A DNA stretch of 64,000 nucleotides. Source: an uncultured Thermoleophilia bacterium. Its GTDB lineage: Bacteria > Actinomycetota > Thermoleophilia > UBA2241. Where the stretch lies: contig CAWEHE010000011.1 in assembly GCA_963808735.1 (NCBI GenBank), positions 105,607-169,606 on the forward strand, given 5' to 3'. Positions 1-64,000 of the stretch are shown here, piece by piece. Position 1 is the stretch's first letter; the number at the start of each line of letters is the position of its first letter. The position numbers were made by a program, and so were the translations under genes. The notes beneath the pieces were generated by a model. That model was not told where the DNA came from and ran no database searches. It worked only from the letters and a program-made list of their open reading frames with translations.

Positions 1-808
1 TACGGAGCTCGCGGCAGTGGCAGTCGTCGCCGGGAGGCAGGGCCGCAAGAGCGTCCAGCAGGACGCGGCCCATGAGCCCGGCGTCCTCACGGAAGATCTG
101 GGCGAGCACATCGTGCTCCCACTCCTGGACGACGCCCTCTCCGTAGTTGACGATGAGGTAGATGCCCGCGTAGCAGGCGCCGATGTCGCGAGCCAGCCAC
201 ACCTCGGGGCAGAAGCTCTGGCCGACGACGTCGCCCAGCGTCTGCAGAAAGCGGACCTCGGCCGGGGACTCGAAGCGCGGCCCCTCCGTCACCACGTAGG
301 TGCCGCGCGTGAAGAGTCGGCGCTCGGGAGCCAGACGCCTGGCGGCGCCCACGAGGGCCTCACGCCCGCCGGCGCACACGGCGTCGCGCATGATCAGCAG
401 GTGATCGCCGGCGACGACGCCGTAGCGGTCGCGATCGGTCGTCATGTCCACGAAGTCGTCGACGACCACGAGGTCGCCGGGGTCGAGCAGGTGGTCGAGG
501 CTGCCGACGCCGGCGTCCGAGAGTATCCGTCTCACGCCGGCGCGATGCAGCACGCTGAACACCTGGCGCGAGGCGCGCCCGCGAGAGACGCCCTTGCGCC
601 AGCCGTGCATCTTCACGTGCAGGGCGCGCTGCCCGCCGAGCTCGAAGAGCGTGAACGGCGGGCTCTCGCCCCATGGGGTCTCGAAGACGAGGTCCGTCTC
701 GAGCACCCGGGCGTCCGCGTGGAGGTCGCCGGGGAAGTCCGCGGCAAGTGACCCCGAGCCGCCGATGACGGCGCGCGAAGCGGAGGGCACGGCGGCCGAA
801 GCGCTCAC
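1..808 (-). CDS. MTAP/purine nucleoside phosphorylase family protein, 3' end runs off the window
   Basis: Absent from the ORF track. Manual translation from GTG 808 (overlapping the upstream stop, GTGA) gives AVIGGSG, ETPWGES, AGVGSL, PGDLVVVDDFVD, GTYVVTEGPRFESPAE, DVVGQSFCPEVWLARDIGACYA, all typical of the MTAP family. Confidence 0.85.
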   Translation of the reverse strand, partial: MSASAAVPSASRAVIGGSGSLAADFPGDLHADARVLETDLVFETPWGESPPFTLFELGGQRALHVKMHGWRKGVSRGRASRQVFSVLHRAGVRRILSDAGVGSLDHLLDPGDLVVVDDFVDMTTDRDRYGVVAGDHLLIMRDAVCAGGREALVGAARRLAPERRLFTRGTYVVTEGPRFESPAEVRFLQTLGDVVGQSFCPEVWLARDIGACYAGIYLIVNYGEGVVQEWEHDVLAQIFREDAGLMGRVLLDALAALPPGDDCHCRELR

Positions 809-1590
809 AGACTCGTCAACTCCGGCGTGACCCGCAGCACGAGCAGCTGCACATGGTCGCCGTTGTCGGAGGTGTACTGGCTGAGCGCCTGCTCGAGCGA
901 GGCGGGGAAGCCGCGCAGCGTGCCCAGGACAGAAGTCCCTCGCTGCACCGCGTCGCCGATCTCGACCGCAGGCTCCGCGATGTGGGTCATGACCAGCAGC
1001 AACGAGGGATCAGCGGTCATCTGGATGTCGATCTCGACGTCATCGTGGCGGCCGAGGATGCTGTAGTCCTTGATCGCCGTGACCTTGCCATCCACGGGCG
1101 AGAGGACCGGCGAACCGGGGACCGCACCGACGTCGAGGCCGGCTGTGGACGACGACGCCTCGCCGCCCGTGCCGCCCATGAGGTAATACTGCACGCCCCC
1201 GCCCCCAGCGAAGATGTCGGCGAGCTTCTGGCCGAGATCGCCCCCGCCGAGCCGATCGCCCACCGGGGTGAACGGCACCGTGCCGCTGTTGTCCACCGGG
1301 TGGAACGCCACCGCCGTCGTCGCTTGCCGCGCCACGGGGAGCAGGACGTCGACGTCGGCGACGCGCGCGACCACGACGGCCTCGCCTGAGTCCGCGGCGC
1401 TGCCGAAGGTCGGCTCGGCGGCCGCGGCGGGCACCTGCGCCGGCGTCTGGCCGGGGAGGGCGTACGCGACCCACACCGCGAGAGAGGTGAGGGCCACGAG
1501 TGCGACCAGCGCGACCACACGCCGGCGGCGAATCTGATGGCGACGACGGGCGTACCGCCCGCGTCGCTGATTGGCCGGGCTTGTGTGCAT
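805..1590 (-). CDS. Membrane-anchored M23 peptidase-like protein with degenerate metal ligands
   Basis: Arg-rich N-terminus plus one TM helix, then GLDVGAVPGSPVLSPVDGKV...MTHI...VEIGDAVQRG, matching the M23 fold pattern. Start moved to ATG 1590. Confidence 0.65.
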   Translation of the reverse strand: MHTSPANQRRGRYARRRHQIRRRRVVALVALVALTSLAVWVAYALPGQTPAQVPAAAAEPTFGSAADSGEAVVVARVADVDVLLPVARQATTAVAFHPVDNSGTVPFTPVGDRLGGGDLGQKLADIFAGGGGVQYYLMGGTGGEASSSTAGLDVGAVPGSPVLSPVDGKVTAIKDYSILGRHDDVEIDIQMTADPSLLLVMTHIAEPAVEIGDAVQRGTSVLGTLRGFPASLEQALSQYTSDNGDHVQLLVLRVTPELTSL

Positions 1591-1821
1591 GTCGCACGCC
1601 AAGCTACAACGGCCGCAGGCACGCCGCAAGCCGCGCGCCGTCGGCCGGACGGCCCGGGAGGTTCTCGCTCCGAGCGGCGGCACGTTGCCAGCTCTGGCGA
1701 AGGATAGTGCGCTCCGACCGCTCATCTCCACCCCGATCACGCCGATACCAGTGGCGTGAGGGACCGCAGAGGGGCGGTCCGCAACTGATCCCGAACGCAT
1801 CGCGGGCCTCGGGGGTGAGCC

Positions 1822-2343
1822 ATGAAGAGACCGATCGTCATCATCCTGATCGCCGTCGTGTGCACCTTGTCACTCGCCGCGCCGGCGCTTGCGTCCACCT
1901 CACTCAACAGCTACGAGAAGCAGGTCCTTGCGCTCGTGAACAAGCAGCGCGCCAAGCACAACCTGGCCAAGCTCTGGGTGAACACGAAGCTCGTGAACGC
2001 GGCGCGGGCCCACTCCGCCGAGATGGGCGAGAAGAAGTACTTCAGCCACGACTCGCCCACCGGAGAGACGTGGTCCACGCGCATCGTCCGCTACGGGTAC
2101 ACGAAGTCGGGCTACAGGTACTGGAAGGCCGGAGAGAACATCTACTACGGCTCCGGGCTGTACTCGAGCCCCACCGCCGTCGTCAAGGCGTGGATGGCTT
2201 CCAAGCCTCACCGTGCCGTCATCCTCACCAAGGTCTTCCGCAACATCGGCATCGGGGCCGTGAATACGGATACCGGCTACGCCAAGTGCGATGGCACCGT
2301 GTGGTTCTTCACGCTCGACCTCGGACGACGGATCGCGCAGTAG
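1822..2343 (+). CDS. Secreted CAP/SCP-domain protein
   Basis: Signal peptide; LALVNKQR, AARAHSAEM, FSHDSP, AGENI, WMASKPHRAVIL, IGIG motifs. Confidence 0.9.
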   Translation: MKRPIVIILIAVVCTLSLAAPALASTSLNSYEKQVLALVNKQRAKHNLAKLWVNTKLVNAARAHSAEMGEKKYFSHDSPTGETWSTRIVRYGYTKSGYRYWKAGENIYYGSGLYSSPTAVVKAWMASKPHRAVILTKVFRNIGIGAVNTDTGYAKCDGTVWFFTLDLGRRIAQ

Positions 2344-2372
2344 AGGCCGCAGGCACAGAGGGTTGAGCGGCG

Positions 2373-2394
2373 GGGGCGCGCAAGCGCCCCTTCT
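2373..2394 (+). terminator. Putative intrinsic terminator hairpin
   Basis: GGGGCGC-GCAA-GCGCCCC (GNRA loop) followed by TTCT, 30 nt after the CAP gene stop. Confidence 0.5.
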
Positions 2395-2452
2395 GCGTTG
2401 CGGGACGCCCTGCGGGCGAGGGCGTCGCCGGCGGGCGGAGTAGGATGCAGCG

Positions 2453-4768
2453 GTGGACCACGACGCCGGCATGACTTCCCAGGCGGCCGCCAGGCTGCGC
2501 GCATTCTTCACCGGCGGCGGTCACGAGCAGATCGTGGCCGTGGCGCACGAGGCGGCGCGGCGAGGCCGCGACGCCGAGTTGCCGGAGGACCTGCCGGCCG
2601 CGCTGCGCGAAGCGCTCCTCGCGGCCGGCGTGCCCTCGCTGTACGGTCATCAGGTCGCCGCCCGGGACGCGCTGGCGGCCGGCGACAACGTCGTCGTGAG
2701 CACCGGCACGGCCAGCGGCAAGAGCCTCTGCTACCAGCTCGCCGTCCTCGAGGCGTTCGCCGCCGAGCCGCAGGCGCGCGCGCTCTTCCTCTTCCCCACC
2801 AAGGCGCTCGCCCAGGACCAGGCGCGCAAGCTCGCCCGGCTCCGCATCCCCGGCATCGTCCCGGCGATCTACGACGGAGACACGCCAAAGGACCAGCGCG
2901 CCCTTCTGCGACGCACGGCGACGATCCTCCTCACCAACCCCGACATGCTGCACCTGGGCATCCTCCCCGCGCACGAACGATGGGCGGAGTTCCTCCACCA
3001 GCTCCGCTTCGTCGTGCTCGATGAGGCGCACGTCTACCGTGGCGTCTTCGGCAGCCACGTGGCTCAGGTGGTGCGGCGCCTGCGGAGGCTGTGTGCGCAG
3101 TACGGCGCCGACCCCCGGTTCGTACTCACGTCGGCGACGATCGCCAAGCCGGAGACCTTCGCCGAGCGCCTCGTCGGCGTTCCCTTCACCGTCATCGACG
3201 AAGATCAGGCGCCGCGCCCGGAGCGCACGGTCGTGCTCTGGAACCCGCCGCTCGACGACCCGGCGGCGGGCACGCGCCGGAGCGCGCTCGCGGAGACGAG
3301 CTACGTCACGGCGGAGAGCCTGCTCGCCGGGGCGCGTGTGATCGCCTTCGCACCCACGCGCAAGGCGGCGGAGCTCGTGTACGGGCACGTCCGCCGCCGC
3401 CTCGAGGACCGCGGCAAGCGCGGCGCGGCCGAGCGCGTGCAGCCGTACCGCGCCGGCTACACGCCCGAGCAGCGCCGCGACATCGAGCGTCGCCTCTTCG
3501 CACACCAGCTCGATGCCGTGATCGCCACGCAGGCGCTCGAGCTCGGCATCGACGTCGGCAGCCTCGACGTGGCGATCGTGACCGGCTTCCCCGGCACGAT
3601 CACCAGCCTGCGCCAGCGTTGGGGGCGGGCGGGCCGGTCCGGGCACGGCTACGCCGTGCTGGTCGCCGGCCAGGACGCCCTCGACCAGTACTTCATGCGC
3701 GAGCCGGACCGCCTCCTCGGACGCAGCGTGGAGGAGGCGATCATCGACCTGCACAACCCGCACATCAGCGGACCACACCTCGAGGCGGCCGCCTACGAGC
3801 GCGCGCTCACCTCGGCCGACGAACAGTACTTCGGGGAGCAGGGCCTTCTGCAGGCGGAGCGACTGGCGCAGAGCGGCCGGCTGCGGCGGCGCAAGGACGG
3901 CCTGGTCTGGGCCAGGCCGTACTCCCCCGCCGCCGGCATCGGCCTGCGGACCGCGAGCAACGAGCAGTTCGCCATCGTCGAGGGGCGCCAGGGCGAGGTC
4001 ATCGGCACCGTGGAGCGCGAGCGCGTGTTCCGCTTCTGCCATCCCGGCGCCGTGTACCTGCACCTCGGCAAGAGCTACCTCGTGCAGCACCTCGATCTCG
4101 AGGACCGCGTCGTCATGATCGACGACTTCGACGGCGGCTACTACACCCAGGCGAAGACCGACAAGAACGTGGCCGTCGCCGGACAGGCGGGCTCGCGGGA
4201 ACTCGCCGGCGGCGTCCTCTTCGCCGGCGACCTCGAGGTCACCGAGCAGGTGATCGCCTATCAGCGCCGCGACATGACCGACGGTCACATCATGGATACG
4301 ACGACGCTCGACCTGCCGCAGCAGACCTTCACGACACAGGCCTTCTGGCTCGCCGTCCCCCAGCCGGTGCTCGACCGCGCACTGTCCGGCATCGCCGGGA
4401 GCGACGAGCCTGCCGCCCCCGGAGCGCTCCACGCCGCCGAGCACGCGCTGATCGCCCTTCTCCCGCTGTACGCGATGTGCGACCGCTGGGACATCGGCGG
4501 CCTCAGCACGCCGTGGCACTGGCAGACCGACGCGGCGAGCATCTTCGTGTATGACGGGTACCCCGGCGGGATCGGCCTGTCGCGCCGGGGCTACGACGCC
4601 TTCGAGAACCTCGCCGGCGACGCGCGCATGCTGATCGCCGAGTGCCCCTGCGAGAGCGGCTGCCCCTCGTGCGTCCAGAGCCCCAAGTGCGGCAACCTCA
4701 ACGAGCCGCTCAGCAAGCACGGCGCCGTGGCGCTGCTCGACGCCGTGATCGCGACCGCACCAAGCTGA
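2453..4768 (+). CDS. DEAH-box helicase with C-terminal DUF1998 (MrfA/SftH/Hrq1 family)
   Basis: TASGKS, PTKALAQDQ, DEAH, SAT, QRWGRAGR and a C-terminal CPCESGCPSC cluster. TAGGAT at 2441-2446 just before the GTG suggests a leaderless start. Confidence 0.92.
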   Translation: MDHDAGMTSQAAARLRAFFTGGGHEQIVAVAHEAARRGRDAELPEDLPAALREALLAAGVPSLYGHQVAARDALAAGDNVVVSTGTASGKSLCYQLAVLEAFAAEPQARALFLFPTKALAQDQARKLARLRIPGIVPAIYDGDTPKDQRALLRRTATILLTNPDMLHLGILPAHERWAEFLHQLRFVVLDEAHVYRGVFGSHVAQVVRRLRRLCAQYGADPRFVLTSATIAKPETFAERLVGVPFTVIDEDQAPRPERTVVLWNPPLDDPAAGTRRSALAETSYVTAESLLAGARVIAFAPTRKAAELVYGHVRRRLEDRGKRGAAERVQPYRAGYTPEQRRDIERRLFAHQLDAVIATQALELGIDVGSLDVAIVTGFPGTITSLRQRWGRAGRSGHGYAVLVAGQDALDQYFMREPDRLLGRSVEEAIIDLHNPHISGPHLEAAAYERALTSADEQYFGEQGLLQAERLAQSGRLRRRKDGLVWARPYSPAAGIGLRTASNEQFAIVEGRQGEVIGTVERERVFRFCHPGAVYLHLGKSYLVQHLDLEDRVVMIDDFDGGYYTQAKTDKNVAVAGQAGSRELAGGVLFAGDLEVTEQVIAYQRRDMTDGHIMDTTTLDLPQQTFTTQAFWLAVPQPVLDRALSGIAGSDEPAAPGALHAAEHALIALLPLYAMCDRWDIGGLSTPWHWQTDAASIFVYDGYPGGIGLSRRGYDAFENLAGDARMLIAECPCESGCPSCVQSPKCGNLNEPLSKHGAVALLDAVIATAPS

Positions 4769-4897
4769 CACCTGCCCGAGCGACCGTCCACCCGGCCTCT
4801 CTCGACGGCCTTCTGCCGCACCCGGCCGGCGTGCGGCGCTGCGCAGGCGGGCCCCGCTGCGATAGGCTCCCCCCACGACACGGACGGGAGGGTCGCC

Positions 4898-5494
4898 ATA
4901 TCCGACCAGACTCACATCGAGACGCTGGACCCCGCCGACATCGAGCAGGTCGGCCATCTGTGGAAGCAGCTCATCGACCACGTCGCCGCGCTGCCCGACG
5001 CCCTGGTCCCGGTGCGACCCGCCGACGAGTCGTGGGAGCTGGAGCGCAAGGAGATGCTCAAGGCGCTGGCCGACGAAGCCTTCGTGCTCGTGGCGCGCCG
5101 GGGCGGCGTCATCTCCGGATACGCCTTCGTCTGTGTCGAAGGCCCGGACCCTGTCTGGTACACGGGCGACAAGCACGCCGTGCTGGCACACCTTTGCGTG
5201 GACGAGGCCGAGCGCGGCAACGGCCTCGGCCGCCTGCTGCTCGACGCCATGGACGCCGAGCTCGAGCGACGCGGGATCGAGGACGTCGAGATCGGCGTCG
5301 ACACGGGCAACGACGCCGCGACCCGTCTGTACGAGAGTCGCGGCTACCGGGCCGACTTCCGGATCTTCTACGGCTCGCCCGGCGGCAAGCCCTGGGCCTG
5401 CCTGCGGCGCGAGGACGAGGACCGGCGGGCCGGGCGCGGGCGCTTCGCACCGGCGGGCCGGGCACCCGGCGGCGGCGACACGACCGGCAGCTGA
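4898..5494 (+). CDS. GNAT acetyltransferase, probable ATA start
   Basis: LCVDEAERGNGLGRLLL and ATRLYESRGY motifs. The frame is open upstream of GTG 5012 to an ATA at 4898 preceded by GGAGGG. Confidence 0.8.
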   Translation: MSDQTHIETLDPADIEQVGHLWKQLIDHVAALPDALVPVRPADESWELERKEMLKALADEAFVLVARRGGVISGYAFVCVEGPDPVWYTGDKHAVLAHLCVDEAERGNGLGRLLLDAMDAELERRGIEDVEIGVDTGNDAATRLYESRGYRADFRIFYGSPGGKPWACLRREDEDRRAGRGRFAPAGRAPGGGDTTGS

Positions 5495-5499
5495 CGACC

Positions 5500-6027
5500 G
5501 TGCCGGCAGCGCCCCCCGAGCCCGTCATCGAGCATATGGACCCGGCGTGCCTCGACGAGCTCGAGCCGCTCTGGCGCGCCCTCGTCGCGCGGCACGCGGA
5601 GGTCTGGCACCTGTTGCCGATGCGCAGCGCCGAGGAGACCTGGGAGCGGCGACGTCGCCAGTATGAAGGCTGGCTCGCCGACGAGGGTTCCTTCGTCCTG
5701 GTCGCGAGCCGCGGAGGCACGCCGATCGGCTACATCCTCGTCGACATCTCGGACGGCGACGAGACCTACCTGACCGGCGAGCGCATGGCGCGGATCGAGA
5801 CGCTCGTGGTGGCAGAGGGCGAGCGAGACGCCGGACTGGGCGGCCGCCTCTTCGACGCCGCGATGCTAGAACTCGAGCACCTCGGCGTCGACGACCTCCT
5901 CGTGGGGCACATGCACGACAACGAGTCCGCGCGCCGGTTCTACGAGCGGCGCGGCTTCACCCCGTTCGTGCACCTGCTGTACGCGAAGCGTGCGGGCGCG
6001 GAGCCGGACGCCAGGGAGGGCACATGA
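5500..6027 (+). CDS. GNAT acetyltransferase, paralogue of the upstream gene
   Basis: LVVAEGERDAGLGGRL and ARRFYERRGF; this is the C-terminal part of track ORF 4642..6027. Confidence 0.8.
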   Translation: MPAAPPEPVIEHMDPACLDELEPLWRALVARHAEVWHLLPMRSAEETWERRRRQYEGWLADEGSFVLVASRGGTPIGYILVDISDGDETYLTGERMARIETLVVAEGERDAGLGGRLFDAAMLELEHLGVDDLLVGHMHDNESARRFYERRGFTPFVHLLYAKRAGAEPDAREGT

Positions 6028-6505
6028 ACGATCCGAAGTACGTCAGCGTCATCGGCGCCAGCCGGGCGACGCCGGAGCTGGCGGCGAAGGCCGAGGCGCT
6101 CGGCGAGTTGCTCGCCGAGCGCGGCTGCGTCGTGGTCTGCGGCGGACGCTAGCGGCGTGATGGAGGCGGTAGCGCGCGGCGTGAAGAGGAAGCGGCGGCG
6201 TCTCGATCGGCATCCTGCCGGAGGCCGATCGCCTTCGCGCCGCCCCCGACCTCACGTACACCGTGTGCAGCGCCATGGGCTACGCGCGCAACCTCAGCGT
6301 GGTGGCCAGCGGCGACGTGGTGATCGCTGTAGGCGGAGCCTGGGGAACGCTCAGCGAGATCGCGCTGGCGCGCAACGTGGAGAAGCCGGTGATCCTGCTG
6401 GACACCTGGAGCGTGACGCCGCCCGAGGGCGGCGAGCTCGACGGGGTGCGGCGGGCGGCGACGCCCGCCGAGGCCGTCGAGCTCGCCCTCGCAGATCTCG
6501 ACTGA
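6024..6505 (+). CDS. TIGR00725/LOG-like family protein, two frameshifts (near 6150 and 6190)
   Basis: Pieces join as VSVIGAS...VVVCGG / GVMEAVARG / GGVSIGILP...MGYARN...VIAVGGAWGTLSEIALA. Confidence 0.8.
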
Positions 6506-6640
6506 CGCGGCCGGCGGCGGGGCTCGCTCCACTCGGCGATCGTCCACCCCTGGACCGCCGGGTCGAGCCCAAACGCAGCCCTCCCGCTGTTATAGTTGCC
6601 GCTCCCTGACGGAGGCGGGCTGCGTCAAACGGGAGATCGG

Positions 6641-9483
6641 GTGCGGAACGAAGGCGCGAGACAGGTGGCGATCGAGGCCAAGTACATCCGGCCGCGGCAC
6701 GACCGCGCCAGCCTCCGGCCGGACGTGCGCGGGGCCTACGCCGCCGCGCTCACGCACCGGCTCACCGTCGTCTGCGCGCCCGCCGGCTACGGCAAGACCA
6801 CCTCCACGGCCGCCGTGCTCGAGCGATTCGGCTACAGGACCTCCTGGTACAAGCTCGACCTGCTCGACCACGACCCCCTCGCCTTTCTCGCAGGACTGGT
6901 GCGCGCGCTGCAGCGCCCCTGCCCAGGCTTTGGGGAAGCTCTCCTGCTGGAGCTCGAATCCGGGCCGGTCCGGGACCTGCCCGCCGCCGTCCTGGCCGCC
7001 CGATTCTGCTCAGAATGCGATCGCCTCGTGACTGAAGACCACCACGTCGTCCTCGACGACTACCACGAGGCGATGGACTCGGCGGCGATGAACGATGTGC
7101 TGGGCTATCTGCTGGAGAACTGCCCGGCCACCATCCACTTCGTCGTCCTGACGCGCTACGAGCCGGCCTTCAGGCTCGAGAAGCTCCACCTCGGCGGCGA
7201 GGTCGCGCGCATCCCTCGTGATCTCCTCCTCTTCGACGCCGGACAAGCCGCGGACGTGCTGCATGAGCGCTCCGGAGAGGACCACGACCCCGCGCACATC
7301 CGGAGGCTGCTCGAGCTCACGGAGGGATGGCCGGCGAGCGTCGTGCTCGCAGGGATGGCGCTCTCCTGGCTCGACGCCGCGTCGCTCGGAGACGCGCTCA
7401 GCGATCCGCGGCTGAGGTCCGACGTCTTCTCCTACCTCGCCGAGCAGGTCCTGCAGCGCCAGGAAGCGGAAGTGCAGCAGTTCCTCCTGCGTACCTGCTG
7501 CCCCGAGCACGTGACGGTGGAGTTGGCCGAACAGCTGACGGGAGCGAGCGGCGCCTCCCGCCACCTCCACTTCCTCGCCCGCAACCACATCTTCACCTTC
7601 GACACCGACAGGGCCGGGACGTACCGCTACCACAACCTTCTACGCGACTTCCTGCGCCAGCGTGTCGTCCAGGATCAGGGAGAGGCGGCATACCACGTCC
7701 TGCAGCTGGACACCGCGATCGCGCTGGAGGATTGCGGGGACCGGCCCGGCGCCATCGAGCTGCTCCTTGGGTCGAACGAGCCGGGACTGGCGCTCGAGGT
7801 GGTCGCCCGAGGCGGCGAAGCCGAGCTGGAGCGCCGCCCCTCCGAGCAGTTGCGCCTCTGGGTCGCGCAGTTGTCGCCGGCGCTCGAAGCCGGCCGGGCC
7901 TGGGCGCTCGTGGTCGCCGGGGTGCTCGGCGCGCGCGAGAGTCGCTTCTCGGACGCACTCGCCGATCTGCGTCTCGCCGCGGAGGCACTCGAGCACGAGG
8001 GTGACCGCGAGGGCCTCTATCAGGTGCTCTCCATCATGGAGTGGGCGGAGTTCTGGTCGGGCGACTCGTCGGCGAGCATGGCCACCTGCGCCCGCGCCCT
8101 GGAATACGCCGACGCCGACGCCCAACGGCTGCACACGCTGCTCAGCCTGCTCTCCGCAGCCGTCGACATGCGGCGCTGGGACACCGTCGCGAGCGCGTCG
8201 AGCCGGGCAGAAGCACTGTTGCCGCGCGCGAGACCCGAAGAGGCCGCTCGCGCGCAGGCGCTGCGGGCTCACGCGGCCTTCTACCGAGGCGACGTGCGTG
8301 CCGCCCACGACCTGATCCAGCACTGCAGCGATCCTCGCCACACGGCCTCCCAACGGGCGGCGACGCTCAACACGCGAGGAATGATCGAGACCTCGCTGGG
8401 CGAGTACGCATCAGCGGCCGAGCACCTGCGGGAGGCGGCCGAGGCAGCTGCCGGCTTCGGCCATGCCCTGGCCTCCTACATGATCGAGGACAACATAGCT
8501 TCCTGGAGGGGCCGCGCGAGGGCAGTTCGATCCGCATCCTCCCGCGACTGCAGGCCCTGCTGCGAACGAGACGACGCCACCGAACCGACTCTGTTGGCTT
8601 CGTGCTAGTCACCAGGGGACTGCTTCTTCGACGCGCTCGGAGAGCACTGGAGCCAGCCTCTACGCGACCGGACTCGCAGCACAAACGGTATCGTCGAGTC
8701 GAGACCCGTATCTCGCTTTCAACGCGTCCGCTAATCTCGCGCTTCGCCGAGGGCCTTCTCGGGGCGGACCGCGCAGAGCTGCGCTGATCGGAGTCTGTCC
8801 GCTGAGGCGCAGATCCGCTGGGCTGCAGCTTCGTCGAACTCAAGGCTCTCCTGTATGCAGGCATTCTCGCTGCGGCAGCCGGCGCGAGACCCAGGGCCGT
8901 CGAGCTGCTCGAAGAGTGCCTGCCACTTCAGCTCGAGCTCGGCCACATCAACCTGGTCGCCCAGGAGTTGTGTCCTCGCCCCGAGCTCGCGACCCTCGTT
9001 CTCCGGCGGCATCGGAGCAATGGGCTCGGACCGTCCTTGCTCGGGGCGCTCAGCCGGCACCCACGCTTCGGCGAAGCCGCGCCTATCCTCAGGGGCAGCT
9101 GCCAGTCGCAGGTGGGCACGTGGATCGACCACCTCGACGCCGGACGAAGCCCCAGCGTACCGGGCACCGCGGACGCGGCTGCTCCAGCACGGCGGCGGCG
9201 CGAGGCAGCGGGGAGAGCACCAGTCGGCGGTGGCTCTGCGCTCGACGAACTCACCGCACGCGAACGGCAGGTCCTTGAGCTCATGGCCCAGGACAGGACG
9301 AACGATGAGATCGCCGGCGACCTGTTCATCGCGCTCTCGACCGTGAAGACGCACGTCAATCGCGTCCTGAGCAAGCTCGGCCAGACGACCCGTGTGGGCG
9401 CGGTGCTCGAATACCAGCGGCTCCTGGGGGCGACGGGCGACTACCCGAGGTTCGACCCGCCTCGTCTCCACCCAAGGCCGTGA
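6641..9483 (+). CDS. MalT-like STAND ATPase / LuxR-family transcriptional regulator, several frameshifts near 8500-8950
   Basis: APAGYGKTT Walker A, VLDDYH, TEGWPA, YRYHNLLRDFL, a TPR-like region, and a C-terminal LTARERQVLELMAQ...TVKTHVNRVLSKLG HTH. Extended -10 TGTTATAGT near 6588-6596. Confidence 0.85.
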
Positions 9484-9570
9484 CCGGAAATCCACCCTGG
9501 GTATGATTCCGCGTGACGGCGGCGTCGCTAGCCTCTCCTCACGGCAACCGGGTCCACCGAGGAGACAGCG

Positions 9571-10590
9571 ATGGAATCGTCAATCTCAGTCACCTACATC
9601 GAGTCCGCCACCATGAGCCAGCGCAAGCAGACGGTCATCGACATCCTGCGTGACAGCCACGACTTCGTCTCCGGCGAGGCGATCAGCGACGTGCTCGGCA
9701 TCTCGCGCAACGCCGTGCACAAGCACGTCAAGTCCCTGCGCAAGCGCGGCTACCGCATCGTCGGCGTGTCCCGTCGCGGCTACCGCCTCGAAGACGAGCC
9801 CGCGCGGCTCTCGATGGGCCACGTCACGCAGCGCACCGAGAACACCATGTTCGGCCATTCCTTCCGCTATCACGACGAGATCGAGTCCACGAACCTCGAG
9901 GCCAAGACCCTCGCCCGGAAGGGCGCCCCCGAAGGTACGGTTGTGGTAGCCGAGGCGCAGACCGCAGGCCGCGGGCGCCTCGGGCGCCGCTGGACGTCGC
10001 CGGCGGGCAAGGGCCTGCTGTTCTCGGTGCTCCTGCGTCCGTCACTACCGATGAGCGAGGCACCGCTGCTGACCATCGTCGCGGCCACAGCGGCAGCCGA
10101 GGCGATCGAGAAGCACGTCGCGGCGCGCGTCGCCATCAAGTGGCCCAACGATCTCTTCATCGGCGACCGCAAGGCCGGCGGCATCCTCATGGAAGTCTCG
10201 GGCGAGCAGGATGAAGTGGACTGGGTCGTCCTCGGCATCGGCCTGAACGTGAACACCGAGTTCAGCGAGCTCCCGGTCGCGCTGCGGCGCACCGCCACGT
10301 CCCTCAAGATGGCCGGCGGCGAGACGATGGACCGCAGCGAGGTGCTCGCCAGCCTGCTGCTCAGCCTGGAGACGCACTACAAGGCCGCACTGCGCGGCGG
10401 CTTCGACCGCGCCCTCACGGCGTTCCGCGAGCGTGACTACCTCCTGGCCCGGACGATCAGCGTCGAGACGCGACAGGGGGCCGTGGTGGGCGCCGCGGCA
10501 GGCATCGACGACCGCGGCGCGCTCCTCGTCGAACTGCCGCACCGTCGCGTCCGGAGCTTCCACTCCGGCGACGTCACCGTTCGCTCCTGA
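9571..10590 (+). CDS. birA: Bifunctional biotin-protein ligase/repressor
   Basis: N-terminal HTH (SGEAISDVLGISRNAVHKHV), STN, QTAGRGRLGRRW, KWPND, KAGGIL, GIGLN. Confidence 0.95.
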   Translation: MESSISVTYIESATMSQRKQTVIDILRDSHDFVSGEAISDVLGISRNAVHKHVKSLRKRGYRIVGVSRRGYRLEDEPARLSMGHVTQRTENTMFGHSFRYHDEIESTNLEAKTLARKGAPEGTVVVAEAQTAGRGRLGRRWTSPAGKGLLFSVLLRPSLPMSEAPLLTIVAATAAAEAIEKHVAARVAIKWPNDLFIGDRKAGGILMEVSGEQDEVDWVVLGIGLNVNTEFSELPVALRRTATSLKMAGGETMDRSEVLASLLLSLETHYKAALRGGFDRALTAFRERDYLLARTISVETRQGAVVGAAAGIDDRGALLVELPHRRVRSFHSGDVTVRS

Positions 10591-10614
10591 GCCGCCGGCC
10601 CCCGGGTAGGCCGT

Positions 10615-10674
10615 TTGACGGCCGCCCGGGGGCCAGCTACATTGTCACCTCTTCGTACGTCCGAGAGGTTGACG
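10615..10674 (+). promoter_or_regulatory. Sigma70-type promoter of bioY with an overlapping BirA-like operator
   Basis: TTGACG (10615-10620) N17 TACATT (10638-10643). TGTCACCT-N16-GGTTGACG (10643-10674) resembles the BirA box TGTwAACC-N14/16-GGTTwACA. Confidence 0.6.
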
Positions 10675-10675
10675 A

Positions 10676-11227
10676 TTGTCCCGTCTCACCACCCGAGAGA
10701 TCGCCACCGCCGCCCTCTTCACGGCACTGATGTCGGTCGGGGCCTTCGTCGCCATCCCCGTGGGGTCCGTGCCGTTCACGCTCCAGGTGTACGTGGTGCT
10801 GCTCGCCGGGATGGTGCTCGGACCACGTCTGGGCACACTCAGCGTGGCGGCCTACCTCGTTCTCGGCCTCGTCGCCCCGGTGTACGCCGGCGGCGCATCC
10901 GGTTTCGGCGCACTGTTCGGCCCCACCGGGGGCTACCTCTGGGGCTTCCTCGGAGCGGTGCTCGTCACGGGGCTGATCGCGCGGCGGGGGGAGCGCACCG
11001 TGCCGCGGCTGCTGGTGGCTGGGCTCGCCGGCCTCGTGCCCATCTACGCCGTCGGCGCCTGGTGGCTCGCATTGCAGCTGGGGCTGAGCGCCCAAACGGC
11101 CGTGCTGACCGGCGTGGCGCCGTTCGTGTGGATCGACGTGGTGAAGGCCGTGGCCGCGGCGTTCACGGCGCGAGCGGTCGTCAGCCTGCCGCTGGGTCTT
11201 CCTGCCGCGTCCCGGCGAGGCCGCTGA
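10676..11227 (+). CDS. bioY: Biotin transporter BioY
   Basis: VPFTLQ...LAGMVLG...YLVLGL..PVYAGG...GPTGGYLWGF; adjacent to birA. Confidence 0.93.
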   Translation: MSRLTTREIATAALFTALMSVGAFVAIPVGSVPFTLQVYVVLLAGMVLGPRLGTLSVAAYLVLGLVAPVYAGGASGFGALFGPTGGYLWGFLGAVLVTGLIARRGERTVPRLLVAGLAGLVPIYAVGAWWLALQLGLSAQTAVLTGVAPFVWIDVVKAVAAAFTARAVVSLPLGLPAASRRGR

Positions 11228-12614
11228 CGTCGGCAAGGGCGTGACCGCGGAGCCGCAGGTTGATGCGGCCGCGCTCGTACTCGCCCATGAAGTCGGTGGA
11301 GCTGCCGTCGCGATAGGCGAGGTCCTTGTCCCGCAGGACCTTGGCGAGGGCCTCCACGTAGGTAGCGTCCAGGGTCGTGCCGGCCATCATGCGCAGCTCC
11401 TTGAGCGCCTCGAACGAGCTCCGGGCTCCGCGGTAGGGCCGGTCCGACGTCATCGCGTGGTAGCTGTCCGCGACCGCGAGGACCTTGCTGAGCTCCGGGA
11501 TCGCCTCACTGCGGATACCGTTGGGGTAGCCGCTGCCGTCCAGGCGCTCGTGATGGTAGCGGACGATGTCGGCGACCTCCTGGTAGGCGGCCAGGTGCGA
11601 GAGGACCTCGGCGCCCTTCTCGGGATGCTGACGGATGAACTCCCACTCGGCATCGTCGAGCGCGCTGGCCTTGCGCAGCACGGCGTCCGGCACGCCGACC
11701 TTGCCGAGGTCGTGGAGCAGCCCGGCGAAGTGCAGCGCCTCGGCCTCCTCCTCCGGCAGAGCGAGCGCGAGCGCGATGTCGCGGCAGTACATCGCCACCG
11801 CCGCCGAGTGCTGCGCCGTGTACTCGTCCTTGCTGTCGAGCAGGACGACCATGGCAGCGGCCAGGCCGATGTTCATCTCGAGATACTGGTCGCTCAATTC
11901 GGTCTGTCGCGCCACGTGCTCGCGCTCGCGCACCAGGAGCTTGAACATGTACTGGGCGGCGAACAGCGGCACGAACAGCAGCGCCACGGCGATGATGCCG
12001 GCGGCGGCGTAGAGCGCTGCGATCGCGAGCCCCAGCAGGAGGAGCACGCCGAGCGAGCGCAGGAAGGGTGGCATCTCCTCGCGCCAGAAGGCGCGGAAGC
12101 GACGGCGGTACTTGACGCGCATGCCGAGGCTGAGGAGAGCGAGGTTCGTCGCCTCGAAGGTCACGGCGGCCGCAGCTCCCGCAGCGAGGAGCCCTAGTGT
12201 CACCTGGTCGAGCTGTACGCCAAAGGGACCCAGCAGTGCGTCGAAAGCAAGTGAGGCGAGAAAGACGGCGATCACGTAATTGGCGGTGTTGTAGACGACA
12301 ACGAAGCGCGAACTCTCGCGCCAGGCGCCCCAGAGCCCGACCGCGACGGCAACGCCGATGGCCGGCAGCCTGCCCGTGAACATGATCGCCAGAAGGATGG
12401 GCAGGTTACCGGCGCTAAGGGTGACGCGGTCGGAAACCTCGACGGACATCTCGTCGGCGATGATGGCGAGGATGGCGAACACGACGGCGTCGCGGATGAC
12501 GGCCGTCGAGACGGGAATCGGCCCCGGAAAGCGGAACGCGTACGCCACAGCGAGCCCGGCGCAGAGCGCCAAGCCCGACGTGAGCACGCGGTAGTCACGC
12601 TCAGGTATCGACAC
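11181..12614 (-). CDS. Membrane-bound HD-GYP cyclic dinucleotide phosphodiesterase with a multi-TM N-terminal sensor domain
   Basis: About 7 hydrophobic segments, then KDEYTAQHS, LLHDLGKVG, HPEKG, YHHERLDGSGYP, ADSYHAMTSDRPYR. Start GTG 12614 after GGAGAGG. Confidence 0.9.
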   Translation of the reverse strand: MSIPERDYRVLTSGLALCAGLAVAYAFRFPGPIPVSTAVIRDAVVFAILAIIADEMSVEVSDRVTLSAGNLPILLAIMFTGRLPAIGVAVAVGLWGAWRESSRFVVVYNTANYVIAVFLASLAFDALLGPFGVQLDQVTLGLLAAGAAAAVTFEATNLALLSLGMRVKYRRRFRAFWREEMPPFLRSLGVLLLLGLAIAALYAAAGIIAVALLFVPLFAAQYMFKLLVREREHVARQTELSDQYLEMNIGLAAAMVVLLDSKDEYTAQHSAAVAMYCRDIALALALPEEEAEALHFAGLLHDLGKVGVPDAVLRKASALDDAEWEFIRQHPEKGAEVLSHLAAYQEVADIVRYHHERLDGSGYPNGIRSEAIPELSKVLAVADSYHAMTSDRPYRGARSSFEALKELRMMAGTTLDATYVEALAKVLRDKDLAYRDGSSTDFMGEYERGRINLRLRGHALADVSGLAGTRQEDPAAG

Positions 12615-12675
12615 GGTACCTCTCCGGGTGTGCAGTGACCCGTCTATCGGCACCGATTGTAGAGAGCTTGAGCGC

Positions 12676-12756
12676 TCAGTGCATCTTGCTGCCGCCGCCG
12701 CTCGTGACGAGCGCGTACAGCAGGGAGGCGAGCGTCTTCTCGATCTTCTTGCTCAT
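12676..12756 (-). CDS. Small peptide MSKKIEKTLASLLYALVTSGGGSKMH (26 aa), candidate signalling peptide precursor
   Basis: ATG 12756 with GAGGT RBS, TGA at 12676-12678. Basic N-terminus, hydrophobic core, GGGSKMH end; immediately upstream of the HD-GYP gene. Confidence 0.7.
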   Translation of the reverse strand: MSKKIEKTLASLLYALVTSGGGSKMH

Positions 12757-12787
12757 GGTGCTACCTCAGTCGATCGGTCGCTCGCGG

Positions 12788-12868
12788 TCAGTGCATCTTC
12801 CCAGCCGAAGCTGATGTGCATCTTTCCAGCGGAACTTGAATGTGCATCTTGCCGGCGAAGCTGATCAT
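12788..12868 (-). CDS. Small repeat peptide MISFAGKMHIQVPLERCTSASAGKMH (26 aa as read; possibly M-ISFAGKMH-IKFAGKMH-ISFAGKMH)
   Basis: Strong RBS GGAGGAAAGCC-ATG; three 24-26 nt units each ending AAGATGCAC, then TGA. Confidence 0.6.
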   Translation of the reverse strand: MISFAGKMHIQVPLERCTSASAGKMH

Positions 12869-13180
12869 GGCTTTCCTCCCGGAGGCTCACGTTTTCGCCA
12901 CCACGTGCCGATAGGATGTGGTTGACGATGCTGTGCCGTGACTCTATGGACGCCAGGCTGGCCTCGCCTACCCCGCGGACTTGGACAAACCGGGCAATGT
13001 GCGGAACACCGGTTGCCAGAATGGACAACGCCTTTCTCGTGGGGCTGCGAAGCCGCTGCCGGGTCGCGACACGTCAGCCCTCTTGGTGTACGCTTCGGGC
13101 GCGGCCGCCGCAGGCGCGCCGCGGGGCCCGTCGCCTTTCGAGGCCCCATTCAGCACACACCGCGCCGTGGGGGAACTGCG

Positions 13181-14407
13181 ATAGAGGCGAACGTCGTCGC
13201 CAGCGAAGCTCAGGTCGTGCCGCTCAACCGCAACGCGAGCTTCCTGCTGCTCTGGGCGGGCCAGTTCATCTCGCAGATCGGTGACCGGCTCGCCGCCCTC
13301 GCCCTCCCTTGGCTGGTCTACACGACGACGGGATCCGCACTGGGGACGGGCGCCGTGTTCGCCCTCTACACGCTGCCCTACGTCCTGTTCGGCGCCTTTG
13401 CCGGCGTCGCCGTGGACCGCTTCGACAAGCGGCGGCTCATGATCGCCGTCGACCTGGCCCGCGCGGCCCTCGTCCTGGCGGTGCCGTTCGTCGCCGGCCG
13501 CTCGCTGCCCGCCGTCTTCGTGCTCAGCTTCGCGATCTCGACGGCCGCCGTGTTCTTCGACCCCGCCAAGCTCGCCATCCTCCCCGAGATCGTGCCCCCG
13601 GGCCGGCTGCTGCGCGCGAACTCGCTGCTCTCGACCGGGGAGAACCTCACCGAGATCCTCGGCTGGGCGCTCGCCGGCGTGCTGCTCGCCTCCGTGAGCA
13701 CGTCGGTCGCGTTCGAACTCGACGCCGTCACCTTCGCCGTCTCGGCCGTCGCCCTCGCGCTCATGCCCTACCGGGCGCCGGCGCGCGCGGCGGCGGAGCG
13801 GACCGCGCGCGCCTTCTGGCGCGAGATGCAGGAGGGGTTCAGCTTTCTCCGCCACGACCGTGGCCTGCGCGCCAACACCGTCATGGTCCTCGTCTGCGTG
13901 GCCGGACTGGGCGCCTCCTACCCGCTCACCTTCCTCCTCGCCGTCAACGTGTTCGACGGCGGCACGGGGGCGTTCGGCGCCTTGGAGGCGGTCGTGGGCG
14001 CCGGGTACCTGGCGGGCTCGCTTGCCGTGGTCGCCTTCGCGCCGCGCGTGCGCAAGGGCCGGCTCATGATCGGCGGCCTGGCGCTCATGGGCGGCTGCCT
14101 CGCCCTCGTCGCGACGGCCGGCTCGGTGTGGATCGCGGCGATCCCGTTCGCCGTCTTCGGCATGGCCAACGCAGCAGCGCTGATCGCCGTGGACACGTAC
14201 ATGCAGCAGGTGGTGCCGCAGGGCATGCGCGGCCGCGTGCTCGGCATGCGGTTCACGCTCACCCAGGGCATGTACGCGCTCTCGGTGCTGGTAGGCGGCG
14301 CGCTCGCCGGGATCGTGGACGTGCGCATCCTGTTCGTCGTCGCCGGGGCCATCGTCGCGGCGTCTGCGGTGGTAGGCCTGCTGTCGCGAGAGGTCCGGGA
14401 GTCCTAG
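13181..14407 (+). CDS. MFS transporter (DHA3/MefA-like)
   Basis: FLLLWAGQFISQIGD, GVAVDRFDKRRLMIAVDL, about 12 TM. Start uncertain (ATA 13181 or GTG 13217). Confidence 0.88.
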   Translation: MEANVVASEAQVVPLNRNASFLLLWAGQFISQIGDRLAALALPWLVYTTTGSALGTGAVFALYTLPYVLFGAFAGVAVDRFDKRRLMIAVDLARAALVLAVPFVAGRSLPAVFVLSFAISTAAVFFDPAKLAILPEIVPPGRLLRANSLLSTGENLTEILGWALAGVLLASVSTSVAFELDAVTFAVSAVALALMPYRAPARAAAERTARAFWREMQEGFSFLRHDRGLRANTVMVLVCVAGLGASYPLTFLLAVNVFDGGTGAFGALEAVVGAGYLAGSLAVVAFAPRVRKGRLMIGGLALMGGCLALVATAGSVWIAAIPFAVFGMANAAALIAVDTYMQQVVPQGMRGRVLGMRFTLTQGMYALSVLVGGALAGIVDVRILFVVAGAIVAASAVVGLLSREVRES

Positions 14408-14538
14408 AAGCGCTCCCACCCGCGGCCCGGCCGGCTGCGCCGTCCGGCGACCGGGTGATAGCCTTCTAACGGAATCCCGAGGGCGACGCGCCGGGGTGGG
14501 GCCGGCCGTCCGTCGCCGGTCGTGAACGCAAGGACGCC

Positions 14539-15891
14539 ATGACCTCCCGGAACGACTCACAGACCCCCCGCGACGGCGGCGCGCAGCCTACGAGCTGGCT
14601 TCAGCTCGGCGTGATCAGCGTGTCCGAGTTCGTGGTCTGGGCCGGCTTCGGCGCCATCATCCCGTACCTCCCGCTCTTCCTCGAGGAGCAGGCGCACGCC
14701 TCGATGACTCTTTGGGCGGTCATCGCGGCGATGTTCTACGTGGGCACCCTGCTGTTCTCGTCGCCCCTCGGCTGGCTGAGCGACACGATCGGCCGCAAGC
14801 CGGTCATGGTCGGCGGGGCCGTCGTGTACACCATCGCGCTGCTGCTCTTCACGACCACCACCGATCCGTACTGGTTCATCCTCTTCCGTCTGCTCGAAGG
14901 TATCGGAACGGCGGCCTTCGGCCCCGCCGCCCAGGCGTTCGTCGCCGACATCACCACGGACGACAACCGCAGCAAGGCCTACGGGTTCCTGACGACGGCG
15001 CAGTTCGGCGGGTTGATCGTGGGGCCCGCCCTGGCCGCACCGCTCTACGCCCTGGGCGGCGGCGGCACCAGCGGCTTCTACGCCATCTTCTACTTCGGCG
15101 CGATCCTCTCCGGGCTCGCGCTGGCCGCGATCCTGCTGTTCGTGCGCGAACCGGCGGCGCTCAAGACTCGGCGCACGCAGCGCCGCCGCGAGCGCGAGGC
15201 GCACGCAGGCTGGCGGGTGGCCCTGAAGCGTTACCGCTCCATCTTCACGCCGCCGATCCTCGCCTTCGTCCTGATCGCGTTCACCAGCCACTACGCCATG
15301 GGCGCCTGGGACGTCGTGTGGAGCCTCTACCTCTCTCACCTCGGCGCTTCCAAGACGTACATCAGCATGACGTGGGTGGCGTTCAGCGTGCCGATGCTGC
15401 TCAGCTTCGTCGGCGGGATGTTCGCGGACCGCCACAGTCGCTTCTGGCTGTTCGTCGTCGGGTACGCCCTCTCGAGCTTCGCCTGGATGTTCTACGGCAT
15501 CTCCACGAACCTGGTGGCGCTCATCGTGGTCAACGTGCTGGAGGGGATCGCGATCGCCTTCTCCTATCCGGCGAAACAGGCGTTCCTGATCCAGGTGAGC
15601 CCGCGGCGCTGGCTCGGCACCGTGACGGGGGTCGAGGCGACCTCGATGCAGCTGGCCGGCCTGCTCGGTTCGCTCACGGCGCCGCTCATGTACGCAAGGA
15701 TCTCGGGACGGGTGCTCACGTTCGCAGGGATCATCGCCCTGGCCGGGCTGGCGATTGCGGCGCCGATCCTCTACCGGGCGTGGAAACGGCTCCAGGCGGC
15801 AGGGGACATGCCGACACAGGCCGAACTGGAACGGCTCGCCGACGGCACGAGGACCGCGTTCGCGGCCGAGCCGCCGCGCGGCCCGGAGTGA
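14539..15891 (+). CDS. MFS transporter (DHA1/TetA-like)
   Basis: GWLSDTIGRKPV motif A, FRLLEGIG, about 12 TM. Confidence 0.9.
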   Translation: MTSRNDSQTPRDGGAQPTSWLQLGVISVSEFVVWAGFGAIIPYLPLFLEEQAHASMTLWAVIAAMFYVGTLLFSSPLGWLSDTIGRKPVMVGGAVVYTIALLLFTTTTDPYWFILFRLLEGIGTAAFGPAAQAFVADITTDDNRSKAYGFLTTAQFGGLIVGPALAAPLYALGGGGTSGFYAIFYFGAILSGLALAAILLFVREPAALKTRRTQRRREREAHAGWRVALKRYRSIFTPPILAFVLIAFTSHYAMGAWDVVWSLYLSHLGASKTYISMTWVAFSVPMLLSFVGGMFADRHSRFWLFVVGYALSSFAWMFYGISTNLVALIVVNVLEGIAIAFSYPAKQAFLIQVSPRRWLGTVTGVEATSMQLAGLLGSLTAPLMYARISGRVLTFAGIIALAGLAIAAPILYRAWKRLQAAGDMPTQAELERLADGTRTAFAAEPPRGPE

Positions 15892-15921
15892 GGGCCACGG
15901 CGCGTCAGCACCAGCGAACGA

Positions 15922-16995
15922 TCAGTAGCGCCGGATCTCGCGGTAGAGCGTGTCGCGCTGCACCGGCGTGCGGCCGGCCGCACGGATGAGCCGCACCATC
16001 TCGTCGACGTCGCACTGGTTGCGCACGCCGGCGGCCGCGACGACATTCTCCTCGATCATCGTGGAACCCATGTCGTTGGCGCCGAAGGCGAGCGCCACCT
16101 GGCCCATGCGCAGGCCCTGCGTGACCCATGAGGCCTGCACATTGGGCACGTTGTCGAGGTAGATGCGCGTGACCGCGAGCATCATCAGGTAGTCGATGCC
16201 GGTGGCGGGGACGTGGCCGGCCTGCAGCTCCGTGTTGCCGGCCTGGAACGTCCATGGGATGAAGGCGGTGAAGCCGCCGGTCTCGTCCTGCAGGTCGCGG
16301 ATGCGGCGCAGGTGCTCGATGCGCTCGGCAGGAGTGTCGAGCGAGCCGAACATCATCGTCGCCGTGGTCTTCATGCCGAGCCCGTGGGCTATGCGCATCA
16401 CGTTCAGCCAGGTGTCGGTGGGGATCTTGTGCGGGCTGATGGCCGTGCGCACGCGATCGACGAGCACCTCGGCGCCGCCGCCGGGAAGGCTGTCGAGGCC
16501 GGCGGCGTGCAGCCGCGTCAGCGTCTCCTCTACGGTGAGGCCGCTCAGCTTCGAGATGTGGACGATCTCCGGCGGTGAGAGCGAGTGGATGTGGATCGGG
16601 TACCGCGCCTTGATGCCGCCGAACACCTTCTCGAACCAGCAGATATCGAGGTCCGGATGCAGGCCACCCTGCATCATGATCGCCGTGCCGCCGAGCTCGA
16701 GCGTCTCCTCGATCTTGCGGTGGATGTCCTCTTCCGCGAGGAGGTAGCCCTCCCCGCTCCCCGGCTTCTTGTAGAAGGCGCAGAAGCGGCAGCCCGAGAT
16801 GCAGTAGTCCGTGTAGTTGATGTTGCGGTCGACGATGAAGGTGACCTCGTCGCCGGGGTGCAAGCGGCGACGGACGGCGCCGGCGCGCGCGCCGGCGCCC
16901 AGCAGGTCGCCGCCCTCGAGCAGCGCGAGGGCCTCGGCGTCGGTGATGCGGCCGGCGGGCGGGGCGGCGGCGGGCGAAGTCCGGCCGCCGGTCAC
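15922..16995 (-). CDS. mqnC: Cyclic dehypoxanthinyl futalosine synthase (radical SAM)
   Basis: VTFIVDRNINYTDYCISGCRFCAF, MQGGLHP, SLPGGGAE, TTATMMFG, FIPW, QASWVTQG, GANDMGSTMIEENVV. Confidence 0.93.
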   Translation of the reverse strand: MTGGRTSPAAAPPAGRITDAEALALLEGGDLLGAGARAGAVRRRLHPGDEVTFIVDRNINYTDYCISGCRFCAFYKKPGSGEGYLLAEEDIHRKIEETLELGGTAIMMQGGLHPDLDICWFEKVFGGIKARYPIHIHSLSPPEIVHISKLSGLTVEETLTRLHAAGLDSLPGGGAEVLVDRVRTAISPHKIPTDTWLNVMRIAHGLGMKTTATMMFGSLDTPAERIEHLRRIRDLQDETGGFTAFIPWTFQAGNTELQAGHVPATGIDYLMMLAVTRIYLDNVPNVQASWVTQGLRMGQVALAFGANDMGSTMIEENVVAAAGVRNQCDVDEMVRLIRAAGRTPVQRDTLYREIRRY

Positions 16996-17495
16996 GTACC
17001 GGCCTCCGGCTCGAGGAACAGCTGGAAGCGGACGAGGTGGTCTCCGTGCGGGCCCCGGTCCGTGGTCACGGGCACGCCGCAGACCTCGTCGTCACCCGGC
17101 AGCACGGAGAAGCCGAGCGCCGTGTGAAAGGCGATGGAGCCGCCGTTGACCGGTGCGGTGACGGCGCGCACGACCGTGCGCCCGCTCGTGCGCGCGAGCG
17201 CGAAGAAGCGCCGGTACAGGTCGCCGGCGAGGCCGACGCGGCGCCACGCCGGTTCGATGCCGACGAAGTGGACGTAGGCCTCATCATCGTGATCGGGGCA
17301 GAAGAAGCCGACGAGGAACCCGATGAGCCTGTCCTCGTGCTCGACGAGCAGCGACGTCCCGCGGAAGTGCTCGAAGAAGACCTTGGGCAGCAGCGGACGC
17401 AGGTCGCGCCCGTCCCACCACCCCGGCATGACCGCCATCACGCGGTCCCAGTCGTCGGGGATGGGCCGGCGGAAGATGAGGCTGGTGCAGGACAC
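16992..17495 (-). CDS. GNAT acetyltransferase inserted between mqnA and mqnC
   Basis: LIGFLVGF...EAYVHFVGIEPAWRRVGLA...VTAPVNGGSIAFHTALGF. Confidence 0.85.
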   Translation of the reverse strand: MSCTSLIFRRPIPDDWDRVMAVMPGWWDGRDLRPLLPKVFFEHFRGTSLLVEHEDRLIGFLVGFFCPDHDDEAYVHFVGIEPAWRRVGLAGDLYRRFFALARTSGRTVVRAVTAPVNGGSIAFHTALGFSVLPGDDEVCGVPVTTDRGPHGDHLVRFQLFLEPEAGT

Positions 17496-17509
17496 GTCGC
17501 CGTCCAGCC

Positions 17510-18341
17510 TCAGGCGCCCCCGGCCCGGCCGGCCGGGTCGTCGAGGACGGGGACGTGCTTCAGCTCGCCGATGGCGGCGGCGCGCCGGTAGAACTCGCGC
17601 AGCCCGGCGCGATAGTCCGGCGTGAAGCCGAACTTCAGCTGGTCGAAGTAGTCCATGAGATAGGCCTGGCTGAAGTCGTACACCTGCGCGGCGGCGGCGG
17701 CGGTCGCCTCGGGCGCCGCCGCGCAGGCGTCACGCGAGGCGAGGAGCGCGGCGCCGACGGCGGCGGCCGCCTCTGGCCGCGCCCGGGCGAAGTCGCGGCG
17801 CGCGGCGCACACCGCGTACACCATCGGCAGCCCGGTCACGCGCTTCCACTCGGCGCCGAGGTCGAAGTGGTGCGGGTACGCCTCGACGCGCAGCAGATGC
17901 AGCGCCTCGTCGCCGATGAGCAGCAGCGCATCGAAGTCCTCGAGGACCTCGGACAGCGGCCCCTCGCGGGGCGCGAACTCCGGCGCGATGCCCCACTCGC
18001 GGCAGAGTACCTTGAGCAGGCAGATGGAGGTCGCGCTCTTCTCCGTCAGCGCGACCCGGCGGACGCTGCGCGAGCGGCGTGCGCGCGAAGAGCTGGATCG
18101 AGTCGACGGCGCCGAAGGAGCTGATGGAGACCTGCGGCAGCAGCATCAGCTGGTCGGCGTCGCGAGCGAAGGCGATCGAGGACGGCAGGGCCACGTCGAT
18201 CGCCCCCTCCACGAGCATCTCGTTGAGCGCCGCGGGATACCCCCCGACGACGTCGGCGCGCACGCCGCGAGAGGCGAGTTCCCGCTCGAAGTGGTGATAG
18301 AGCGGAAAGCAGTTGACGAACTCGATGCGCCCGACGCGCAC
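17510..18341 (-). CDS. mqnA: Chorismate dehydratase, frameshift near 18070
   Basis: MRVGRIEFVNCFPL...PAALNEML...ISSFGAVDSI joins in another frame to VALTEKSATS...ALLLIGDEALH...DLGAEWKRVTGLPMVYAV. Confidence 0.88.
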
Positions 18342-18379
18342 CGGTGGGCCTGCCGGGCGCGGCGCCTCCCACCCGGCTC

Positions 18380-19508
18380 TCAGGCGCCGGCGTCATCGTA
18401 CCGCCGCACGACGTTGTAGAGCGTGTCGCGCTCCACCGGCTCGCGGCCGGCGGCGCGGATGACGCGCACGAGCTCGGCCTTGCTGAGCTCCTGGGCCGTA
18501 TCCACGCCGGCCGCGTGACTGATCCTCTCCTCGACCACGGTACCGTCGAGGTCGTTGACGCCGAAAGCCAGTGACACCTGCGCGAGCTTGAGGCCGACGT
18601 TGATCCAGAACGCTTTGACGTGGCGGAAGTTGTCCAGCACCAGGCGGCCGACGGCGAGCATCTTGAGGTCGTCGAAACCGGTGGGCCCGGGCAGCTCACT
18701 GAGTCCGGTGTTGGCCGGCTGGAAGGACAGCGGGATGAAGGCGTTGAAGCCGCCGGTGTCGTCCTGGAGCTCGCGGAGACGGACCATGTGGTCCGCGAGC
18801 TCCTCCGGCGTCTCGACGTGGCCGTAGAGCATGGTCGCGTTGGACTTCATGCCGACCTCGTGCGCCGCGCGATGGACGTCCAGCCACGTCTGGCCGCTGA
18901 TCTTCTGCTCACAGATGAGGTCGCGCACGCGGCCGCTGAAGACCTCGGCGCCGCCTCCCGGCAGCGAGCCGAGCCCGGCGTCCTTGAGCTCCTGCAGCAC
19001 CTCGGTCACGGACTTGCCGCTGATCCTGGCGAAGTGGGAGATCTCGCTGGCGGTGAACGCCTGGATGTGGACGTCCGGGGCCAAGCTCCCGGAGCGCGCG
19101 CATCATCCCCAGGTAGTAGTCGAAGGGCAGGTCGGGATGCTCGCCGCCGACGATGTGGATCTCGCTGATGCCGCCGACGGCGAGCGTCTCGCGAGCCTTG
19201 TCGACCACCTCGTCGACGCTGAGCGTGTAGGCGTCGGCATCACCCTCGTCGTGGCTGAAGGCGCAGAACAGGCAGCGGTTGCGGCAGACGTTGGTGTGGT
19301 TGATGTGCCGGTTGCAGATGAAGTAGACCTCGTCGCCGGCGATGCGCGCACGGGCGAAGTCGGCCATCGCGCCGAGCGCGAGGATGTCGCTGCTGGAGAG
19401 CAGCTCGGTCGCATCGTCGCCGGTCAGACGCTCGGCGGCCTCGACCTTGCGCCAGAGGTGGTCGAGGCCGGAGCGCGCGGCGAGCGCGGAGATCTCACTT
19501 GGGTTCAC
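18380..19508 (-). CDS. mqnE: Aminofutalosine synthase (radical SAM), frameshift near 19085
   Basis: HINHTNVCRNRCLFCAF, EIHIVGG / HIQAFTASEI, SLPGGGAEVF, SNATMLYGHVE, HVKAFW, DLDGTVVEERISHAAG. Confidence 0.9.
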
Positions 19509-19528
19509 GGGATCGACTCCGAAGGTCG

Positions 19529-20512
19529 TCAGCTGTAGCGGTCGACGACCTGCGCCGCCACCTGCGCGAGCAGCTCACGCTCGACGGTGTCTGGGCAGGC
19601 ATCGAGGACCGACCTGGCATCTCCAATGTACCGCAAAGCGTCGCGGCGGGCACGCTCGAGCGCGCCGCTCTCCGCGACGGCGCCGAGGACGGAGGCGACC
19701 GCGGCATCCTCCGCTCCCGGACTCCCCAGGATCGGAGCGAGGTCAGGCCGGGCCTCGAGGGCGTAGATCAGCGGCAGAGTGACCGTGCCGTCGCGGACGT
19801 CGGTGCCGGGTCGCTTGCCCGTGGCGGCCTCGTCCCCGCTGCAATCGAGGATGTCGTCGAAGACCTGGAAGGCGATGCCGATGAGGCGGCCGTACTCGCC
19901 GACGGCGCCGGCCGCATCGTCCCCGGCGCCCGAGAGCAGGGCGCCGAGCGAGCACGCGGCAGAGAAGAGATCTGCGGTCTTGCGCTCGCAGCGGCGCACG
20001 TACGCGTCCACGCCGACGCCGACGTCGTAGGCTTCGGCGCGCTGCAGGACCTCGCCCTCGCTGAGCCCGACGGCGGTGGCGCTCAGCAGGTCGACGGCCG
20101 CAGGGACGCCCGCGCCGACCAGCTCGGAGAAGGCGCGGGCCAGCAGGTAGTTGCCGGCGGACACCGCCGTGGCGGCGCCGTACTGATGCGCCACCGTGGG
20201 ACGGCCGCGACGGAGCTCGGCCCGGTCGAGGACGTCGTCGTGGACGAGCGTCGCCATGTGGAGGAGTTCGACCGCGGCCGCGGCCCGCAGCACCGGCTCG
20301 CCCGCCGCCTGGCCGCGGCGGGCGCAGAGCAGCGTGAGGAGCGGCCGCACCCGTTTGCCTCCCGCAGACAGCGTCGCCCGGCAGGCGTCGCCGAGGTCGT
20401 CGGGGTACTCCGATGCGACCGTTGTGAGACGCTCCTCGACCAGCTCGAGGCCGCGCGCAAGGCGCCGCTTCTGCGCGGCCGAATGCCATGTCAGCGATGG
20501 TCTGGGGCTCAC
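19529..20512 (-). CDS. Polyprenyl (hepta/octaprenyl) diphosphate synthase
   Basis: GGKRVRP, ELLHMATLVHDDVLD..LRRG, KTADLF, FQVFDDILD. Confidence 0.92.
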   Translation of the reverse strand: MSPRPSLTWHSAAQKRRLARGLELVEERLTTVASEYPDDLGDACRATLSAGGKRVRPLLTLLCARRGQAAGEPVLRAAAAVELLHMATLVHDDVLDRAELRRGRPTVAHQYGAATAVSAGNYLLARAFSELVGAGVPAAVDLLSATAVGLSEGEVLQRAEAYDVGVGVDAYVRRCERKTADLFSAACSLGALLSGAGDDAAGAVGEYGRLIGIAFQVFDDILDCSGDEAATGKRPGTDVRDGTVTLPLIYALEARPDLAPILGSPGAEDAAVASVLGAVAESGALERARRDALRYIGDARSVLDACPDTVERELLAQVAAQVVDRYS

Positions 20513-21285
20513 GCCGGCACCTCACCCACGTGGAGAGCCACGGCACCGAAACCGAGGCGCCGGTAGCGCACGTTCACCAGCCCGGCGCCGGCCATGATGG
20601 CGGCGAGTCCGTCTGCCCGCGGGAAGGCCGCCACCGACGCGGGCAGATAGGCATAGGCCGAGGGGTCGCCGGTGACGACCCGGCCCAGGATCGGCACGAC
20701 GCGGCCGAGCCAGAGGTCGTGGAAGCGCCTGCCCGGCCCGTCCGGCGCCTGGGTCGACTCGAGGCAGACGACGCGGCCGCCGGGGCGCGTGACCCGCGCC
20801 ATCTCGCGGAAGGCGCGGGGCACGTCCGGCACGTTGCGCACCCCCCAGCCGACGGTGACGGCGGCGAACTCGCCGTCGGAGAAGGGCAGCGAAAGCAGGT
20901 CCCCGGCGACGAAGGCGTGCGGTACGGGCAGGCCGCGGCGCTCGCGAGACGCGGCCTTCTCCCGCGCCCTTACGATCATGGCCGGCGTGAAGTCGAGCCC
21001 CGTGACGCGACAGCCCGGGCACGCGTCCACAAGGCCGAAGGTGAGGTCGCCGGTACCGCAGCATGCATCCAGGGCCTGGTCGCCCGGAGCGAGTGCAGCT
21101 TCGCCGGCAGCCATCCTCCTCCAGCGGCCGTCGAGGCCGACGGTCATGATGCGGTTCATGAGGTCGTAGCGCGGCGCGATGCCGCCGAACATGGCCTCGA
21201 TCCGCGAGGGGTCGCGATCGATCGGGAGGTCATCGGACGCGCGCGCGGGCCGGCCGGACGTCGTCAGCGCCGGCCCCCGTCCCAC
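20509..21285 (-). CDS. ubiE: Demethylmenaquinone methyltransferase (UbiE/MenG)
   Basis: MFGGIAPRYDLMNRIM, LDACCGTGD, WGVRNV, RVTRPGG, AYAYLPASV. Exact start uncertain. Confidence 0.92.
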   Translation of the reverse strand: MGRGPALTTSGRPARASDDLPIDRDPSRIEAMFGGIAPRYDLMNRIMTVGLDGRWRRMAAGEAALAPGDQALDACCGTGDLTFGLVDACPGCRVTGLDFTPAMIVRAREKAASRERRGLPVPHAFVAGDLLSLPFSDGEFAAVTVGWGVRNVPDVPRAFREMARVTRPGGRVVCLESTQAPDGPGRRFHDLWLGRVVPILGRVVTGDPSAYAYLPASVAAFPRADGLAAIMAGAGLVNVRYRRLGFGAVALHVGEVPA

Positions 21286-21875
21286 GGCGGGAACAGATCC
21301 TGCTCGAAGCCGAGGGCGCTCATCACCTTGCCGGCGACGTGATCGACGACGTCCTCCAGCGACCGCGGCCGCGAGTAGAAGCCGGGCATCGCCGGCATGA
21401 CGACGGCGCCGGCCTCCGCCAGCTCGAGCAGCCGGCGCAGGTGGATCTGCGTGAGCGGCGTCTCGCGCGGGACCACGACGAGCGGCCGCCGCTCCTTGAG
21501 GGCGACGTCGGCGGCGCGATGCATGAGCGTGCGCGTCGTGCCGAGGGCGATGTGCGCCGCCGTCGACATCGAACAGGGGCAGATGACGACGGCGTCGGGG
21601 GCGCTGCTTCCGCTGGCGGGAAGCGCCCCCAGGTCGTCCGGCAAGAAGACGTCCGCCGTCACGCCGGTCCGCTCGAGGAACGCCGCCGTGACCGCGTCGC
21701 GCCCGGCGGCGTCCAGCTCGAGCTCGTGCTCGAGCACGAGGACGCCGCTCTCGGAGATGCTGAGCTGGAGCGCGCAGCCGGCCGCCGCCAGCGCCTGTAC
21801 CAGCCGCGCGGCGTAGGGCGCGCCGCTCGCGCCGCTGACGCCGACGAAAACGCTCTGTGGTGGTCTACCGGTCAT
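21264..21875 (-). CDS. ubiX: Flavin prenyltransferase
   Basis: VGVSGASGAPY, ASGS, PCSMST, RAADVALKERR, PRETP, MPAMPGFY. Confidence 0.95.
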   Translation of the reverse strand: MTGRPPQSVFVGVSGASGAPYAARLVQALAAAGCALQLSISESGVLVLEHELELDAAGRDAVTAAFLERTGVTADVFLPDDLGALPASGSSAPDAVVICPCSMSTAAHIALGTTRTLMHRAADVALKERRPLVVVPRETPLTQIHLRRLLELAEAGAVVMPAMPGFYSRPRSLEDVVDHVAGKVMSALGFEQDLFPPWDGGRR

Positions 21876-21911
21876 GCGTGATGCTCCCCGAGTGGGGTGG
21901 CTCGGCGCGGG

Positions 21912-23120
21912 CTAGTTGATCGAGCCGGCGTGGCACTGGCCACCGTAGCAGCCATTGGGCCCGGTGCCGCCGTTGCCGTGGCACTTCATGCACACGCTGC
22001 CCTGGTTGTACGTGTAGTTCGGATGATCGCCGATGAAGGCGCTGCTGTGGGGCAGCTCGACGCCGTGGCAACCCACGCAGAAGGAGTTGCTGTGGCACTT
22101 GCTGCACAGGCCGGGCGAGCTCAGGGCCGTGCTCGGGTGCGTGGAGAGCCAGCCGGACGGATGCGGCATCTGCAGGCCGTGGCACTTGATGCAGCTGTCC
22201 TGCCCGTGGCACTTGACGCACTTCTCCCGATTCTTCTGACTCGCCTGGGAGTAAGCGCCGTGGCTCGACAGCCAGCTGCCCGGATGCGGCATCACGAGCC
22301 CGTGGCAGTCGATGCAGAACGTCGGGTCGTCCTTGAGGTGGCAGGAGACGCAGATGCTCTTGCCGCGGTCGACGACGATCGGGCCGTGGCTCTTCATCCA
22401 ACCCTCGGGATGCGGCATGTCGAGCCCGTGATGGCAGTCGGCGCAGATCGTTCCGGTCTTGTGGCATCCCTGACACTGTGACGGGGTCACCTTCCCCGTG
22501 ATCGGGACGTTGATCTCCTCCGGAGGCGCGCCCCCGACGTGGCAGATGTCGCAGTCGTCCGGCAGCCGCTTGCCGTCGTGGCAGCGCGCGCAGATCGGCA
22601 TCTTGTTCTGCGAGACGCGGGCGACCTCGAGCTGCGTTCCGGGGTGGCTGATATTGGCGTGGCAGGCCGTGCACTGATAACCGGCTTCCCGGAGACCCGT
22701 GTGGTTCACGCGGATGTTGTTGTAGACCTGGTCGCGCTCGATCTGGGACTTGGGGTGGCACTGGACGCAGTTGGCGGTGCCCACGGCGGTGGTGATGGGG
22801 CGCTGGTACGTGTCGGACACGTAGAGGATGAGGTTCGTGACGCCCTGGAGGTTCCTGATGAGGTAGTTGAAGACGCCGGGCTTGGTGTGGCACTTCTGGC
22901 AGCCGACGCCGGCGCGATAGTGAGGCGACTGCTTGTACGTTTCCACCTCGGGCTGGATGACGTGGCAGACCTCGCAGGCCGCGATGCTGTTGACTGCCGA
23001 GAAGGCGATGACGGCCGCGACGAAGACGACCCCGAGGGCGGCGAGGACGCCGATCAGCCACGACCTCGGCACCCTGCCCTCGAGGAGCACGCGGCTCTTG
23101 GGGGTCCTGTTTCTGGGCAC
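21912..23120 (-). CDS. NapC/NrfH-like membrane-anchored multihaem cytochrome c (15 CxxCH plus a C-terminal CX4CH)
   Basis: One N-terminal TM, CEVCH...SPH..VGCQKCH core, repeated MPHPxxWxxxH-dihaem units, terminal CYGGQCH. Manual count. Confidence 0.9.
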   Translation of the reverse strand: MPRNRTPKSRVLLEGRVPRSWLIGVLAALGVVFVAAVIAFSAVNSIAACEVCHVIQPEVETYKQSPHYRAGVGCQKCHTKPGVFNYLIRNLQGVTNLILYVSDTYQRPITTAVGTANCVQCHPKSQIERDQVYNNIRVNHTGLREAGYQCTACHANISHPGTQLEVARVSQNKMPICARCHDGKRLPDDCDICHVGGAPPEEINVPITGKVTPSQCQGCHKTGTICADCHHGLDMPHPEGWMKSHGPIVVDRGKSICVSCHLKDDPTFCIDCHGLVMPHPGSWLSSHGAYSQASQKNREKCVKCHGQDSCIKCHGLQMPHPSGWLSTHPSTALSSPGLCSKCHSNSFCVGCHGVELPHSSAFIGDHPNYTYNQGSVCMKCHGNGGTGPNGCYGGQCHAGSIN

Positions 23121-23123
23121 GGT

Positions 23124-24164
23124 CTACTCGCTCCCCGGTACCGGCGTCACCGTGGGCGTCACGCGCGGGGACGGGGTGTAGTCGACACCGTCGAACAGGC
23201 TGTGCGCCCGCGGGTCGCCCGAGGCATGCTGCTCGTGACAGGCCTGGCAGTTGTCCAGCACGTGACAGTTGAAGCACGTCGGAGCGCCGGCGCGAGCCGC
23301 GGCGGCCGGATGGCTGGAGACGAAGTCCTCCGGATGTGGCATGGGCACCTGGTGACAGGTCTTGCAGTACTCCTTGACGTTGTGGCACTGGGCGCACGTT
23401 TGCCGCCCCTTGGCCTCGGCGGACTTGCCGTGCGCGTAGAGCCACGCGTCGGGGTGCGGCATGAGGATATCGCTGTGGCACTTGCTGCAGGCGTCCTTCT
23501 CGACGTGGCAGGCGCTGCAGGTGGAGAGCACGCCGACGGCGCCGTGCCGCGTGCTCCAGTCCGACTCCTGGTGCGAGGAGGGGACGGCCCCGTAGCCGCG
23601 CTTGACGTGGCACAGGTCGCAGCGCGACGTGGCCACCGTCCCGTCGGGGGCGCGATACTCGTTGTTGTGGCAGATGAGGCACTGCTCCATGACCGGATAC
23701 GTGCGCGATCCCGGGGGAATGGCGAGTCCGTGCGCGGTGGTGGAGTGGCAGCGCTGACAGAGGAAGCCCGCCTCGATGAGGTGCTGGTGGTCCACGCGGA
23801 TCCCGTTCCTGGTGACGGGCTTGAAGAGCGTGTCGTTGGTGTGGCAGCGCCGGCACGACTGGTTGAGCACATAGCCGAGGATGGGCTTTTCGTAGTCGCC
23901 CGTGATCTGCGCGATCGGCTGCTGCAGGGCTTCGAGCTTGGAGGTGAGGAAGAAGAACGGTCCCGGTTTGGTGTGGCACTGCTCGCAGTTCACGCCGTCA
24001 TGGGCCGACAGCCTCCACTCGTCGACATAGGGGACGTGGCTCTTGCAGGCCGCGCAGAAACGCGGCGAGGACGTCGCGGCGAGAGCGACCCCGATGAACA
24101 CCACGAGGGCAGTGATCCCGATCGCTGCGACGGTGACGCCGCGAGACGTGAGCCGGAAGTTCAA
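23124..24164 (-). CDS. NapC/NrfH-like multihaem cytochrome c (CxxCK plus 11 CxxCH)
   Basis: N-terminal TM, FCAACKSH...W..SAHDGVNCEQCH, followed by dihaem repeats. Confidence 0.9.
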   Translation of the reverse strand: MNFRLTSRGVTVAAIGITALVVFIGVALAATSSPRFCAACKSHVPYVDEWRLSAHDGVNCEQCHTKPGPFFFLTSKLEALQQPIAQITGDYEKPILGYVLNQSCRRCHTNDTLFKPVTRNGIRVDHQHLIEAGFLCQRCHSTTAHGLAIPPGSRTYPVMEQCLICHNNEYRAPDGTVATSRCDLCHVKRGYGAVPSSHQESDWSTRHGAVGVLSTCSACHVEKDACSKCHSDILMPHPDAWLYAHGKSAEAKGRQTCAQCHNVKEYCKTCHQVPMPHPEDFVSSHPAAAARAGAPTCFNCHVLDNCQACHEQHASGDPRAHSLFDGVDYTPSPRVTPTVTPVPGSE

Positions 24165-24173
24165 CGGCAGGTC

Positions 24174-25112
24174 TCAGTTGACGGCGCTGGGCCGCGTGTT
24201 GTGGACGGCCCTGCGGTGACACAGTGTGCACTGATAGCCGTCGTCGTGCCGAAGGGCCACGCTATGACACTGCGTGCACGCCGACTTGCCGGGCGTGCCC
24301 TGGGCGCCGTGGAACTTGCGGGTGTGGCAAGTTCGGCAGTTCCTGACCCTCTTGCTGACCGCGCTGGCGTGCAGCTTCTGCGAGTGGCACGACCCGCACA
24401 CACGTTTCTTGCTGATGGACTTCGCATGCTGCGCCGCCGTCGCCGGCCCGCTGCCCGTGCCCTTGTGGCAGGTCGCGCACTTGCTTTGCGCGACCGCCCT
24501 GCCGGCGTGCCTCTTGGCGTGGCAGGCGCGACAGTTCTTGAAGCCCGGGCTGGTCGCCGTGTAGAGGTGGAACGCCTCGGCGGTCGTGTGGCACTTGGTG
24601 CACTGGACCTTGTTGGCGTGCTGCTGGTAGCCGGAGTGGCACGCCGCGCAGTCGTTGAATCCGGTCGCCTGCCCGCTGTGATGCGGGCTCGACCCGGGAT
24701 CGAAGATGCTGACGCTGGTCGCGTGACAGGCGGTGCAGGCGGAGCTCGAGCCCAGGTGCGGGTTGGCGCCGTGGGTGCTCGGGATCGTGTACGCCTTCTG
24801 GGCAGCGTTCCAGAGGTGGCACTCCTGGCTGCAGGCCGTACCGGGCGTGGAGAGGGTCGACGTGTCCTGGCCGGGGTAATGACAGGTCCAGCAGGTGTCG
24901 TCCGGGTAGCTCACAAACCCCGGGTGGCACGACGTGCACGTCGCATCGGTCGGCTTGCCGTTGTCGTGACAGACACAGCCGGTCGCGCCGTCGTGCTGCC
25001 ACTGATCGAAGGCGCCGGCAGGCGAGGCTGCGAGCGCGAGAGCCAGCACGCTGGCTGCGAGCAGCGTCACAGCCATCGCCGCGACCGTCGCCCAACGACC
25101 CTTTCCGCTCAC
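24174..25112 (-). CDS. Secreted haem-dense multihaem cytochrome c (11 CxxCH plus CxCH and CX3CH)
   Basis: Signal peptide ending PAGA, no TM anchor seen. Start GTG 25112 after AAGGGAG. Confidence 0.85.
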   Translation of the reverse strand: MSGKGRWATVAAMAVTLLAASVLALALAASPAGAFDQWQHDGATGCVCHDNGKPTDATCTSCHPGFVSYPDDTCWTCHYPGQDTSTLSTPGTACSQECHLWNAAQKAYTIPSTHGANPHLGSSSACTACHATSVSIFDPGSSPHHSGQATGFNDCAACHSGYQQHANKVQCTKCHTTAEAFHLYTATSPGFKNCRACHAKRHAGRAVAQSKCATCHKGTGSGPATAAQHAKSISKKRVCGSCHSQKLHASAVSKRVRNCRTCHTRKFHGAQGTPGKSACTQCHSVALRHDDGYQCTLCHRRAVHNTRPSAVN

Positions 25113-25246
25113 GCTGACTCCCTTCCCCAGTCCGGGCGCCGCGCTCCACAGCTCGGCCGCCGGGCACACTCCCCCACGAGGCTATCGCCGTCTTGCCGGC
25201 GAGCCCCCTCGTCGCGACCTACCGCGACGAGCCCCACACGCATTCG

Positions 25247-25277
25247 AGTCTACCAGTGATTGTGAAGCGGTTCACCC
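25247..25277 (-). promoter_or_regulatory. Rex operator overlapping an internal promoter
   Basis: TTGTGAA-GCGG-TTCACCC (25260-25277) versus consensus TTGTGAA-N4-TTCACAA. Extended -10 TGGTAGACT at 25255-25247; rex is in the same cluster. Confidence 0.75.
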
Positions 25278-26201
25278 TCAAAAAGAGCTGAGCCAGTAGT
25301 AGGTGACCCAGACGACGAAGAGGGTGAAGACCGCCCACAAGAACAGCGCCGCGCCGGTGATGATCCACCACAGCACGTTCTCGAACTTCATGCGCCTCGG
25401 GCTCAGCGGCGCGATGAGCACCTCGTCCAGCGTGCCCTCCCGCACGCGACGCTCATACTCGAGCGGCCGCTCGTGGGCGTACTCCTCGAGCGGCAGGCCG
25501 CCGTTGTACATCGCCTTGTCCATCGGGAACGCCTCCGGCCGCAGGTGGGCGTGGAAGAAGTGCCAGAACACGACGACGAAGCCCATCGCCAGGAGAGCCC
25601 CGCCCGAGTGGTTGACGAGGGCGAAGTTGATCACGATGCCGGGCAGGTACCGCGCCGCGACCTCCGGGTACCAGAGGATGGCCCCGGTGACGCACATGAT
25701 GGTGACGCCGGCGGACGCCGCCCAGAACTCGCCCTTCTCGTAGTAGGCGTAGCGGTCGAGTTCCAGCCTCGGGCGAGGAGTCGCACCCACGAACCAGCCC
25801 ACCATGGCCTTCAGGTCCCGGTAGTCCTGCCGGTTGGGGACCATGGTGCCGGGGCCCCAGAAACGTCCCTTGGACCTGATGAGGATGACGCCGAAGTAGC
25901 CCAGCATGCAGATGACGCACGTGACCATGATCATCGCCGCGAAGCGGTGGATCATGCCGGCGTTCTGCACGCCGCCGATGATGCCCATCCACCGCTGCGC
26001 CCACGCCTGGTCGCTGTACTTCAGAGGCATGCCCGTCAGCACCAGGATGGAGAAGCTGATCATGATGAAGAAGTGCACCCAGCGCTGAAAACCCGTGAAG
26101 CGGCGGAAGTGGGTGCGCGCCCCGACCGCGGCCGGGGTCGCTCTCGCCGCCGGCTCCTGGACCACGGCTTCGTTGCGGATACCGCTGTCGGCGCTAGCCA
26201 C
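25278..26201 (-). CDS. Dihaem cytochrome b membrane subunit (FdnI/CbcL b-domain-like)
   Basis: RRFTGFQRWVH...LVLTGMPLKY...IHRFAA...RYAYYEKGEFWA...HFFHAHLRPEAFPMD, about 5 TM. Confidence 0.9.
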   Translation of the reverse strand: MASADSGIRNEAVVQEPAARATPAAVGARTHFRRFTGFQRWVHFFIMISFSILVLTGMPLKYSDQAWAQRWMGIIGGVQNAGMIHRFAAMIMVTCVICMLGYFGVILIRSKGRFWGPGTMVPNRQDYRDLKAMVGWFVGATPRPRLELDRYAYYEKGEFWAASAGVTIMCVTGAILWYPEVAARYLPGIVINFALVNHSGGALLAMGFVVVFWHFFHAHLRPEAFPMDKAMYNGGLPLEEYAHERPLEYERRVREGTLDEVLIAPLSPRRMKFENVLWWIITGAALFLWAVFTLFVVWVTYYWLSSF

Positions 26202-27057
26202 GGTGGTACATTCCCTCCCTCAGGCCTCTGTAGAAGTACATGAAGCAGTGCAGCCCTCCAAGTGTGAAGAGCACGCCGATGAGGACGGCGTGGTTCATCT
26301 CCATCAGCCACACCCACAGCGATGAGTGGGGCGTGCTGCGGTCGACGTGCACGAGGAAGCTGGCGAACCTGGAGTTCGCGTTCTCGTGGCACTTGCCGCA
26401 GGTCGCCACGACGTTCTGCGAGGACACCATGCTGTGGGGGTCCGACTTCGGCAGGATCTCGTGCGAGCCGTGACAGTCGGTACACACCGCACGCGAGAGG
26501 TTGCCCATGCGCACGGACTTGCCGTGATACGTGTCCAGGTAGGTCTCCGACTTCTCGCCGTGGCAGCGTCCGCACACCTCGGGGATCGTCTCTCTGAACT
26601 CGGCCGACTTGGGGTCCACGATGCCGTGTGAGCCGTGGCAGTCGCCGCAGGCGGGCGCCTCCTCGGAACCTTCGTTCATCACGAGATTGCCGTGGAAGGA
26701 CTTGTCGTACATCTGGAACTCACTGGCGTGGCAGTCGCTGCAGGCGGTGAGCTTGGCCTGCTTGTACCACCCCTGGGTCTCCTCCGGCGTGTGCTCGCGC
26801 GGCTGGAACCCCGCGTGGCAGGCGGTGCAGTCCAGCCGGGAATGCATCGAGGAGTGCCAGGCGTCCTCGGAGACGGTCAGGCTCTTCTCGACGCCGTTGA
26901 CGTTCACGGTGCCGAGGCCCGGCTTGGCGTGACACTCGAGACACTGGTCGCTGGCGCCGCTGGGAATGGTGAACGTGACCGCGCCCGCCGGCGCCGCGGC
27001 GGCGGCCAGCAGGCAGGCCGCGCCAAGAACGACGAGGATGGCGCGACGGAGACTCAC
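26194..27057 (-). CDS. Heptahaem cytochrome c with a C-terminal TM (CbcL c-domain-like)
   Basis: Signal peptide, 7 CxxCH, TCGKCHENAN, C-terminal TM containing His. Confidence 0.9.
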   Translation of the reverse strand: MSLRRAILVVLGAACLLAAAAAPAGAVTFTIPSGASDQCLECHAKPGLGTVNVNGVEKSLTVSEDAWHSSMHSRLDCTACHAGFQPREHTPEETQGWYKQAKLTACSDCHASEFQMYDKSFHGNLVMNEGSEEAPACGDCHGSHGIVDPKSAEFRETIPEVCGRCHGEKSETYLDTYHGKSVRMGNLSRAVCTDCHGSHEILPKSDPHSMVSSQNVVATCGKCHENANSRFASFLVHVDRSTPHSSLWVWLMEMNHAVLIGVLFTLGGLHCFMYFYRGLREGMYHRG

Positions 27058-28016
27058 TGGGTGGTCACTCCCTCAGCGCGGTGGCACTCCACGCACATCT
27101 GCTCCGGGTGACACACGAGGCACGACCGGTCGCCCTTGGCCGCCACCGGCGCGTGCGACGTCGCCCAGTCGGCGGGGTGATCGACCGTGTGACACTGGTT
27201 GCAGAGCTGTTCCTCCGTGTGGCAGCCCAGACACCGCGTGCGGTCCTTCTTGGCCTGCTGGCCGTGCGCGTAGGGCCAGTTCCCCGAGTAGTGACCGGGC
27301 GTCGGCTTCTCGTGACAGCCGTCGCAGAACTGCTCCTTGTTGTGGTGACAGCGGACGCAGTCCTGCTCGTTGGCCAGTGCCAGCTTGCCGTGCTCCTGGA
27401 GGAAGTCCGTCGGGTGGGATGTGCCTCCCTCGGGCGGCGTGTAGTGACAGAAGTCGCAGCCGGCGGGGTCGCTGGTCTGCTCGTGACACATGGTGCAGGG
27501 AGCCATGCTGACCGCGCTGCTCTGCCCGGGAGCCGCGTGCGCCGTGTGGTCATGGCAGTCGATGCACTCGAGGTTGTTCTGGTTGATGTGCTTGGCGTGG
27601 GGCATACGGATCTTGCCCGGGATGCCCATGAGACCCTTGAGCGGATGACACTCGATGCAGTTCGCGGTGGCCGGAGGTGCTTGCCGGTCCTTCGGGGGGT
27701 GCATGTTGAGGTATTCCAGCCAGATGTTCCGCGCCTCCTTGGTGCGCCACCTGAGCGAGGCCATCACGCCCGGCGGAACGTGGCACTCGGCGCAGGGGAC
27801 CGAGGAGTGAGCGCTGCGCTGCCAGCTGCGGTACGCCTGCTTCATGGAGTGGCAGCTGCCGCAGTACGACGAAGACGAGGTGGCCACGACGGGCACGAGC
27901 AGGCCGATGACGATCACGCAGGCGACCGCCACCAGCGCGATGATCGCGAACCAGCGGGAGCGGCGTCGCGGCTCCCCGTCTACCTGCTGTGGCTCCTGGA
28001 CGTCGCCGTCACTCAC
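27054..28016 (-). CDS. NapC/NrfH-like dodecahaem cytochrome c
   Basis: TM anchor, YCGSCHSMK (CxxCHxM), SAHSSVPCAECH; 12 CxxCH. Start GTG 28016 after AGGGGG. Confidence 0.9.
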   Translation of the reverse strand: MSDGDVQEPQQVDGEPRRRSRWFAIIALVAVACVIVIGLLVPVVATSSSSYCGSCHSMKQAYRSWQRSAHSSVPCAECHVPPGVMASLRWRTKEARNIWLEYLNMHPPKDRQAPPATANCIECHPLKGLMGIPGKIRMPHAKHINQNNLECIDCHDHTAHAAPGQSSAVSMAPCTMCHEQTSDPAGCDFCHYTPPEGGTSHPTDFLQEHGKLALANEQDCVRCHHNKEQFCDGCHEKPTPGHYSGNWPYAHGQQAKKDRTRCLGCHTEEQLCNQCHTVDHPADWATSHAPVAAKGDRSCLVCHPEQMCVECHRAEGVTTQ

Positions 28017-28101
28017 CTGTGCGTCCCCCTGGGAGTGCGTGATGGTGGCCGGTGCGTCCACGAGATTGCGAGAGCGGATGCCGGACGCTTCGGCGGCGGT
28101 C

Positions 28102-28110
28102 ATTGTACCA
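28102..28110 (-). promoter_or_regulatory. Extended -10 promoter element for cytochrome module 2
   Basis: TGGTACAAT on the minus strand; an identical element precedes module 1. Confidence 0.55.
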
Positions 28111-28148
28111 CACGGGGTATACGAGAGAGGCCGGTAGCGGCACTCGAT

Positions 28149-29018
28149 TCATGTCCACAATGTCGCCGCGATCACGACCGCGCCATACAGGAGACCCACG
28201 GCTCCGTTGACCGTCATGAAGCTCATGCCCACCCGGTCCAGGCCCCGCCTCGCAATGTCCACGTGAGGCCACGCCAGGAGAGCCGTCACGGCTGCCAGCC
28301 CAACCCAGTAGATGAGCCCGAGGTCGGACACGACCCCCACCGCGATGAGCAGTGCGACGGCCGCGACGTGCGAGACCTCGGCGACGATCAAGGCGCCGCG
28401 AACGCCGACTGCCACGGGCACCGAATGCAGCCCGTTTCGCCGGTCGAAGTCGAGGTCGAAGATGGCGTAGATGACGTCGAAGCCGCCGACCCACAGCCCC
28501 ACGGCGAAGAACAGCAGCCACGGCACCGTACCGAGGCGGCCGCTCACCGCCAGCCAGGCGGCCGCCGGAGCAAGCCCCAGCGTGAGTCCCAGGGCGTAGT
28601 GGCAGAACCAGGTGAAACGCTTCGTGTACGGATACAGCACGAAGGCCGCAAGGGGGATCGGCCAGAGATACCGGCACGGCTCGGAGAGCTGGAACGCCGA
28701 CAGCACCAGCAGACTCACCGACACGAGCGTGAAGAGCCAGACCTCACGCCGCCCGAGGCGACCGGCCGGCAGCTCGCGCGCGGCGGTGCGCGGGTTGCGC
28801 GCATCCACTTCCGCGTCGATCAGCCGGTTGAGAGCCATGGCCGCGCTGCGAGCCCCGACCATGGCGAGCGTGATCCACAGAAGCTGTGACCACGTGGGCG
28901 CGCCGCCGGCCGCCAGGAACGCGCCCGCGTAGGCGAACGGCAGAGCGTAGACGCTGTGCTCGACCTTGACGAGCCTGGCGAAGAGTGCGGCTTTGGAGCC
29001 GGAGACGCTCCCGGGCAC
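28149..29018 (-). CDS. ubiA: UbiA-family prenyltransferase (MqnP-type)
   Basis: VKVEHSVYALPFAY, MVGARSAAMALNRLIDAEVDARNPRTAARELP, YPYTKRFT, GFDVIYA. Confidence 0.93.
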   Translation of the reverse strand: MPGSVSGSKAALFARLVKVEHSVYALPFAYAGAFLAAGGAPTWSQLLWITLAMVGARSAAMALNRLIDAEVDARNPRTAARELPAGRLGRREVWLFTLVSVSLLVLSAFQLSEPCRYLWPIPLAAFVLYPYTKRFTWFCHYALGLTLGLAPAAAWLAVSGRLGTVPWLLFFAVGLWVGGFDVIYAIFDLDFDRRNGLHSVPVAVGVRGALIVAEVSHVAAVALLIAVGVVSDLGLIYWVGLAAVTALLAWPHVDIARRGLDRVGMSFMTVNGAVGLLYGAVVIAATLWT

Positions 29019-29034
29019 GCCCGCTGGATCCCGG

Positions 29035-29785
29035 TCAGCCTGCGTCGGCGGTGGAAGAGCTGCCCTTGTCGCCGGGGGCCGTCGGCCGGCCCGCGGCGGG
29101 CTTCTCGTCTGCGGGCTTGGCCGCCTCTGGCTTGGCGACCTCGGACCTGGACGACTCGGGCTTGGCCGCGGCGGGCTTCTCCGCTTCTGGCTTGGCCGCC
29201 TCGGGCTTGGCCGCCTCGGGCTTGGCCGCCTCCGGCTTGGCCGCTTCTGACTTGGCCGCCTCGGACTTGGCCGCTTCTGACTTGGCCGCCTCCGGCCTGG
29301 GCGACTTCTGGCTTGGCAGCTTCCGGCTTGGCCTCGGACTTGACCGCTTCAGCCTTGGCCGCCTCAGCCGAGACTGCCGCCGCCGGCTTCGCGGCCTCGG
29401 GCTCGGTCGCCGGCTCGTCGGCAACCGGGCCGTCCTCCGCCGGGACTGCCCCCGGCCCGCCCTCCGCCGGCCCGTCCTCCTGGTCGCCGCCCTCCCGCTC
29501 GTCCGCCTCGTCGCCGGGCTCCGGGGCCGGAGGACGGTGCGCGAACTTCTCCAGCAGGTAGCTCAGGATCGCGACGATGGCCGCGATCAGGCCGATCACG
29601 AACAACACCGAGTAGACGATGAGGCTGGCCGGCGACGTGATGCCCAGGAACGCGCTGGTCGACCACGCGACGGCGGCGATCCCCCAGTTGATCAGCGACA
29701 GTCTCAGGAGGAAGCGGCGTGCGCGCTTGTCACGCTCGCTGGCCTCCTGGTGCGCTTGTCTCGATCCGAGTGGGGCAGTCATCAC
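29035..29785 (-). CDS. Two-TM membrane protein with a long acidic, EAAK(P/S)-repeat tail, frameshift near 29300
   Basis: N-terminal part of track ORF 28820..29785 joined to the C-terminal part of ORF 29035..29424. Confidence 0.7.
29113..29400 (-). repeat. Imperfect 15-nt tandem repeat encoding EAAK[P/S]
   Basis: Plus strand shows repeated (g/a)cttggccgc(c/t)tc units, about 15 degenerate copies. Confidence 0.85.
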
Positions 29786-31567
29786 TCAGTCCAGTACCGA
29801 CCAGATGATGAACGCCGTCATGAGCAGCGCCGAGAACCCCATCACCGCGGTGATGATCCACCAGATGCTGTCGGCGAACATCGTCTTCCACGTGACGGTC
29901 CTCTCCACGAGGACCTCGTCGAGTGTACCCTCCCGCACGCGGCGGGCGTACTCGAGCGGCCGCTCTTCGCGGTAGTGCCCGACGGGCAGCGTGCCGGTGA
30001 AGATGACCTTGTCGATGGGGAACGACTCCGGGCGCAAATGGGCGCTGAAGAAGTGCACGAAGATGAAGATGACGCCCATCGCGAGCAGCGCCTCGTTCGA
30101 GTGGATCACGATGGCGATGTTCAGGAAGACGCCCGGCAGGTACTCGGTCGTCTTGAGCGGGAACCACATCATGAAGCCCGTGAGGCCGATGATGACCGTG
30201 CCGATGGCCAGCGAGATGTAATCGAACTTCTCCCAGTAGGTGTAGCGGTCGAACTGCGGCTTCGGCCCCTTGCCGAAGAACCAGGCGAACATGCCGACCA
30301 TGTCCTCCAGGTCCTTCTTGCCGAACATCATGGAGCCGGGGCCGCGCAGGTTCTTGCCGCGGCGGCGAACGACCATGACGATCATGAAGAGCATCTCCGC
30401 GCTCCAATAGACGACGGTCACGATCGCGGCCAGCCGGTGGTAGATGCCCGCCGCCGTGACGCCTCCGAAGAAGTCCATGAACCACTGCGCCCAGGCGGTG
30501 TCCTTGTACTTGAGCGGCATGCCGGTGAACACGAGCACGGTGAAGCTGACGATGACGAGAAAGTGCATCCAGCGGTGGAAGAGATTGAAGCGCCGGTACT
30601 CGACGCGCTTGTCACCCCGGCGGTCCCGCCCGGGGTGGTGGCTGCGCGAGTACAGCCCTTCCTTGGCGCCGCGATAGATGTACAGGCTCGTGTGCACCGC
30701 GGCGAAGGTGAATACCACGGCGATGAGCATGACGTAGGCCATCCAGAAGAACCAGACCAGCCACGACGAGCGCGGGTCCTGAGGATTGACGTGCACGTCG
30801 AAGTCGGCGAAGTTCGCGTTGGCCCCCGGGTGGCAGCGGGCGCACGTCTCGACGATGTTGGCGTCGGAGACTGAGCTCTCCGGGTCCGAGGCGGGCAGGA
30901 TGCGGTGACCCCCGTGACAATCGGTGCACACGGCGGCGTTCTCGTCGCCGAGCAGGTAGGCCTTACCGTGGTAGCTGTCGAGGAAGGTGTCCTCCTTGCC
31001 GCCGTGGCAGCGCGTGCACATCGCCATCTGGGTGGCGCGGAACTCCGGGGTGCCCGGGGAGAGGATGTTGTGCGCCTCGTGGCAGTCGGCGCAGAGCGGC
31101 GCCTTGTCGCGATCATCAGTGAACGACAGGGCCCCGTGGAATGAGCCCTGGTACATGCGGGCTTCCTCGCCGTGGCAGTCGCCGCAGGCGGTGAACTTGG
31201 CCGTCCTCAGCCAGTCCTGGGTGACGCTCTCCGGGTGCGTGCCGGCGTTGAAGCCGATATGGCAGCTGATGCAGGCCAGCTTGCCGTGGCGGGAGGCGCC
31301 CTGATGCGCCCGGTCGACGTAGAGGCTCCTCTTCTGGCCGTTCACGTCGATGTACGCCGGCACCTGCTCGCCGTCGACGGTGATCGTGCCGTCGACCGGC
31401 TTCTGCCCGTGGCATTCGAAGCAGGCGTCGTTCTGGTTGGCGCTGAGCGCTTCGCCGCCGGATCCCGTCGGACTCGCCGCCACGGCGACGCCGGACAGCA
31501 GAGCGACGCTTCCGATGACGGCGACGCACGTGAGCGCCAAGGCCAGGCCGGCGCGGCGGAAGGTCAC
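29786..31567 (-). CDS. CbcL-like cytochrome c/b fusion (7 CxxCH plus dihaem b membrane domain)
   Basis: Signal peptide, 7 CxxCH, then RRFNLFHRWMH, TGMPLKY, FDRYTYWEKFDY, HSNEALLA, HFFSAHLRPESFP. GTG start overlaps the upstream stop. Confidence 0.92.
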   Translation of the reverse strand: MTFRRAGLALALTCVAVIGSVALLSGVAVAASPTGSGGEALSANQNDACFECHGQKPVDGTITVDGEQVPAYIDVNGQKRSLYVDRAHQGASRHGKLACISCHIGFNAGTHPESVTQDWLRTAKFTACGDCHGEEARMYQGSFHGALSFTDDRDKAPLCADCHEAHNILSPGTPEFRATQMAMCTRCHGGKEDTFLDSYHGKAYLLGDENAAVCTDCHGGHRILPASDPESSVSDANIVETCARCHPGANANFADFDVHVNPQDPRSSWLVWFFWMAYVMLIAVVFTFAAVHTSLYIYRGAKEGLYSRSHHPGRDRRGDKRVEYRRFNLFHRWMHFLVIVSFTVLVFTGMPLKYKDTAWAQWFMDFFGGVTAAGIYHRLAAIVTVVYWSAEMLFMIVMVVRRRGKNLRGPGSMMFGKKDLEDMVGMFAWFFGKGPKPQFDRYTYWEKFDYISLAIGTVIIGLTGFMMWFPLKTTEYLPGVFLNIAIVIHSNEALLAMGVIFIFVHFFSAHLRPESFPIDKVIFTGTLPVGHYREERPLEYARRVREGTLDEVLVERTVTWKTMFADSIWWIITAVMGFSALLMTAFIIWSVLD

Positions 31568-32508
31568 GGCGTCACTCCGTTCTGCTCGTGGCACGCGTCG
31601 CACATCCCCTGTGGATGGCACACCAGACAGGCGCTCGGGCCCTTCTTGGCGATGGTCCCGTGGTAGTCCTGCCAGCCGGAGGGGTGGCTCACGGCGTGAC
31701 ACTGATCGCAGTAGGCCTGGTCGTGGCAGGCCTCACAGTTCGCGGGATCGTCCTTGGCGTCGGCGCCGTGCATGTAGCGCCACCTGCCGGAGTAGTGCGA
31801 TGCGGGCGGGAGCTCGTGGCACTTGTCGCAGAACTCCTGCTTGTCGTGGTGGCAGCGCAGGCAGTTCGCCTCGTTCACGAGCGCCTTCTGGCCGTGATCC
31901 TTCATGAAGTCCGGTGCGTGCTCGCTGGCCGGCGGGGCCGCGTGGCAGAAACTGCAGTCGTCCGGCGCGCCCTGCTCGTTGTGACACATGGTGCAGGTGA
32001 CCATGCGCACACCTTGTTGCTGGCCCGGCCGCTTGTGCGAGACGGTGTTGTGACAGTCGGTGCACAGCAGGCCGCGCATCTCGAGGTGCTGCTCGTGGTT
32101 CATGCGCACGCCGTCGGTCTCGCTGGGGATCTCGGTCACCGGGTGGCAGGTGAGGCAGTTGGCGTTGGCGGGAAGGTGCTCCCGGCCACTTGAGCTCGGC
32201 ATGCCCAGGTAGTCGGCCCACACGTTCTTGGCCTCGCGCAGGCGCCAACGGGACGCCGCCGCGACGCCGGGCGGGATGTGACATTCGGTGCACGTGACGT
32301 AGCTGTGGGAGGAGTCGGCGTGCGTCGCTGCGGCCGGCTTCATCGCCTTGCAGGACGTGCAGTACGACTCGGAGTCCATGGCGGCGACGGGCAGCACGAG
32401 GATGGCCACGAAGATGAATGCGATGGAGATGGCGACGACCCAGGCGAACCACGTCGTGCGGTACCAGACGCGCGGCGCGGGCCGATGGCGATGGTTTCTC
32501 TCAGCCAA
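31564..32508 (-). CDS. NapC/NrfH-like dodecahaem cytochrome c (CxxCK plus 11 CxxCH)
   Basis: TM anchor, YCTSCKAMK, SSHSYVTCTECH; co-linear paralogue of 27054-28016. Confidence 0.9.
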   Translation of the reverse strand: MAERNHRHRPAPRVWYRTTWFAWVVAISIAFIFVAILVLPVAAMDSESYCTSCKAMKPAAATHADSSHSYVTCTECHIPPGVAAASRWRLREAKNVWADYLGMPSSSGREHLPANANCLTCHPVTEIPSETDGVRMNHEQHLEMRGLLCTDCHNTVSHKRPGQQQGVRMVTCTMCHNEQGAPDDCSFCHAAPPASEHAPDFMKDHGQKALVNEANCLRCHHDKQEFCDKCHELPPASHYSGRWRYMHGADAKDDPANCEACHDQAYCDQCHAVSHPSGWQDYHGTIAKKGPSACLVCHPQGMCDACHEQNGVTP

Positions 32509-32587
32509 GAAGAGTGACTCCCGTGGACTCGGCTCTCACGAACCCTGCGCGGCAGACCCCTCGTCCTGGCCGCCCAGGCTGGCGCGG

Positions 32588-32596
32588 ATTGTACCA
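32588..32596 (-). promoter_or_regulatory. Extended -10 promoter element for cytochrome module 1
   Basis: TGGTACAAT on the minus strand between ubiD and the first cytochrome gene. Confidence 0.55.
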
Positions 32597-32652
32597 CCCC
32601 CCGTATGTGCCCGCCACACGCGCGCGGGCGTCGCGGCGGCTCGCGGAGGCGG

Positions 32653-34089
32653 TCAGGCGAACGGCAGGCCGAACTCCGCCCAGCGCTCGTTGACACGGCG
32701 GACGACGGCCGGGTCCATGGCGAGCTCCTCCGGCCACTCGCGCTGGTGCCCCTCGTCGGGCCACGACTTGGTGGCGTCGATGCCCATCTTGGCGCCGTAG
32801 CGCGCCGTCGGGCTCGAGTGGTCGAGCACGTCGAGGGGGCCGCGCGAGATGACGCAGTCCCGCTCCGGGTCGACGTTGTTGAACACGCGCCACGTGACCT
32901 CGCTGTAGTCGTGCACGTCGACGTGCTCGTCGACCACGACGACGAACTTGGTGAACATCATCTGGCCCATGCCCCACACCGCGCTCATGATCTTGCGCGC
33001 GTGGCCGGGGTACTCCTTGCGGATGCTGATGATGGCGCAGTCGTGGAAGACGCCCTCGATGGGCAGGTCCATGTCGACGATCTCGGGCTGCACGAGCTGC
33101 AGCAGCGGCAGGAAGAGGCGCTCGGTGGCCTTGCCGAGGTAGGCGTCCTCCATCGGCGGCTTGCCGACGATGGTCGCCGGGTAGATGGGGTCGCGGCGGT
33201 GACTCATGGCGGTGAGGTGGAACACCGGGTACTGGTCGGCGAGCGAGTAGTAGCCGGTGTGGTCGCCGAACGGCCCCTCGAGCCGCGTCTCGCCCTTCTC
33301 GACGTAGCCCTCGAGGACGATCTCGGCGTCGGCCGGCACGGAGAGGTCGACGGTGGCGCACTGCGCCATCTCCACCGGCTCGCCGCGGAGGAAGCCGGCG
33401 AACATGAACTCGCTGATGCCCGGCGGGAGCGGAGCCGTGGCGGCATACGTGACCGCCGGGTCGGTGCCCAGGGCGACCGCGACCTCCATGCGGTCGCCGG
33501 CTTCGCGGAAGTTGGCGGCGCCGTCGTGGTGGATGTGGATGTGCATGCCGGTGGTCTGGCCGTCGAAGACCTGGAGCCGGTACATGCCGGCGTTCTGGCG
33601 GCCCTGCTGGTCTTTGGTCACGACGATCGGCAGCGTGATGAAGGGGCCGCCGTCGCCGGGCCACGTGGTGAGCACCGGCAGGCGCGCGAGGTCCGGCGGG
33701 TCGACGACGACCTCGCGGAAGGCGGCCTTCTTGCCGTATTTGGGGCCGTAGGAGGCGAGCTCCTTGAGCTGGCCGAGCGCCTTGACCTTGCCGACGAGGC
33801 CACTCGGCACCTGCAGTTCCAGCAGCCCGCCGATGCGCCTGGCGATGTCGTCGAGCGGCGCGCCCAGGGCCAGCTCGAGACGGCGGTACGAGCCGAGCTG
33901 GTTCATGAGGACCGGCACGGCGGGCTGGCCTGCCGGTCGCCTCGGCTGCTCGAACAGCACGGCCGGACCGTGCGCCTTGCTGGCGCGGTCGGCGATCTCC
34001 GCCATCTCGAGATAGGGGTCGACCTCGGGGCGCACGCGGGCCAGCTCGCCCTCGCGTTCCAGCAGACTGATGAAGGCACGCAGGTCCAC
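32653..34089 (-). CDS. ubiD: Menaquinone-biosynthesis UbiD-family decarboxylase
   Basis: DLRAFISLLEREGEL, WPGDGGPFITLP, NAGMYRLQ, EGPFGDHTGYY, GKPPMED, KMGIDAT. Confidence 0.95.
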   Translation of the reverse strand: MDLRAFISLLEREGELARVRPEVDPYLEMAEIADRASKAHGPAVLFEQPRRPAGQPAVPVLMNQLGSYRRLELALGAPLDDIARRIGGLLELQVPSGLVGKVKALGQLKELASYGPKYGKKAAFREVVVDPPDLARLPVLTTWPGDGGPFITLPIVVTKDQQGRQNAGMYRLQVFDGQTTGMHIHIHHDGAANFREAGDRMEVAVALGTDPAVTYAATAPLPPGISEFMFAGFLRGEPVEMAQCATVDLSVPADAEIVLEGYVEKGETRLEGPFGDHTGYYSLADQYPVFHLTAMSHRRDPIYPATIVGKPPMEDAYLGKATERLFLPLLQLVQPEIVDMDLPIEGVFHDCAIISIRKEYPGHARKIMSAVWGMGQMMFTKFVVVVDEHVDVHDYSEVTWRVFNNVDPERDCVISRGPLDVLDHSSPTARYGAKMGIDATKSWPDEGHQREWPEELAMDPAVVRRVNERWAEFGLPFA

Positions 34090-34091
34090 GG

Positions 34092-34676
34092 TCACCTCCC
34101 GGCGACGGCTTCGAGCTCGCGCAGCAGCGGAGCGGGATCGGGCAGATCGAGGCGGGTCGCGGCGCGCGCGACGGCGGCCGGCACGTCCGCTGGAGGAGAC
34201 GCATGGAAGCCGGCGTCGACCTCGTCGAAGAGCGCGCCCACTGCCTCCGACGCCGCGCCGGCGTGCTGGGCGGCGATGCCGGCCACGGCGTAGGCCCAGA
34301 GCGCATCGTCGTCGGCGAACGCAGCGCCGGCGCTGCGCAGGTACGAGCACGCCGCCATGAGACGGGCGAGCAGGCCGACGGCGTCGGCGTCCCCGCGCGT
34401 GGCGATGCCGCGCAGGCCGCGCGCGTAGTAGCAGTCCCCGGCCAGCAGCCGGGTCTCCAGATCGTCCGCCGCGAGCGCCAGGGCGCGGCTCTCGCGGTAG
34501 TGCAGCAGGTAGCCCTCGTAGATCAGCTCGATGTCGGTCGCGAACCCGTCGTCGGCGTCGGCATCGAGCGCTGCGTACAACGCTCCCCAGCGCGGAGCGG
34601 GAGCGGCGGCCGGCGCCGGGCCGAAGGCCTCCCCGGCCGCCGCCAGCGCCGCGGCCAAGCCGGCGGCGAGGTCCAC
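34092..34676 (-). CDS. Hypothetical protein, possibly a prenyl-synthase small subunit (HepS-like)
   Basis: Coupled between rex and ubiD; ELIYEGYLLHY...LLAGDCYYARGL resembles isoprenoid-synthase helices but lacks DDxxD. Confidence 0.6.
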   Translation of the reverse strand: MDLAAGLAAALAAAGEAFGPAPAAAPAPRWGALYAALDADADDGFATDIELIYEGYLLHYRESRALALAADDLETRLLAGDCYYARGLRGIATRGDADAVGLLARLMAACSYLRSAGAAFADDDALWAYAVAGIAAQHAGAASEAVGALFDEVDAGFHASPPADVPAAVARAATRLDLPDPAPLLRELEAVAGR

Positions 34677-34678
34677 GG

Positions 34679-35329
34679 TCAGGCCTGTTCCCGGTCGAGG
34701 TAGAAGGACAGCGACATCAGCTCGCTGGAGAGGTCGACCTGGCGCACCAGCATGCCCTCGGGGGCGTGCACCTTGATGGGCGCGAAGTTGAGAACGGCCC
34801 TGACGCCGGCCGCACCGAGCCGCTGGACCGTGCTCTCGGCCTCGGCGGCCGGCACGGTGACCATGGCGATGTCGACCCTCTCCTTGCGGCAGAACTCGTC
34901 CAGCTCGTGCACGCCGCGCACGCGGCTTTCCTCGCTCGAGCCGTAGCGGGCGCCGACGACCGTCGCCGAGCTGTCGAACATGCCGACGAGGCGGAAGCCC
35001 TGCTCGCCGAAGCCGCGGTAGCGAGCCAGCGCCGTGCCGAGCAGACCGGCTCCCACGATGACCACGTTCCAGGTGTGATCCAGCCCAAGGCAGCGCGTGA
35101 TCTCGTCGACGAGGACGGGCACCTCGTAGCCCACCCCGCGGGTGCCGAACTCCCCGAAGTAGGAGAAGTCCTTGCGGATCTGCGCCGCGTTCAGGTCGAT
35201 CATCTCGGCGAGGTCCTTGGACGAGACCCTGTCGACTCCCCGGGCGCGCAGCTCGCGCAGCTTGCGCAAGTACAGCGAGAGGCGCGGCACGGTGACGCTG
35301 GGGACCTTCTTCCTGTCGAAGTCGCGCAT
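34679..35329 (-). CDS. rex: Redox-sensing transcriptional repressor Rex
   Basis: RLSLYLR, VSSKDLA, QIRKDFSYFGEFGTRGVGYEV, IVGAGLLG, LNFAP. Confidence 0.95.
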   Translation of the reverse strand: MRDFDRKKVPSVTVPRLSLYLRKLRELRARGVDRVSSKDLAEMIDLNAAQIRKDFSYFGEFGTRGVGYEVPVLVDEITRCLGLDHTWNVVIVGAGLLGTALARYRGFGEQGFRLVGMFDSSATVVGARYGSSEESRVRGVHELDEFCRKERVDIAMVTVPAAEAESTVQRLGAAGVRAVLNFAPIKVHAPEGMLVRQVDLSSELMSLSFYLDREQA

Positions 35330-35331
35330 CT

Positions 35332-36624
35332 TCAGGCCTCCACTCCCGCGAACCAGTCGGCCGCGGCCGCGGCCGCGAGCTCGAGGTCGTCGTCGGTGAG
35401 CGCCAGCGAGATCATCGCCGCCTCGAACTGCGACGGCGCGAGGTACACGCCGCGCTCCAGCATGTGCCGCCAGTAGGAGGCGAACGCGGTCGTGTCGGCG
35501 CCCTTGGCCTCCGCGAAGCTCCGCACCGGACCCTCGCAGAAGAACATCGTGAGCATCGGGCCGACGCGGTTGATGGTGACCGCGCGACCGGCGGCGCCGG
35601 CGGCCGCGCGCAGGCTCTCCTCGACGCGGGCGCCGGCCGCCTCGAGGCGCTCGTACACGTTGGGCTCGGCGAGCACTCTCAGCGTCGCCGCGCCGGCCGC
35701 CATGGCCAGCGGATTCCCGGACAGCGTGCCGGCCTGGTAGGTGGAGCCGAGCGGCGCCACGGTCTCCATGAGCTCGCGGCGCCCCCCGAAAGCGCCCACG
35801 GGAAGCCCGCCGCCGATGATCTTGCCCAGGGTCGTGAGGTCGGGCATGACCCCGAACCGCTCCTGGGCGCCTCCCCACGCGACGCGGAAGCCGGTGATGA
35901 CCTCGTCGAAGACGAGCACCGCACCGTGCTGCGTGCACAGCGCCCGGCAGGCCTCGAGGAACCCGGGCTGCGGCGGCACGACGCCCATGTTGCCGGCGAC
36001 GGGTTCGACGATGAGCGCCGCGATCTCCTCGCCGCGCGCCGCGAAGAGCTCGGTCAGCGCGGCGACGTCGTTGTACTCCACGAGCAGGGTGTCGGCGGTC
36101 GTGCCTTTGGTGACGCCGGGGCTGTCGGGCAGCGCGAGCGTGAGCACGCCGCTGCCGGCGGCGGCCAGGAAGGCGTCGGAGTGGCCGTGGTAGCAGCCGA
36201 TGAACTTGACGATCTTCTCGCGGCCGGTGAAGCCGCGGGCGACGCGCACGGCGCTCATCGTCGCCTCTGTACCGGAGTTCACCATGCGCACGAGGTCGAC
36301 CGACGGGACGGCCTCGCAGATGAGGCGCGCCAGCTCGACCTCGAGCTCGGTCGGCGCGCCGTAGCTGGTGCCCAGGTCCACCTGGGCCTTGAGCCGGCCC
36401 ACGACCTCGGGGTGCCCCCAGCCGAGGATCATGGGGCCCCACGAGGACACGAAGTCGACGAACTCGTTGCCGTCGGCGTCCCAGAGGTGACTGCGCTCCG
36501 CACGCGTGACGAAGAGCGGGTGCGGCATGCCGACACCCTTCATCGCGCGGACCGGCGAGTTCACGCCTCCGGGGATGTACTTGAGCGCCTCTTCGAAGAG
36601 GCGAGCGGACGTTGCGGTGTTCAC
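35332..36624 (-). CDS. hemL: Glutamate-1-semialdehyde 2,1-aminomutase
   Basis: PGGVNSPVRA, RMVNSGTEATMSA, GCYHGHSD, FDEVITGFR, GKIIGGGLPVGAFGG, QAGTLSGNP. Confidence 0.97.
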   Translation of the reverse strand: MNTATSARLFEEALKYIPGGVNSPVRAMKGVGMPHPLFVTRAERSHLWDADGNEFVDFVSSWGPMILGWGHPEVVGRLKAQVDLGTSYGAPTELEVELARLICEAVPSVDLVRMVNSGTEATMSAVRVARGFTGREKIVKFIGCYHGHSDAFLAAAGSGVLTLALPDSPGVTKGTTADTLLVEYNDVAALTELFAARGEEIAALIVEPVAGNMGVVPPQPGFLEACRALCTQHGAVLVFDEVITGFRVAWGGAQERFGVMPDLTTLGKIIGGGLPVGAFGGRRELMETVAPLGSTYQAGTLSGNPLAMAAGAATLRVLAEPNVYERLEAAGARVEESLRAAAGAAGRAVTINRVGPMLTMFFCEGPVRSFAEAKGADTTAFASYWRHMLERGVYLAPSQFEAAMISLALTDDDLELAAAAAADWFAGVEA

Positions 36625-36803
36625 CCGGGTCCTCCCTGCGAGTGAGAATGCCTGTGCAGGCTGTGGACTATACTACGCGCCGCCGCGCGGCATGTGCGTC
36701 GGTACACAACCTACCCGCCATTCGCGAAGGCGCATCCCCACAGGAAGAAGCGGACGGCCGCCGAACGGCTGAGCAAGCAGCCACCCGGCCCGAGGAGCGC
36801 GCC

Positions 36804-37244
36804 ATGCCAGTGACCATCCGCCACGCCTGCCCCGGTGACGAACCGGCCATCGTGCGCCTCGTCCGCGAGATGGCCGAGGGCGAGGGAGACGTCTCGGCGA
36901 CCGACGAGCACTACGTCCGGCACTTCCTCGCCTCGCCGGTCAGCGGCGCGCTCCTCGCCGAGGACGGCGCGGACGCCGTCGGCCTGCTCAGCTACGCCAT
37001 CGTGCCGGGGCTGTTCCACACCGCGGACTCCGGGCTCATCGAGCTGCTGGTCGTGACCAGCGCCCGAAGGAGCGAAGGGATCGGGCGCCGTCTCGTCGAG
37101 ACGGCGCTGCGCGTCTTTCGCGAAGCCGGCTGCGCCGAGGCTTCGGTGAGCACCGGCGCCGACAACCAGGCGGCGCAGAAGGCCTACTGCGACGCCGGCC
37201 TCACGGAGGCGTCGGTCCTGCTCGAGACGCACTTCGAGGCGTGA
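36804..37244 (+). CDS. GNAT acetyltransferase
   Basis: LVVTSARRSEGIGRRL, NQAAQKAY. Confidence 0.8.
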   Translation: MPVTIRHACPGDEPAIVRLVREMAEGEGDVSATDEHYVRHFLASPVSGALLAEDGADAVGLLSYAIVPGLFHTADSGLIELLVVTSARRSEGIGRRLVETALRVFREAGCAEASVSTGADNQAAQKAYCDAGLTEASVLLETHFEA

Positions 37245-37251
37245 CCCGCTG

Positions 37252-37779
37252 ATGGACGAACGGCGACTGCTGCGGCGGGCCACCGAAGCGGACGCTGCGT
37301 TCATCGCCGAGATGCTGGCGGAGGCGGCGAGCTGGGAGCGGCCGTCCGGCGAGCCGCCCCCTGCAGTGGCCGAGCTGCTCGCGGTCCCGCAGGTGGCCGA
37401 CTACGTCGAGGGGTGGGGCCGCCCCGGCGACGAAGGCGTGGTCGCCGAGGTGGACGGCGAGCCGGCCGGCGCCTGCTGGTACCGCCGCTTCACCGCCGAG
37501 AGACCGGGGTACGGCTTTCTGGGCGAGGAGGTCCCGGGGCTCGGCCTCGGCGTTTCGCCGGCCCATCGCCGCCGAGGCCTCGGCTCGGCGCTGCTCGCTG
37601 CGACCGTCGATCTCGCCCGCGAGCAGGGCATCGGGGCCCTCGGCCTCAGCGTCTCCGAGAGGAACGCGACCGCCCGCCGCCTCTACGAGCGGGCGGGCTT
37701 CGTCGTCGTCGATCGTGAGGGCGACTCACTCACCATGCGGCTGGATCTGCGCGGCCCGGCGACAGCAGACGCAGCCTGA
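37252..37779 (+). CDS. GNAT acetyltransferase
   Basis: GVSPAHRRRGLGSALL, LSVSERNATARRLYERAGF. Confidence 0.88.
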   Translation: MDERRLLRRATEADAAFIAEMLAEAASWERPSGEPPPAVAELLAVPQVADYVEGWGRPGDEGVVAEVDGEPAGACWYRRFTAERPGYGFLGEEVPGLGLGVSPAHRRRGLGSALLAATVDLAREQGIGALGLSVSERNATARRLYERAGFVVVDREGDSLTMRLDLRGPATADAA

Positions 37780-37786
37780 ACGCCGA

Positions 37787-37821
37787 AGAAGTCTCAACCT
37801 CTACTAAAGGATGAGACTTCT
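37787..37821. repeat. AT-rich inverted repeat between convergent genes (terminator or protein-binding site)
   Basis: AGAAGTCTCA-A-CCT-CTACTAA-AGG-A-TGAGACTTCT. Confidence 0.6.
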
Positions 37822-37863
37822 GCAGGCTGGCTCTTGCTCGTCTGAGGGGTCAGGTCTGGCGGC

Positions 37864-39000
37864 TCAGCCGACGGCCGGAGCGCACCAGCCCTTGGGTACG
37901 TAGGCGCAGTACGGCTCTTCGGCCATGTAGTCGCCGGTCGCCTCGTAGGCCCGCGCGCGGCAGCCGCCGCAGACCTTCTTGAACTCGCAGGCGCCGCACT
38001 TGCCCTTGAGGCCGTCGAAGTCGCGCAGTTCGTTGAAGAGCGGCGAGTCGCGCCAGACCTCGGGGAACGTCTGCTTGCGCACGTCGCCGGCGACCTTGTC
38101 GAAGTAGCCGCAGCCCTGCACTTCGCCGATGTGGCTGATGAAGCAGAAGCCGATGCCGGCGAGGCAGCCGCGGCTGAGCGTGTTCATGCCGCCGTGGCTG
38201 TGCGGGTGCACCTCGAGCTTGCGGCCCTGCGCCTTGGCGCGCTGGCGCATGACGCGCCAGTAGTGCGGCACGTCCGTGGGCTTCATGAACAGGTCGCTCT
38301 CCTGCTGGGCGTCGTACATCCACTCGAGCGCCTTCTCGTACTCGTCCGGCGGCAGCTCCTGCGCCTCCAGCTCCTTGCCGCGCCCGGTGGGGACGAGCAT
38401 GAACGGATGGAAGCTGACGGCGCCGAGATCGTCGGCGAGCTGGAGCAGCGCCGGCAGGTAGTGGACGTTGAGCTTGGTGATCGTCGAGTTGATCTGCACC
38501 TCGACGCCGGCGTCCAGGCAGTTGCGGATGCCCCGCACCGCCCCGTCGAAGGCGCCGGGGACGCCGCGGAACTCGTCGTGCTCCGCGGCGTTCGGGAAGT
38601 CGATGGAGATGCTCACGCGCGCGATGCCGACGTCGTGCATGCGCCGCGCGACCTCGGGCGTGACCAGCGTGCCGTTGGGCGACATGACCGTGCGCAGGCC
38701 CTTGCCGATGGCGTACTCGGCGATGTCGAAGATGTCGGCGCGCATGAGCGGGTCGCCGCCCGTCAGGATGAGGATCGGGTTGGCGAACGAGGCGATCTGG
38801 TCGACCAGCGTGAACGCCTCGGCCGTGCTGAGCTCGCCCGCGTAGGGTCCGTGGACGGCGCTGGCGCGGCAGTGCACGCAGGCGAGGTTGCAGCTGCGCG
38901 TGACCTCCCAGGCGATCACGCGCGGAGGTGCGACGCCGTCCCCGGCGTCGCCGGGCCGCGCGGTCATGGCGTGGGGGTTTTCAGCGTGTGGATGATGCAA
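37864..39000 (-). CDS. ahbD: Haem b synthase (radical SAM/SPASM, alternative haem pathway)
   Basis: IAWEVTRSCNLACVHCRASA, RGCLAGIGFCFISHIGEVQGCGY, GKCGACEFKKVCGGCRARAY; lies next to hemB. Confidence 0.85.
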   Translation of the reverse strand: MHHPHAENPHAMTARPGDAGDGVAPPRVIAWEVTRSCNLACVHCRASAVHGPYAGELSTAEAFTLVDQIASFANPILILTGGDPLMRADIFDIAEYAIGKGLRTVMSPNGTLVTPEVARRMHDVGIARVSISIDFPNAAEHDEFRGVPGAFDGAVRGIRNCLDAGVEVQINSTITKLNVHYLPALLQLADDLGAVSFHPFMLVPTGRGKELEAQELPPDEYEKALEWMYDAQQESDLFMKPTDVPHYWRVMRQRAKAQGRKLEVHPHSHGGMNTLSRGCLAGIGFCFISHIGEVQGCGYFDKVAGDVRKQTFPEVWRDSPLFNELRDFDGLKGKCGACEFKKVCGGCRARAYEATGDYMAEEPYCAYVPKGWCAPAVG

Positions 39001-39079
39001 ACCGGTACCAGTGTGCCAGAGACGGGCGGGCGGCGCAACGCACGAACGGGTGCGCCGCCCGGCCCTCTCCGACAGCCGC

Positions 39080-40051
39080 CTACGCGATCCAGGCGGCGAT
39101 GTCCTTGGCGTGGTAGGTGATGATGAGGTCGGCGCCGGCGCGCTTGATGCCGGTGACCGCTTCCATGACGGCGCGCTGCTCGTCGAGCCAGCCGTTGGCC
39201 GCCGCCGCCTTGATCATCGCATACTCGCCGCTCACGTTGTACGCCGCCAGCGGGAACTTCGTCTCCTGCTTGACGGCGTGGATGACGTCGAGGAACGGGA
39301 TCGCCGGCTTGACCATGATGATGTCGGCGCCTTCCTCGATGTCGAGGAGCGACTCGCGCACGGCCTCCTCGAGGTTGGCCGGGTCCATCTGGTAGGTCTT
39401 GCGGTCGCCGAACGCCGGCGCCGACCCGGCCGCCTCGCGGAACGGCCCGTAGAAGGCCGAGGCGAACTTGCTCGAGTACGACATCAGGATCGTCTCCGTG
39501 AGGCCCTCGTCGTCGAGCGCGTTGCGGATGGCGGCGACGCGCCCGTCCATCATGTCGCTCGGGGCGACGATGTCGGCTCCGCTCTCGGCGTGTGTGATCG
39601 CCATCTTCGAGAGCAGTTCCAGGGTGACGTCGTTGACGATCTCGCCGTCGTGGATCACACCGCAGTGGCCGTGGTCCATGTACTCGCAGAGGCACACGTC
39701 GGTGATCACGATGAGGTCCGGGAACTCGTCCTTGATCGCGCGCACCGCCATCTGGACGACGCCCTCGGAGTCGTAGGCGCCGCTCGCGGCGGAGTCCTTG
39801 TGCGACGGGATGCCGAACAGCAGCACCGCCGGGATGCCGAGCCTGACGATCTCTCGCACCTCGGGCAGCAGGTTGCCGATGGAGAGCTGGAAGCAACCGG
39901 GCATCGACGAGATGGGGTTCTTGACGTTCTCGCCCGCGATGACGAAGAGCGGGTAGATGAGGTCCTCGAGATGAAGCCTGGTCTCGCGCACCATGTCCCG
40001 GATGGCCGGGGTGCTGCGCAGGCGCCTCATGCGGTAGCTGGGGTAGTACAT
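39080..40051 (-). CDS. hemB: Porphobilinogen synthase
   Basis: DVCLCEYMDHGHCG, APSDMMDGRV, FYGPFREAA, MVKPA, AAYNVSGEY. Confidence 0.97.
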   Translation of the reverse strand: MYYPSYRMRRLRSTPAIRDMVRETRLHLEDLIYPLFVIAGENVKNPISSMPGCFQLSIGNLLPEVREIVRLGIPAVLLFGIPSHKDSAASGAYDSEGVVQMAVRAIKDEFPDLIVITDVCLCEYMDHGHCGVIHDGEIVNDVTLELLSKMAITHAESGADIVAPSDMMDGRVAAIRNALDDEGLTETILMSYSSKFASAFYGPFREAAGSAPAFGDRKTYQMDPANLEEAVRESLLDIEEGADIIMVKPAIPFLDVIHAVKQETKFPLAAYNVSGEYAMIKAAAANGWLDEQRAVMEAVTGIKRAGADLIITYHAKDIAAWIA

Positions 40052-40174
40052 GCGCTGGCGTCCTTTCTTCGTGCGGGCCCGGACGCGACCCGCCCGGACG
40101 GTCAATCTTCGCGCCGTGGCGCACGGATGACAAGTGCGGACGGGCGTTGGACGCCGGGCGCGGAGCGGCGCGGC

Positions 40175-41470
40175 TCAGCCGGCGGACCGCGCCTCCGCCA
40201 GCTGCAGAGCCGACCTGACGACGCCGGTCACCGACTCCCGATCGCGGAGATGGCAGGGCAGCACCGGCGTCTTGGCGTCGAGGCCGAGCGCCTTGGTCAT
40301 CTGCTTCACCGTCAATTCCTCGCCGGCCATCGACATGTAGGTGGCGACGACGTAGGTCGCGTGGTCCAGGCTCTTGACGAACTCGAGGTCCGCCTGCGTG
40401 GAGCGCAGGCTGTCGGCGTCGTTGGCGTTGGCGAGCAGGACCCAGGCCGAGCACTCCCCGGCCAGGCGCTTCCACGCCTGCTCGGGACAGGTGGAGGCGG
40501 CGGTGAAGACGACGACGTCCTCGTCGTCGTGACCGTCGGCTTCGGCCTCCGTGGCGGCGGCTCCGTTCCCATTACTCCCCGTCAGCTGGCCGGCCACCAC
40601 GGGGATCTCGACCTCCTTCTCGTCGATGAGCTCGACCCGGAGCTGCTTGACCACGTTGGAGTCGGTGAGCGTGTTGATGAAGACCTCGTTGTAGATGTCG
40701 ATGGGCCCGCGGACGGCGACACTCGGCCCCCTGCCGATGCCCTCGATAACGGCGTCGCTCACGGTGATGAGCCCGCTCGAGAACAGGCCGTAGATGACCT
40801 TGGCGCCGTGGAAGCGGTCGAGACCGCAGTCGCGGAGGATCGTGTTGATGTCGGCGCGACCGTCGATGTGGACGACCACGCGCCACTCCTCGGCGGTCAG
40901 GGTGAGGGAGCCCTCGGCATCGACGTGATCGCCGTAGGCCAGGTGCGGGACGCGCTCCAGCGATCCCAGCTGCTCGAAGATCAGCTCCCACTCGTCGATG
41001 CGGCGGCAGCCCTCCATGATGACCGTCTCGACGCTCATCTCGACGAGGATGTCCTCGTCCAGCGGGCTCTCCTCGGCGCCGAACTCGAACTCGCCGTCCG
41101 ACCAGCTGAAGAAGTTGAAGGCGGTGTCCTGGATCTGCTCGCGCACCGCCTGCTCGAGGGTCTCCCTGTCGATCCGGCCCTGCTGGAGGAGGATGCTGCC
41201 GATCCGGGCGCCTTCGCCCGCCTTCTTCTGGGCGGCAAGGGCCTCCTCGAGCTGCGCGCCGCTGATGGCGCCGGCTTTGATCAGGCGCTCGCCGAGCGGC
41301 AGCAACTGCGGCGCCGCGTAGGCGTAGTAGATCATCCCGTTGCGGAAGAAGATCTTGCCCGACTCACCCTCGCGGCGGATGGTGAGCGCCCCGCTCTTGG
41401 CGCTCATCTTCACCAGTTGGAGGATGTTGGGGAGGCTGAACTCCTGCAGGTTGCCCTGGAGAAGCATCAT
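40175..41470 (-). CDS. DUF4388 (PatA-N) protein with a degenerate small-GTPase-like C-terminal domain
   Basis: LQGNLQEFSLPNILQLV...SGALTI...GKIFFRNG, LGERLI, FSWSDGEFEF, MEGCRRIDEW; AAAGGAGG RBS. Confidence 0.85.
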   Translation of the reverse strand: MMLLQGNLQEFSLPNILQLVKMSAKSGALTIRREGESGKIFFRNGMIYYAYAAPQLLPLGERLIKAGAISGAQLEEALAAQKKAGEGARIGSILLQQGRIDRETLEQAVREQIQDTAFNFFSWSDGEFEFGAEESPLDEDILVEMSVETVIMEGCRRIDEWELIFEQLGSLERVPHLAYGDHVDAEGSLTLTAEEWRVVVHIDGRADINTILRDCGLDRFHGAKVIYGLFSSGLITVSDAVIEGIGRGPSVAVRGPIDIYNEVFINTLTDSNVVKQLRVELIDEKEVEIPVVAGQLTGSNGNGAAATEAEADGHDDEDVVVFTAASTCPEQAWKRLAGECSAWVLLANANDADSLRSTQADLEFVKSLDHATYVVATYMSMAGEELTVKQMTKALGLDAKTPVLPCHLRDRESVTGVVRSALQLAEARSAG

Positions 41471-41607
41471 CCTCCTTTCGTGACCGGCGCCCGCGCGGGG
41501 CGAGGCCGCGCCCGTGCGCCGCCTCGTATCCTCCATCGGCAACGCCGACCACGACTTGAGACTGGAGCGGCGGCCGCAGACCTCGCCGCGGCGGCTCGAC
41601 GAGCCGG

Positions 41608-42954
41608 TCAGGCCTGAGCGTCCGCGCGGCGCGCGCGGGCGCCGACCTCCACCGCCTCGCCGAGGGCGTCGCCGGGCGCCGGTCCGTCCGGCAGGCAGAC
41701 CGGCGCCTCGCACGAGCCCTCCTCGACCTCGCGGTGCCGCAGGGCGAGGACGGCGCCGGTGGCGGTGGCCAGGGCGGCGATGCCGCCGACCGCCACCGCC
41801 CAGCGCACGCCGAACCCCCGCACGATGAGGCCGGTCACCGGCCCACCTATCGGAGTGCTGCCGAGGAAGACGATCGACCACAGGGCCATGACGCGGCCAC
41901 GCATGGCGTCGGGCGCGTTGACCTGCAGCAACGCGTTGGTCGTGCTGATGAAGAGGACGGCGCCCGCGCCGACGAGCACGAGGAGCGCCGCTCCCATCGC
42001 GTACCCCGGCGCGACGGCGAGCACGAGGGTGACGATGCCGAACCCGAAGGTGCTCGCCACGAGCAGCCGCCGCGACGGTCGCGCCCTGCTGGCCATCAGC
42101 AGAGCGCCGGCGAGCGCGCCCACGCCCATGGCCGCCGAGAGGATGCCGTAGGCGCCGCCGCCGCGGCCGTACACGTCTTTCGTGAGCAGCGGCAGGATGA
42201 CCGAGTAGTTGTAGGCGAGCGTGCTGACCACGGCCAGCATCACCAGCGGCACGCGGAGCGACGGCGTCCGCCACACGAAGCGGAATCCCTCGCGCACCTG
42301 GCCCGGCTGCCGCCGCACGGGCTTCGACGGAGAGAGCTCCGCCTTGCGCATGAGCAAGAACGCGACGATGACGGCCACATAGGAGGCAGCGTTGAGGAAG
42401 AAGCACGGTGCGACTCCGGCGCCGGCGATGATCACGCCCCCGATCGCCGGCCCGATGATGCGCGACGCGTTGATGACGACCGAGTTGAGGCCGACGGCAT
42501 TGGCCAGGTCGTCGGGTCCCACGATCTCGTAGACGAAGCTCTGCCGGGACGGCAGGTCGAGCGCGAGCACGATGCCGTTGAGGCCGGTGATGACCCAGAT
42601 CATCCACAGCGTGACGACGTCGGTGGCGGCGAGCACGCCGAGGACGACGGCGAGCAGCGCGGCGACCGTCTGGGTGATGAGGAGCAGCCGGCGCTTGTCG
42701 ACCCGGTCGGCGAGCACCCCGGCCCACGGGCCCAGGACGAGCACCGGACCAAACTGCAGCCCGACGGTGATTCCGAGGGCGACACCGCTGCTGGTGAGCT
42801 CGAGGACCAGCCAGTTCTGGGCGAGCGACTGCATCCAGGTGCCGCTCATGGACACGATCTGGCCGAAGAAGTACAGGCGGAAGTTGAACGTGTGGAGCGA
42901 GCGGAACGTACGGCGCAGCAGGCCGGGCCCCGGAGCGGGAGCGGTGACGGTCAT
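41608..42954 (-). CDS. MFS transporter (MFS_3/DHA3-like)
   Basis: NFRLYFFGQIVSMSGTWMQ, GVLADRVDKRRLL. TACACT just before the ATG suggests a leaderless mRNA. Confidence 0.92.
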   Translation of the reverse strand: MTVTAPAPGPGLLRRTFRSLHTFNFRLYFFGQIVSMSGTWMQSLAQNWLVLELTSSGVALGITVGLQFGPVLVLGPWAGVLADRVDKRRLLLITQTVAALLAVVLGVLAATDVVTLWMIWVITGLNGIVLALDLPSRQSFVYEIVGPDDLANAVGLNSVVINASRIIGPAIGGVIIAGAGVAPCFFLNAASYVAVIVAFLLMRKAELSPSKPVRRQPGQVREGFRFVWRTPSLRVPLVMLAVVSTLAYNYSVILPLLTKDVYGRGGGAYGILSAAMGVGALAGALLMASRARPSRRLLVASTFGFGIVTLVLAVAPGYAMGAALLVLVGAGAVLFISTTNALLQVNAPDAMRGRVMALWSIVFLGSTPIGGPVTGLIVRGFGVRWAVAVGGIAALATATGAVLALRHREVEEGSCEAPVCLPDGPAPGDALGEAVEVGARARRADAQA

Positions 42955-43037
42955 ACCCCCAGTGTACCCGGCGACTCACAGCGGCGTCTCAGCGCCTTCG
43001 AGGCGCGGCGGGCCGTGCGCACGGTACGGAGGGGCCG

Positions 43038-43286
43038 TCAGACGCGGAGGAGGTACACCTGTCCGCTGCGGGTGACGACCTTGACGCTCGCGCCGGTCAC
43101 CGTCGCCGCCTTGCGCAGGCCGACGTTGACCGAGTTCGCCTTGCGGCCGGGCACCTCGACGAGCGCCGACGCGACTCCCGAGGCGACGAAGTCGGCGACG
43201 ATCTCCGCGTAGAGGCCGGCGCGCCTGCCGGCCATCGGCGGCACCTCGGCGGGGACCAGTCTGTAGGGCTTCGCGGTGCGGGGCAT
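43038..43286 (-). CDS. Small basic hypothetical protein (82 aa)
   Basis: GGAGG RBS before ATG 43286; codon usage typical for the genome. Confidence 0.6.
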   Translation of the reverse strand: MPRTAKPYRLVPAEVPPMAGRRAGLYAEIVADFVASGVASALVEVPGRKANSVNVGLRKAATVTGASVKVVTRSGQVYLLRV

Positions 43287-43414
43287 GGACGGCACCTCCA
43301 GTCGGCGTCTTGGCACGCCGCGCGGCGTGCACGGCGAGTCTACGCCACTCGCGCGCGGGGTACAGCAGAGCCACGGCCGACGGGACGACGCCGCGACGAG
43401 ACGGGAGGCCGGTC

Positions 43415-43798
43415 ATGATCGTGAAGAACGAGGCGCTGCTGCCGCTGTTCGCGGAGGTGAAGGCGCTGCTCCAACCCTACGCCGAGCGGCTGACAGTGCG
43501 CCGCGACGACCCCGGCTACTACGACCTCTGGTCGGAGAAGGACGTCGTCGTCGCGGACCGCGAGCGCAACGAGGTCAACTTCGCGGGGCTCGTCATCCAG
43601 AAGAGCCACGTCGGCCTCTACTTCATGCCCTTGTACGCCGACCAGGAGCTCTCCGCGTTGTTCGGCCCCGAGCTGCTGGCGACGCTCGCGGGCAAGTCGT
43701 GCTTCCGCCTCAGGCGGATGACGCCGGACCTCAGGGACCAGATCACAGCGGCGCTCGCCGCCGGCTGGCGCCTCTACGAGGAGCGCGGCTGGGTCTGA
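43415..43798 (+). CDS. DUF1801-like hypothetical protein
   Basis: FAGLVIQKSHVGLYFMPLY...LAGKSCF...YEERGWV; GGGAGG RBS. Confidence 0.7.
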   Translation: MIVKNEALLPLFAEVKALLQPYAERLTVRRDDPGYYDLWSEKDVVVADRERNEVNFAGLVIQKSHVGLYFMPLYADQELSALFGPELLATLAGKSCFRLRRMTPDLRDQITAALAAGWRLYEERGWV

Positions 43799-43986
43799 CG
43801 CCGCGGGGCCGCCGGAGGCGCGCGGGCGGCGCGGCGGCGCGCGAGACGGCGGCGCGGCGGCCACGGGCGGGTGGCGAGCGGGACGACGGACCTTGACGCC
43901 GGCCCGTGCGCGGCCAACGATGTGGGGGTGACCATGACGCCGACGGCGGGACATCCCGCCGCGGCCGCAGCTCGGAGGGGGCAGTG

Positions 43987-44986
43987 ATGAAGAAGCTGAT
44001 CAACCGGCCGGAAGACGTCGTCAGGGAGGAACTCGCCGGCATCGCCCTGGCGCACGCCGGACGGCTCGTCGTCCACACGGACCCGCACTGGATCGCCCGC
44101 GCCGACGCCCCCGTCGCCGGCAAGGTGGCGCTCGTCTCCGGCGGCGGCTCCGGCCACGAGCCGCTGCACGGAGGCTTCGTCGGCCCGGGCATGCTCGACG
44201 CTGCCTGCCCGGGCGAGGTCTTCACCTCCCCGACGCCGGACCAGATGCTCGCGGCGACGCAGGCGGTCGACGGCGGCGCCGGGAGTCTGCACATCGTCAA
44301 GAACTACACCGGCGACGTCATGAACTTCGAGATGGCCGCCGACCTCGCACGCGACGAGGGATTCTCCGTGGAGCAGGTGCTGATCGACGACGACGTCGCC
44401 GTCAAGGACAGCCTGTACACAGCCGGGCGCCGCGGCGTGGGCGCGACCCTGCTCGCCGAGAAGATCTGCGGCGCCGCAGCGGAGGAGGGCCGGCCGCTCG
44501 CCGACGTCGCCGGCCTCTGCCGCAAGGTCAACGAGTACCAGCCGCAGCATGGGCGTGGCGCTGACCTCGTGCACCACGCCCATGGCCGGCAAGCCGACCT
44601 TCGACCTGCCGGACGACGAGATGGAGGTGGGCGTCGGCATCCACGGCGAGCCCGGGCGCGAGCGCCGGCCGCTGGCGAGCGCACGCGAGGTCGTGGAGAC
44701 GCTCGCGGAGGCGGTGGTCGACGACCTCCCCTACGTGAGCGGCGACCGGGTGCTCGCCTTCGTCAACGGCATGGGCGGCACGCCGCTCATGGAGCTGTAC
44801 GTCGTCTACGCCGAACTGCATCGCTGCCTCGAGGAGCGGGGCATCACGCATCGCGCGCAACCTCGTTGGCTCCTACGTCACGTCGCTCGACATGGCCGGC
44901 TGCTCGATCACGCTGTTGCGTCTCGACGACGAGCTGACGCGGCTCTGGGACGCGCCCGTCGACACGCCCGGCCTGCGGTGGGGCGC

Positions 44987-44990
<4 letters not shown>
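43987..44990 (+). CDS. dhaK: Dihydroxyacetone kinase subunit K, two frameshifts (near 44540 and 44850)
   Basis: [56 protein letters not shown]. Confidence 0.93.
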
Positions 44991-45662
<672 letters not shown>

Positions 45663-45664
45663 CC

Positions 45665-48254
45665 ATGGTCGGCCTCGTCCTCGTCAGTCACAGCGCGAAC
45701 GCTCGCCGAAGGCGTCGCCGAGCTGGCCGCCCAGATGGCCGGGCCCGACGTGCGCATCGGCTCCGCCGGCGGCCTGGACGAGCCCGGCGGCGCGCTGGGC
45801 ACGGACGCGACGAAGGTGCTGCGCGCCGTGGAGGACGTGTGGTCCGCGGACGGCGTCCTGGTCCTCATGGATCTGGGCAGCGCCGTCCTTTCGGCAGAGC
45901 TGGCGGTCGACCTCATGGACGAGGACCGGCGCGGACGCGTGCTGCTCACAGAGGCGCCGCTCGTGGAGGGCGCCGTCGCGGCGGCGGTGGCGGCGGGCAT
46001 CGGCGGGTCCCTGGAGGTGGTGGCCGCCGCGGCCAGAGGCGGCCTGACGGCCAAGGCCGCCCACCTCGCGCCGGCGGCGGGCGCCGCGGACGCCGGCCCG
46101 ATGGCCGGGCTCGCCGGTGAAGACGGCGCCGGTCGCAAGGGGCCCAAGGAGACACTCCGCATCACGGTCCTCAACCGGCTGGGTCTTCACGCCCGGCCGG
46201 CGGCGCTCCTCGTGCGCACCGCGAGCGGCTTCGACGCCGACGTCACCGTCGCCGGCGCGGCCAGCGGGCGTGGGCCCGTCAGCGCCCGCAGCCTGAACGG
46301 CGTCGCCACCCTCGGCGCTCGCCGAGGCGACGACCTCGTCGTGACCGCCACCGGGCCGCAGGCCGCCCAGGCACTCGCCGCCATCGCTCGCCTGGCGGAA
46401 GAGGGGTTCGGCGAGCCGGAGGACTTCCACCCGCAGGAGCCGGACACCACGCGGGCTGAGCAAGTGGACGACTGGTCGCCCTCGCGCGCACCAGTCGCTC
46501 CGGCGCCGGCGCCCGGCACGGTCCTGGCCGGCGTCCCGGCGTCCCCGGGCGCGGCCGTCGGACCGGCGCGGCGACTCGTAGAGGGCGCCGTGCCGATTCC
46601 CGATGCCCCCGCCGGCGAGCCGGCCGCCGAGTGGGACGCGCTGGGCGCCGCGCTCGAGGCGACGTCCGCGGACGTGCTGCGGGCACGGGCGTCGCTGGAG
46701 GGCGTCGCCGGCGGGCAGGACGCGGCGATCTTCGACGCCCATCTGCTCTTTCTGGAGGACGAGGCCCTGCTCGCGCCCACCCGAACCGGCGTCTTCGACC
46801 ACGGCGAGTCGGCGGCGCGCGCGTGGCGCGCGGCGGTCGCCGCGGCGGCGCAGGCATGGGACGCCCTCGAGGACCCCTACCAGCGCGCCCGGGCGGCCGA
46901 CCTGCGCAGCGTCGGCGACCAGGTGCTCGGCCACCTGCTCGGAGTGAGCCCCACGATGAGCGCGACCGGCCCGGGCGTCGTGATCGCTCCGGACCTCAGC
47001 CCGGCGCAGGTCGTGGGGCTCGACCGCGCCGCGACAGCGGGCGTCGCCTGCGCGTTCGGCGGCCCGACGTCGCACGCGGCCATCCTCGCCCGCGCGCTCG
47101 GCCTGCCGGCCGTCGTCGGCGCGGGCGCCGGGCTCCTGGCGGTGGCCGACGGCACGCTCCTCGCCGTCGACGGCGACGCCGGGACGGTCACCGTGGAGCC
47201 CGCGCCCGACGCGGTCGCGGCGGTGGACCGGCGGCGGCAGGCGCAAGAGAGCGAGGCCGCCGAGGCACGAGCGGCGGCCGGGCGGGCGGCGGTCACGCGT
47301 GACGGGGAGATCGTGCGCGTCGAGGCCAACGTCGCGGGGCCGGACGAGGCACGGGCGGCCGTCGTCGCCGGCGCCGACGGCGTCGGCCTGCTGCGCACCG
47401 AGTTCCTGTTCCTCGAGGCCGCCTCCATGCCGGACGAGGAGGAGCAGGCGGCCGCCTACGCCGCCGTGGCGGCGGCGCTGCAGGGCCGCCCCCTGACGAT
47501 CCGCACGCTCGACGCCGGCGCGGACAAGCCGCTCCCGTACCTCCCCACGCCGCCTGAGGCGAACCCCTTCCTCGGCGTGCGCGGCCTCAGGCTGGGGCTC
47601 GCCCATCCCGAGCAGCTGCTCTGCCAGCTTCGCGCCGTCCTGCGCGTCGCCGCGGCGCACCCGGTGCGCGTCATGTTCCCGATGGTCGCCACGGTCGACG
47701 AGCTCTCACGGGCGCGGGAGCTCGTGGACGAAGCCCGTGCGTCGCTCGCGGCGCGCGGCGTCGCCGTCCCCGCGCGCCTCGAGGTCGGCATCATGGTGGA
47801 GGTCCCGTCGGCCGCCCTCGTCGCGGCGAAGCTGGCGCCGCTCGTCGACTTCTTCTCCGTGGGCACCAACGACCTGACGCAGTACACGCTCGCGGCGGAA
47901 CGCGGCAACGCCGGCGTCGCCGCGCTGGCCGATCCGCTGCACCCGGCCGTGCTGCGGCTCATCGACATGACGGCCCGGGCGGCCGACGCGGCGGGCCGGG
48001 AGGTCGCCGTGTGCGGCGAGATCGCCGGCGATCGTCTGGCGGTGCCGCTGCTGCTGGGGCTGGGCGTGCGGGAACTCTCCATGAGCCCGGTCGCCATCCC
48101 CGCGGTCAAGCAGGCGGTTCGCGCGACCGACGCGGCGGCCGCCCGCCGAATGGCAGACGAGGCGCTTGCCGCCGAGTCGGCAGCCGCCGTCAGGGAGCTG
48201 CTTGCGGCGGCGGTCCGGGGCGGGCCGGCGACGCACCGTGGCGCCGCTGACTAG
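45665..48254 (+). CDS. DhaM(EIIA)-HPr-Enzyme I multiphosphoryl-transfer fusion, frameshift near 45700
   Basis: MVGLVLVSHS and MDLGSA (DhaM), GLHARPAA (HPr), SHAAILARALG, GVGLLRTEFLF, FSVGTNDLTQY, CGEIA (complete EI). Confidence 0.9.
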
Positions 48255-48463
48255 TGCTGCGTCGTGTCCCGGCCTGAGGTCTGGGCGTCGCGCCAGTGCC
48301 GCCGGCAGGCCGGTGCGAGATACCACGCACCCGACTCCGCCTGTACCGGCACCCGGATCACGTCCGAGTCACCGCCGTCGGGCAGCGGCAGACCACAGAA
48401 GTGGCAGTGCTGCTGCTCGTGCTCGTCGCCTTCACTGAAGAACGGGAACAGTGGTTCCTCCAC
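48251..48463 (-). CDS. Small putative Zn-binding protein (70 aa)
   Basis: Strong RBS GGAAGGAGGA before GTG; CHFC...CRRH pairs. Confidence 0.55.
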   Translation of the reverse strand: MEEPLFPFFSEGDEHEQQHCHFCGLPLPDGGDSDVIRVPVQAESGAWYLAPACRRHWRDAQTSGRDTTQH

Positions 48464-48692
48464 GGCTCCTCCTTCCGGTGATGGCCGGCGGCGCCGGGCG
48501 AGGCCGGCCACTTCTCAATGTAGGCCGCTGAGGCACGAAACACAACGTTGGCCTTGATGCGGTGCCGCGTTGATGCGAGGGTTGCGCCGGTGCGGCTTGG
48601 CGGAGCCCTCGCGTGGCGGAGCCCTCGCGCGGCGCAGACGGCGGAGCGCCTCGCCGCACCGGACCGCGACCCGCGACCGCTGGAGTGACCCG

Positions 48693-49326
48693 ATGGCGAT
48701 CCTGCTCGACTCAGCCTCCCTGGACGATGCGGCGGCGGCCGCGAAGCTCGGCTTCGTCCGCGGCATCACCACCAACCCCGCCCTGATGGCGCGCGAGACG
48801 AAGGAGCCGCTCGCCCACCTCGCGCGCCTGCTCGAGGCGTTTGCCGAGGGACCCATCTGCTACCAGCCCACGCGCAGCACCTACGAGGAGATGAACGAGC
48901 AGGCGCGGGCCGCCGCGACGCTGGCTCCCGAGCGCGTCGTCGCCAAGCTGCCGGCGACCCTCGAGGCGATCACGCTGGCGACGGAGCTGAAGAAGGACGG
49001 CATCCACAGCGCCCTCACCGCGGTCTACTCGCCCGGCGCAGGCGCTGCTCGCGCACGAGGCCGGCTGCGTGTGGATCATCCCGTACGTGGACCGCGCGGC
49101 GCGGCACTCCGCCGGCGCGGTCGTGCTGGATCAGGCGGCGGTCCTGGAGCAGCTGGACAGCAGCACGCGGATCCTCGCCGCCAGCCTCAAGTCGGCGGCG
49201 CAGGTCGTGGAGGCGCTCCTCGACGGCGCGCACGACATCACGGCGCCGCTCGACGTGCTGCGCGCCCTGCCGGCGCACCCGCTCACGGAGTCGGCGGTGC
49301 GCGAGTTCGCCGCGCACTGGGAGTAG
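48693..49326 (+). CDS. Fructose-6-phosphate aldolase-type member of the transaldolase family, frameshift near 49032
   Basis: ILLDSA, GITTNP, ICYQ, VAKLP, LTAVYS, IIPYVDR, ILAASLK. Confidence 0.85.
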
Positions 49327-49412
49327 GCGCAGCGGCGCAGGCCCGTCAGGCCGCGCCCCGCGCGCCCTCCCCGGGAGGCGCGGGGCGCGGCCTGATGCTA
49401 CGGTGGACGGCC

Positions 49413-50690
49413 ATGGACGCCGCGCGGACAATCAGGGCCAGGCTGCTCGTCGCGCTGACGTGCCTGGCCCTCACGCTCCTGCTCCTGGCGCCGGCGGCGG
49501 CCACCGCCGGCCTCAAGGACAGGATCGCCGCCGCCCTGGCGGCTCAAGGCATGGCCGGCCCGGGGACGTCGGTCGCGGTCTTCGACCTCACGGCGAAGCG
49601 CTCCGTCTACCAGCTGCGGCCGGACGTGCTGCGCCTGCCGGCCTCCAACCAGAAGCTCGTCACCTCGTCGGCGGCGCTCGCCGCCTGGACCTCGACCTAC
49701 CGCTTCAGCACCCAGCTCTTCATCGCCGCCCCCGGACCGGACGAGGACGGCGTCGTGCACGGCGACGTCTATCTCCGCGGGCTGGGCGACCCGACGCTCT
49801 CGACGGCATCCTTCCAGTCACGGTACTTCGGCATGAAGACCTCCGACGTGCACGACTTCGTCGCCCGGCTCACCACGCTGGGCGTGACCGGCATCACCGG
49901 CCGCGTGGTCGCCGACGACGGCTACTTCGACCGCGCGCGCACCGTCGCCAACTGGCGGCCGAGCATGATCGCGTTCTGCGGTCCGCTCTCGGCCCTGACG
50001 CTCAACGAAGGCTTCGGATCCGACGGCCGCTACGTGAGCGATCCCTCGCTGTGGGCGGCGAGCAAGCTGACGAAGCAGCTTCGCGCCGCGGGCATCCGCG
50101 TGACGCATACGCCGGCCCGCGGCATCGTGCCCAGCACCGCGACGCTTGCGTACACGGAGCGCTCGGCCGCTCTGAGCCGCATCCTGGCGGCGATGAACAA
50201 GCCGAGCGACAACTACCTCGCCGAGGAACTGCTCAAGGGTCTCGGCGCGGGCTTCGGTGAGGGCGGCACGACTGTCGCCGGCGCCGACGTCGCCAAACGC
50301 TACCTCCAGGGCATCGGCCTCACGGAAGGGTTCCGCATCCGCGACGGGTCCGGCCTCAGCTACGAGGACAAGCTGTCGGCGAGGGCGGTCCTGCGGATCC
50401 TCGGGTCGATGGCCAAGCGCTCTGACTTCCCGGTGTTCTGGCGGTCGCTCGCGGTGGCCGGCGTGGATGGCACGCTGCGGTACCGCATGCGCGGGACGAG
50501 CGCCGCCGGCAACGTGCACGCCAAGACCGGCACGCTGAACGCCGCGAGCAGTCTCTCCGGCTACGTCACCACGGCCAACCGGCACACGTTGAGCTTCTCG
50601 ATCCTCATGAACGGGAGCGCCCTGCCGCTGACGCGGGCGCACGCCGCCCAGGACGCGGTCGCCGTCACCCTCGCGCGCTCGACGCCCTGA
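49413..50690 (+). CDS. dacB: D-alanyl-D-alanine carboxypeptidase/endopeptidase (PBP4, peptidase S13)
   Basis: PASNQK (SxxK), [14 protein letters not shown] (SxN), DGSGLS, AKTGTL (KTG). Confidence 0.93.
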
Positions 50691-50791
50691 CCCGCGCGCG
50701 GCCCGCGCGGCCGCGCACAGGACGCCCTGGGTCCGTCCTCGGGGCGGACGGGAATACGCAAGGCATCACACTGCCGTCAGGAGGAGCCCCG

Positions 50792-51541
50792 ATGCTCACC
50801 CACAGTCACGCGTTCTCCGGGTTCTCGGCGGACGACATCGAGAAGGCCCGGGAGTTCTACGCCGGCACGCTCGGCCTCGAGATCACCGAGGCGAACGGCA
50901 TGCTGACCCTGCACCTCGCCGGCGGCGGCAGGGTCCTCATCTACCCGAAGGACGACCACGAGCCGGCGTCGTTCACGGTGCTGAACTTCCCCGTCGCCGA
51001 CATCGACCGGGCGGCCGACGAGCTCCTGGCGGCCGGCGTCGTCTTCGAGCGCTATGAGGGCATGCCCCACGACGCCAGAGGCATCTTGCGGCCGCCGAGT
51101 CCCGAGTACGGGCCGCCCATCGCCTGGTTCAAGGACCCTGCCGGCAACGTCCTCTCGGTGCTGCAGGCGGATGAGGGGGCGGCGGCGGACGGCGATGCGG
51201 CAGAGGCCGAGCCGGCCGCGGACTCGGGCGAGGTCAACCTGCAGCTGTCGGTCTACCCGCTGCGGCAGCCGCACCTGCGGCCCGCGATCGAGGCCGCCCT
51301 GACGGCGGCCGGCGAGGAAGGCGTGCAGATCACCGTCGGCCGCCTCAGCACCTTCGTCAGCGGCGACGAGCCGGCCGTGTTCGCCGCCCTCCGGGCGGCA
51401 TTCGGGGCGGCCGGCTCCTCCGGCCCGACGGTCATGGTCGCGACCCTGTCGTCGGGCGTGCCGAGCGACGAGACCGTCGCGGGGATCCAGGAGGCCGCCG
51501 TCGGCGAGGAGGCGGGAAAAGGCCGAGGCGCCGCCGGCTGA
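50792..51541 (+). CDS. VOC/glyoxalase domain fused to a YkoF-like thiamine-binding domain
   Basis: [16 protein letters not shown]...[12 protein letters not shown], acidic linker, then [10 protein letters not shown]...[11 protein letters not shown]. Confidence 0.75.
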
Positions 51542-51551
51542 CGCCGGCTCG

Positions 51552-52370
51552 TCACACGTAGCGCTCCACCAGTCCCTTGATGAACGGGTTGAGCACGTCG
51601 TGCGTGTGGCCGTAGATCGAGCAGTGGCCCATGCCCTCGAACAGGTGGAACTCGGCGGTCGGGCAGAGAGCCGCGACCTCCTCCCCGTCCTGCGGGACTG
51701 CCTGCACGTCCTGGTCGAAGGCGATGACGTGCAGGGGCACCCGGCAGTCGGGCAACCGTGAGGTCTGGTCGAAGCGCACGCAGGGCTCCCACTGCGCGAT
51801 CAGCGAGTCCTCGTTGGTGTCGGTCTCGTAGTACTCGAGCAGCTCGTCGCGGAGCCTTGGCCACAGCTCCCGGTCGCCCAGCACCCGCGCCGGGTAGTAC
51901 ATCGCCGCGTAGTGCGTCACCGCCATCATGCCGTCGAGGCGCCCGCCAGCCCTGCGCCACTCGATCTCAGCCATCTGGTAGTCCCACGTCCAGCCCACGC
52001 TGCGCGCGCCCGTTCCCATGGCGATGGCGCAGCGGAGCAGCTCCGGGAAGTCGAGGGCGACCTGCTGCACGATACCGGCGCCGAACGACAGGCCGACAAG
52101 CGCCACCGGCGGGTCGCACGCAGCCTCGATGAGCTCGGCGGTGTCGAGGGCGAAGTCCTCGATCGACCACGGCAGAGGGCGCTCGCACGCGGTCGAGCCG
52201 ACGCCGCGGCTGTCGAAGGTGGTGTTGCGGAAGGCGTCCTTGAAGAACGGCAGCTGGTAGTCGTCCCAAGACGCCGCCGTCCCACCTCCCCCGGCCACCC
52301 AGACGATGTCGGGTCCCTCGCCGGCCTGCTCGTAGTGGACGGTCGCCTGGGATCCCTGGAACAGCGGCAT
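51552..52370 (-). CDS. Alpha/beta hydrolase
   Basis: FDSRGVG, GLSFG nucleophile elbow, C-terminal GMGH. Confidence 0.88.
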   Translation of the reverse strand: MPLFQGSQATVHYEQAGEGPDIVWVAGGGGTAASWDDYQLPFFKDAFRNTTFDSRGVGSTACERPLPWSIEDFALDTAELIEAACDPPVALVGLSFGAGIVQQVALDFPELLRCAIAMGTGARSVGWTWDYQMAEIEWRRAGGRLDGMMAVTHYAAMYYPARVLGDRELWPRLRDELLEYYETDTNEDSLIAQWEPCVRFDQTSRLPDCRVPLHVIAFDQDVQAVPQDGEEVAALCPTAEFHLFEGMGHCSIYGHTHDVLNPFIKGLVERYV

Positions 52371-52569
52371 ACACAACCTCCGTCAGTCCGGTGCTCGTCT
52401 GCCCAGTATCGACCGAGGACTCGGCCGGGGGAAGAGACCGATCCGCGGATCAGCATCCGGCGAGGTGCGTCCTTCGGGGCTTCATGCCCAACAGGAAGCG
52501 CGGCTACGTGGCCCTCCGCCCTTCACTCCGGGCCCGCGTCACACTGTGTCGCCTCGCGAACGGCTCATC

Positions 52570-52749
52570 TCAGCCCCCGGCCAGGATGCCGGCCGTCCAG
52601 ATGAGCAGCGGCAGGATGACCAGCACGAAGACGACGGCGATCGTGATGACCAGGAAGCAGCGCGCGCCGAGGGTGATGCCCCGGTACTCCCCCTGCTCGG
52701 TACCGGCGCCCCGCGGCGACGGATGCAGATCGGCGTCCCCTGGATGCAT
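52570..52749 (-). CDS. Small single-TM membrane protein (59 aa)
   Basis: GGGGAGAGG RBS; hydrophobic C-terminal segment. Confidence 0.45.
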   Translation of the reverse strand: MHPGDADLHPSPRGAGTEQGEYRGITLGARCFLVITIAVVFVLVILPLLIWTAGILAGG

Positions 52750-52926
52750 GGCCTCTCCCCCGCGCCGGCTCCAGCTTCGTCGGCCGGCGCCTGCCCCCAT
52801 GGTGCCACATCCGGGCCGGCGACTCCACGGTGGATCTCCGCCCTGCGGCGGGCAGAGAACGGGCGGGGGCGCCGGAGGCGCCCCCGCCCTGATCAGCTCA
52901 GAGCCTCGCAGCTCGCACAGCCTGCG

Positions 52927-54087
52927 TCAGTGACAGGCCGATGGCGTGTAGCCGTCGCTCAGCGTCTTCATGAAGGTGACGATGGCCTTCTCCTGTACGG
53001 GGGTCAGGCGGAGGTTGCCCATCTCGGTCACGTTGACGGTCTCCGCGACCTCGGGCGCCGGCCAGTTCGCCACATCGCGTGTGTTGTAGAAGTGGACGAT
53101 GGACCGAAGGCTCTTGAAGTAGCCGTTGTGCCCGTAGGCCTTGACGAAGTCGGGCGACGGCCGAAGGTCGACGTTGCGCAGCGTCGGCACCTTGTGCTTG
53201 CCGACCTCGGCCGTCCAGACGGCGGGCGGCTCGCCACTTGCCTCCAGGAAGCCGCCAAGACCGGGGTCGACCCAGTCAAGACCGGCGGGGTTCCAGGTGT
53301 AGACGGGGTTCTCCAGGTTCTTGGGGATGCCCAGGTTGTCGTAGGTGAAGTCGGTGAAGAGCGGCGGCACGTGGCAGTTGCCGCACTTGCCCTTGTTCAT
53401 GAAGAGCCGGAAGCCCTGCATCTCCGGAGCGGTCAGCCTGGCCTTGCCCGCCACCCACGCATCGTACTTGGAGGTGAAGGGATTCACCTCGCTGGAACGC
53501 TCGTAGTCGGCGATGGAGCGGCCAACGACGTCATATGCGGCGCTGGTGTTCTCCGGCAGCCAGATGGCCGAGCCCATGTCGGCCACCTCCTCGAACAGCT
53601 GCGCGTAGGAGGATACGTGCACCTTCGCGATCACGGTCGCCGCATCTGGCACGGCCTGTTCGCGAGGGTTCAGGAACGGCCCTTGCGCCTGCTCGGCGAG
53701 GGGATCGCCCAGCGTCCAGCCGGTCGCGCGGCCGTCCCAGAACATGCCGCCGATCCATAGGCCGGCGACGGCGTCGAAGTACAAGCTCGGGCTCTCGCCA
53801 CCGTAGGCGGCAGTCGGCGGCTTGCGATCGCCGAACATCCCGGCGACCGAGCCCTCGTAGACCGCGCCGTGGGCGTTGACCGCCGCGGTCGGTCCGGTGT
53901 AGCCGACTTCCGGCGCGTGGCAGGTCGCGCAGGATTGGTTGCTGTTGGCCGACAGGTTCTGATCGAAGAACAGCGCCTTGCCGAGCTCCTCTTCGGTCGT
54001 GAGGCCGGCTGCCAGCACCGGTGCCGCAACGCAGAGAAGCGTCACCAGCGCCACGATCCCGACCACCGTGGCTTTGCCGAGTCTCAT
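52927..54087 (-). CDS. Dihaem cytochrome c peroxidase/MauG-family protein
   Basis: Signal peptide, LGKALFFD..LS..QSCATCH, MFWDGRA, EQAQGP, CGNCH, KVPTLRNV, YGHNG. Confidence 0.9.
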   Translation of the reverse strand: MRLGKATVVGIVALVTLLCVAAPVLAAGLTTEEELGKALFFDQNLSANSNQSCATCHAPEVGYTGPTAAVNAHGAVYEGSVAGMFGDRKPPTAAYGGESPSLYFDAVAGLWIGGMFWDGRATGWTLGDPLAEQAQGPFLNPREQAVPDAATVIAKVHVSSYAQLFEEVADMGSAIWLPENTSAAYDVVGRSIADYERSSEVNPFTSKYDAWVAGKARLTAPEMQGFRLFMNKGKCGNCHVPPLFTDFTYDNLGIPKNLENPVYTWNPAGLDWVDPGLGGFLEASGEPPAVWTAEVGKHKVPTLRNVDLRPSPDFVKAYGHNGYFKSLRSIVHFYNTRDVANWPAPEVAETVNVTEMGNLRLTPVQEKAIVTFMKTLSDGYTPSACH

Positions 54088-54417
54088 CGGTACCCCCTTC
54101 TGCTCCCTTTCGCCGCCCACTGCCCCCGCAATAGCCGGCGCGTACCCGCAGGCGGGCTTCGGCCCGCCTTCACCTCGCGATTGTGCCCGCATCGGAGCCG
54201 AAAACAACAGTCGGCGGCGGCGCAAGAGCGTTGTCGGAGAAGGCAACACGGACATGGGCCGGTCGAGGCGGGAGCACCGGCGCCACGCGCGAGAGTCGCG
54301 CCGCAGGCCGGCCGGCGCGGCGCAGCCTGCGCGAGAAGCGCCATCCGTGGCGCCTACCGTGGCGTCGGATCCTGGCCGCGCGGATACACTGGACCCGAGG
54401 ACGGGAGGAGGGCGGCA

Positions 54418-55699
54418 CTGTCTGAGGGCAGGTTCGATCGGGTGCAGGTCGTGCTCGGCCACCGCGACTTCCGCGTCCTCCTCGCGACCCGCTTCGCCAG
54501 TCAGGTCGCGGAGGGTGCCTTCCTGGCGGGGATCTTCAACGCGGTGGTCTTCCTGCCCGAGTCGCAGGACACCGTGCGGGGATTCGCGGTCGCGACGGCC
54601 CTCACCCTGCTGCCGTTCGCGCTGCTCGAGCCGTTCGCGGGCGTCTTCGTCGACCGCTGGCCCCGTCGCCCCATCCTGGTCGTCCTCCCGCTCGTTCGGG
54701 CCGCAGCCGCGCTGCTCGCGCTGCCCGGGATCGGCGGCGGCGCGGTCTTCGCCGGGGCGCTCATCGTGTTCTCGGGCAACCGGCTCTTCCAGGCCACGAC
54801 GACCGCGGTGATCCCCCGCGTGGTCGGCGCCGCCGAAGAGCGAGCGCAGGGGCCGGGAACAGCGCCCACGGACATACTGCTGTTCACCGCCAACACGATC
54901 GCGTCCGTCGTCGGGACGGTAGCGTTGTTCGGCGGCATCGCCGCTGGCGGTTTCGTCGCGGCCGCGGCCGGCACCTGGGCAGTGATCGCCCTCTCGGGGG
55001 CGCTGTGGGTGGCGACGTCGGTCGTCAGCTCGCGCCTCTCCAGCGCCCTGCCGCCGCAGAAGGCGGCCGGCGAGCTGCGCGGCGAGCTGGCGGCGGTCAT
55101 GGCCGATCTCGTGGACGGCTTCCGGCGCATCGGCCGCACGCCGGCCGCCCTCGCTCCGGTCCTGACGGTGGCCGTCGGCCAGTTCCTGCAGGTCATGGTC
55201 ATCGCCGACCGTGCTCGTGGTCATGAAGGAGAGTCTCGGCGAAGGTCTCGTCTCGTTCTCCGGGCTCGTGGCGGCAGGCGGCGTCGGCGTCTTCCTCGGC
55301 TTCCTGACGGCGGGGGCGCTGCGCACCCTCATGCCGAGCCGGCTGCTCATCGGAGCGGCCTTCCTCCTCGGGTTCCTGGCCCTTCTCCCCGCCGTCGCGG
55401 GGGTCGACGCGATCGTCCTCGCGCTCACCGTCGGCGCGGTGCTGCTCGGCGTCTCGTACGGCTGGACGCGGGTGCCCGCCGACACGCTCGCCCAGCAAGC
55501 GGTGCCCGACCGCTACCGCGGACGCGTGTTCACGGCCATCGACCTGGGCTTCAACACCGCGCGAGTGCTCGGCGCCCTGGCCGCCGCCGCCGTCGTCCCG
55601 CTCCTCGGCCCCCGGGCCACCATCGCCGTGCTGGCGGTGCTGTTCCTCCTCTGGGCGCCGGTGGTCCCCCTCTGGCTCAGGGGCGGCCGCGGACCGTGA
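54418..55699 (+). CDS. MFS transporter, probable CTG start, frameshift near 55208
   Basis: FRVLLATRFASQ, GVFVDRWPRR, QAVPDRYRGRVF; GGAGGAGG RBS before CTG. Confidence 0.8.
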
Positions 55700-55749
55700 C
55701 TGCAGCGCGGCGAGAGCGCTCCGCCGCGTAGTCAGGTCACAGGGCGCGC

Positions 55750-57588
55750 TCAGGTCTCCTCGGCCCGCACGCGCCGATGCCGGACCAGCCAGATGATGAT
55801 GACGAGCGCCGCGACGGCGGCCGCGGCCACCGCAGCGATCCACAGCGTGGAGGCGCCGCTCGAAGCCTGCGAAGCCACCGGCTCGAGGTCGATGTAGGAC
55901 TGCGTGTAGCCGGTGGTCAGGAACGCCGGCCCGGCGCCGTCGAACATGCGCACCCAGCCGGTCCAGTCGGCGTCGTTGTAGGCCTGCAGGTACTGCGGAT
56001 ACGTGAGCACCACCCAGGGCGTCTGCTCGTACATGATCTGCTGCATGCCGTCGATGATGACCTTGCGCTTGCCCGAGTCCATCTCCGATGCCTGCTCGGC
56101 GTTGAGCGCGTCGTACCGCGGGTTCGACCAGCAGGGCTCGTTGGTGTTGCCGATCTGCGCGGTGACGTTGGCGGAGAGCGTCTGGCCGGGGTCGCTGTAG
56201 CCCGCCCAGTCCCAGATGTACATGTCGAAGTCGGGGACGTACGTGTCGCCCTCGAAGTTCCAGATGCGGTCCTGCATCGCACCCGTGTCGAGCACCGAGA
56301 CCTCGATCTTCAGGCCGAGCTTCTTGAGCCAGCCGGCGATGAGCTTGAGGCTCGTCTGCGCCGGCGCCGACTCGGTCGTCGTCCAGAGGCGCAGCTCGAT
56401 CGGCTTGCCGCGGTCCAGGCGGACCCCGTTGGGGCCGAGCTTGTAGCCCGCGTCGTCGAGGAGTTGCCCCGCCTTGGCGAGGTCGAAGCGGTACAGCTGG
56501 TCCGCCGGCGGCTCCCAGTGGTAGTCCGGGTCTGACCACATGCCGGGAGGAAGGATGGTGGTGCCCGGCGCCGACTTCTTCACGTAGGCGATGTCGCAGA
56601 GCGCCTGTCTGTCGACCGCGTAGTTGAGCGCGTGGCGAAAACGCCAGTCCCTGAGCACCGGATTGCCGAGCGACTTGCCCTCGTAGCAGTTCAGGCTGAG
56701 GTAGTCCCAGTTGAAGAAGTTGTAGGCGACCGGCTGGATGCCCTCCACCGAGGAGAGCGAGTCGAACTGCGCCTCGGGGATGCCCCAGGCGGCGTCGATG
56801 GCGCCCGACTTGAGGTCGGCGGTCATGGTGTCGCCGTTGGTGTAGTACTCGAAGAGGAGCTCGTCGAGCGTCGGCGTCGTGCCCCAGTAGTAGGGGTTGC
56901 GCTCCATCTTCACGTGGCTGCCCTTCTTGAACTCGGTCGTGATGAAGGGACCGGTGCCCACGATGGGCGGCTCGTTGACGTAGCTGGTCTGCGCCTCCTT
57001 CGGATCCACGTTCTCCCAGACGTGCTTGGGCAGGATCGGCAGGAAGATGTGCATCATGTCGGCCTTGGGCCTGGTGCAGTTGATCTGCACGACGTCGGGC
57101 GCCAGCGCCTTGGCGTCCTTGATGCCGACCGTGGTGATCGCCATCGTCATCATCTCGTTCTTGACGATGTAGTTGTAGGTGAAGGCGACGTCCTCGGCGG
57201 TGAACGGCTGCCCGTCGGACCACTTGACGCCGGTGCGCAGCTTGATCGTCCACACCTTGCCGTCGGCCGAGATGCCGCCGTTCTCCTCGGTCGGGAACTC
57301 GCGGGCCAGGTCCAGCGTGGGGCTGTTGTCGTTGCCGAAGCCGAAGAGGAAGTCGTAGTTGATCGACCAGATCTCGTAGGTGACGTTCTGCCACCCGATG
57401 AAGGGGTTGAGGTTGTCCGGCTGCGACGTCCACCCGATGCGGAGCGTCAGGGCGTCCGGGCTGGCGGCCGGAGCAGGACTGTCGGCGCGGGCCGTCGCGA
57501 GGCCGGCGGCGAGCGCGACGGCGGCCGCCGCGATGGCGACGGCCAGAGCCGGCAGCAGGAGGCGCCTGGCGCGTGCGGAGAAGCTCAT
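55750..57588 (-). CDS. ABC transporter substrate-binding protein (family 5, peptide/nickel) with a C-terminal TM anchor
   Basis: LNPF, KWSDGQPFTAEDVAFT, VGTGPF, FRHALNYAVDR; ends in a TM followed by RHRR. Confidence 0.92.
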   Translation of the reverse strand: MSFSARARRLLLPALAVAIAAAAVALAAGLATARADSPAPAASPDALTLRIGWTSQPDNLNPFIGWQNVTYEIWSINYDFLFGFGNDNSPTLDLAREFPTEENGGISADGKVWTIKLRTGVKWSDGQPFTAEDVAFTYNYIVKNEMMTMAITTVGIKDAKALAPDVVQINCTRPKADMMHIFLPILPKHVWENVDPKEAQTSYVNEPPIVGTGPFITTEFKKGSHVKMERNPYYWGTTPTLDELLFEYYTNGDTMTADLKSGAIDAAWGIPEAQFDSLSSVEGIQPVAYNFFNWDYLSLNCYEGKSLGNPVLRDWRFRHALNYAVDRQALCDIAYVKKSAPGTTILPPGMWSDPDYHWEPPADQLYRFDLAKAGQLLDDAGYKLGPNGVRLDRGKPIELRLWTTTESAPAQTSLKLIAGWLKKLGLKIEVSVLDTGAMQDRIWNFEGDTYVPDFDMYIWDWAGYSDPGQTLSANVTAQIGNTNEPCWSNPRYDALNAEQASEMDSGKRKVIIDGMQQIMYEQTPWVVLTYPQYLQAYNDADWTGWVRMFDGAGPAFLTTGYTQSYIDLEPVASQASSGASTLWIAAVAAAAVAALVIIIWLVRHRRVRAEET

Positions 57589-58997
57589 TCTGGGCTCCCT
57601 TCGAGGGCGGGGCGGGTGGCGGGATCTGCGAACCAGGGTCGCGCCGCGGCGAAAGCCGCCGCGGCGCGGAACACGCTGACGTCGTCGTAGGTGCGGCCGA
57701 CGATCTGGATGCCGAGCGGCACGCCGTCGCGGGAGCGGCCGCACGGCACCACGAGCACGGGGCAGCGGCTGCACATGTTGAAGATCAGCGTCATGCCGTG
57801 GCGATACATGACCTCGATGTCGTAGTCGGCGACCGTGGCCTTCAGGGCGGGCACGCCGAAGACGGGCGCGACGAGGAGCTCGTGCTCCTCGAGGACGCCC
57901 GCGACCTCGGCGTAGATCGCGCTCTCGATCTCGAGCGACCGGTAGTAGCCCACGGTCGGCCGGGCCGAGTCCTCGGCGAAGGCGATGGCGTAGGTGGTCA
58001 TGAGGTCGCGGTGCTCCGGCAGGGACTGCCCGATGAGGCTGCCGAAGATGGTCGCGAAGTGCGCCCGCGCGGCCTCGCGCACGTCGCCCATGTCAAAGCC
58101 GAGGTCGACCTCCTCGACCTCGGCTCCCAGGGAGCCGAACACGGCGGCGGCCTCGCGGAGGTTGTCGCGGACCTCGCCGTCCACGTCGAAGCCGCCGAGA
58201 TCGGCGCTCACGGCGATCCTCCAGCCCTCGATGCCCGGCGGATCCGGCGGGATCGTGAGCTTGGGGCGCAGCGAGACGATGTCGTCGCGGTGCGGTCCCG
58301 CCATGACGTTCTCCAGCAGGCGGCAGTCCTCGACCGTGCGGGCCATCGGCCCGTCGTGACAGTAGTGGTCGAGATTGAAGGGCGGCTCCTGAGGCACCCG
58401 GCCGTAGGGCGGCTTGAAGCCGACCACGCCGGAGAACGACGCCGGGATGCGGATCGAGCCGCCGATGTCCGAGCCGGTGGCGAGGCTCGCCATCCCGGCG
58501 GCGAGGGCGGCGCCCGAGCCGCCCGACGAGCCGCCGGGGCTGTACTCCAGGTTCCATGGGTTGCGCGTCACGCCCCAGATCCGCGAGTCGGTGATCGCCG
58601 CGCAGCAGAACTCCGGCGTGGCCGAGCGCGCGTGGATGATGCCGCCGGCGTCGACGATCCGCTGGATGCACGCCGCCGTGCGGTCGGCGACCACGTCCTT
58701 GAGGATGAGCGAGCCCTCGGTGCAGGGCTGACCCGCCACTTCGACCTCGTCCTTGACGGCCACCGGCAGGCCCTCGAGCGGGCGCGGCTCCGGGCCTCGG
58801 CCCGCGTAGCGGGCCTCGGCCGCCCGCGCCGCCTCGAGCGCCTCGTCGAAGAACCGGATGGGCAGTGCATTGACCACCGGATCGACGGCCTCGACGCGGT
58901 CGATCGTCGCCTGCAGCAACTCGACAGGTGAGAGCTCGCGGCGGCGGAAGCGCGCAAGCGCCTCGCTGGCCGGCAGGTAGCACAGGTCGTCGGTCAC
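57585..58997 (-). CDS. Amidase (amidase signature family)
   Basis: GLPVAVKD, TRNPWN...PGGSSGGSGAA, GSDIGGSIRIPAS. Confidence 0.93.
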   Translation of the reverse strand: MTDDLCYLPASEALARFRRRELSPVELLQATIDRVEAVDPVVNALPIRFFDEALEAARAAEARYAGRGPEPRPLEGLPVAVKDEVEVAGQPCTEGSLILKDVVADRTAACIQRIVDAGGIIHARSATPEFCCAAITDSRIWGVTRNPWNLEYSPGGSSGGSGAALAAGMASLATGSDIGGSIRIPASFSGVVGFKPPYGRVPQEPPFNLDHYCHDGPMARTVEDCRLLENVMAGPHRDDIVSLRPKLTIPPDPPGIEGWRIAVSADLGGFDVDGEVRDNLREAAAVFGSLGAEVEEVDLGFDMGDVREAARAHFATIFGSLIGQSLPEHRDLMTTYAIAFAEDSARPTVGYYRSLEIESAIYAEVAGVLEEHELLVAPVFGVPALKATVADYDIEVMYRHGMTLIFNMCSRCPVLVVPCGRSRDGVPLGIQIVGRTYDDVSVFRAAAAFAAARPWFADPATRPALEGSPE

Positions 58998-59040
58998 GGG
59001 ATCCCCCCTTCTCCGCGCACGCCGCGGAACGTGTCCGCAC

Positions 59041-59071
59041 ACAGTGGACCTTTCCCCGGGGGGAAGGTCAA
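59041..59071 (-). promoter_or_regulatory. MerR/CueR-type promoter with a 19-bp spacer and dyad operator
   Basis: TTGACC-TTCCCCCCGGGGAAAGGTC-CACTGT; dyad GACCTT-N11-AAGGTC. Confidence 0.65.
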
Positions 59072-59152
59072 GGGGGCGGCCGCGCGATCAGTCGGGGAGC
59101 GCCGACGACGAGGTGTTCACGTATGCCACCCGGCCTGAGCCCGCAAGGCGTC

Positions 59153-60836
59153 TCACCCCCGCCGCGTGGCCAGCACATCCCTGGCCCGCACCCCCAGGTA
59201 CGCCTCTACGCGGCCCCCGGCCGTGCCCAGGTCGACACCGAGGATCTGTTCGATGCGCGCGACGCGCTTGCGCAGCGTGTTGCGATGCACGTACAGCTCG
59301 GCCGCGGCATCCACGGCGGACCCGCCGCACGCCAGATACGCCTCCAGCGTCCGGAGCAGATCGCCGTGGCCGCGACGGTCGGCGTCGAGCAGCCGGCCGA
59401 CCACCGCGTCCTCGAGCTCCTGCAACTGGTCGTCGCGGAGGCCGTCGAGGACCTTGTAGCGCTGCCCGAGATCGTCGAAGGCGACGACCTTGGCGGTCCC
59501 GCCCCCCGCCAGGTCCGCGTGGCGCAGAGCGAGGCGGGCCTGGCCGGCCGCTCGCGGGACCATGTCGAGCCCCGACATGGCGGAAGAGAAGCCGACGTCG
59601 ATGCGCGCGGTGCGCAGGCGGGTGCCGGCAGCTCGCGGCGAGGCCGGTGATGGACCGAAGCACGGCGGCGGCGCCTTCGTGCTCGGCGAGCGGGGCGAGC
59701 ACCAGTACCTGGCCGCGGCTCTGGCGCGAGAGGAAGGGCACTCCGCCCTCTTCGAGCAGCCGGTCGATCGTGCCCAGCAGGGCATCGGCCATGGCGTCGG
59801 CGACCGACGGGTGGTCTCGGCGGCTGCCCCCGGGCGCGCCGACCGAGAACGCCATCATGCGCCAGAGCTCGGTGGGCTCGATGCCGTGGTAGTTCATCCG
59901 CTCCCCGAGCTCCGGCGTGGCTCCGCGGCCGTGCATGAGCATGTCCAGGAGCCCGGCCCGCGTGCGGCGCCGGAGAAGCGACACGTTGCGCCCGGTCGTC
60001 GCCTCGACCTCGAGGAGGCGCTGCGCGAACGTCAGCGCCTCGTCCGCGAACTCGGAGATCAGGCTCTCCTCCGGATACGCGGCCATCAAGACCTGCTCCA
60101 CGGCGCCGCCCGCGCGCACCTCGCGGAACGCGACGTGCCTGCCGTGCACCTCGAGGACGGAGCGGGGCGTCCCGCTCAGCACCACCGTCTTATAGGCGTC
60201 CCAGGCGTCGCGCGCGAACGTGTCGCCGCTTCGCTCGGCGGCCGTCATGAAGCTCCCGGCCACGCGGCCCGACGCCGCGAAGAGGAGCATGGAGGCGCTC
60301 AGCAACTCGCCGACGCGCCGGACCAGCCCGCTCGGGTCCTGCTCGGCGAGCAGCACCTCGAGCAGCTGCTTCTGCAGGGCCACGCTCCGACGCAGGCGAT
60401 GCATGTCACGAGAGGAAAGCGCGTTGAAGACGTAACTGGTGATCTCGCGGAAGGGCGTGCCCTCGGGAACACGGAGCAGCGGCAGCTGCTCGCGCTCGGC
60501 CGCTGCCACCATCTCCGCCGGGATCGCGCGGACGTGCGGCATGATGGCCACCCCGACGCCGACCATGCCGCTCTGCCTCAGCAGCTCGACGAGCCTCGCC
60601 GCCGAGGCGGGATCCTCTTCGAAGCGCGGTCCGGTGGTGAGCAGCAGGCTCCCCCCGACCATCCACGGCGTCGGATCCTCGAGGTCGCCGATGTAGACCG
60701 CCTCGATGGCCCTGTCGATCCCGGCATGGCCCGCGACGACCTCCAGGCCGAGCCCGCCCGCCGTGGCGAGCTCGCGGATCGTGAGGGCCTCGTTGGATGA
60801 GCGTTCCGCCACCGCGCTGCCTCCCGGGGTGAGCAT
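59153..60836 (-). CDS. PucR-family transcriptional regulator, frameshift near 59640
   Basis: LEVVAGHAGIDR...DLEDPTPWMVGGSLLLTTG; C-terminal LLRTLEAYL...AAAELYVHRNTLRKRVARIE. Confidence 0.9.
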
Positions 60837-60912
60837 GTGCACCGCACATGATACCCCGCGGCATCGTGACGACGGTGCGGCGCGGCCCTGGTGGGGGCCG
60901 CGCCCCTCCGCA

Positions 60913-61626
60913 TCAGCCTGCCGCCGGCTCCAGGGCCACGGCCCGCACTGGGGCGCCGTCGCAGCCCACCAGGTTCAGCGGGAGGAGGACGAGGAGCGGC
61001 TCGACGCCAGGGGTGAGCGCCGCCGTCCCGGCGAGGTTCTCGGCGATGAAGCCGCCCGCGTCGGCGAACAGGTCGTGGATGGGGAACTCCTCGCCGCCGG
61101 TGAAGTCGGCGTTGAGGGTGTCGATGGCGATGGTGCGCACGCCCGCCTCGAGGATCGCCTCGCCGACGGCGGCGTCCAGGTACGGGTGGTCGAAGAACAG
61201 GTCCGTGCCCGCATGCGCGTACCAGCCGGTCGCGAACAGCACGATGCGCCCGGGGCCGAGGTGCTCGCGATGCGGCTCCAGATCGGCGAGCGTGATGCGC
61301 TCGCCCGGCGGCTTGCCGGAAACGCGCACGACGACGCCGGGCCCGACGGTGAGCTCGAGCGGCATGCGGTCGACGGACGCGCCGTGGTCACGAAAGTGGA
61401 ACGGCGCGTCGATGTGCGTGCCCGTCTGCGTCCCGATCTGCACGTGGCTGAGGTTGTAGCCGTCGCGGGCGACCGTGGTGGCCGTGAAGATCCGCGGCTC
61501 GGGGTCGCCGGGGTAGATCGGGACGCTCTCGGTGAGCGGGTGCGACAGGTCGACGAGGCGGGCGGCGGGGCCCGCGTCCCCGCCCGCCCCGCCGCCGGTC
61601 ATCCAGGCTGGAAGCGCTACGTTCAC
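60913..61626 (-). CDS. Cyclase/kynurenine-formamidase family metallohydrolase
   Basis: DLSHPL..PIYPGDP, QTGTHIDAPFH, IAIDTLN, IAENL, DGAPVRAVA. Start either 61626 or 61602. Confidence 0.88.
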   Translation of the reverse strand: MNVALPAWMTGGGAGGDAGPAARLVDLSHPLTESVPIYPGDPEPRIFTATTVARDGYNLSHVQIGTQTGTHIDAPFHFRDHGASVDRMPLELTVGPGVVVRVSGKPPGERITLADLEPHREHLGPGRIVLFATGWYAHAGTDLFFDHPYLDAAVGEAILEAGVRTIAIDTLNADFTGGEEFPIHDLFADAGGFIAENLAGTAALTPGVEPLLVLLPLNLVGCDGAPVRAVALEPAAG

Positions 61627-62558
61627 AGCGTGGTCAGCACGAGCACCGCTTTCTCGGTGTGCATGCGGTTCTCGCCCTGGTCCCAGAAGACGCAGCAGTC
61701 GCTCTCGATGACCTCGTCGACCATGTCCTCGCCGCGCGTACCCGGCAGGCAGTGCATGTAGATCACGTCCGGCCCGGCCATCTCGATGACGCGCCTGTTC
61801 ACCTGGTACGGAGCGAAGTCGATGACGCGCTGCTCGGGGTTCGTCGTCGCCATCGAGTGCCAGGTGTTGCCGTAGATGACGTCGGCGTCGCCGGCCACCT
61901 CCTCGAGGTCCTTCGTGAACGTGATCTTCGAGCCGCTGAGCGACGCCCACTTCTGGGCGATGGCCACCTGCTCGGGGTTGGGCTGGTAGTCGTCGTTCGG
62001 TTGCGCCGCGTAGAAGTCCATGCCCATCATCGCGCTGCCCATCATCAGCGAGTGGCAGACGTTCCAGATGTCGCCGAGGTAGCCGATCTTGAGCCCCCTG
62101 TAGGCGCCCTTCTTCTCCTTGATGGTCATCAGGTCGCAGAGTCCCTGGCAGGGGTGCGTCTCGTTGGTCAGGGCGTTGATCACCGGGTTGCGCATGTACT
62201 GCGCGAACTCCTCGACGACCTCCTGACCGAAGGTGCGGATGAAGAGGCCGTCGCAGTAGCGGTCGATGATGCGCGCGGTGTCGCGGATCGGCTCGCCGCG
62301 GCTGGTCTGCATCTGGTCGGGGCTCATGTAGAAGGTCTGCGCGCCGAGCTGCGCGGCGCCGGCCTGGAAGCTGACTCGGGTCCGCGTGGAGAGCTTCTCG
62401 AAGATCATCGCGAAGGTCTTGCCGGCGAGCGGCTGGAAGAGCTCGCCCATCGCGTGCCGGCGCTTCAGGTCGATCGCCGTGTCGACCAGGTAGCCGACCT
62501 CTTCCGGGGTGAAGTCGGCGAGCTTGAGGAAGTCCTTGCCCTTGAAGTGGTGCTGCAT
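61623..62558 (-). CDS. Ornithine carbamoyltransferase-like enzyme with an atypical substrate loop
   Basis: STRTRVSF, HPCQ and MHCLP are intact, but the loop reads NTWHSMA instead of DxWxSMG. Confidence 0.85.
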   Translation of the reverse strand: MQHHFKGKDFLKLADFTPEEVGYLVDTAIDLKRRHAMGELFQPLAGKTFAMIFEKLSTRTRVSFQAGAAQLGAQTFYMSPDQMQTSRGEPIRDTARIIDRYCDGLFIRTFGQEVVEEFAQYMRNPVINALTNETHPCQGLCDLMTIKEKKGAYRGLKIGYLGDIWNVCHSLMMGSAMMGMDFYAAQPNDDYQPNPEQVAIAQKWASLSGSKITFTKDLEEVAGDADVIYGNTWHSMATTNPEQRVIDFAPYQVNRRVIEMAGPDVIYMHCLPGTRGEDMVDEVIESDCCVFWDQGENRMHTEKAVLVLTTL

Positions 62559-62571
62559 GCGCTGTCCTTTC

Positions 62572-63570
62572 TCAGCCCGACGTGAGCTGCACGTTGTCCA
62601 CGGTGTCCCCCGCGATGGTGACGATGGCGCCGCGCAGGACGCCCTCGCCGTACTCGCTCCCGGGATTCACCGCCACCGTGCGGCCGATGTTCGTCTGGCC
62701 GCGCGACTCGTGGATGTGTCCGTGCAGGCTGAGCAGGGGCTGGTACTTCTCGATCGCGGCCCGCACCGCCGCGCTCCCGGCGCCGTACATCACGGGCGTC
62801 CCGCCCGAGGTGACGACCTTGGGCGGGTCCGTGGTCCAGTCGAGCTTCGCCGCCGTGTCGAGCGTGCTGTCCTGCGGCGGCGCGTGGAAGTTGAAGATGG
62901 CGCGTGAGAAGTCGTCGACGCCGGCGACGATGCCCTCGATGTGCCGCGCGAGCTCGTCGTCGGGCACCTCGCGAGGCGTGTCCCACGGCGTCGGGTTGCT
63001 GAGCCCCAGGCTCAGCATGATGTGCTCGTCGTCGTCGATGGCGATCTGCTTGTCCTCGCAGTCGATCACGCTGGCGCCGTCGTGCGCGATCAGCGGCTCC
63101 AGGATGTCGGGCGAGTCGTCGTTGCCGCCGGTGATGTAGCAGCGGATGCCGGTGCCGGCGAGTCGCTCTTCGGCGAACTCGATCCACTGGCGCATCCTCT
63201 CGGTCGCCAGCCGATGGTAGAGGGCGTCGACCCGCGAGGCGTCGGCGGCGAGCTCCCTGTACTCGTCGCTGGTCACGACGGCGGTGTAGGAGCCGAGCTT
63301 GGCCGCCCGTTTCTCGAACTCGGCGACCTCGTCCGCTCCGTCCAGCTCCTGCGTGATCGACTGGATGGTCGCCCGGTACTTGCCGCCGCCCAGGTCGAGG
63401 ATCGGCACGACCATCTTGCCGGCGATGTCGCCGCCGAGGACCAGCACGTCGACCGCGTAGAACGTGCCGGCGTTGACGAACTTGCGGAACGTCGATTGCG
63501 AGCCGTGCACGTCGGTGACGAAGAACAGCTTCGTCGTCTTGCCTTTGGCTTTCTTGCCGAACAGGGGCAT
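62572..63570 (-). CDS. Metallophosphoesterase (Icc-related)
   Basis: TDVHGS, GGDIAGK, GGNDD, FHAPP, LHGHIHE, NPGSEY. Confidence 0.9.
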   Translation of the reverse strand: MPLFGKKAKGKTTKLFFVTDVHGSQSTFRKFVNAGTFYAVDVLVLGGDIAGKMVVPILDLGGGKYRATIQSITQELDGADEVAEFEKRAAKLGSYTAVVTSDEYRELAADASRVDALYHRLATERMRQWIEFAEERLAGTGIRCYITGGNDDSPDILEPLIAHDGASVIDCEDKQIAIDDDEHIMLSLGLSNPTPWDTPREVPDDELARHIEGIVAGVDDFSRAIFNFHAPPQDSTLDTAAKLDWTTDPPKVVTSGGTPVMYGAGSAAVRAAIEKYQPLLSLHGHIHESRGQTNIGRTVAVNPGSEYGEGVLRGAIVTIAGDTVDNVQLTSG

Positions 63571-63577
63571 CAGGCCG

Positions 63578-64000
63578 TCACTCCTCCGGGACCTGCTTGA
63601 AGCTGAGGTCCACGTCCACACCGCGGCTTCGCTGGATGAACTTGGCCACGTAATACACGACCAGGCCACTCAGGAACACGATGACGTTGAACCAGATCAT
63701 CTTGGGGTTGCCGTTGAGGCCGGCGCTCGGGTCACGCAGGAACACCCAGGCCATGAACCCCTGCGAGATCACGCTCAGGATGCCGATGATGGTGATCACC
63801 GGGACGCCCGCGATGCGCTGGTTCACGGCCGACGTCTCGAACACGTCCTTGAGCCGGTACGGCAGGACGGCCGCGGCGATCGAGATGACGATGAAGCTGA
63901 GGATGAAGCCGAAGATACCGACCAGGGTGGAGAAGAGGTCGGTGAAGACGTAGATGCCCAGGGCGATGATGCTGGCGATGCCCATCGTGAGCAGGGAGTT
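63578..64000 (-). CDS. APC-family amino-acid/polyamine permease, C-terminal part (5' end outside the window)
   Basis: Consecutive TM helices, AAAVLPYR...FE and a GVDVDLSFKQVPEE terminus. Confidence 0.8.
   Translation of the reverse strand, partial: NSLLTMGIASIIALGIYVFTDLFSTLVGIFGFILSFIVISIAAAVLPYRLKDVFETSAVNQRIAGVPVITIIGILSVISQGFMAWVFLRDPSAGLNGNPKMIWFNVIVFLSGLVVYYVAKFIQRSRGVDVDLSFKQVPEE

Follow-up and report, generated by a model that had tools for sequence, protein, structure and literature searches.

Two very short open reading frames (ORFs) precede the gene for a predicted membrane-bound HD-GYP protein in an uncultured Thermoleophilia bacterium, and the locus raises the question of whether they are real genes and what their peptides might do. 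Few cyclic di-GMP (c-di-GMP) enzymes have a known input, and the field has long lacked ligands for membrane-embedded MASE domains. The original prediction, made from the letters of the window (the whole stretch of DNA analyzed, 64,000 nucleotides), was that these peptides serve the HD-GYP sensor domain, through their C-terminal tail, as a ligand or as a partner within the membrane. We analyzed the locus by sequence inspection, profile searches, and comparison with related genomes.

Organization of the locus

The two minus-strand 26-codon ORFs of the original prediction, each with its own ribosome binding site and a Lys-Met-His (K-M-H) end before the stop codon, are borne out by the sequence, and their 3' ends are identical (AAG ATG CAC TGA). 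The genes and the Shine-Dalgarno sites, the latter as read from the sequence, are:

12875..12879, minus strand: Shine-Dalgarno GGAGG of ORF1
12868..12788, minus strand: ORF1, 26 codons as assembled, stop preceded by K-M-H
12763..12767, minus strand: Shine-Dalgarno GAGGT of ORF2, with TGAGG kept in relatives
12756..12676, minus strand: ORF2, 26 amino acids, MSKKIEKTLASLLYALVTSGGGSKMH then TGA, with a K-M-H tail
12619..12625, minus strand: Shine-Dalgarno GGAGAGG of the HD-GYP gene
11181..12614, minus strand: HD-GYP gene, 477 amino acids from GTG 12614
13190..14407, plus strand: divergent MFS transporter gene (MFS_1/MFS_3), start approximate

The multi-transmembrane HD-GYP gene had been placed about 60 nt downstream on the same strand; counted from the ORF2 stop to GTG 12614, the most likely start, the gap is 61 nt. 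Its product matches the Pfam families HD_5 (E = 1.6e-40; 139.1 bits against a cut-off of 27.2) and HD (1.8e-21), and its translation contains the HDLGK (HD..GK) and GSGYP motifs of an HD-GYP phosphodiesterase domain. A rough hydropathy scan places ~7-8 hydrophobic segments ahead of residue 230, and residues 57-234 match MASE9 (PF20972; 22.0 bits, E = 1.8e-4); because this score is below the gathering cut-off of 24.3, we call this part MASE9-like. The protein is accordingly annotated here as a predicted c-di-GMP phosphodiesterase with a putative N-terminal multi-transmembrane MASE9-like part and a C-terminal HD-GYP domain. Intramembrane ligand binding has been proposed for MASE9 by those who defined it (10.1101/2021.11.05.467447). 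On the other side of the mini-genes, the MFS transporter gene (Pfam MFS_1, 5.8e-41; MFS_3, 4.8e-34) is a neighbor in 51 of 54 distinct loci.

ORF1 and ORF2 as protein-coding mini-genes

A search before HD-GYP orthologues for conserved small ORFs with a hydrophobic core, which had been suggested as a check, found an intact ORF2 with a G-G-x-x-K-x-H end in 50 of the 54 distinct leaders of orthologues. The 32 distinct peptides are all strictly 25-26 amino acids long, pN/pS is 0.37 over the whole length, and the codon-position entropies (16.4/11.2/28.6) show that the third position varies most; in our reading of the alignment, the first codon positions of an antisense 78-amino acid ORF fall on the most variable sites. 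ORF2 has a basic N-terminus followed by a hydrophobic helix of ~12-15 residues with small residues along one face, and its C-terminal part consists of an invariant Gly-Gly and a Lys/Arg-aliphatic-His tail flush with the stop. The invariant residues are M1, G20, G21, and H26, and Glu occupies position 5 in most variants of the 25-amino acid form. The likeness to an export leader or peptide precursor that was first remarked on is a fair one.

ORF2 is also tightly linked to the HD-GYP gene. A profile of ORF2 matches 61 of the 79 genomes of the family, once per genome in nearly all and twice in two genomes, and gave no full-length match in 321 genomes of other families. Among 30 fetched matches, 28 lie directly upstream of an HD-GYP orthologue on the same strand and the other two are cut by contig ends. 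Of the genomes of the genus present in both surveys, 17 encode the orthologue and ORF2, one the orthologue only, two neither, and none ORF2 only. A 219-nt contig from an RNA library (X15, three differences) covers positions 12587-12805, that is, the end of ORF1, ORF2, and the HD-GYP start, which is at most a weak hint.

ORF1 is built differently. As assembled, it consists of three DNA units of 24+26+25 nt, each containing AAGATGCAC; K-M-H is read in frame from the first and the last unit, and because of these unit lengths the middle AAGATGCAC is out of frame in the window and the middle residues first read, IQVPLERCTSAS, should be treated with caution. In two other runs (X1 and X2), the contigs are shorter by 2 nt at position 12836 and by 1 nt at position 12805, and give an ORF1 of 25 codons with units of 24+24+24 nt and K-M-H ends at residues 9, 17, and 25. 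Because these contigs give three in-frame units, the shift of the middle unit is probably an assembly indel. ORF1 of relatives has one to four in-frame short units, of 5, 6, 8, or 9 amino acids depending on the lineage, and the single-unit forms are 8-9 amino acids long. Its tails (n = 45) have Lys in 41 cases and Arg in 4, then an aliphatic residue (45/45) and His (45/45), with the stop always next; positions -4 to -8 are free to vary, so that conservation amounts to the last three residues and the stop. ORF1 has no export, membrane, or hydrophobic segment. One lineage (L019) has two 8-amino acid ORFs ending in K-L-R and no ORF2, and the hydrophobic peptide is therefore dispensable there.

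The window contains five copies of AAGATGCAC against 0.18 expected (0 of 100 shuffles reached five), more than chance would give, and four of them lie inside 172 nt at the mini-genes. Instead of coding, AAGATGCAC could be a recurrent target for some protein that binds DNA or RNA, which would make the ORFs incidental. In favor of such a site, the out-of-frame middle copy still has its nine bases intact, and out-of-frame copies occur in 8 of 33 multi-unit loci. Against such a site, relatives change nucleotides and keep amino acids: the codons vary (AAG-ATG/ATT/ATC/GTG/CTT-CAC) while K-hydrophobic-H-stop is kept, and DNA-level conservation regardless of frame, named at the outset as the sign of a protein-binding repeat, was not what we found. 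In K-I-H genomes, the Ile codon is ATT in ORF1 and ATC in ORF2. AAGATGCAC is also not enriched elsewhere, its 22 copies genome-wide equaling the reversed control (22), with the mini-gene cluster the sole one. The out-of-frame copies have a further explanation in the assemblies: all seven named records with such copies are 'MFD... contig_N' assemblies, and in six of them the HD-GYP gene is also interrupted by stops or frameshifts; the multi-unit loci on NODE_ or k141_ contigs are in frame (5/5); the frame of the window's own sequence is restored in X1 and X2; and the genome of the window has a frameshifted HD-GYP paralogue. A DNA or RNA site is therefore close to refuted, and we consider it very improbable.

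Ends of the form K-[MILV]-H-stop are found in 2 of 91,642 six-frame stop-to-stop segments of the 3.24 Mb genome, these being ORF1 and ORF2, with a chance expectation of ~3.1 among the 84,245 segments of at least 3 amino acids. The middle residue of the tail is the same in ORF1 and ORF2 in 21 of 27 cases, which represent just three independent contrasts. Taken as comparative sequence evidence, the data show ORF1 and ORF2 to be genuine protein-coding mini-genes in one family of uncultured Thermoleophilia.

Promoter-like sites and the WhiG context

The arms of an apparent inverted repeat around the mini-genes can be read as two divergent sigma-28/WhiG-type promoter-like sites. These sites, including a putative promoter of the HD-GYP gene's own between ORF2 and the start codon, were not part of the original prediction. 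The sites are:

12644..12671, minus strand: P2, sigma-28/WhiG-type promoter-like, -35 TCAA (12671-12668), 16-nt spacer, -10 GCCGATAG (12651-12644)
12887..12914, plus strand: Pdiv, sigma-28/WhiG-type promoter-like, -35 TCAC (12887-12890), 16-nt spacer, -10 GCCGATAG (12907-12914)
12921..12926, minus strand: conserved GTCAAC box, at a fixed distance to the Pdiv -10
12941..12946, minus strand: TAGAGT, putative -10 of P1, the presumed promoter of the ORF1-ORF2 unit

The sigma-28/WhiG consensus is -35 TAAA and -10 GCCGATAA, and we followed the same study in allowing at most two mismatches in all to TAAA/GCCGATAA (PMC8325347). P2 (TCAA-N16-GCCGATAG) has two mismatches, and its -10 ends 29 nt ahead of the HD-GYP GTG, within 200 bp. 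Pdiv, directed toward the MFS_3 gene, has three mismatches in the window (TCAC-N16-GCCGATAG), one more than allowed, and is ~275 nt from the presumed MFS start, outside 200 bp. Among relatives, a -10-like motif is present at the P2 position in 47 of 50 (loose pattern), 38 of the 47 being GCCGATA+N, and Pdiv has the form CTAAAG-N15/16-GCCGATAA/C/G; relatives with TAAA have the -10 GCCGATAA in 12 loci, GCCGATAC in 11 loci, and GCCGATAG in 5 loci. The GTCAAC box occurs together with an ATCGGC element in 46 of 52 loci, and a TAGAGT-like hexamer in 35 of 52, mostly 14 nt ahead of the box. We infer that P1 drives the ORF1-ORF2 unit.

A sigma factor of the WhiG type, which belongs to the pilus/motility kind, is encoded in the genome (TIGR02479, 275.5 bits against a cut-off of 189.6), as is a candidate RsiG, whose small ORF carries a single E(X)3S(X)2R(X)3[Q/H](X)3D motif. 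Similar promoter-like sites stand ahead of an MshEN/T2SSE pilus ATPase, two DUF4388 proteins, a response regulator, and two other HD-GYP genes. In Rubrobacter radiotolerans, WhiG promoters lie ahead of pilus genes and five diguanylate cyclase/phosphodiesterase (DGC/PDE) genes (PMC8325347). Given the P2 site, the WhiG-type sigma gene, and the RsiG candidate, the HD-GYP gene is likely part of a c-di-GMP-controlled WhiG regulon, comparable to the Rubrobacter DGC/PDE genes. Shared with the WhiG-RsiG-c-di-GMP switch described for Rubrobacter and Thermoleophilia are the promoter motif and its place before genes of c-di-GMP turnover and, here, before that of a type IV pilus ATPase; mini-genes nested between WhiG promoters are not mentioned in the available part of that account (PMC8325347), and the promoters here are sequence matches in an uncultured organism.

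Possible functions of the peptides

The function of the ORF1 and ORF2 peptides can be proposed from their sequences and no more. Our best guess, which we hold tentatively, is that they act in trans and are coupled to the MASE9-like HD-GYP sensor. The mini-genes would be transcribed from their own upstream promoter, P1 (-10 TAGAGT), which should fire when WhiG is inactive, since it overlaps Pdiv. The peptides would then act on the adjacent HD-GYP protein: ORF2 would insert beside the membrane sensor domain and present its K-x-H-COOH tail on a flexible Gly-rich hinge, and ORF1 would be a source of soluble copies of that tail, in a dose set by unit number. HD-GYP enzyme co-produced with the peptides from P1 would behave differently from that produced by itself from P2, and the peptides would be a second input to the WhiG/RsiG/c-di-GMP switch. 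A more specific version, in which the Lys-aliphatic-His-COOH tail is a dedicated ligand of the MASE9-like intramembrane sensor, either tethered (ORF2) or soluble and multi-copy (ORF1), and P1 is mutually exclusive with the WhiG promoters, is possible if somewhat unlikely.

Of the traits of a small membrane-protein regulator, ORF2 has the single hydrophobic helix and the strict linkage to the sensor gene; contact with the sensor would be the third. Arguing against action in trans, its hydrophobic stretch is short for a transmembrane helix, and with ORF2 oriented N-in, in keeping with its basic N-terminus, the identical tails of ORF1 and ORF2 would be on opposite sides of the membrane. In addition, the conservation of three residues and a stop in ORF1, and its shortest forms, are explained by a motif acting near the ribosome no less well than by a ligand. 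In a limited search of titles and abstracts, no c-di-GMP enzyme turned up that has a gene for a peptide ligand next to its own, and we know of none, in agreement with the earlier statement that no system of such form has been characterized.

In the main rival, itself unlikely, both peptides work in cis as leader peptides of the arrest or pausing kind, encoded on the long transcript from P1. At Lys/Arg-aliphatic-His-stop, translating ribosomes would pause or not terminate, possibly on sensing a small molecule, thereby altering read-through, stability, or translation of the HD-GYP message, and tandem units would multiply the pause sites. The placement of both ORFs within the 5' leader of the HD-GYP gene, in its orientation and 61 nt ahead of it, suits such peptides, and both are conserved chiefly at the last three residues and the invariant stop, as expected of a C-terminal stall site. 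The brevity of single-unit ORF1, the retention of two K-L-R ORFs without ORF2 in L019, the fixed length of ORF2, and, weakly, the RNA-library contig linking ORF2 with the HD-GYP start are also consistent with it. In TnaC-type sensors, termination is blocked at the stop codon (PMC8450073, 10.1101/604074, PMC11890864), and TnaC, SpeFL, and PepNL are likewise short upstream ORFs with conserved C-terminal residues at the stop and a conserved length. Unlike these, the present locus has a pair of ORFs that share one tail, along with tandem units and a hydrophobic core, and a promoter-like site fills the spacer where no downstream structure or Rho-type spacer was found.

Several results count against action in cis. 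P2 accounts for the conserved elements of the spacer; the distance from the ORF2 stop to the downstream elements, including the -10, ranges from 23 to 60 nt among loci, with a GC-rich hairpin (-8 to -30 kcal/mol) inserted right after the stop in several divergent loci, and a downstream RNA element at a conserved distance, as in TnaC, was not found. The filled spacer, the hairpins, and the variable distance also speak for ORF1-ORF2 as a unit apart from the HD-GYP gene, in line with action in trans. No conserved attenuator, terminator, or Shine-Dalgarno-sequestering structure was detected in the leader, which folds no better than its shuffles (z = 0.11 and -0.89); RNAalifold on 50 leaders returned no structure, and an Rfam search no match. 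Since the HD-GYP gene appears to have its own promoter, leader control could act on P1 transcripts only, and it would give no role to the ORF2 helix, which is conserved (pN/pS as above). We know of no K-x-H arrest motif.

That the peptides are released is a third and quite improbable explanation. ORF2 would be no more than an export signal that loses its last 3-6 residues by cleavage outside the cell, ORF1 would be a multi-copy K-x-H precursor, and export would perhaps be aided by the adjacent MFS transporter. The K-x-H product would be a pheromone-like signal or, with His third, a metal-binding peptide, and its target need not be the HD-GYP protein; metal binding with His as the third residue is general chemistry. 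ORF2 does follow the n-h-c plan of signal peptides and has small residues (G, S) immediately ahead of K-x-H, and its conserved tail is flush with the stop, as in precursors with a C-terminal mature peptide, among them the Phr and SHP/XIP precursors. The in-frame tandem units of ORF1, with their lineage-specific lengths, are typical of multi-copy precursors, and the MFS_3 neighbor is widely kept and has a promoter-like site of the P2 type. ORF2 further resembles Phr and SHP/XIP in its basic and hydrophobic N-terminal part, its presumed active C-terminal end, and the adjacent signaling gene; it differs in that the neighbor is a predicted c-di-GMP phosphodiesterase and in that its companion ORF1 lacks an export part. 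The absence of an export segment from ORF1 speaks against release, as does the lack of conservation, as a cleavage site, of the residues before its tail, and synteny within a single family is weak functional evidence. No peptidase, ABC exporter, Opp system, or RRNPP-type receptor was found within ~4 kb on either side (ORFs of 8000-16000; Pfam on five neighbors). The NCBIfam profile Phr_nterm reached E = 0.37 (11.4 bits against a cut-off of 25) with one ORF2 variant and did not match the peptides of the window, and Pfam gave no match to the mini-gene peptides; neither a family profile nor an export segment in each precursor thus links them to the Phr/SHP type.

Relation to known systems and significance

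For the preferred reading, action in trans, one parallel is MgrB/PhoQ, in that a short hydrophobic peptide goes with a polytopic or membrane sensor as its presumed target (PMC2789325, PMC8404706), which suggests feedback wiring. MgrB has 47 amino acids, a histidine kinase as target, and no tandem-unit companion, whereas ORF2 has 25-26 amino acids and a fixed C-terminal tripeptide. A second parallel is with pilins, whose N-terminal segments are sensed in the membrane in the PilA/PilS system of Pseudomonas and the PilA/c-di-GMP system of Caulobacter (PMC6058289, PMC7196804). ORF2 could be compared to a short pilin N-terminal helix, with Glu5 in most 25-amino acid variants and a locus in a putative pilus-type regulon; it differs from pilins in having neither a prepilin leader (G/F cleavage site) nor a globular part, and its Glu is not invariant. 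We regard this resemblance as a lead.

A MASE9-like sensor with two strictly linked, strongly constrained mini-genes that have a three-residue tail in common offers a concrete candidate input that can be synthesized, and the locus shows that mini-genes of 8-26 codons can be validated by comparative data alone. Its layout is unusual, a small unit being nested between divergent promoter-like sites of one alternative sigma factor. Action in trans or in cis would be new either way; in the second case, K-x-H-stop would join the motifs of nascent chains as a new one. For the biology of this uncultured Thermoleophilia family, the locus appears to extend to it the WhiG/RsiG/c-di-GMP circuit of Rubrobacter, in which the HD-GYP gene would close a positive feedback loop. 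If the peptides do gate the sensor, a peptide signal would set c-di-GMP turnover and, via RsiG/WhiG, the expression of pilus-type genes.

Two mini-genes upstream of an HD-GYP gene

Re-reading of the sequence confirmed the position and description of two minus-strand 26-codon ORFs lying before a gene for a multi-TM HD-GYP c-di-GMP phosphodiesterase, as reported in the original prediction. The features of the locus are as follows.

12868..12788, minus strand: ORF1, a mini-gene of 26 codons as assembled, with a Shine-Dalgarno sequence upstream and the end AAG ATG CAC TGA
12756..12676, minus strand: ORF2, a mini-gene of 26 codons, with a Shine-Dalgarno sequence upstream and the end AAG ATG CAC TGA
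12614 (GTG start), minus strand: HD-GYP gene, 477 aa, with GGAGAGG before the start, 61 nt past ORF2
9571-11227: birA-like biotin ligase/repressor gene (HTH_11, BPL_LplA_LipB and BPL_C domains) and bioY, adjoining the locus

The C-terminal half of the HD-GYP protein corresponds to the HD-GYP domain (Pfam HD_5, E 1.6e-40), and its hydrophobic N-terminal 230 residues bear a weak likeness to MASE9 (22.0 bits, under the Pfam cut-off of 24.3). Searches of Pfam and NCBIfam with the mini-gene peptides returned no significant family; exact ORF2 sequences occur in the protein collection without a name.

The motif AAGATGCAC is present in four copies within 172 nt at the mini-genes and five times in the window, against 0.18 expected, a count reached by none of 100 shuffles. 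Across the 3.24 Mb genome it occurs 22 times, as does the reversed control, and a genome-wide search for a further cluster, as a regulon might produce, found none besides this locus. Of the genome's 91,642 six-frame stop-to-stop segments, ORF1 and ORF2 are the only two with a K-[MILV]-H end, against about three such ends expected genome-wide.

Evidence for expression of the mini-genes is thin, consisting of an RNA-library contig that covers the end of ORF1, ORF2 and the start of HD-GYP, for which DNA carry-over is possible. Pieces from the RNA run X16 were rejected as expression evidence: they differ from the window at 8 of 68 letters and continue unlike it, and therefore derive from relatives. 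Runs X16 to X20 gave small shares only.

Comparison with relatives

The comparison used 20 HD-GYP orthologue loci of the window's own genus (59-91% protein identity) and 60 from public MAGs, whose titles all read uncultured Thermoleophilia, Actinomycetes or Actinomycetota. The combined set held 71 loci with the 5' part of the HD-GYP gene, which reduced to 54 distinct leaders, that is, the DNA 5' of the orthologue. The divergent MFS_3 transporter gene is a neighbour in 51 of these 54 leaders; bioY, convergent with HD-GYP, is kept in place in 47.

The original prediction had proposed looking for small ORFs kept upstream of HD-GYP homologues, and ORF2 is indeed intact (ATG, 25-26 codons, stop) in 50/54 leaders, where it encodes 32 different peptides. 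Its variation falls mostly on third codon positions (summed entropies 16.4, 11.2 and 28.6 for positions 1, 2 and 3), with a pN/pS of 0.37. M1, G20, G21 and H26 are invariant, and residue 24 is Lys or Arg. ORF1 consists of a single short tail-bearing unit in 18 leaders, such as the 8-aa MRKGAKIH; in another 25 it comprises two to four units, which are in frame and 5, 6, 8 or 9 residues long. Its 45 distinct ends all carry an aliphatic residue followed by His and the stop, preceded by Lys in 41 and Arg in 4; the five residues N-terminal of this tail vary freely. Residues are kept while codons differ: within the same genomes, Ile is encoded by ATT in ORF1 and by ATC in ORF2. On the tree, the middle residues of the two tails gave only three independent contrasts, too few for a test of co-variation.

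Some relatives (leaders L035 and L039) carry two separate single-unit copies of ORF1 with their own starts (e.g., MVVTSVKMH and MVVSNVKMH) and not tandem units. The leader in the L019 lineage (G006) lacks ORF2 and contains a pair of separate 8-aa ORFs (MRQSWKLR and MRKSWKLR), both with a ribosome site of their own; the tail is K-L-R, with Arg where the others have His.

On this comparative evidence, ORF1 and ORF2 are real, constrained mini-genes whose common C-terminal tripeptide must abut the stop codon, and comparison with relatives settles that the motif is a peptide and not a DNA-level repeat.

Reading frame of ORF1

In the window, the ORF1 units measure 24, 26 and 25 nt, which puts the middle motif copy out of frame. 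Out-of-frame copies are present in 8 multi-unit leaders out of 33, one of the 8 being that of the window. All seven of these leaders that have record names come from assemblies named 'MFD... contig_N', and in six of the seven assemblies the HD-GYP gene itself contains stops or frameshifts. The multi-unit leaders on NODE_ or k141_ contigs, names that we infer to denote short-read assemblies, are in frame in 5/5 cases. In the window's own genome, a second HD-GYP sensor gene (L081, contig G000:C5, 2246..4235, minus strand) is split into frames of 190 aa and 632 aa, a sign of either a frameshift or an indel in the assembly. Moreover, contigs of two other public runs, one of them 280 nt long with a single substitution relative to the window, have 2 nt fewer at 12836 and 1 nt fewer at 12805. 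With both changes ORF1 has 25 codons and K-M-H at positions 9, 17 and 25. We conclude that ORF1 is a peptide gene of three units, whose frame break reflects either an indel in the assembly or an uncommon variant.

A pure DNA or RNA repeat, with mini-ORFs that are not peptides, is nearly excluded: the out-of-frame middle AAGATGCAC copy of the window is the pattern that the original prediction had named as the sign of such a repeat, but conservation regardless of frame did not hold up, as relatives keep the residues of both ORFs while codons change and the contigs from other runs restore the frame.

Distribution of ORF2

With a profile of ORF2, full-length matches came from 61 of the 79 genomes in one family (ten genera), nearly always one per genome and two in each of two genomes. 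Among 321 genomes from eleven other families of the class, the profile found no full-length copy and three partial matches (E 0.001-0.01). ORF2 lies directly upstream of an HD-GYP orthologue in 28 of 30 fetched matches, the other two being cut by contig ends. No K-[MILV]-H-stop end was found at any of nine loci of more distant HD-GYP homologues (34-43% identity, other families); at one locus a segment some 470 nt upstream ends in K-V-R, and three loci have a sigma-28-like site. By these counts, the mini-genes are strictly linked to this HD-GYP gene, which has a separate promoter-like site.

Promoter-like sites flanking the mini-genes

The leader alignment revealed a conserved non-coding block, CT[C/A]AAG-N15/16-GCCGATAG, right past the ORF2 stop, and its reverse complement right before the ORF1 ribosome site; the two are the arms of an inverted repeat around the mini-genes (I1). 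GTCAAC and TAGAGT are further conserved non-coding blocks. The flanking pattern agrees with the flagellar/WhiG consensus (-35 TAAA, -10 GCCGATAA), which Schumacher and co-workers applied to Rubrobacter radiotolerans, in which mapped WhiG-type promoters are reported before five DGC/PDE genes as well as before type IV pilus genes (PMC8325347). The genome encodes a FliA/WhiG-family sigma factor (275.5 bits against a curated cut-off of 189.6). A six-frame regex search for the RsiG motif gave three matches, one of them plausible: an ORF of about 97 aa on the minus strand near G000:C17 50393 with one E(X)3S(X)2R(X)3[Q/H](X)3D motif (ERDISRRRRILHGELD), a candidate single-motif RsiG anti-sigma factor.

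Similar elements occur elsewhere in the genome. CTCAAG-N15-GCCGATAG also precedes the second HD-GYP gene (L081), and GCCGATA elements precede a third. A MshEN/T2SSE (pilus extension ATPase-like) gene (L128, G000:C13:238849-240621) has a near-perfect GTAAAG-N15-GCCGATAA about 180 nt upstream, and promoter-like sites also stand before two DUF4388 genes, genes for a LuxR-type response regulator, an SLH protein and a subtilase, and four ORFs without a Pfam family. The sites before the MshEN/T2SSE and DUF4388 genes would outline a WhiG-type regulon.

Within the 50 ORF2-bearing leaders, a -10-like element follows ORF2 in 47 (loose pattern; GCCGATA+N in 38), and 43 have one before ORF1 on the opposite strand (GCCGATA+N in 29, often with a perfect TAAA). 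Given the sequence match and these counts, a WhiG-type promoter of its own, P2, very likely serves HD-GYP; the distance from the end of the P2 -10 to the start codon is 29 nt. Another WhiG-type promoter, Pdiv, is predicted to face the divergent MFS_3 gene, and the mini-genes sit between the two. We thus reinterpret the arms of I1 as two divergent promoter-like sites. A long-range RNA stem between the arms was considered and rejected: by eye, CTT[T/G]AG and CT[C/A]AAG match in 11 loci and mismatch in 7, leaving the pairing unsupported.

For the mini-genes, the only conserved candidate for a promoter of their own (P1) is a TAGAGT-like -10 in 35/52 leaders. Since this -10 overlaps the region where Pdiv is predicted to start, P1 and Pdiv should exclude each other. 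A sigma-70 consensus scan of 12550-13250 gave no site. The nearly invariant GTCAAC box (12921-12926, minus strand), accompanied by an ATCGGC element in 46/52 leaders, lies at a fixed distance from the Pdiv -10 and would fall at the very start of the Pdiv transcript. Upstream of the putative TAGAGT -10, two TTGTCCA boxes stand 40 nt apart (13022-13028 and 12982-12988, minus strand); both recur in relatives whose sequence extends that far, and the pair may be an operator through which a regulator controls the mini-gene promoter. Two terminator-like matches lie on the plus strand inside ORF2.

Mode of action of the peptides

We favour, with less than even confidence, a model in which the mini-gene peptides would act in trans on the adjacent HD-GYP sensor. 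This preference stems from the constraint that spans all of ORF2, a basic-hydrophobic-GlyGly-tail peptide, from an ORF2-to-HD-GYP spacer that reads as a promoter and not as an attenuator, from the variable spacing and the hairpin that some lineages have after ORF2, and from ligand binding inside the membrane, as proposed by the authors who defined MASE9 (10.1101/2021.11.05.467447). Reported precedents include small membrane proteins acting on sensors (PMC2789325, PMC8404706) and N-terminal segments of pilins that are sensed within the membrane, in one case with a connection to c-di-GMP (PMC6058289, PMC7196804). When ORF2 was modelled in complex with the first 250 residues of HD-GYP, the prediction scored 0.17 against a mark of 0.32; run without controls and with a partner below the calibration range, it speaks neither for nor against binding.

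The main rival, which we consider unlikely, is a nascent-chain motif acting in cis, modeled on termination-arrest peptides such as TnaC (PMC8450073, 10.1101/604074, PMC11890864). The extreme shortness of single-unit ORF1, its conservation confined to the last three residues and the stop, and the L019 variant with two K-L-R ORFs and no ORF2 would all suit such a motif, but no responsive RNA element was found: Rfam gave no match in 12400-13400 (E up to 10), the leader folded no better than shuffles (MFE z 0.11 for 351 nt and -0.89 for 101 nt), and RNAalifold of 50 aligned ORF2-to-HD-GYP spacers returned an empty structure. That released K-x-H peptides, ending in Lys/Arg-aliphatic-His, serve as a signal or chelator seems quite improbable.

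Neither the HD-GYP gene nor the WhiG-type promoters are new in kind, and a PDE gene preceded by a WhiG promoter is an arrangement already described for Rubrobacter (PMC8325347). Among the papers listed by the literature searches, no title or abstract describes the mini-gene pair; supplementary promoter tables of PMC8325347 and 10.64898/2026.01.14.699351 may hold comparable loci. The pair resembles small-protein regulators, leader peptides and pheromone precursors, and fits none of them fully. That the system is a genuinely new peptide-gated c-di-GMP enzyme is possible but doubtful. What distinguishes the locus is a single three-residue C-terminal tail common to two adjacent mini-genes, the independent tandem expansion of the tail-bearing unit, and the nesting of the mini-genes between predicted divergent promoters of one alternative sigma factor.

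Follow-up and report, generated by a model that had tools for sequence, protein, structure and literature searches.

The Gram-positive pathway of extracellular electron transfer (EET) in Thermincola potens/ferriacetica is described as a series of membrane, wall and surface multihaem cytochromes that ends in OcwA, a cell-surface terminal reductase related to NrfA/MccA-type enzymes (PMC6703420). CbcBA, CbcL and ImcH are described as menaquinol oxidases for EET; CbcBA of Geobacter sulfurreducens pairs a 7-haem c-type cytochrome, anchored by a C-terminal transmembrane (TM) helix, with an adjacent dihaem b-type membrane protein, and a fused c-b form is described for CbcL and for fusions from Chloroflexi (10.1101/2021.04.15.440034). 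Homologues of CbcL were flagged earlier, in a 2022 preprint, in metagenome-assembled genomes (MAGs) of Thermoleophilia. Here, seven minus-strand multihaem cytochrome genes (positions 21912-32508) of an uncultured Thermoleophilia MAG are examined; positions are those of the window, the whole 64,000-nucleotide stretch of DNA analysed, and the runs that contain it are freshwater-sediment and wetland metagenomes. The genes are nested in an operon for futalosine-menaquinone (vitamin K2) and haem synthesis. With moderate confidence, this gene content is read as probably encoding a Rex-controlled electron chain of Gram-positive (monoderm) type that leads from menaquinol to the cell surface, inside the operon from which both of its cofactors are made. 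As in Thermincola, this would be a monoderm, porin-free multihaem chain with a 9-haem OcwA homologue that carries a signal peptide (PMC6703420); it differs in phylum, in its bc-type and extended NrfH-type entry modules, in the extra Ig-like tail of the OcwA-like protein (765 aa, as an ORF), in the placement of its genes within a menaquinone/haem operon, and in being a system known from genes alone.

Composition of the cytochrome locus

A recount of the seven cytochromes gave 79 haem sites, made up of 74 CxxCH motifs (11 in cytA, 7 in cytB, 12 in cytC, 7 in cytD, 11 in cytE, 11 in cytF and 15 in cytG) and five non-canonical motifs, all conserved, which agrees with the initial annotation. The 3.24-Mb genome contains 12 ORFs with at least five CxxCH motifs, and 7 of these lie within this 10.6 kb, a clustering that exceeds chance. 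Pfam and NCBIfam assignments match the gene order proposed earlier (Table 1); the proposed co-location with menaquinone and haem synthesis genes also holds, and is strengthened by the conserved synteny reported below. The same scans returned no match to molybdopterin-enzyme, NrfA, hydrogenase or porin families in the 25 cluster ORFs, as had been claimed for catalytic reductase subunits and porins. The cytochromes form two modules, each comprising an NrfH-like 12-haem anchor, a 7-haem c-type part and a dihaem b-type part, and a constant core of secreted 13-haem cytE and the anchored cytF (12 haems) and cytG (16 haems). Judged by domains, TM helices and signal peptides, the anatomy is the one that had been claimed, namely entry modules that would oxidise quinol, elongated chains of haems anchored in the membrane and one secreted cytochrome.

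Table 1. Features of the cytochrome locus in minus-strand order, in window positions.
Feature	Position	Strand	Evidence
hemB, porphobilinogen synthase	39080..40105	-	NF006762 511 bits, cut-off 297
ahbD, haem b synthase, sirohaem-dependent route	37864..39000	-	TIGR04545 511 bits, cut-off 500
two GNAT acetyltransferase genes	36612..37779	+ (opposite strand)	PF00583
hemL, glutamate-1-semialdehyde aminomutase	35332..36624	-	TIGR00713 588 bits, cut-off 527
rex, redox-sensing transcriptional repressor	34679..35320	-	NF003995 243 bits, cut-off 126
conserved hypothetical, 194 aa, basal operon member	34092..34676	-	occurs in cytochrome-free operons L059-L062
ubiD-type menaquinone decarboxylase, SCO4490 family	32653..34080	-	TIGR03701 607 bits, cut-off 496
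cytA, NrfH-like 12-haem, N-terminal TM anchor	31564..32508	-	PF03264 40.9 bits, cut-off 24.1; TM 24-42
cytB, c7/b fusion	29786..31567	-	PF01292 30.5 bits, cut-off 30.1; c7 families
EAAK gene, membrane protein	29035..29785	-	GC3 frame switch and alternative-frame translation
ubiA-type prenyltransferase (MqnP-like)	28149..29018	-	TIGR01475 287 bits, cut-off 181
cytC, NrfH-like 12-haem, N-terminal TM anchor	27054..28103	-	PF03264 61.3 bits; TM 52-70
cytD, CbcA-like 7-haem c, signal peptide, C-terminal TM	26194..27057	-	
cyt b, dihaem b-type subunit with 5 TM helices, putative quinol oxidoreductase	25278..26201	-	TIGR01583 E=6.5e-13
terminator-like hairpin and T-tract, weak, end of cyt b	25288..25311	-	
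palindrome TGTGAAGCGGTTCACC resembling a Rex operator, in the cyt b-cytE gap	25261..25276	.	
cytE, secreted 13-haem cytochrome	24174..25169	-	11 CxxCH, CxCH and Cx3CH
cytF, NrfH-like 12-haem, anchored	23124..24164	-	PF03264 52.7 bits
cytG, NrfH-like 16-haem, anchored	21912..23120	-	PF03264 45.7 bits
ubiX flavin prenyltransferase	21264..21875	-	TIGR00421 180 bits, cut-off 109
ubiE/menG methyltransferase	20509..21285	-	TIGR01934 205 bits, cut-off 158
polyprenyl diphosphate synthase	19529..20512	-	PF00348 220 bits
mqnE, aminofutalosine synthase	18380..19520	-	TIGR03700 on C-terminal part
mqnA	17510..18392	-	PF02621 on C-terminal part
GNAT acetyltransferase	16992..17495	-	PF00583
mqnC, cyclic dehypoxanthinyl futalosine synthase	15922..16995	-	TIGR03699 489 bits, cut-off 428

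In cytB, a 7-haem c domain with a signal peptide and TM helix is joined to a 5-TM dihaem b domain of FdnI/HydC-like type, and the GTG start overlaps the stop of cytA (GTGA). The second module keeps the two parts as separate genes. The cytD reading frame shares 4 nt with cytC and 8 nt with cyt b, and two histidines in the TM tail of its product (His256 and His270) reach at least 90% conservation across 15 sequences; in cyt b, which is likewise FdnI-like, H43, H85, H198, H214 and H219 are invariant in 13 sequences. The PF01292 score of the separate cyt b (24.3 bits) is under the cut-off of 30.1, which counts against the assigned function. Among related loci the c7-b module is a single-frame fusion in 14 and two genes in 11, and a 975-aa metagenomic protein is a triple fusion of c7, b and a chain of dihaem units (E=8e-64 to cytB, E=1e-33 to cytG). 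CbcL is described with nine c-haems against seven here, and the description of CbcBA, with seven haems and a C-terminal TM helix, fits these modules better than that of CbcL. CbcB, however, is described with 4 TM helices and 3 histidines, where the present b part shows 5 TM helices and an invariant set of five histidines of its own (10.1101/2021.04.15.440034). Unlike CbcBA and CbcL, each module here adds a 12-haem NrfH-like partner gene.

Four cluster proteins (cytA, cytC, cytF and cytG) pass the Pfam NapC/NirT cut-off, each with the single N-terminal TM helix also seen in NrfH, NapC and CymA. The likeness to NrfH extends over positions 4-138 of 138 of the model, and cytC retains the NrfH-type CxxCHxM at haem 1 (CGSCHSM; CGSCHxM in 5 of 5 orthologues checked). 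However, scores against the NrfH equivalog model are 40-53 bits, far under its cut-off of 134, and the proteins are therefore not NrfH proper. They differ from NrfH, NapC and CymA in adding 8 or 12 haems in tandem dihaem units of about 40 aa, in having no NrfA, Nap or Tor partner here, and, in cytA (25/25 orthologues) and cytF (CxxCKSH in 30/30 orthologues), in an invariant CxxCK at the first haem site. Motif spacing resolves cytA, with its CxxCK followed by 11 CxxCH, into a tetrahaem head and four dihaem units, and cytG into a head and six units, the last with a Cx4CH; all 16 motifs of cytG are invariant in 27 sequences, the C-terminal Cx4CH included (27/27). The anchors are lengthened by tandem dihaem units (signature C..CH-x(4-8)-C..CH...PHP..W...HG), the term elongated here referring to motif spacing and repeats only. 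Among solved structures the best matches, PDB 3OV0 (the dodecahaem "nanowire" cytochrome GSU1996) and the Desulfovibrio nine-haem cytochrome c, are weak (cytG profile E=1.8e-7 and 6.3e-5; cytE E=1.6e-5) and owed largely to CxxCH spacing; all share modular repeats of small haem units, but the unit here holds two haems in about 40 aa and is not a c7-type trihaem domain. CxxCK haems are described as requiring a dedicated lyase in E. coli and as managed without one in Shewanella (PMC12285233); only one CcmF was found in this genome, which by the E. coli precedent counts against the proposed function.

Apart from a cleavable signal peptide, the core protein cytE has no TM helix, and its P-A-x-A site and motifs are invariant in 17 sequences. 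The CxCH and Cx3CH positions are kept in all 17, the CxCH appearing as a plain CxxCH in 5 of them, and Pro/Thr-rich linkers occur in 4 orthologues.

Conservation among relatives and a candidate Rex operator

The comparison of synteny that had been suggested covered 35 related loci, 28 of them complete (15 of layout I, 11 of layout II and 2 of layout III). All 28 have the cytE-cytF-cytG core and one or two modules inside the menaquinone operon, the three layouts differing in the placement of modules on either side of ubiA, and the arrangement is kept down to 64% cytG identity. In genus members without cytochromes the operon is contiguous and rex is retained; one of these (G001) has a 2-haem remnant, and CcmE is absent in 3 of 4 cluster-free genomes. 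In G032, a genome of another family, 8 cytochromes (75 CxxCH) and 2 cyt b genes separate ahbD from hemL in this same supercluster. No Omp85 was detected in the 90%-complete genome by a search that matched 7 diderm controls. Contigs 90-95% identical to the locus occur in one sediment metatranscriptome, a library that may contain DNA.

Actinobacteria have Rex-controlled respiratory and haem operons, for example rex-hemACD of Streptomyces coelicolor. The locus resembles that system in that rex adjoins haem biosynthesis genes and in the operator type, TGTGAA-N4-TTCACA, from which the palindrome TGTGAAGCGGTTCACC departs by 1 mismatch; it differs in that the operator precedes multihaem cytochrome genes inside a menaquinone operon. 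Only 3 Rex-type sites with at most 1 mismatch occur in the 3.24-Mb genome, the other two flanking a second rex gene that heads a NuoE/NuoF-like operon. The site upstream of cytE is positionally conserved in 16/32 loci and, with variable spacer bases, in 16/17 of those with layouts I and III. At up to 2 mismatches, no site was found in the cytochrome-free operons L059-L061 or in the 11 layout II loci, the latter weighing against the proposed Rex-controlled chain. The region holds 7 terminator-like sites, where shuffles give 4.3 +/- 1.6.

Proposed electron route and competing explanations

In the favoured explanation, menaquinol would give up its electrons at the membrane to two types of entry point: the bc modules, in which a 5-TM dihaem b and a 7-haem c are either one protein (cytB) or two (cytD and cyt b), and the NrfH-type tetrahaem heads. 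The cytochromes would form complexes and span the wall. Electrons may then pass along membrane-anchored rods, each made of such a head and a tandem array of 4 or 6 dihaem units with 12 or 16 haems in all, to the secreted cytE in the wall zone, and from there to the OcwA-like 9-haem protein, which would reduce extracellular or poorly soluble acceptors, for example humic matter or minerals of Fe(III)/Mn(IV). Rex de-repression responds to excess NADH, and would release at least the cytE-cytF-cytG unit when NADH builds up and other acceptors are short. The initial annotation had proposed a monoderm EET conduit; the anatomy, the synteny, the absence of Omp85 and the conserved Rex-type operator favour that proposal, but EET itself, with its direction, acceptor and localisation, is something we infer, and an OcwA-like end is added. 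The haem-copper and bd oxidases that the genome also encodes weigh against it. New elements are the co-occurrence of the cluster with an OcwA-like protein and the conserved candidate Rex operator upstream of cytE, the invariant CxxCK in two NrfH-like proteins and the anchors extended by dihaem units, and the triple fusion together with the lack of Omp85 and of a conserved soluble-substrate reductase partner.

The OcwA-like protein is encoded on another contig and matches PDB 6I5B (E=5.9e-24). Of 24 genus genomes, 17 have both it and a cytG orthologue and 4 have neither; the counts (21/24 concordant) overstate the support because related genomes are not independent, and the 3 discordant genomes are 63-68% complete. 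No such gene was found at E<=1e-20 in G032 despite its cytochrome cluster, which counts against the proposed route. The secreted cytochrome that had been taken as the end of the chain is indeed secreted, but is likely not the sole end. It had also been argued that dependence on a soluble-substrate reductase encoded elsewhere would tell against EET; the co-occurring protein on another contig goes halfway towards such a case, but the published account presents OcwA as a terminal reductase for EET, while its NrfA/MccA-related fold group and the catalytic versatility of which that account speaks make a soluble acceptor possible (PMC6703420).

It is from this protein that a different, unlikely explanation starts: the chain would be a dedicated quinol-oxidising electron supply to a soluble-substrate multihaem reductase, the OcwA-like protein of the wall space acting on nitrite, hydroxylamine, sulfite or a tetrathionate-type substrate, with the large haem complement as wire and electron store for multi-electron reductions. 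Its co-occurrence with the cluster and a weak Cytochrom_C552 match among its Pfam matches are consistent with this, but all nine of its motifs are CxxCH, with no CxxCK active-site motif, and its Ig-like tail, like the Pro/Thr-rich linkers of cytE, points to the wall or surface. NrfA is the classical partner of NrfH-type proteins, yet no NrfA, Nap, Nar or Tor was found in the genome, with no Nap, Nar, Nrf or Tor among its 6 molybdoenzymes. The genome also encodes a PKD-domain protein of the HAO family (octahaem type), which is likewise consistent with this explanation; however, its gene occurs in only 5/24 genus genomes and an orphan PhsA/DmsA-like gene in 0/24, so that these candidate partners do not track the cluster. 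Moreover, the seven proteins, of which four are anchored rods, carry 79 haems in total, whereas known NrfHA-type systems use far fewer. Multihaem chains, like NrfH/Cbc-type modules, can in principle work in both directions. Electrons could run inward: a syntrophic partner, reduced humics, Fe(II) or a cathode-like mineral would supply them, and they would enter the menaquinone pool or go on to the haem-copper and bd oxidases as possible sinks. Despite a habitat of redox-interface sediment and wetland, this direction seems quite improbable: Rex de-repression on excess NADH fits electron disposal rather than uptake, and the CODH/ACS and formate dehydrogenases encoded in the genome suggest an anaerobic, reductant-rich metabolism. 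Finally, the varying presence of the cluster within the genus and its three layouts around ubiA could reflect neutral insertion of a mobile cytochrome island that is functionally unconnected to the synthesis of quinone or haem. That would be very surprising given co-oriented genes with short gaps or overlaps, no match to transposase or integrase families in the 25 cluster ORFs (Pfam, NCBIfam), persistence across the divergence noted above, a second family with its cluster elsewhere in the same hem/mqn supercluster, and a G001 remnant that indicates loss rather than an empty ancestral site.

Other genes of the operon

The ubiA-type prenyltransferase scores under the cut-offs of the MqnP models, and the 194-aa hypothetical protein has no Pfam or NCBIfam match. 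Relative to 3/3 relatives compared, 1-bp insertions split mqnE (at about 19084) and mqnA (at about 18066), and the EAAK gene is frameshifted in this assembly near 29560. These frameshifts are probably assembly errors, because short-read contigs of other runs do not have the extra base in mqnE (X1, X19 and X20) or in mqnA (X1 and X5). The EAAK gene encodes about 17 (S/P)EAAK-type pentapeptide repeats, seen in the DNA as 17 copies of a 15-nt period at 29112-29365, and the N-terminal ~85 aa of its product are conserved among relatives.

Gene content and haem motifs of the operon

The window (C11:105607-169606 of a genome of 3.24 Mb in 35 contigs, ~70% G+C, rated 90% complete) was read by choosing open reading frames (ORFs) by third-position G+C, and 25 ORFs were scanned with Pfam and NCBIfam. 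The gene order given in the initial annotation was borne out: a co-oriented minus-strand run from hemB to mqnC, with two plus-strand GNAT genes as its sole interruption, comprises hemB, ahbD, the two GNAT genes, hemL, rex, a conserved hypothetical gene, ubiD (SCO4490 type), cytA, cytB (a c7/b fusion), the EAAK gene (a pentapeptide-repeat membrane protein), ubiA, cytC, cytD (a separate 7-haem c), cyt b (a separate dihaem b), cytE, cytF, cytG, ubiX, ubiE, a polyprenyl synthase gene, mqnE, mqnA, a GNAT gene and mqnC. The futalosine locus with ubiD, ubiA and ubiX that had been described is likewise present, since mqnA, mqnC, mqnE and SCO4490-4492-type genes are all there, with TIGR03699, TIGR03700 (partial) and TIGR03701 scoring above or near the NCBIfam cut-offs. 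No reductase, hydrogenase or porin family was matched among the 25 ORFs, in agreement with the reported absence of a catalytic subunit or porin from the cluster, and Rfam returned 0 families at gathering score over window positions 15000-42000. A phosphorylase-superfamily protein (PNP_UDP_1) at the window edge is a possible candidate for the pathway's futalosine hydrolase/nucleosidase (MqnB-type). DUF4388 (PATAN-like) proteins are encoded directly upstream of hemB and near the gene for an OcwA-like protein on contig C3.

The 74 CxxCH motifs reported for the seven c-type genes were reproduced on recounting, and the five non-canonical motifs are all present and conserved among orthologues. CxxCK is the first motif of cytA in 25/25 orthologues and of cytF in 30/30; the CxCH and Cx3CH sites of cytE are invariant in 17/17 sequences, with plain CxxCH in place of CxCH in 5 of these; and the C-terminal Cx4CH of cytG is invariant in 27/27 sequences. 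Of the 12 ORFs in the genome with at least five CxxCH motifs, 7 lie inside the 10.6-kb cluster, which is a real, well-conserved feature.

Several genes are split between reading frames. Compared with all three relatives examined, a 1-bp insertion is seen in mqnE and another in mqnA, and the extra base is missing from short-read contigs of sequencing runs X1 and X5 (mqnA) and of X1, X19 and X20 (mqnE). The coding frame also changes within the EAAK gene, where the G+C-supported frame reads (S/P)EAAK pentapeptide repeats, the 15-nt unit occurring 17 times, and ends just before ubiA. COX1 is also found in two frames, and the N-terminus of a gene for a protein resembling hydroxylamine oxidoreductase (HAO-like) is probably frame-split too. 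Because the additional bases of mqnA and mqnE do not appear in contigs of other runs, these splits are likely consensus indel errors rather than pseudogenes. Contigs of DNA runs X1 and X5 contain a 120-nt joint that goes back within the EAAK repeat array, indicating that repeat copy number varies between populations.

Positions of features in the source genome (window coordinates unless a locus, L, or contig, C, of the genome, G000, is named)
Feature	Position	Strand
Co-oriented run, hemB to mqnC	40105 (hemB) to 15922 (mqnC)	-
cytA to cytG	21912-32508	-
mqnA, 1-bp insertion relative to relatives	~18066	
mqnA, extra base missing from other contigs	18067	
mqnE, 1-bp insertion relative to relatives	~19084	
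mqnE, extra base missing from other contigs	19081-19083	
EAAK gene, change of frame	near 29560	
EAAK gene, stop in G+C-supported frame	29035	
EAAK repeat array, 120-nt joint	29182-29301	
Rex-like palindrome upstream of cytE	25261-25276	
PNP_UDP_1 protein	2-808	-
DUF4388 protein upstream of hemB	40175-41536	-
DUF4388 protein near OcwA-like gene	L047:5969-6892 (contig C3)	
852-aa protein with MauG domain	52927-55485	-
Two-mismatch Rex-like palindrome	53473-53488	
Second rex paralogue	L068:1568-5337 (G000:C11:56567-60336)	
ccm genes with hemA and hemC	L052 (G000:C22:92000-100000)	
COX1 in two frames	G000:C23:8184-9525	
HAO-family multihaem protein	L050:7472-9244 (G000:C16)	
CODH/ACS genes	L071:8686-13076 (G000:C14)	
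NOX/FRE-type protein and 7-haem cytochrome	L051:7150-9372 (G000:C21:15149-17371)	
12-haem cytochrome and two preceding genes	L049:5307-8784 (G000:C15)	

Anchored haem chains, bc modules and the secreted cytochrome

Four of the cytochromes, the 12-haem cytA, cytC and cytF and the 16-haem cytG, match PF03264 (NapC/NirT/NrfH) at 40.9, 61.3, 52.7 and 45.7 bits, respectively, against a Pfam gathering score of 24.1, and each has one hydrophobic segment near its N-terminus in a Kyte-Doolittle scan, consistent with a single transmembrane (TM) anchor. Assignment to NrfH proper was rejected, as the TIGR03153 equivalog model scored 40-53 bits against a cut-off of 134.2 even though it aligned end to end, and no 5-haem CxxCK NrfA was found among the multihaem ORFs of the genome. 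Haem 1 of NrfH is bound by a CxxCHxM motif with Met as ligand. The corresponding motif is CGSCHSM in cytC (likewise in 5/5 orthologues), CEVCHVI in cytG and CxxCK in cytA and cytF. Motif spacing is alike in all four, with a tetrahaem head (~23, 45, 31) followed by short (9-14) spacings alternating with long ones (26-34); this alternation gives tandem dihaem units of ~40 residues, of which each 12-haem protein has four and cytG six. Such chains would amount to a naturally occurring modular "haem wire" that varies in length by 2-haem steps.

An exhaustive search with a profile of the cytG alignment recovered 2839 representatives at E<=1e-3, of which 1160 reach E<=1e-10 and 171 reach E<=1e-30, and the names given to these relatives in their sources are generic only. 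Some are 725-1313 aa long with 32-37 CxxCH motifs, and CxxCK was the first motif in 1 among the 150 representatives listed. Searched by sequence against PDB chains, cytG had one chance-level match only. One relative, P0243 (975 aa), joins a c7 domain (7 haems), a cytochrome b and an 18-haem chain of dihaem units in one protein, matching cytB at E=8e-64 and cytG, from the third cytG haem on, at E=1e-33. This "Rosetta-stone" fusion supports the anchored chains working with a bc unit. In the window, the 12-haem genes are joined to their respective c7 and b genes by overlaps (GTGA, 4 nt, 8 nt).

The c7 portion of these modules (cytD and the N-terminal half of cytB) has 7 CxxCH motifs, a signal peptide and a C-terminal TM segment, with two His in its tail kept at >=90%. 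The b portion (cyt b and the C-terminal half of cytB) has 5 TM segments, and H43, H85, H198, H214 and H219 are invariant in 13 sequences; PF01292 scored 30.5 bits for the fusion and 24.3 for the separate cyt b against a cut-off of 30.1. The initial annotation had invoked CbcL-type proteins, and while a dihaem b fusion is indeed present, the 7 CxxCH motifs do not fit the 9-haem c domain of CbcL. By description, the modules resemble CbcBA, in which a 7-haem CbcA, extracytoplasmic but for a TM segment at its C-terminus, is paired with a dihaem CbcB, fusions of the two being known (10.1101/2021.04.15.440034); a further likeness is the adjoining membrane subunit of dihaem b type, in which haem-ligand His are conserved. 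The CbcBA b subunit is described with 4 TM segments and 3 His, the fourth coming from CbcA; here b itself has 5 TM segments and at least four invariant His, and the c7 tail keeps two His as well.

In the 13-haem cytE the only membrane-like feature is a signal peptide, whose P-A-x-A site is invariant; Pro/Thr-rich inserts occur in four of its orthologues and four extra haems in two, and a sequence search yielded no match to filament cytochromes. Cytochrome maturation genes, which the initial annotation proposed to seek elsewhere in the genome, were found as System I: ccmE, F, A, B and C form one continuous stretch together with a CcsA/HemX-like gene, hemA and hemC, so that a second haem-synthesis block is tied to cytochrome maturation. 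CcmE is absent from 3 of the 4 genomes of the genus without the cluster. According to one review, attachment of a CxxCK haem requires NrfEFG in E. coli, with Shewanella as an exception (PMC12285233). Here the single CcmF would be the putative agent of such attachment, and two testable biochemical questions are raised, one on the role of a CxxCK haem in the quinol site of NrfH-type proteins and one on whether a lone CcmF can attach it.

Conservation among relatives and a Rex-like operator

A query with the cytG protein recovered 35 loci in GTDB species genomes, all of them metagenome-assembled genomes (MAGs), 27 titled Thermoleophilia and 8 titled with the broader names Actinomycetes or Actinomycetota; three of the loci belong to bins named in a lake style. 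When synteny was compared by tblastn of the window's proteins against these loci, the arrangement was found to recur, with cytE-cytF-cytG beside ubiX as the constant part. The remainder follows three layouts: modules on both sides of ubiA, as in the window (layout I, 15 loci), one unfused module after ubiA (layout II, 11 loci) and one fused module before ubiA (layout III, 2 loci); outside these are five loci on short contigs and two distant ones. The c7-b fusion lies in a single frame in 14 loci, and the b gene of layout II shares 74-79% identity with the b domain of the fusion, indicating that the fused and split forms are the same module.

Within the genus, 18 of 24 genomes gave an orthologue-level cytG match. 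The orthologue is absent from genomes G001, G003, G006 and G009 (93-100% complete), whose operons run uninterrupted (hemB...rex-hyp-ubiD-ubiA-ubiX...mqnC), and a 2-haem remnant ORF between ubiX and ubiA in G001 points to loss of the cytochromes. G032, from a different family, carries eight cytochrome genes (75 CxxCH) plus two for cyt b in the ahbD-hemL interval of this supercluster, so that the association with hem and mqn genes holds at two insertion points.

The Rex operator has the consensus TGTGAA-N4-TTCACA. A palindrome with 1 mismatch to it, TGTGAAGCGGTTCACC, lies between the stop of cyt b and cytE. Only three sites with <=1 mismatch occur in the genome, the other two flanking a second rex gene. 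This paralogue has near-perfect operators upstream and downstream, and it heads an operon of a response regulator, a NuoE-like and a NuoF-like (FMN, 4Fe-4S) gene, a combination that is a classic Rex target. The site upstream of cytE is kept in 16 of the 32 loci with cytE (16/17 of layouts I and III, 0/11 of layout II), with conserved half-sites and variable spacers, and is usually the sole such site in ~21 kb. A weak terminator-like hairpin at the end of cyt b just precedes it; terminator-like sites number 7 against 4.3 +/- 1.6 expected, and a sigma-70 scan returned 0 promoter-like sites. We infer that a Rex-controlled unit would begin at cytE.

Parts of the stretch occur in 20 sequencing runs from 17 studies, mostly freshwater-sediment and wetland metagenomes. 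The initial annotation called for transcriptomes, and in a sediment metatranscriptome (runs X19 and X20) contigs 90-95% identical to the window do cover parts of mqnE, pps, cytF, cytE, cyt b and rex; as they carry neither strand nor level and may reflect DNA carry-over, this evidence of RNA is a hint only.

Candidate partners and the proposed direction of electron flow

A 9-CxxCH protein encoded on contig C3 aligns, through its residues 168-585, with residues 111-453 of Thermincola potens OcwA (PDB 6I5B; E=5.9e-24). This PDB entry occurs in the OcwA paper, which describes OcwA as a cell-surface terminal reductase of a Gram-positive (PMC6703420). The likeness consists of the nine motifs and the sequence similarity. 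The predicted surface signs of the C3 protein are a signal peptide and, at the C-terminus, an Ig-like domain, a tail common to two other secreted proteins. These are an HAO-family multihaem protein (PDB 6H5L, E=7e-24) with PKD and Ig-like C-terminal domains, and its neighbour of 812 aa. The OcwA-like gene occurs in 19 of the 24 genus genomes; 17 encode both it and a cytG orthologue, 4 neither, and the 3 discordant ones are 63-68% complete. Related genomes are not independent, and therefore this co-occurrence is supportive rather than statistical proof.

Other partners were considered and rejected. The HAO-like octahaem-type protein is encoded in just 5/24 genus genomes. Among six molybdoenzymes (NuoG, three formate-dehydrogenase types and two PhsA/DmsA-like), the orphan PhsA/DmsA-like enzyme has a close orthologue in 0/24 at E<=1e-100, a count to be read as a floor, as the initial screen was stricter. 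A porin-cytochrome conduit (MtrCAB/Pcc) was rejected, there being no porin family in the cluster and no Omp85 in the genome in a search in which 7 diderm controls were positive. Haem-copper and bd oxidases are encoded.

Because the parts match published building blocks of extracellular electron transfer (EET), namely CbcBA, OcwA and Gram-positive chains that operate without porins (PMC7829351), an EET chain is favoured. Judged from sequence, it is fairly probable that electrons from menaquinol would pass to the cell surface through the multihaem chain, with Rex turning the chain on as NADH accumulates. Alternatively, though this appears unlikely, the cytochromes could deliver electrons to a multihaem reductase that acts on a soluble substrate. 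Inward electron uptake is a more improbable reading still, and neutral co-location is very improbable indeed.

A joint reading that builds on the menaquinol-to-surface chain is offered tentatively, as a possibility somewhat short of an even chance: a widespread uncultured Thermoleophilia genus of sediment, wetland and soil would respire extracellular acceptors through a wall-spanning apparatus of ~79 haems, the first cytochrome-based EET in Actinomycetota. Its wires would be a new modular class of NrfH-type heads with plug-in dihaem units (12-16 haems, with metagenomic relatives up to 32-37) and an invariant CxxCK at the quinol-side haem in two paralogues, and, being built into the menaquinone/haem operon and Rex-switched, cofactors and outlet would be made together when NADH piles up. 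The general idea is already in print, as a FeGenie-based preprint reports "CbcL homologues" in 8/19 Thermoleophilia MAGs and also notes a lack of detectable EET genes in Actinomycetota with possible search bias (10.1101/2022.03.26.485925). In the literature searched, mostly outside subscription journals, no account was found of the cluster, of multihaem genes within bacterial futalosine operons, of CxxCK in NrfH/NapC-type proteins, of the three layouts of menaquinone/haem nesting, of the Rex operator, of the NrfH-head-plus-dihaem-unit architecture, of the OcwA co-occurrence or of the c7-b-dihaem triple fusion. If the joint reading is true, cytochrome-based extracellular respiration reaches a phylum, Actinomycetota, that is dominant in soils and sediments; Fe, Mn and humic cycling in wetlands and lake sediments could then be traced by three markers, namely the cytE-F-G core, the NrfH-type head extended by dihaem units, and the OcwA-like partner; and the nesting in the menaquinone/haem operon with its Rex operator would be a testable case of an electron outlet co-regulated with its cofactors.

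Further redox genes were observed in the genome. The window also encodes an 852-aa protein bearing a dihaem cytochrome c peroxidase/MauG domain (PF03150); within its gene is a Rex-like palindrome with 2 mismatches. An anaerobic CO dehydrogenase catalytic subunit and acetyl-CoA synthase (CODH/ACS, 986 bits) adjoin NuoG/Fdh-like and GltD-like proteins, placing Wood-Ljungdahl-type metabolism alongside the haem-copper and bd oxidases. At one locus, a 12-haem cytochrome gene follows those for a 221-aa His-rich membrane protein, which gave no family match, and a 593-aa pyridine-nucleotide-disulphide oxidoreductase; this set may be another membrane electron-input module. At another, a 7-haem cytochrome c is encoded directly downstream of a 492-aa NOX/FRE-type protein with a ferric-reductase-like transmembrane domain and an NAD-binding domain, a pair that is possibly a quinone-independent NAD(P)H-to-cytochrome outlet.

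Follow-up and report, generated by a model that had tools for sequence, protein, structure and literature searches.

Based on the comparative evidence assembled in this study, the four membrane-anchored multihaem cytochromes encoded in the window (the whole stretch of DNA analysed, 64,000 nucleotides) are understood as menaquinol dehydrogenases of the NrfH/NapC type in which a CxxCK form of the haem-1 motif would have evolved recurrently, with the ligand to the iron differing by lineage. Built on homology, alignment to haem 1 of NrfH, conservation and recurrence of the lysine, and relaxation of the residue two positions after it (+2), this account as a whole appears to us somewhat probable. 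CxxCK at haem 1 of NrfH-like cytochromes seems to be a hitherto undescribed variant within a known family of respiratory enzymes; the literature search found no description of CxxCK in the NapC/NirT/NrfH family.

The proposal of the preliminary description that the four open reading frames are NapC/NrfH-like paralogues is borne out by profile searches, in which all four match PF03264 (NapC/NirT) with 40.9-61.3 bits against a gathering cut-off of 24.1. In each, a hydrophobic stretch precedes haem motif 1 as a single N-terminal membrane helix (predicted by AlphaFold2 at residues 19-45 of AK314 and 7-30 of BK346; names as in Table 1), and the first motifs after this anchor are the four read earlier. 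They are of the types CxxCHxM in AH349, the sole match to the NrfH form, CxxCKxM in AK314, CxxCKxH in BK346 and CxxCHxI in BH402, the orthologues of which show HxI (36), HxV (8), HxL (1) or HxG (1). AH349 and BH402 have an N-terminal module of four CxxCH, and the corresponding module of AK314 and BK346 consists of CxxCK plus three CxxCH; AH349 and AK314 share 46% identity. Three of the proteins reach 40.1-52.9 bits with the NrfH equivalog profile TIGR03153 (cut-off 134.2), to which BK346 gave no match. The search for an NrfA partner (PF02335) returned none in the window and, genome-wide, only a partial match of 26.5 bits within a frame of 765 aa that lies on a different contig; AK314 and BK346 themselves do not match PF02335 (cytochrome c552).

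The source is an uncultured Thermoleophilia bacterium with a genome of 3.24 Mb (assembly 90% complete). Runs labelled freshwater sediment and wetland contain DNA contigs almost identical to the window, and the run that matches best may be the source sample. In one RNA-library run (X20), contigs from relatives agree with parts of the cluster at 90-95%; these may be DNA carry-over and are no proof of transcription. All four NrfH-like genes are encoded on the minus strand and occupy the positions first assigned to them. They and their partner genes sit inside a futalosine menaquinone operon and are most likely co-transcribed. The stop codon of AK314 and the probable GTG start (31567) of the CbcL-like fusion overlap in GTGA, as do the stop codon of AH349 and the GTG start of c287. 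The fusion matches PF09699/PF14522, PF01292 (30.5 bits, cut-off 30.1) and TIGR01583; c287 and b307 make up a comparable pair as separate genes, with the b part under cut-off. The small protein encoded next to the fusion, whose 3' gene end is uncertain because its frame overlaps MqnP, had zero matches in Pfam and NCBIfam, and open reading frames matching its N-terminal ~90 residues are present in 39 of 51 related loci; c331 adjoins BK346 in 48 of these 51.

Table 1. Features of the cytochrome cluster, from its upstream to its downstream end (positions counted in the window).
Feature	Position	Strand	Description
UbiD-family decarboxylase	32653..34350	-	Menaquinone-biosynthesis decarboxylase, SCO4490 type; upstream end of the cluster; TIGR03701, 607 bits
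AK314	31564..32508	-	NrfH-like membrane-anchored cytochrome; 11 CxxCH + 1 CxxCK; motif 1 CTSCKAM
AK314 Lys54 codon	32347-32349		AAG
CbcL-like fusion	29786..31567	-	638-aa frame; periplasmic 7-CxxCH cytochrome c domain + FdnI/HydC-type cytochrome b domain
Small protein	28820..29785	-	Two hydrophobic segments + low-complexity Ala/Glu/Lys/Pro tail
MqnP	28149..29018	-	MqnP/UbiA-type menaquinone prenyltransferase; Pfam/NCBIfam matches
AH349	27054..28103	-	NrfH-like cytochrome; start 28103 or 28016; 12 CxxCH; motif 1 CGSCHSM (NrfH-type CxxCHxM)
c287	26194..27057	-	Cytochrome c; 7 CxxCH + C-terminal hydrophobic segment
b307	25278..26201	-	FdnI-like membrane cytochrome b; PF01292 24.3 bits and TIGR01583 E 6.5e-13, both under cut-off
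c331	24174..25169	-	Secreted cytochrome c; 11 CxxCH
BK346	23124..24164	-	NrfH-like cytochrome; 11 CxxCH + 1 CxxCK; motif 1 CAACKSH
BK346 Lys41 codon	24042-24044		AAG
BH402	21912..23120	-	NrfH-like cytochrome; 15 CxxCH; motif 1 CEVCHVI (canonical His, aliphatic +2)
UbiX	21264..21875	-	Flavin prenyltransferase; downstream limit of the cytochrome insert; Pfam/NCBIfam matches

Both CxxCK motifs correspond residue for residue to haem 1 of NrfH, as had been supposed: CTSCK-A-M and CAACK-S-H each align onto C43TSCH47-I-M49 of the Desulfovibrio vulgaris enzyme (2j7a_C), which matches residues 30-160 of AK314 with an E value of 1.6e-13. The same NrfH chain is the top Foldseek match of the AK314 model (E 5.8e-4, TM 0.55 on target). 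The AlphaFold2 models are haem-free, with a mean pLDDT of 59.7 for AK314, of which only the N-terminal third is usable, and of 43.8 for BK346, too poor for searching.

Chance is not the explanation of CxxCK at this position. Among the 118 CxxC[H/K] motifs in the 12 frames of the genome with at least three CxxCH, only two are CxxCK, and both are motif 1 of an NrfH-like protein. Reading the lysines as sequencing or assembly artefacts deserves practically no credence, in keeping with the earlier judgement that an error is unlikely. The codons run TGC AAG GCG ATG in AK314 and TGC AAG AGC CAC in BK346, AAG being two substitutions away from either His codon (CAC/CAT); the DNA contigs from other runs show, among the differences listed, no variant at either Lys codon; and CxxCK is seen again in hundreds of homologues that were assembled independently. 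Its conservation in homologues and syntenic loci rules the artefact out.

That conservation was the first check advised in the preliminary description, and it came out in favour of the lysine, with homologues in the database and at metagenome-assembled loci keeping CxxCK instead of CxxCH. CxxCK is found in 65 of the 80 database homologues of AK314, the other 15 being seven N-terminally truncated fragments and eight relatives of at most 31% identity, and in 114 of the best 120 (of 196) homologues of BK346, where the exceptions are two full-length CxxCHNM proteins and four truncated ones. Across 51 Thermoleophilia MAG loci of conserved gene order, 46 of 49 BK346 orthologues and 34 A-type proteins carry it. 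The lysine is invariant or nearly invariant in both CxxCK clades, and together with both cysteines it is invariant among sequences down to 45% identity. Family-wide, among the best 150 of 12,019 matches, CxxCK comes first in only four, all from the AK314 or BK346 groups, and the first motif is HxM in 64 of 124. Database rows and locus rows overlap and share kinship, so that none of these counts is a count of independent events.

The tree indicates that ancestors with CxxCHxM gave rise to the lysine form more than once. It contains three starred clades and at least four changes between K and H, and a single K clade is rejected by the AU test (lnL difference 357, p 2.4e-5; K group defined post hoc, from the tree already seen). 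K variants also occur within the AH349 orthogroup, with 58-69% identity to AH349 as compared to 44-49% to AK314, and one of the two CxxCHNM members of the BK346 clade (clade B) is nested among K-type sequences.

Regarding the identity of the ligand, the alternative posed in the preliminary description, that either the lysine or the +2 residue binds the iron, fits the comparative data, and these data point in different directions in the two lineages. In the AK314 clade (clade A), the 86 K-type rows have Met (48), Thr (35) or Pro (3) at +2, and Met occupies this position in 14 of 14 H-type rows; the H-type matches with twelve motifs likewise have it in 23 of 23. Since +2 is free to be Met, Thr or Pro, ligation by lysine is favoured in clade A, where the lysine has probably taken over. 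In clade B, +2 is His (108) or Met (6) in all 114 K-type sequences among the best 120 of 196, and it is ligand-capable (His or Met) at 46 of 46 syntenic loci. Because +2 is always His or Met there, the sequences fit lysine and +2 alike; in our preferred account the +2 residue probably remains the ligand, the lysine serving in another role. A screen of group A for specificity-determining positions around haem 1 gave no further candidate for a clade-specific ligand: the K and H clades differ only at positions 127/128, 145, 156, 181, 284 and 293, and at none of the residues aligned to Lys82 or Asp89 of NrfH. At the position of AK314 residue 128, the K clade has Pro and the H clade Met.

Two uniform readings compete with this lineage-specific one. 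According to the first, the lysine is never on the iron and the +2 residue ligates as in NrfH, through Met in AK314 and His in BK346; the motif position would then need only a basic N-donor, for haem attachment by the Ccm machinery or to handle protons or charge where quinol binds. The precedent is NrfH itself, where the proximal haem-1 ligand is the Met of CxxCHxM and the motif His is off the iron (PMC8840924; preprint 10.1101/2023.05.03.539133); the preliminary description had said the same of NrfH, in agreement with PMC8840924. AK314 and BK346 do keep Met and His at +2, clade B has never lost a ligand-capable residue there, and Met persists through repeated swaps of H and K. Against these points, Thr or Pro stands at +2 in 38 of the 86 clade A K-type rows, as opposed to Met in every H-type row, a pattern difficult to reconcile with Met as the lasting ligand, and the KxT and KxP relatives would have to take a ligand from elsewhere or have none, with no alternative clade-specific candidate found near the site. 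We regard this first reading as rather unlikely, if worth serious attention. The second, which we judge distinctly unlikely, makes lysine the proximal ligand in both proteins, in the manner of NrfA, with a five-coordinate high-spin haem at the quinol site and another role, such as proton acceptor, for the +2 His of BK346. The near-invariance of the lysine in both clades and the Lys-ligated CxxCK known from NrfA (PMC12285233 and PMC8840924) speak for it, but it leaves the strict His/Met at +2 of clade B unexplained, and it sits poorly with the two CxxCHNM members of that clade.

Haem attachment at the CxxCK sites, which we infer, has to be weighed against the maturation genes. The genome search (assembly 90% complete) recovered one CcmF by tblastn and a Cys-type CcmE; it found no CcmH and no lyase of the NrfE-like, NrfEFG or NrfI type. 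The three PF01578 matches of the genome are CcmF, CcmC and a HemX-like protein, and same-genus genomes holding the gene likewise have one intact CcmF only. Were the sites haem-free, AK314 and BK346 would be 11-haem proteins, and the handling of quinol would fall to the cytochrome b partners or other subunits. Such an arrangement would accord with the sparse maturation set and with the FdnI-like b partners that adjoin two of the four NrfH-like genes, but the NrfH fold has haem 1 as its entry haem, BK346 has no neighbouring cytochrome b, and one would not expect Cys, Cys and Lys to be so strictly kept, or the change to have evolved more than once. CxxCK is reported to require NrfEFG in Escherichia coli, and a dedicated lyase also in Wolinella, but Shewanella is reported to mature it without NrfEFG (PMC12285233). 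Taken together, we consider haem-free sites very improbable.

The mechanism we propose retains a haem at every motif 1 and a ligand that changes by lineage. Each paralogue would combine a single-helix anchor and 12 or 15 haem motifs with an N-terminal four-haem menaquinol dehydrogenase module of the NrfH/NapC type, and would act with co-transcribed partners, cytochromes c and b of a CbcL-like kind. Menaquinol would most likely be oxidized at the outer face of the membrane, the electrons passing into the chains of c-type haems. In proteins of the NrfH type menaquinol is oxidized at haem 1, the potential and spin state of which are set by its ligand. At this haem, beside the quinol site, CxxCK would derive, several times over, from an NrfH-like ancestor with CxxCHxM and the +2 Met as iron ligand, the motif His being exchangeable for Lys because it was already off the iron. 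In the AK314 lineage the lysine would then have become the proximal ligand because the +2 Met had become dispensable. In the BK346 lineage the +2 His (sometimes Met) would probably stay ligand, and the lysine may hold the haem during attachment or handle charge or protons at the quinol site. In this way each paralogue would have a proximal environment of its own at the quinol haem, four in all: Met; Lys (or Met); +2 His (or Lys); and motif His. By analogy with ImcH, CbcL and CbcBA of Geobacter, they may be tuned to different potentials or directions.

A more far-reaching version, which we put forward tentatively and as a possibility that may well prove wrong, would make the Lys-ligated quinol-site haem the mark of a new class of quinol:cytochrome c oxidoreductase. 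The class would have arisen by a repeated hand-over within Thermoleophilia from CxxCHxM (Met) through CxxCKxM to CxxCKx[T/P] (Lys), would be matured by a System I with a single CcmF, a Cys-type CcmE, no CcmH and no CxxCK lyase, and would include the four paralogues as ligand-coded quinol sites for different potential windows or directions. If this is true, the ligand-coded set would be the Gram-positive-type, actinobacterial counterpart of the Geobacter ImcH, CbcL and CbcBA. A conserved lysine at this haem would be one of the few occurrences of CxxCK beyond the nitrite-reductase superfamily. If lysine ligates, the family would gain a fourth kind of proximal ligation, after Met, His and His/Gln, the last a prediction for ImcH. 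CxxCK in these proteins would furthermore test the rule that this motif needs its own haem lyase, and for spectroscopic and electrochemical work nature supplies ready variants in the series H-x-M, K-x-M, K-x-T and K-x-H. The cluster as a whole suggests a route from the menaquinone pool to extracytoplasmic electron transfer in abundant uncultured actinobacteria of soil, sediment and wetland.

Lastly, there are analogies to characterized systems. With NrfH of D. vulgaris (PDB 2J7A/2VR0), a tetrahaem menaquinol dehydrogenase, the paralogues have in common the single N-terminal helix and a four-haem module of the same fold, and AH349 and AK314 share its Met at +2 of the haem-1 motif. They differ in carrying 12 or 15 haem motifs where NrfH has four, in the replacement of His47 by Lys in two of them, and in being without an NrfA partner, the partial PF02335 match elsewhere in the genome aside. 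NrfH Asp89 aligns to a conserved Asn in clade A and is unmatched in clade B; NrfH Lys82 aligns to Arg in clade A and to Lys76 in clade B. ImcH of Geobacter and CymA of Shewanella, compared here by their descriptions, are likewise multihaem NapC/NirT quinol oxidases that feed extracytoplasmic chains and no single dedicated enzyme, and unusual haem-1 ligation is again encountered, His/Gln being predicted for ImcH; unlike the present proteins, they are described in the preprint (10.1101/2023.05.03.539133) with all motifs as CxxCH, and they have other numbers of haems and helices. CbcL of Geobacter sulfurreducens, as described in PMC9129911, resembles the CbcL-like fusion by its domains, with a multihaem c domain fused to a membrane domain of the dihaem-b type, but has nine c-haem motifs compared to seven in the fusion, which is paired with an NrfH-like subunit. 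NrfA belongs to another family, and its CxxCK lies at another fold position, in a catalytic pocket and not at a membrane quinol site; no lyase of the NrfEFG or NrfI type that would go with it was found in the genome here. Its active-site haem nonetheless carries the identical motif, and possibly the identical bond between lysine and iron.

Based on the evidence collected here, CxxCK at haem 1 is genuine: it is a variant, within a known cytochrome family, that is conserved and has evolved recurrently, and its mechanism and putative chemistry are inferred in part. The preliminary description had named four NapC/NrfH-like paralogues and their first motifs (table), and these are confirmed: each of the four scores above the Pfam NapC/NirT gathering cut-off, and three match the NrfH equivalog model below threshold. 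AK314 and BK346 each combine 11 CxxCH with one CxxCK, the Lys codon being AAG in both, and the CxxCH-first paralogues AH349 and BH402 have 12 and 15 CxxCH motifs. Across the whole assembly (3.24 Mb, 35 contigs, 90% complete), 12 frames have three or more CxxCH, eight of them inside the window, and together hold 118 CxxC[H/K] motifs; CxxCK accounts for just two of the 118, each heading an NrfH-like protein. A fifth NapC/NrfH-like paralogue, a 351-aa frame with 9 CxxCH by regex, has CGTDCHEM as its first site (CX3CH spacing, then Met at +2, the second residue after the motif His or Lys), so that this genome has a further haem-1 motif that departs from the standard.

Features of the cytochrome gene row and of other loci considered (window positions unless a contig or locus is named)
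Feature	Position	Strand	Place
Rex redox-sensing repressor, hemL, radical-SAM haem b synthase AhbD (sirohaem route), hemB	34679-40174	-	directly upstream of menaquinone/cytochrome operon
UbiD-type menaquinone decarboxylase	34350-32653	-	first in transcription order
AK314 (CTSCKAM)	32508-31564	-	2nd
7-haem cytochrome c fused to FdnI-like cytochrome b	about 31567-29786	-	3rd
Small membrane protein	28820-29785	-	4th, between c/b fusion and MqnP
MqnP	29018-28149	-	5th
AH349 (CGSCHSM)	28103-27054	-	6th
7-haem cytochrome c	27057-26194	-	7th
FdnI-like cytochrome b	26201-25278	-	8th
11-haem cytochrome c (c331)	25169-24174	-	9th
BK346 (CAACKSH)	24164-23124	-	10th
BH402 (CEVCHVI)	23120-21912	-	11th
UbiX, then MenG/UbiE methyltransferase, polyprenyl synthase, MqnE, MqnA, MqnC	after BH402	-	end of row
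MqnE (aminofutalosine synthase), split	18383-19508 (frames 18909-19508, 18380-19084)	-	
Dihaem peroxidase/MauG-domain frame	52930-55512	-	
PTS-domain frame	45663-48251	+	
Fifth NapC/NrfH-like paralogue	C10:223941-224993 (L011:7942-8994)	+	
CcmE, one CcmF, CcmA, probable CcmB, CcmC, HemX-like protein, then hemA, hemC, hemD	L010:6688-10832 and L063		contig C22, not window contig

The variant is retained among homologues. In a 5.8-billion-protein collection, CxxCK comes first in 65 of 80 AK314 matches (KxM 40, KxT 22, KxP 3), the other 15 being seven fragments without the N-terminus and eight relatives at 31% identity or less. For BK346 it comes first in 114 of the best 120 of 196 matches (KxH 108, KxM 6), the remainder of these 120 comprising two full-length sequences with CxxCHNM and four truncated ones. 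A one-genome-per-species scan returned 51 loci, 50 of them titled as Thermoleophilia, Actinomycetota or Actinomycetes MAGs, save one short contig titled Acidobacteriota, and one a distant deltaproteobacterial match. Their recurring order is UbiD, A-type cytochrome, c/b, MqnP, (AH349, c, b), c331, BK, BH402, UbiX, UbiE. The BK orthologues are KxH in 44, KxM in two, HxM in two and truncated in one; 34 A-type proteins have CxxCK, and BH402 orthologues show HxI/V/L in 45 of 46. Where a few loci show an unusual first motif, frameshifts have disrupted the frame. The refuting condition set in the preliminary description, that homologues all carry CxxCH, therefore does not hold.

The Lys arose more than once. 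In a quick-search maximum-likelihood tree with SH-aLRT support, built from 93 rows, there are three starred clades, namely A (with AK314 and AH349), the BH402 group and B (with BK346). Clade A has a K-type clade (95*) beside the HxM AH349 group; in clade B one HxM sequence is basal and a second is nested among KxM sequences. The minimum number of K/H changes is 4, and a single K clade, a trait-defined group named after the tree was seen, fails the AU test (lnL difference 357, p 2.4e-5). The AH349 search added further K variants (P0364, P0371, P0373, P0375, P0378), with 58-69% identity to AH349 and only 44-49% to AK314. Among the best 150 representatives of 12,019 family matches in a 1.84-billion-protein library, CxxCK is first in only 4, all from the AK314 and BK346 groups, and HxM is the commonest first-motif state (64 of the 124 that have an N-terminal helix), which makes NrfH-like CxxCHxM the likely ancestral state, His having given way to Lys several times.

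The site affected corresponds to haem 1 of NrfH. D. vulgaris NrfH (2j7a_C) is the top phmmer match among PDB sequences for both K-type proteins, C43-T-S-C46-H47-I-M49 facing CTSCK-A-M of AK314 (residues 30-160, E 1.6e-13) and CAACK-S-H of BK346 (E 0.004); it is also the top Foldseek match (E 5.8e-4) of the AK314 model, which is reliable in its N-terminal third only. According to PMC8840924 and 10.1101/2023.05.03.539133, this is the five-coordinate, menaquinol-interacting haem, ligated by the Met of CXXCHXM and not by the motif His, with a distal Asp and the conserved Lys82/83 close by. In our alignments Lys82 stands opposite Arg in clade A and an invariant Lys76 in clade B; opposite Asp89, clade A has Asn95, which hardly varies.

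The +2 residue bears on which side chain binds the iron. Among 100 full-length clade A rows with twelve motifs (related rows, with database/locus duplicates possible), the +2 residue is Met throughout the 14 of H type, whereas in the 86 of K type it is Met (48), Thr (35) or Pro (3); Met likewise stands at +2 in 23 of 23 H-type matches with twelve motifs from the AH349 search. Met is thus indispensable beside a motif His, as would be expected for Met as ligand, and dispensable beside a motif Lys; the simplest reading of these sequences is that in clade A Lys would assume iron ligation once in the motif. In clade B the +2 residue may still be the ligand, because it is His or Met, both ligand-capable, in every K-type sequence seen. 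The motif position is His or Lys and no other residue, which suggests a retained role for a basic N-donor even off the iron, haem positioning during attachment being a candidate. NapC and CymA use the motif His as haem-1 ligand, and by analogy BH402, with its aliphatic +2, should do the same. In AH349 the residue opposite AK314 position 128 lies at about 27650-27700 of the window (minus strand); this column is Met in 12 of 14 of the His-type AH349 clade and Pro in 85 of 86 of the Lys-type clade, and the paralogues could thus differ in a second haem ligand.

The cytochrome c biogenesis genes lie on another contig (table). CcmE has CPSKY where the His motif usually stands, and the 90% complete assembly yielded neither CcmH nor, by tblastn, a second CcmF; we take Cys-type CcmE without CcmH to be the form of System I that archaea and Desulfovibrio use as a variant. 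A BK orthologue occurs in 12 of 18 drawn same-genus genomes (G001-G018), the cluster thus being variably present in the genus; ten of these 12 have CcmF and none an intact second one, multiple matches being adjacent fragments. Four of the 18 (2.1-2.5 Mb, three 93-100% complete) have neither BK orthologue nor CcmF, a pattern suggesting that whole c-type cytochrome capacity was lost or gained within the genus. According to the review PMC12285233, CXXCK maturation requires NrfEFG in E. coli and NrfI in Wolinella, and Shewanella, without NrfEFG, seems to rely on CcmF and CcmI. Given no dedicated lyase gene, putative haem attachment at CxxCK is less well supported; in view of Shewanella, the absence weakens it without excluding it.

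The cytochrome region is an unbroken gene row on the minus strand, in which GTGA start/stop overlaps link two gene pairs, AK314 with the c/b fusion and AH349 with the 7-haem cytochrome c. Rex, hemL, AhbD and hemB lie directly upstream, so that genes for quinone, haem and cytochromes make up a single block beside a redox regulator. The small membrane protein, which matches no known family, combines two hydrophobic segments with a repeat tail rich in Ala/Glu/Lys/Pro; about 90 residues at its N-terminus are kept in 39 of 51 related loci. The overlapping MqnE frames reflect either an assembly frameshift or a broken gene. Elsewhere in the window, the second half of an 861-aa frame contains a PF03150 domain (dihaem cytochrome c peroxidase/MauG), and EIIA-Man, HPr and Enzyme I are joined in one 863-aa frame.

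In a full-text library that largely leaves out subscription journals, we found no paper describing a NapC/NirT/NrfH-type protein with CxxCK; the published CXXCK passages found concern NrfA or CcmF paralogues. NrfA, nitrate reductase and TMAO reductase partners are absent, the partner genes being multi-haem c proteins and FdnI-like b cytochromes. The most likely role of the cluster is menaquinol oxidation supplying an extracytoplasmic electron chain. In one partner the c and b parts are fused, as they are in Geobacter CbcL (PMC9129911), and by analogy with ImcH, CbcL and CbcBA the paralogues might be tuned to different potentials.
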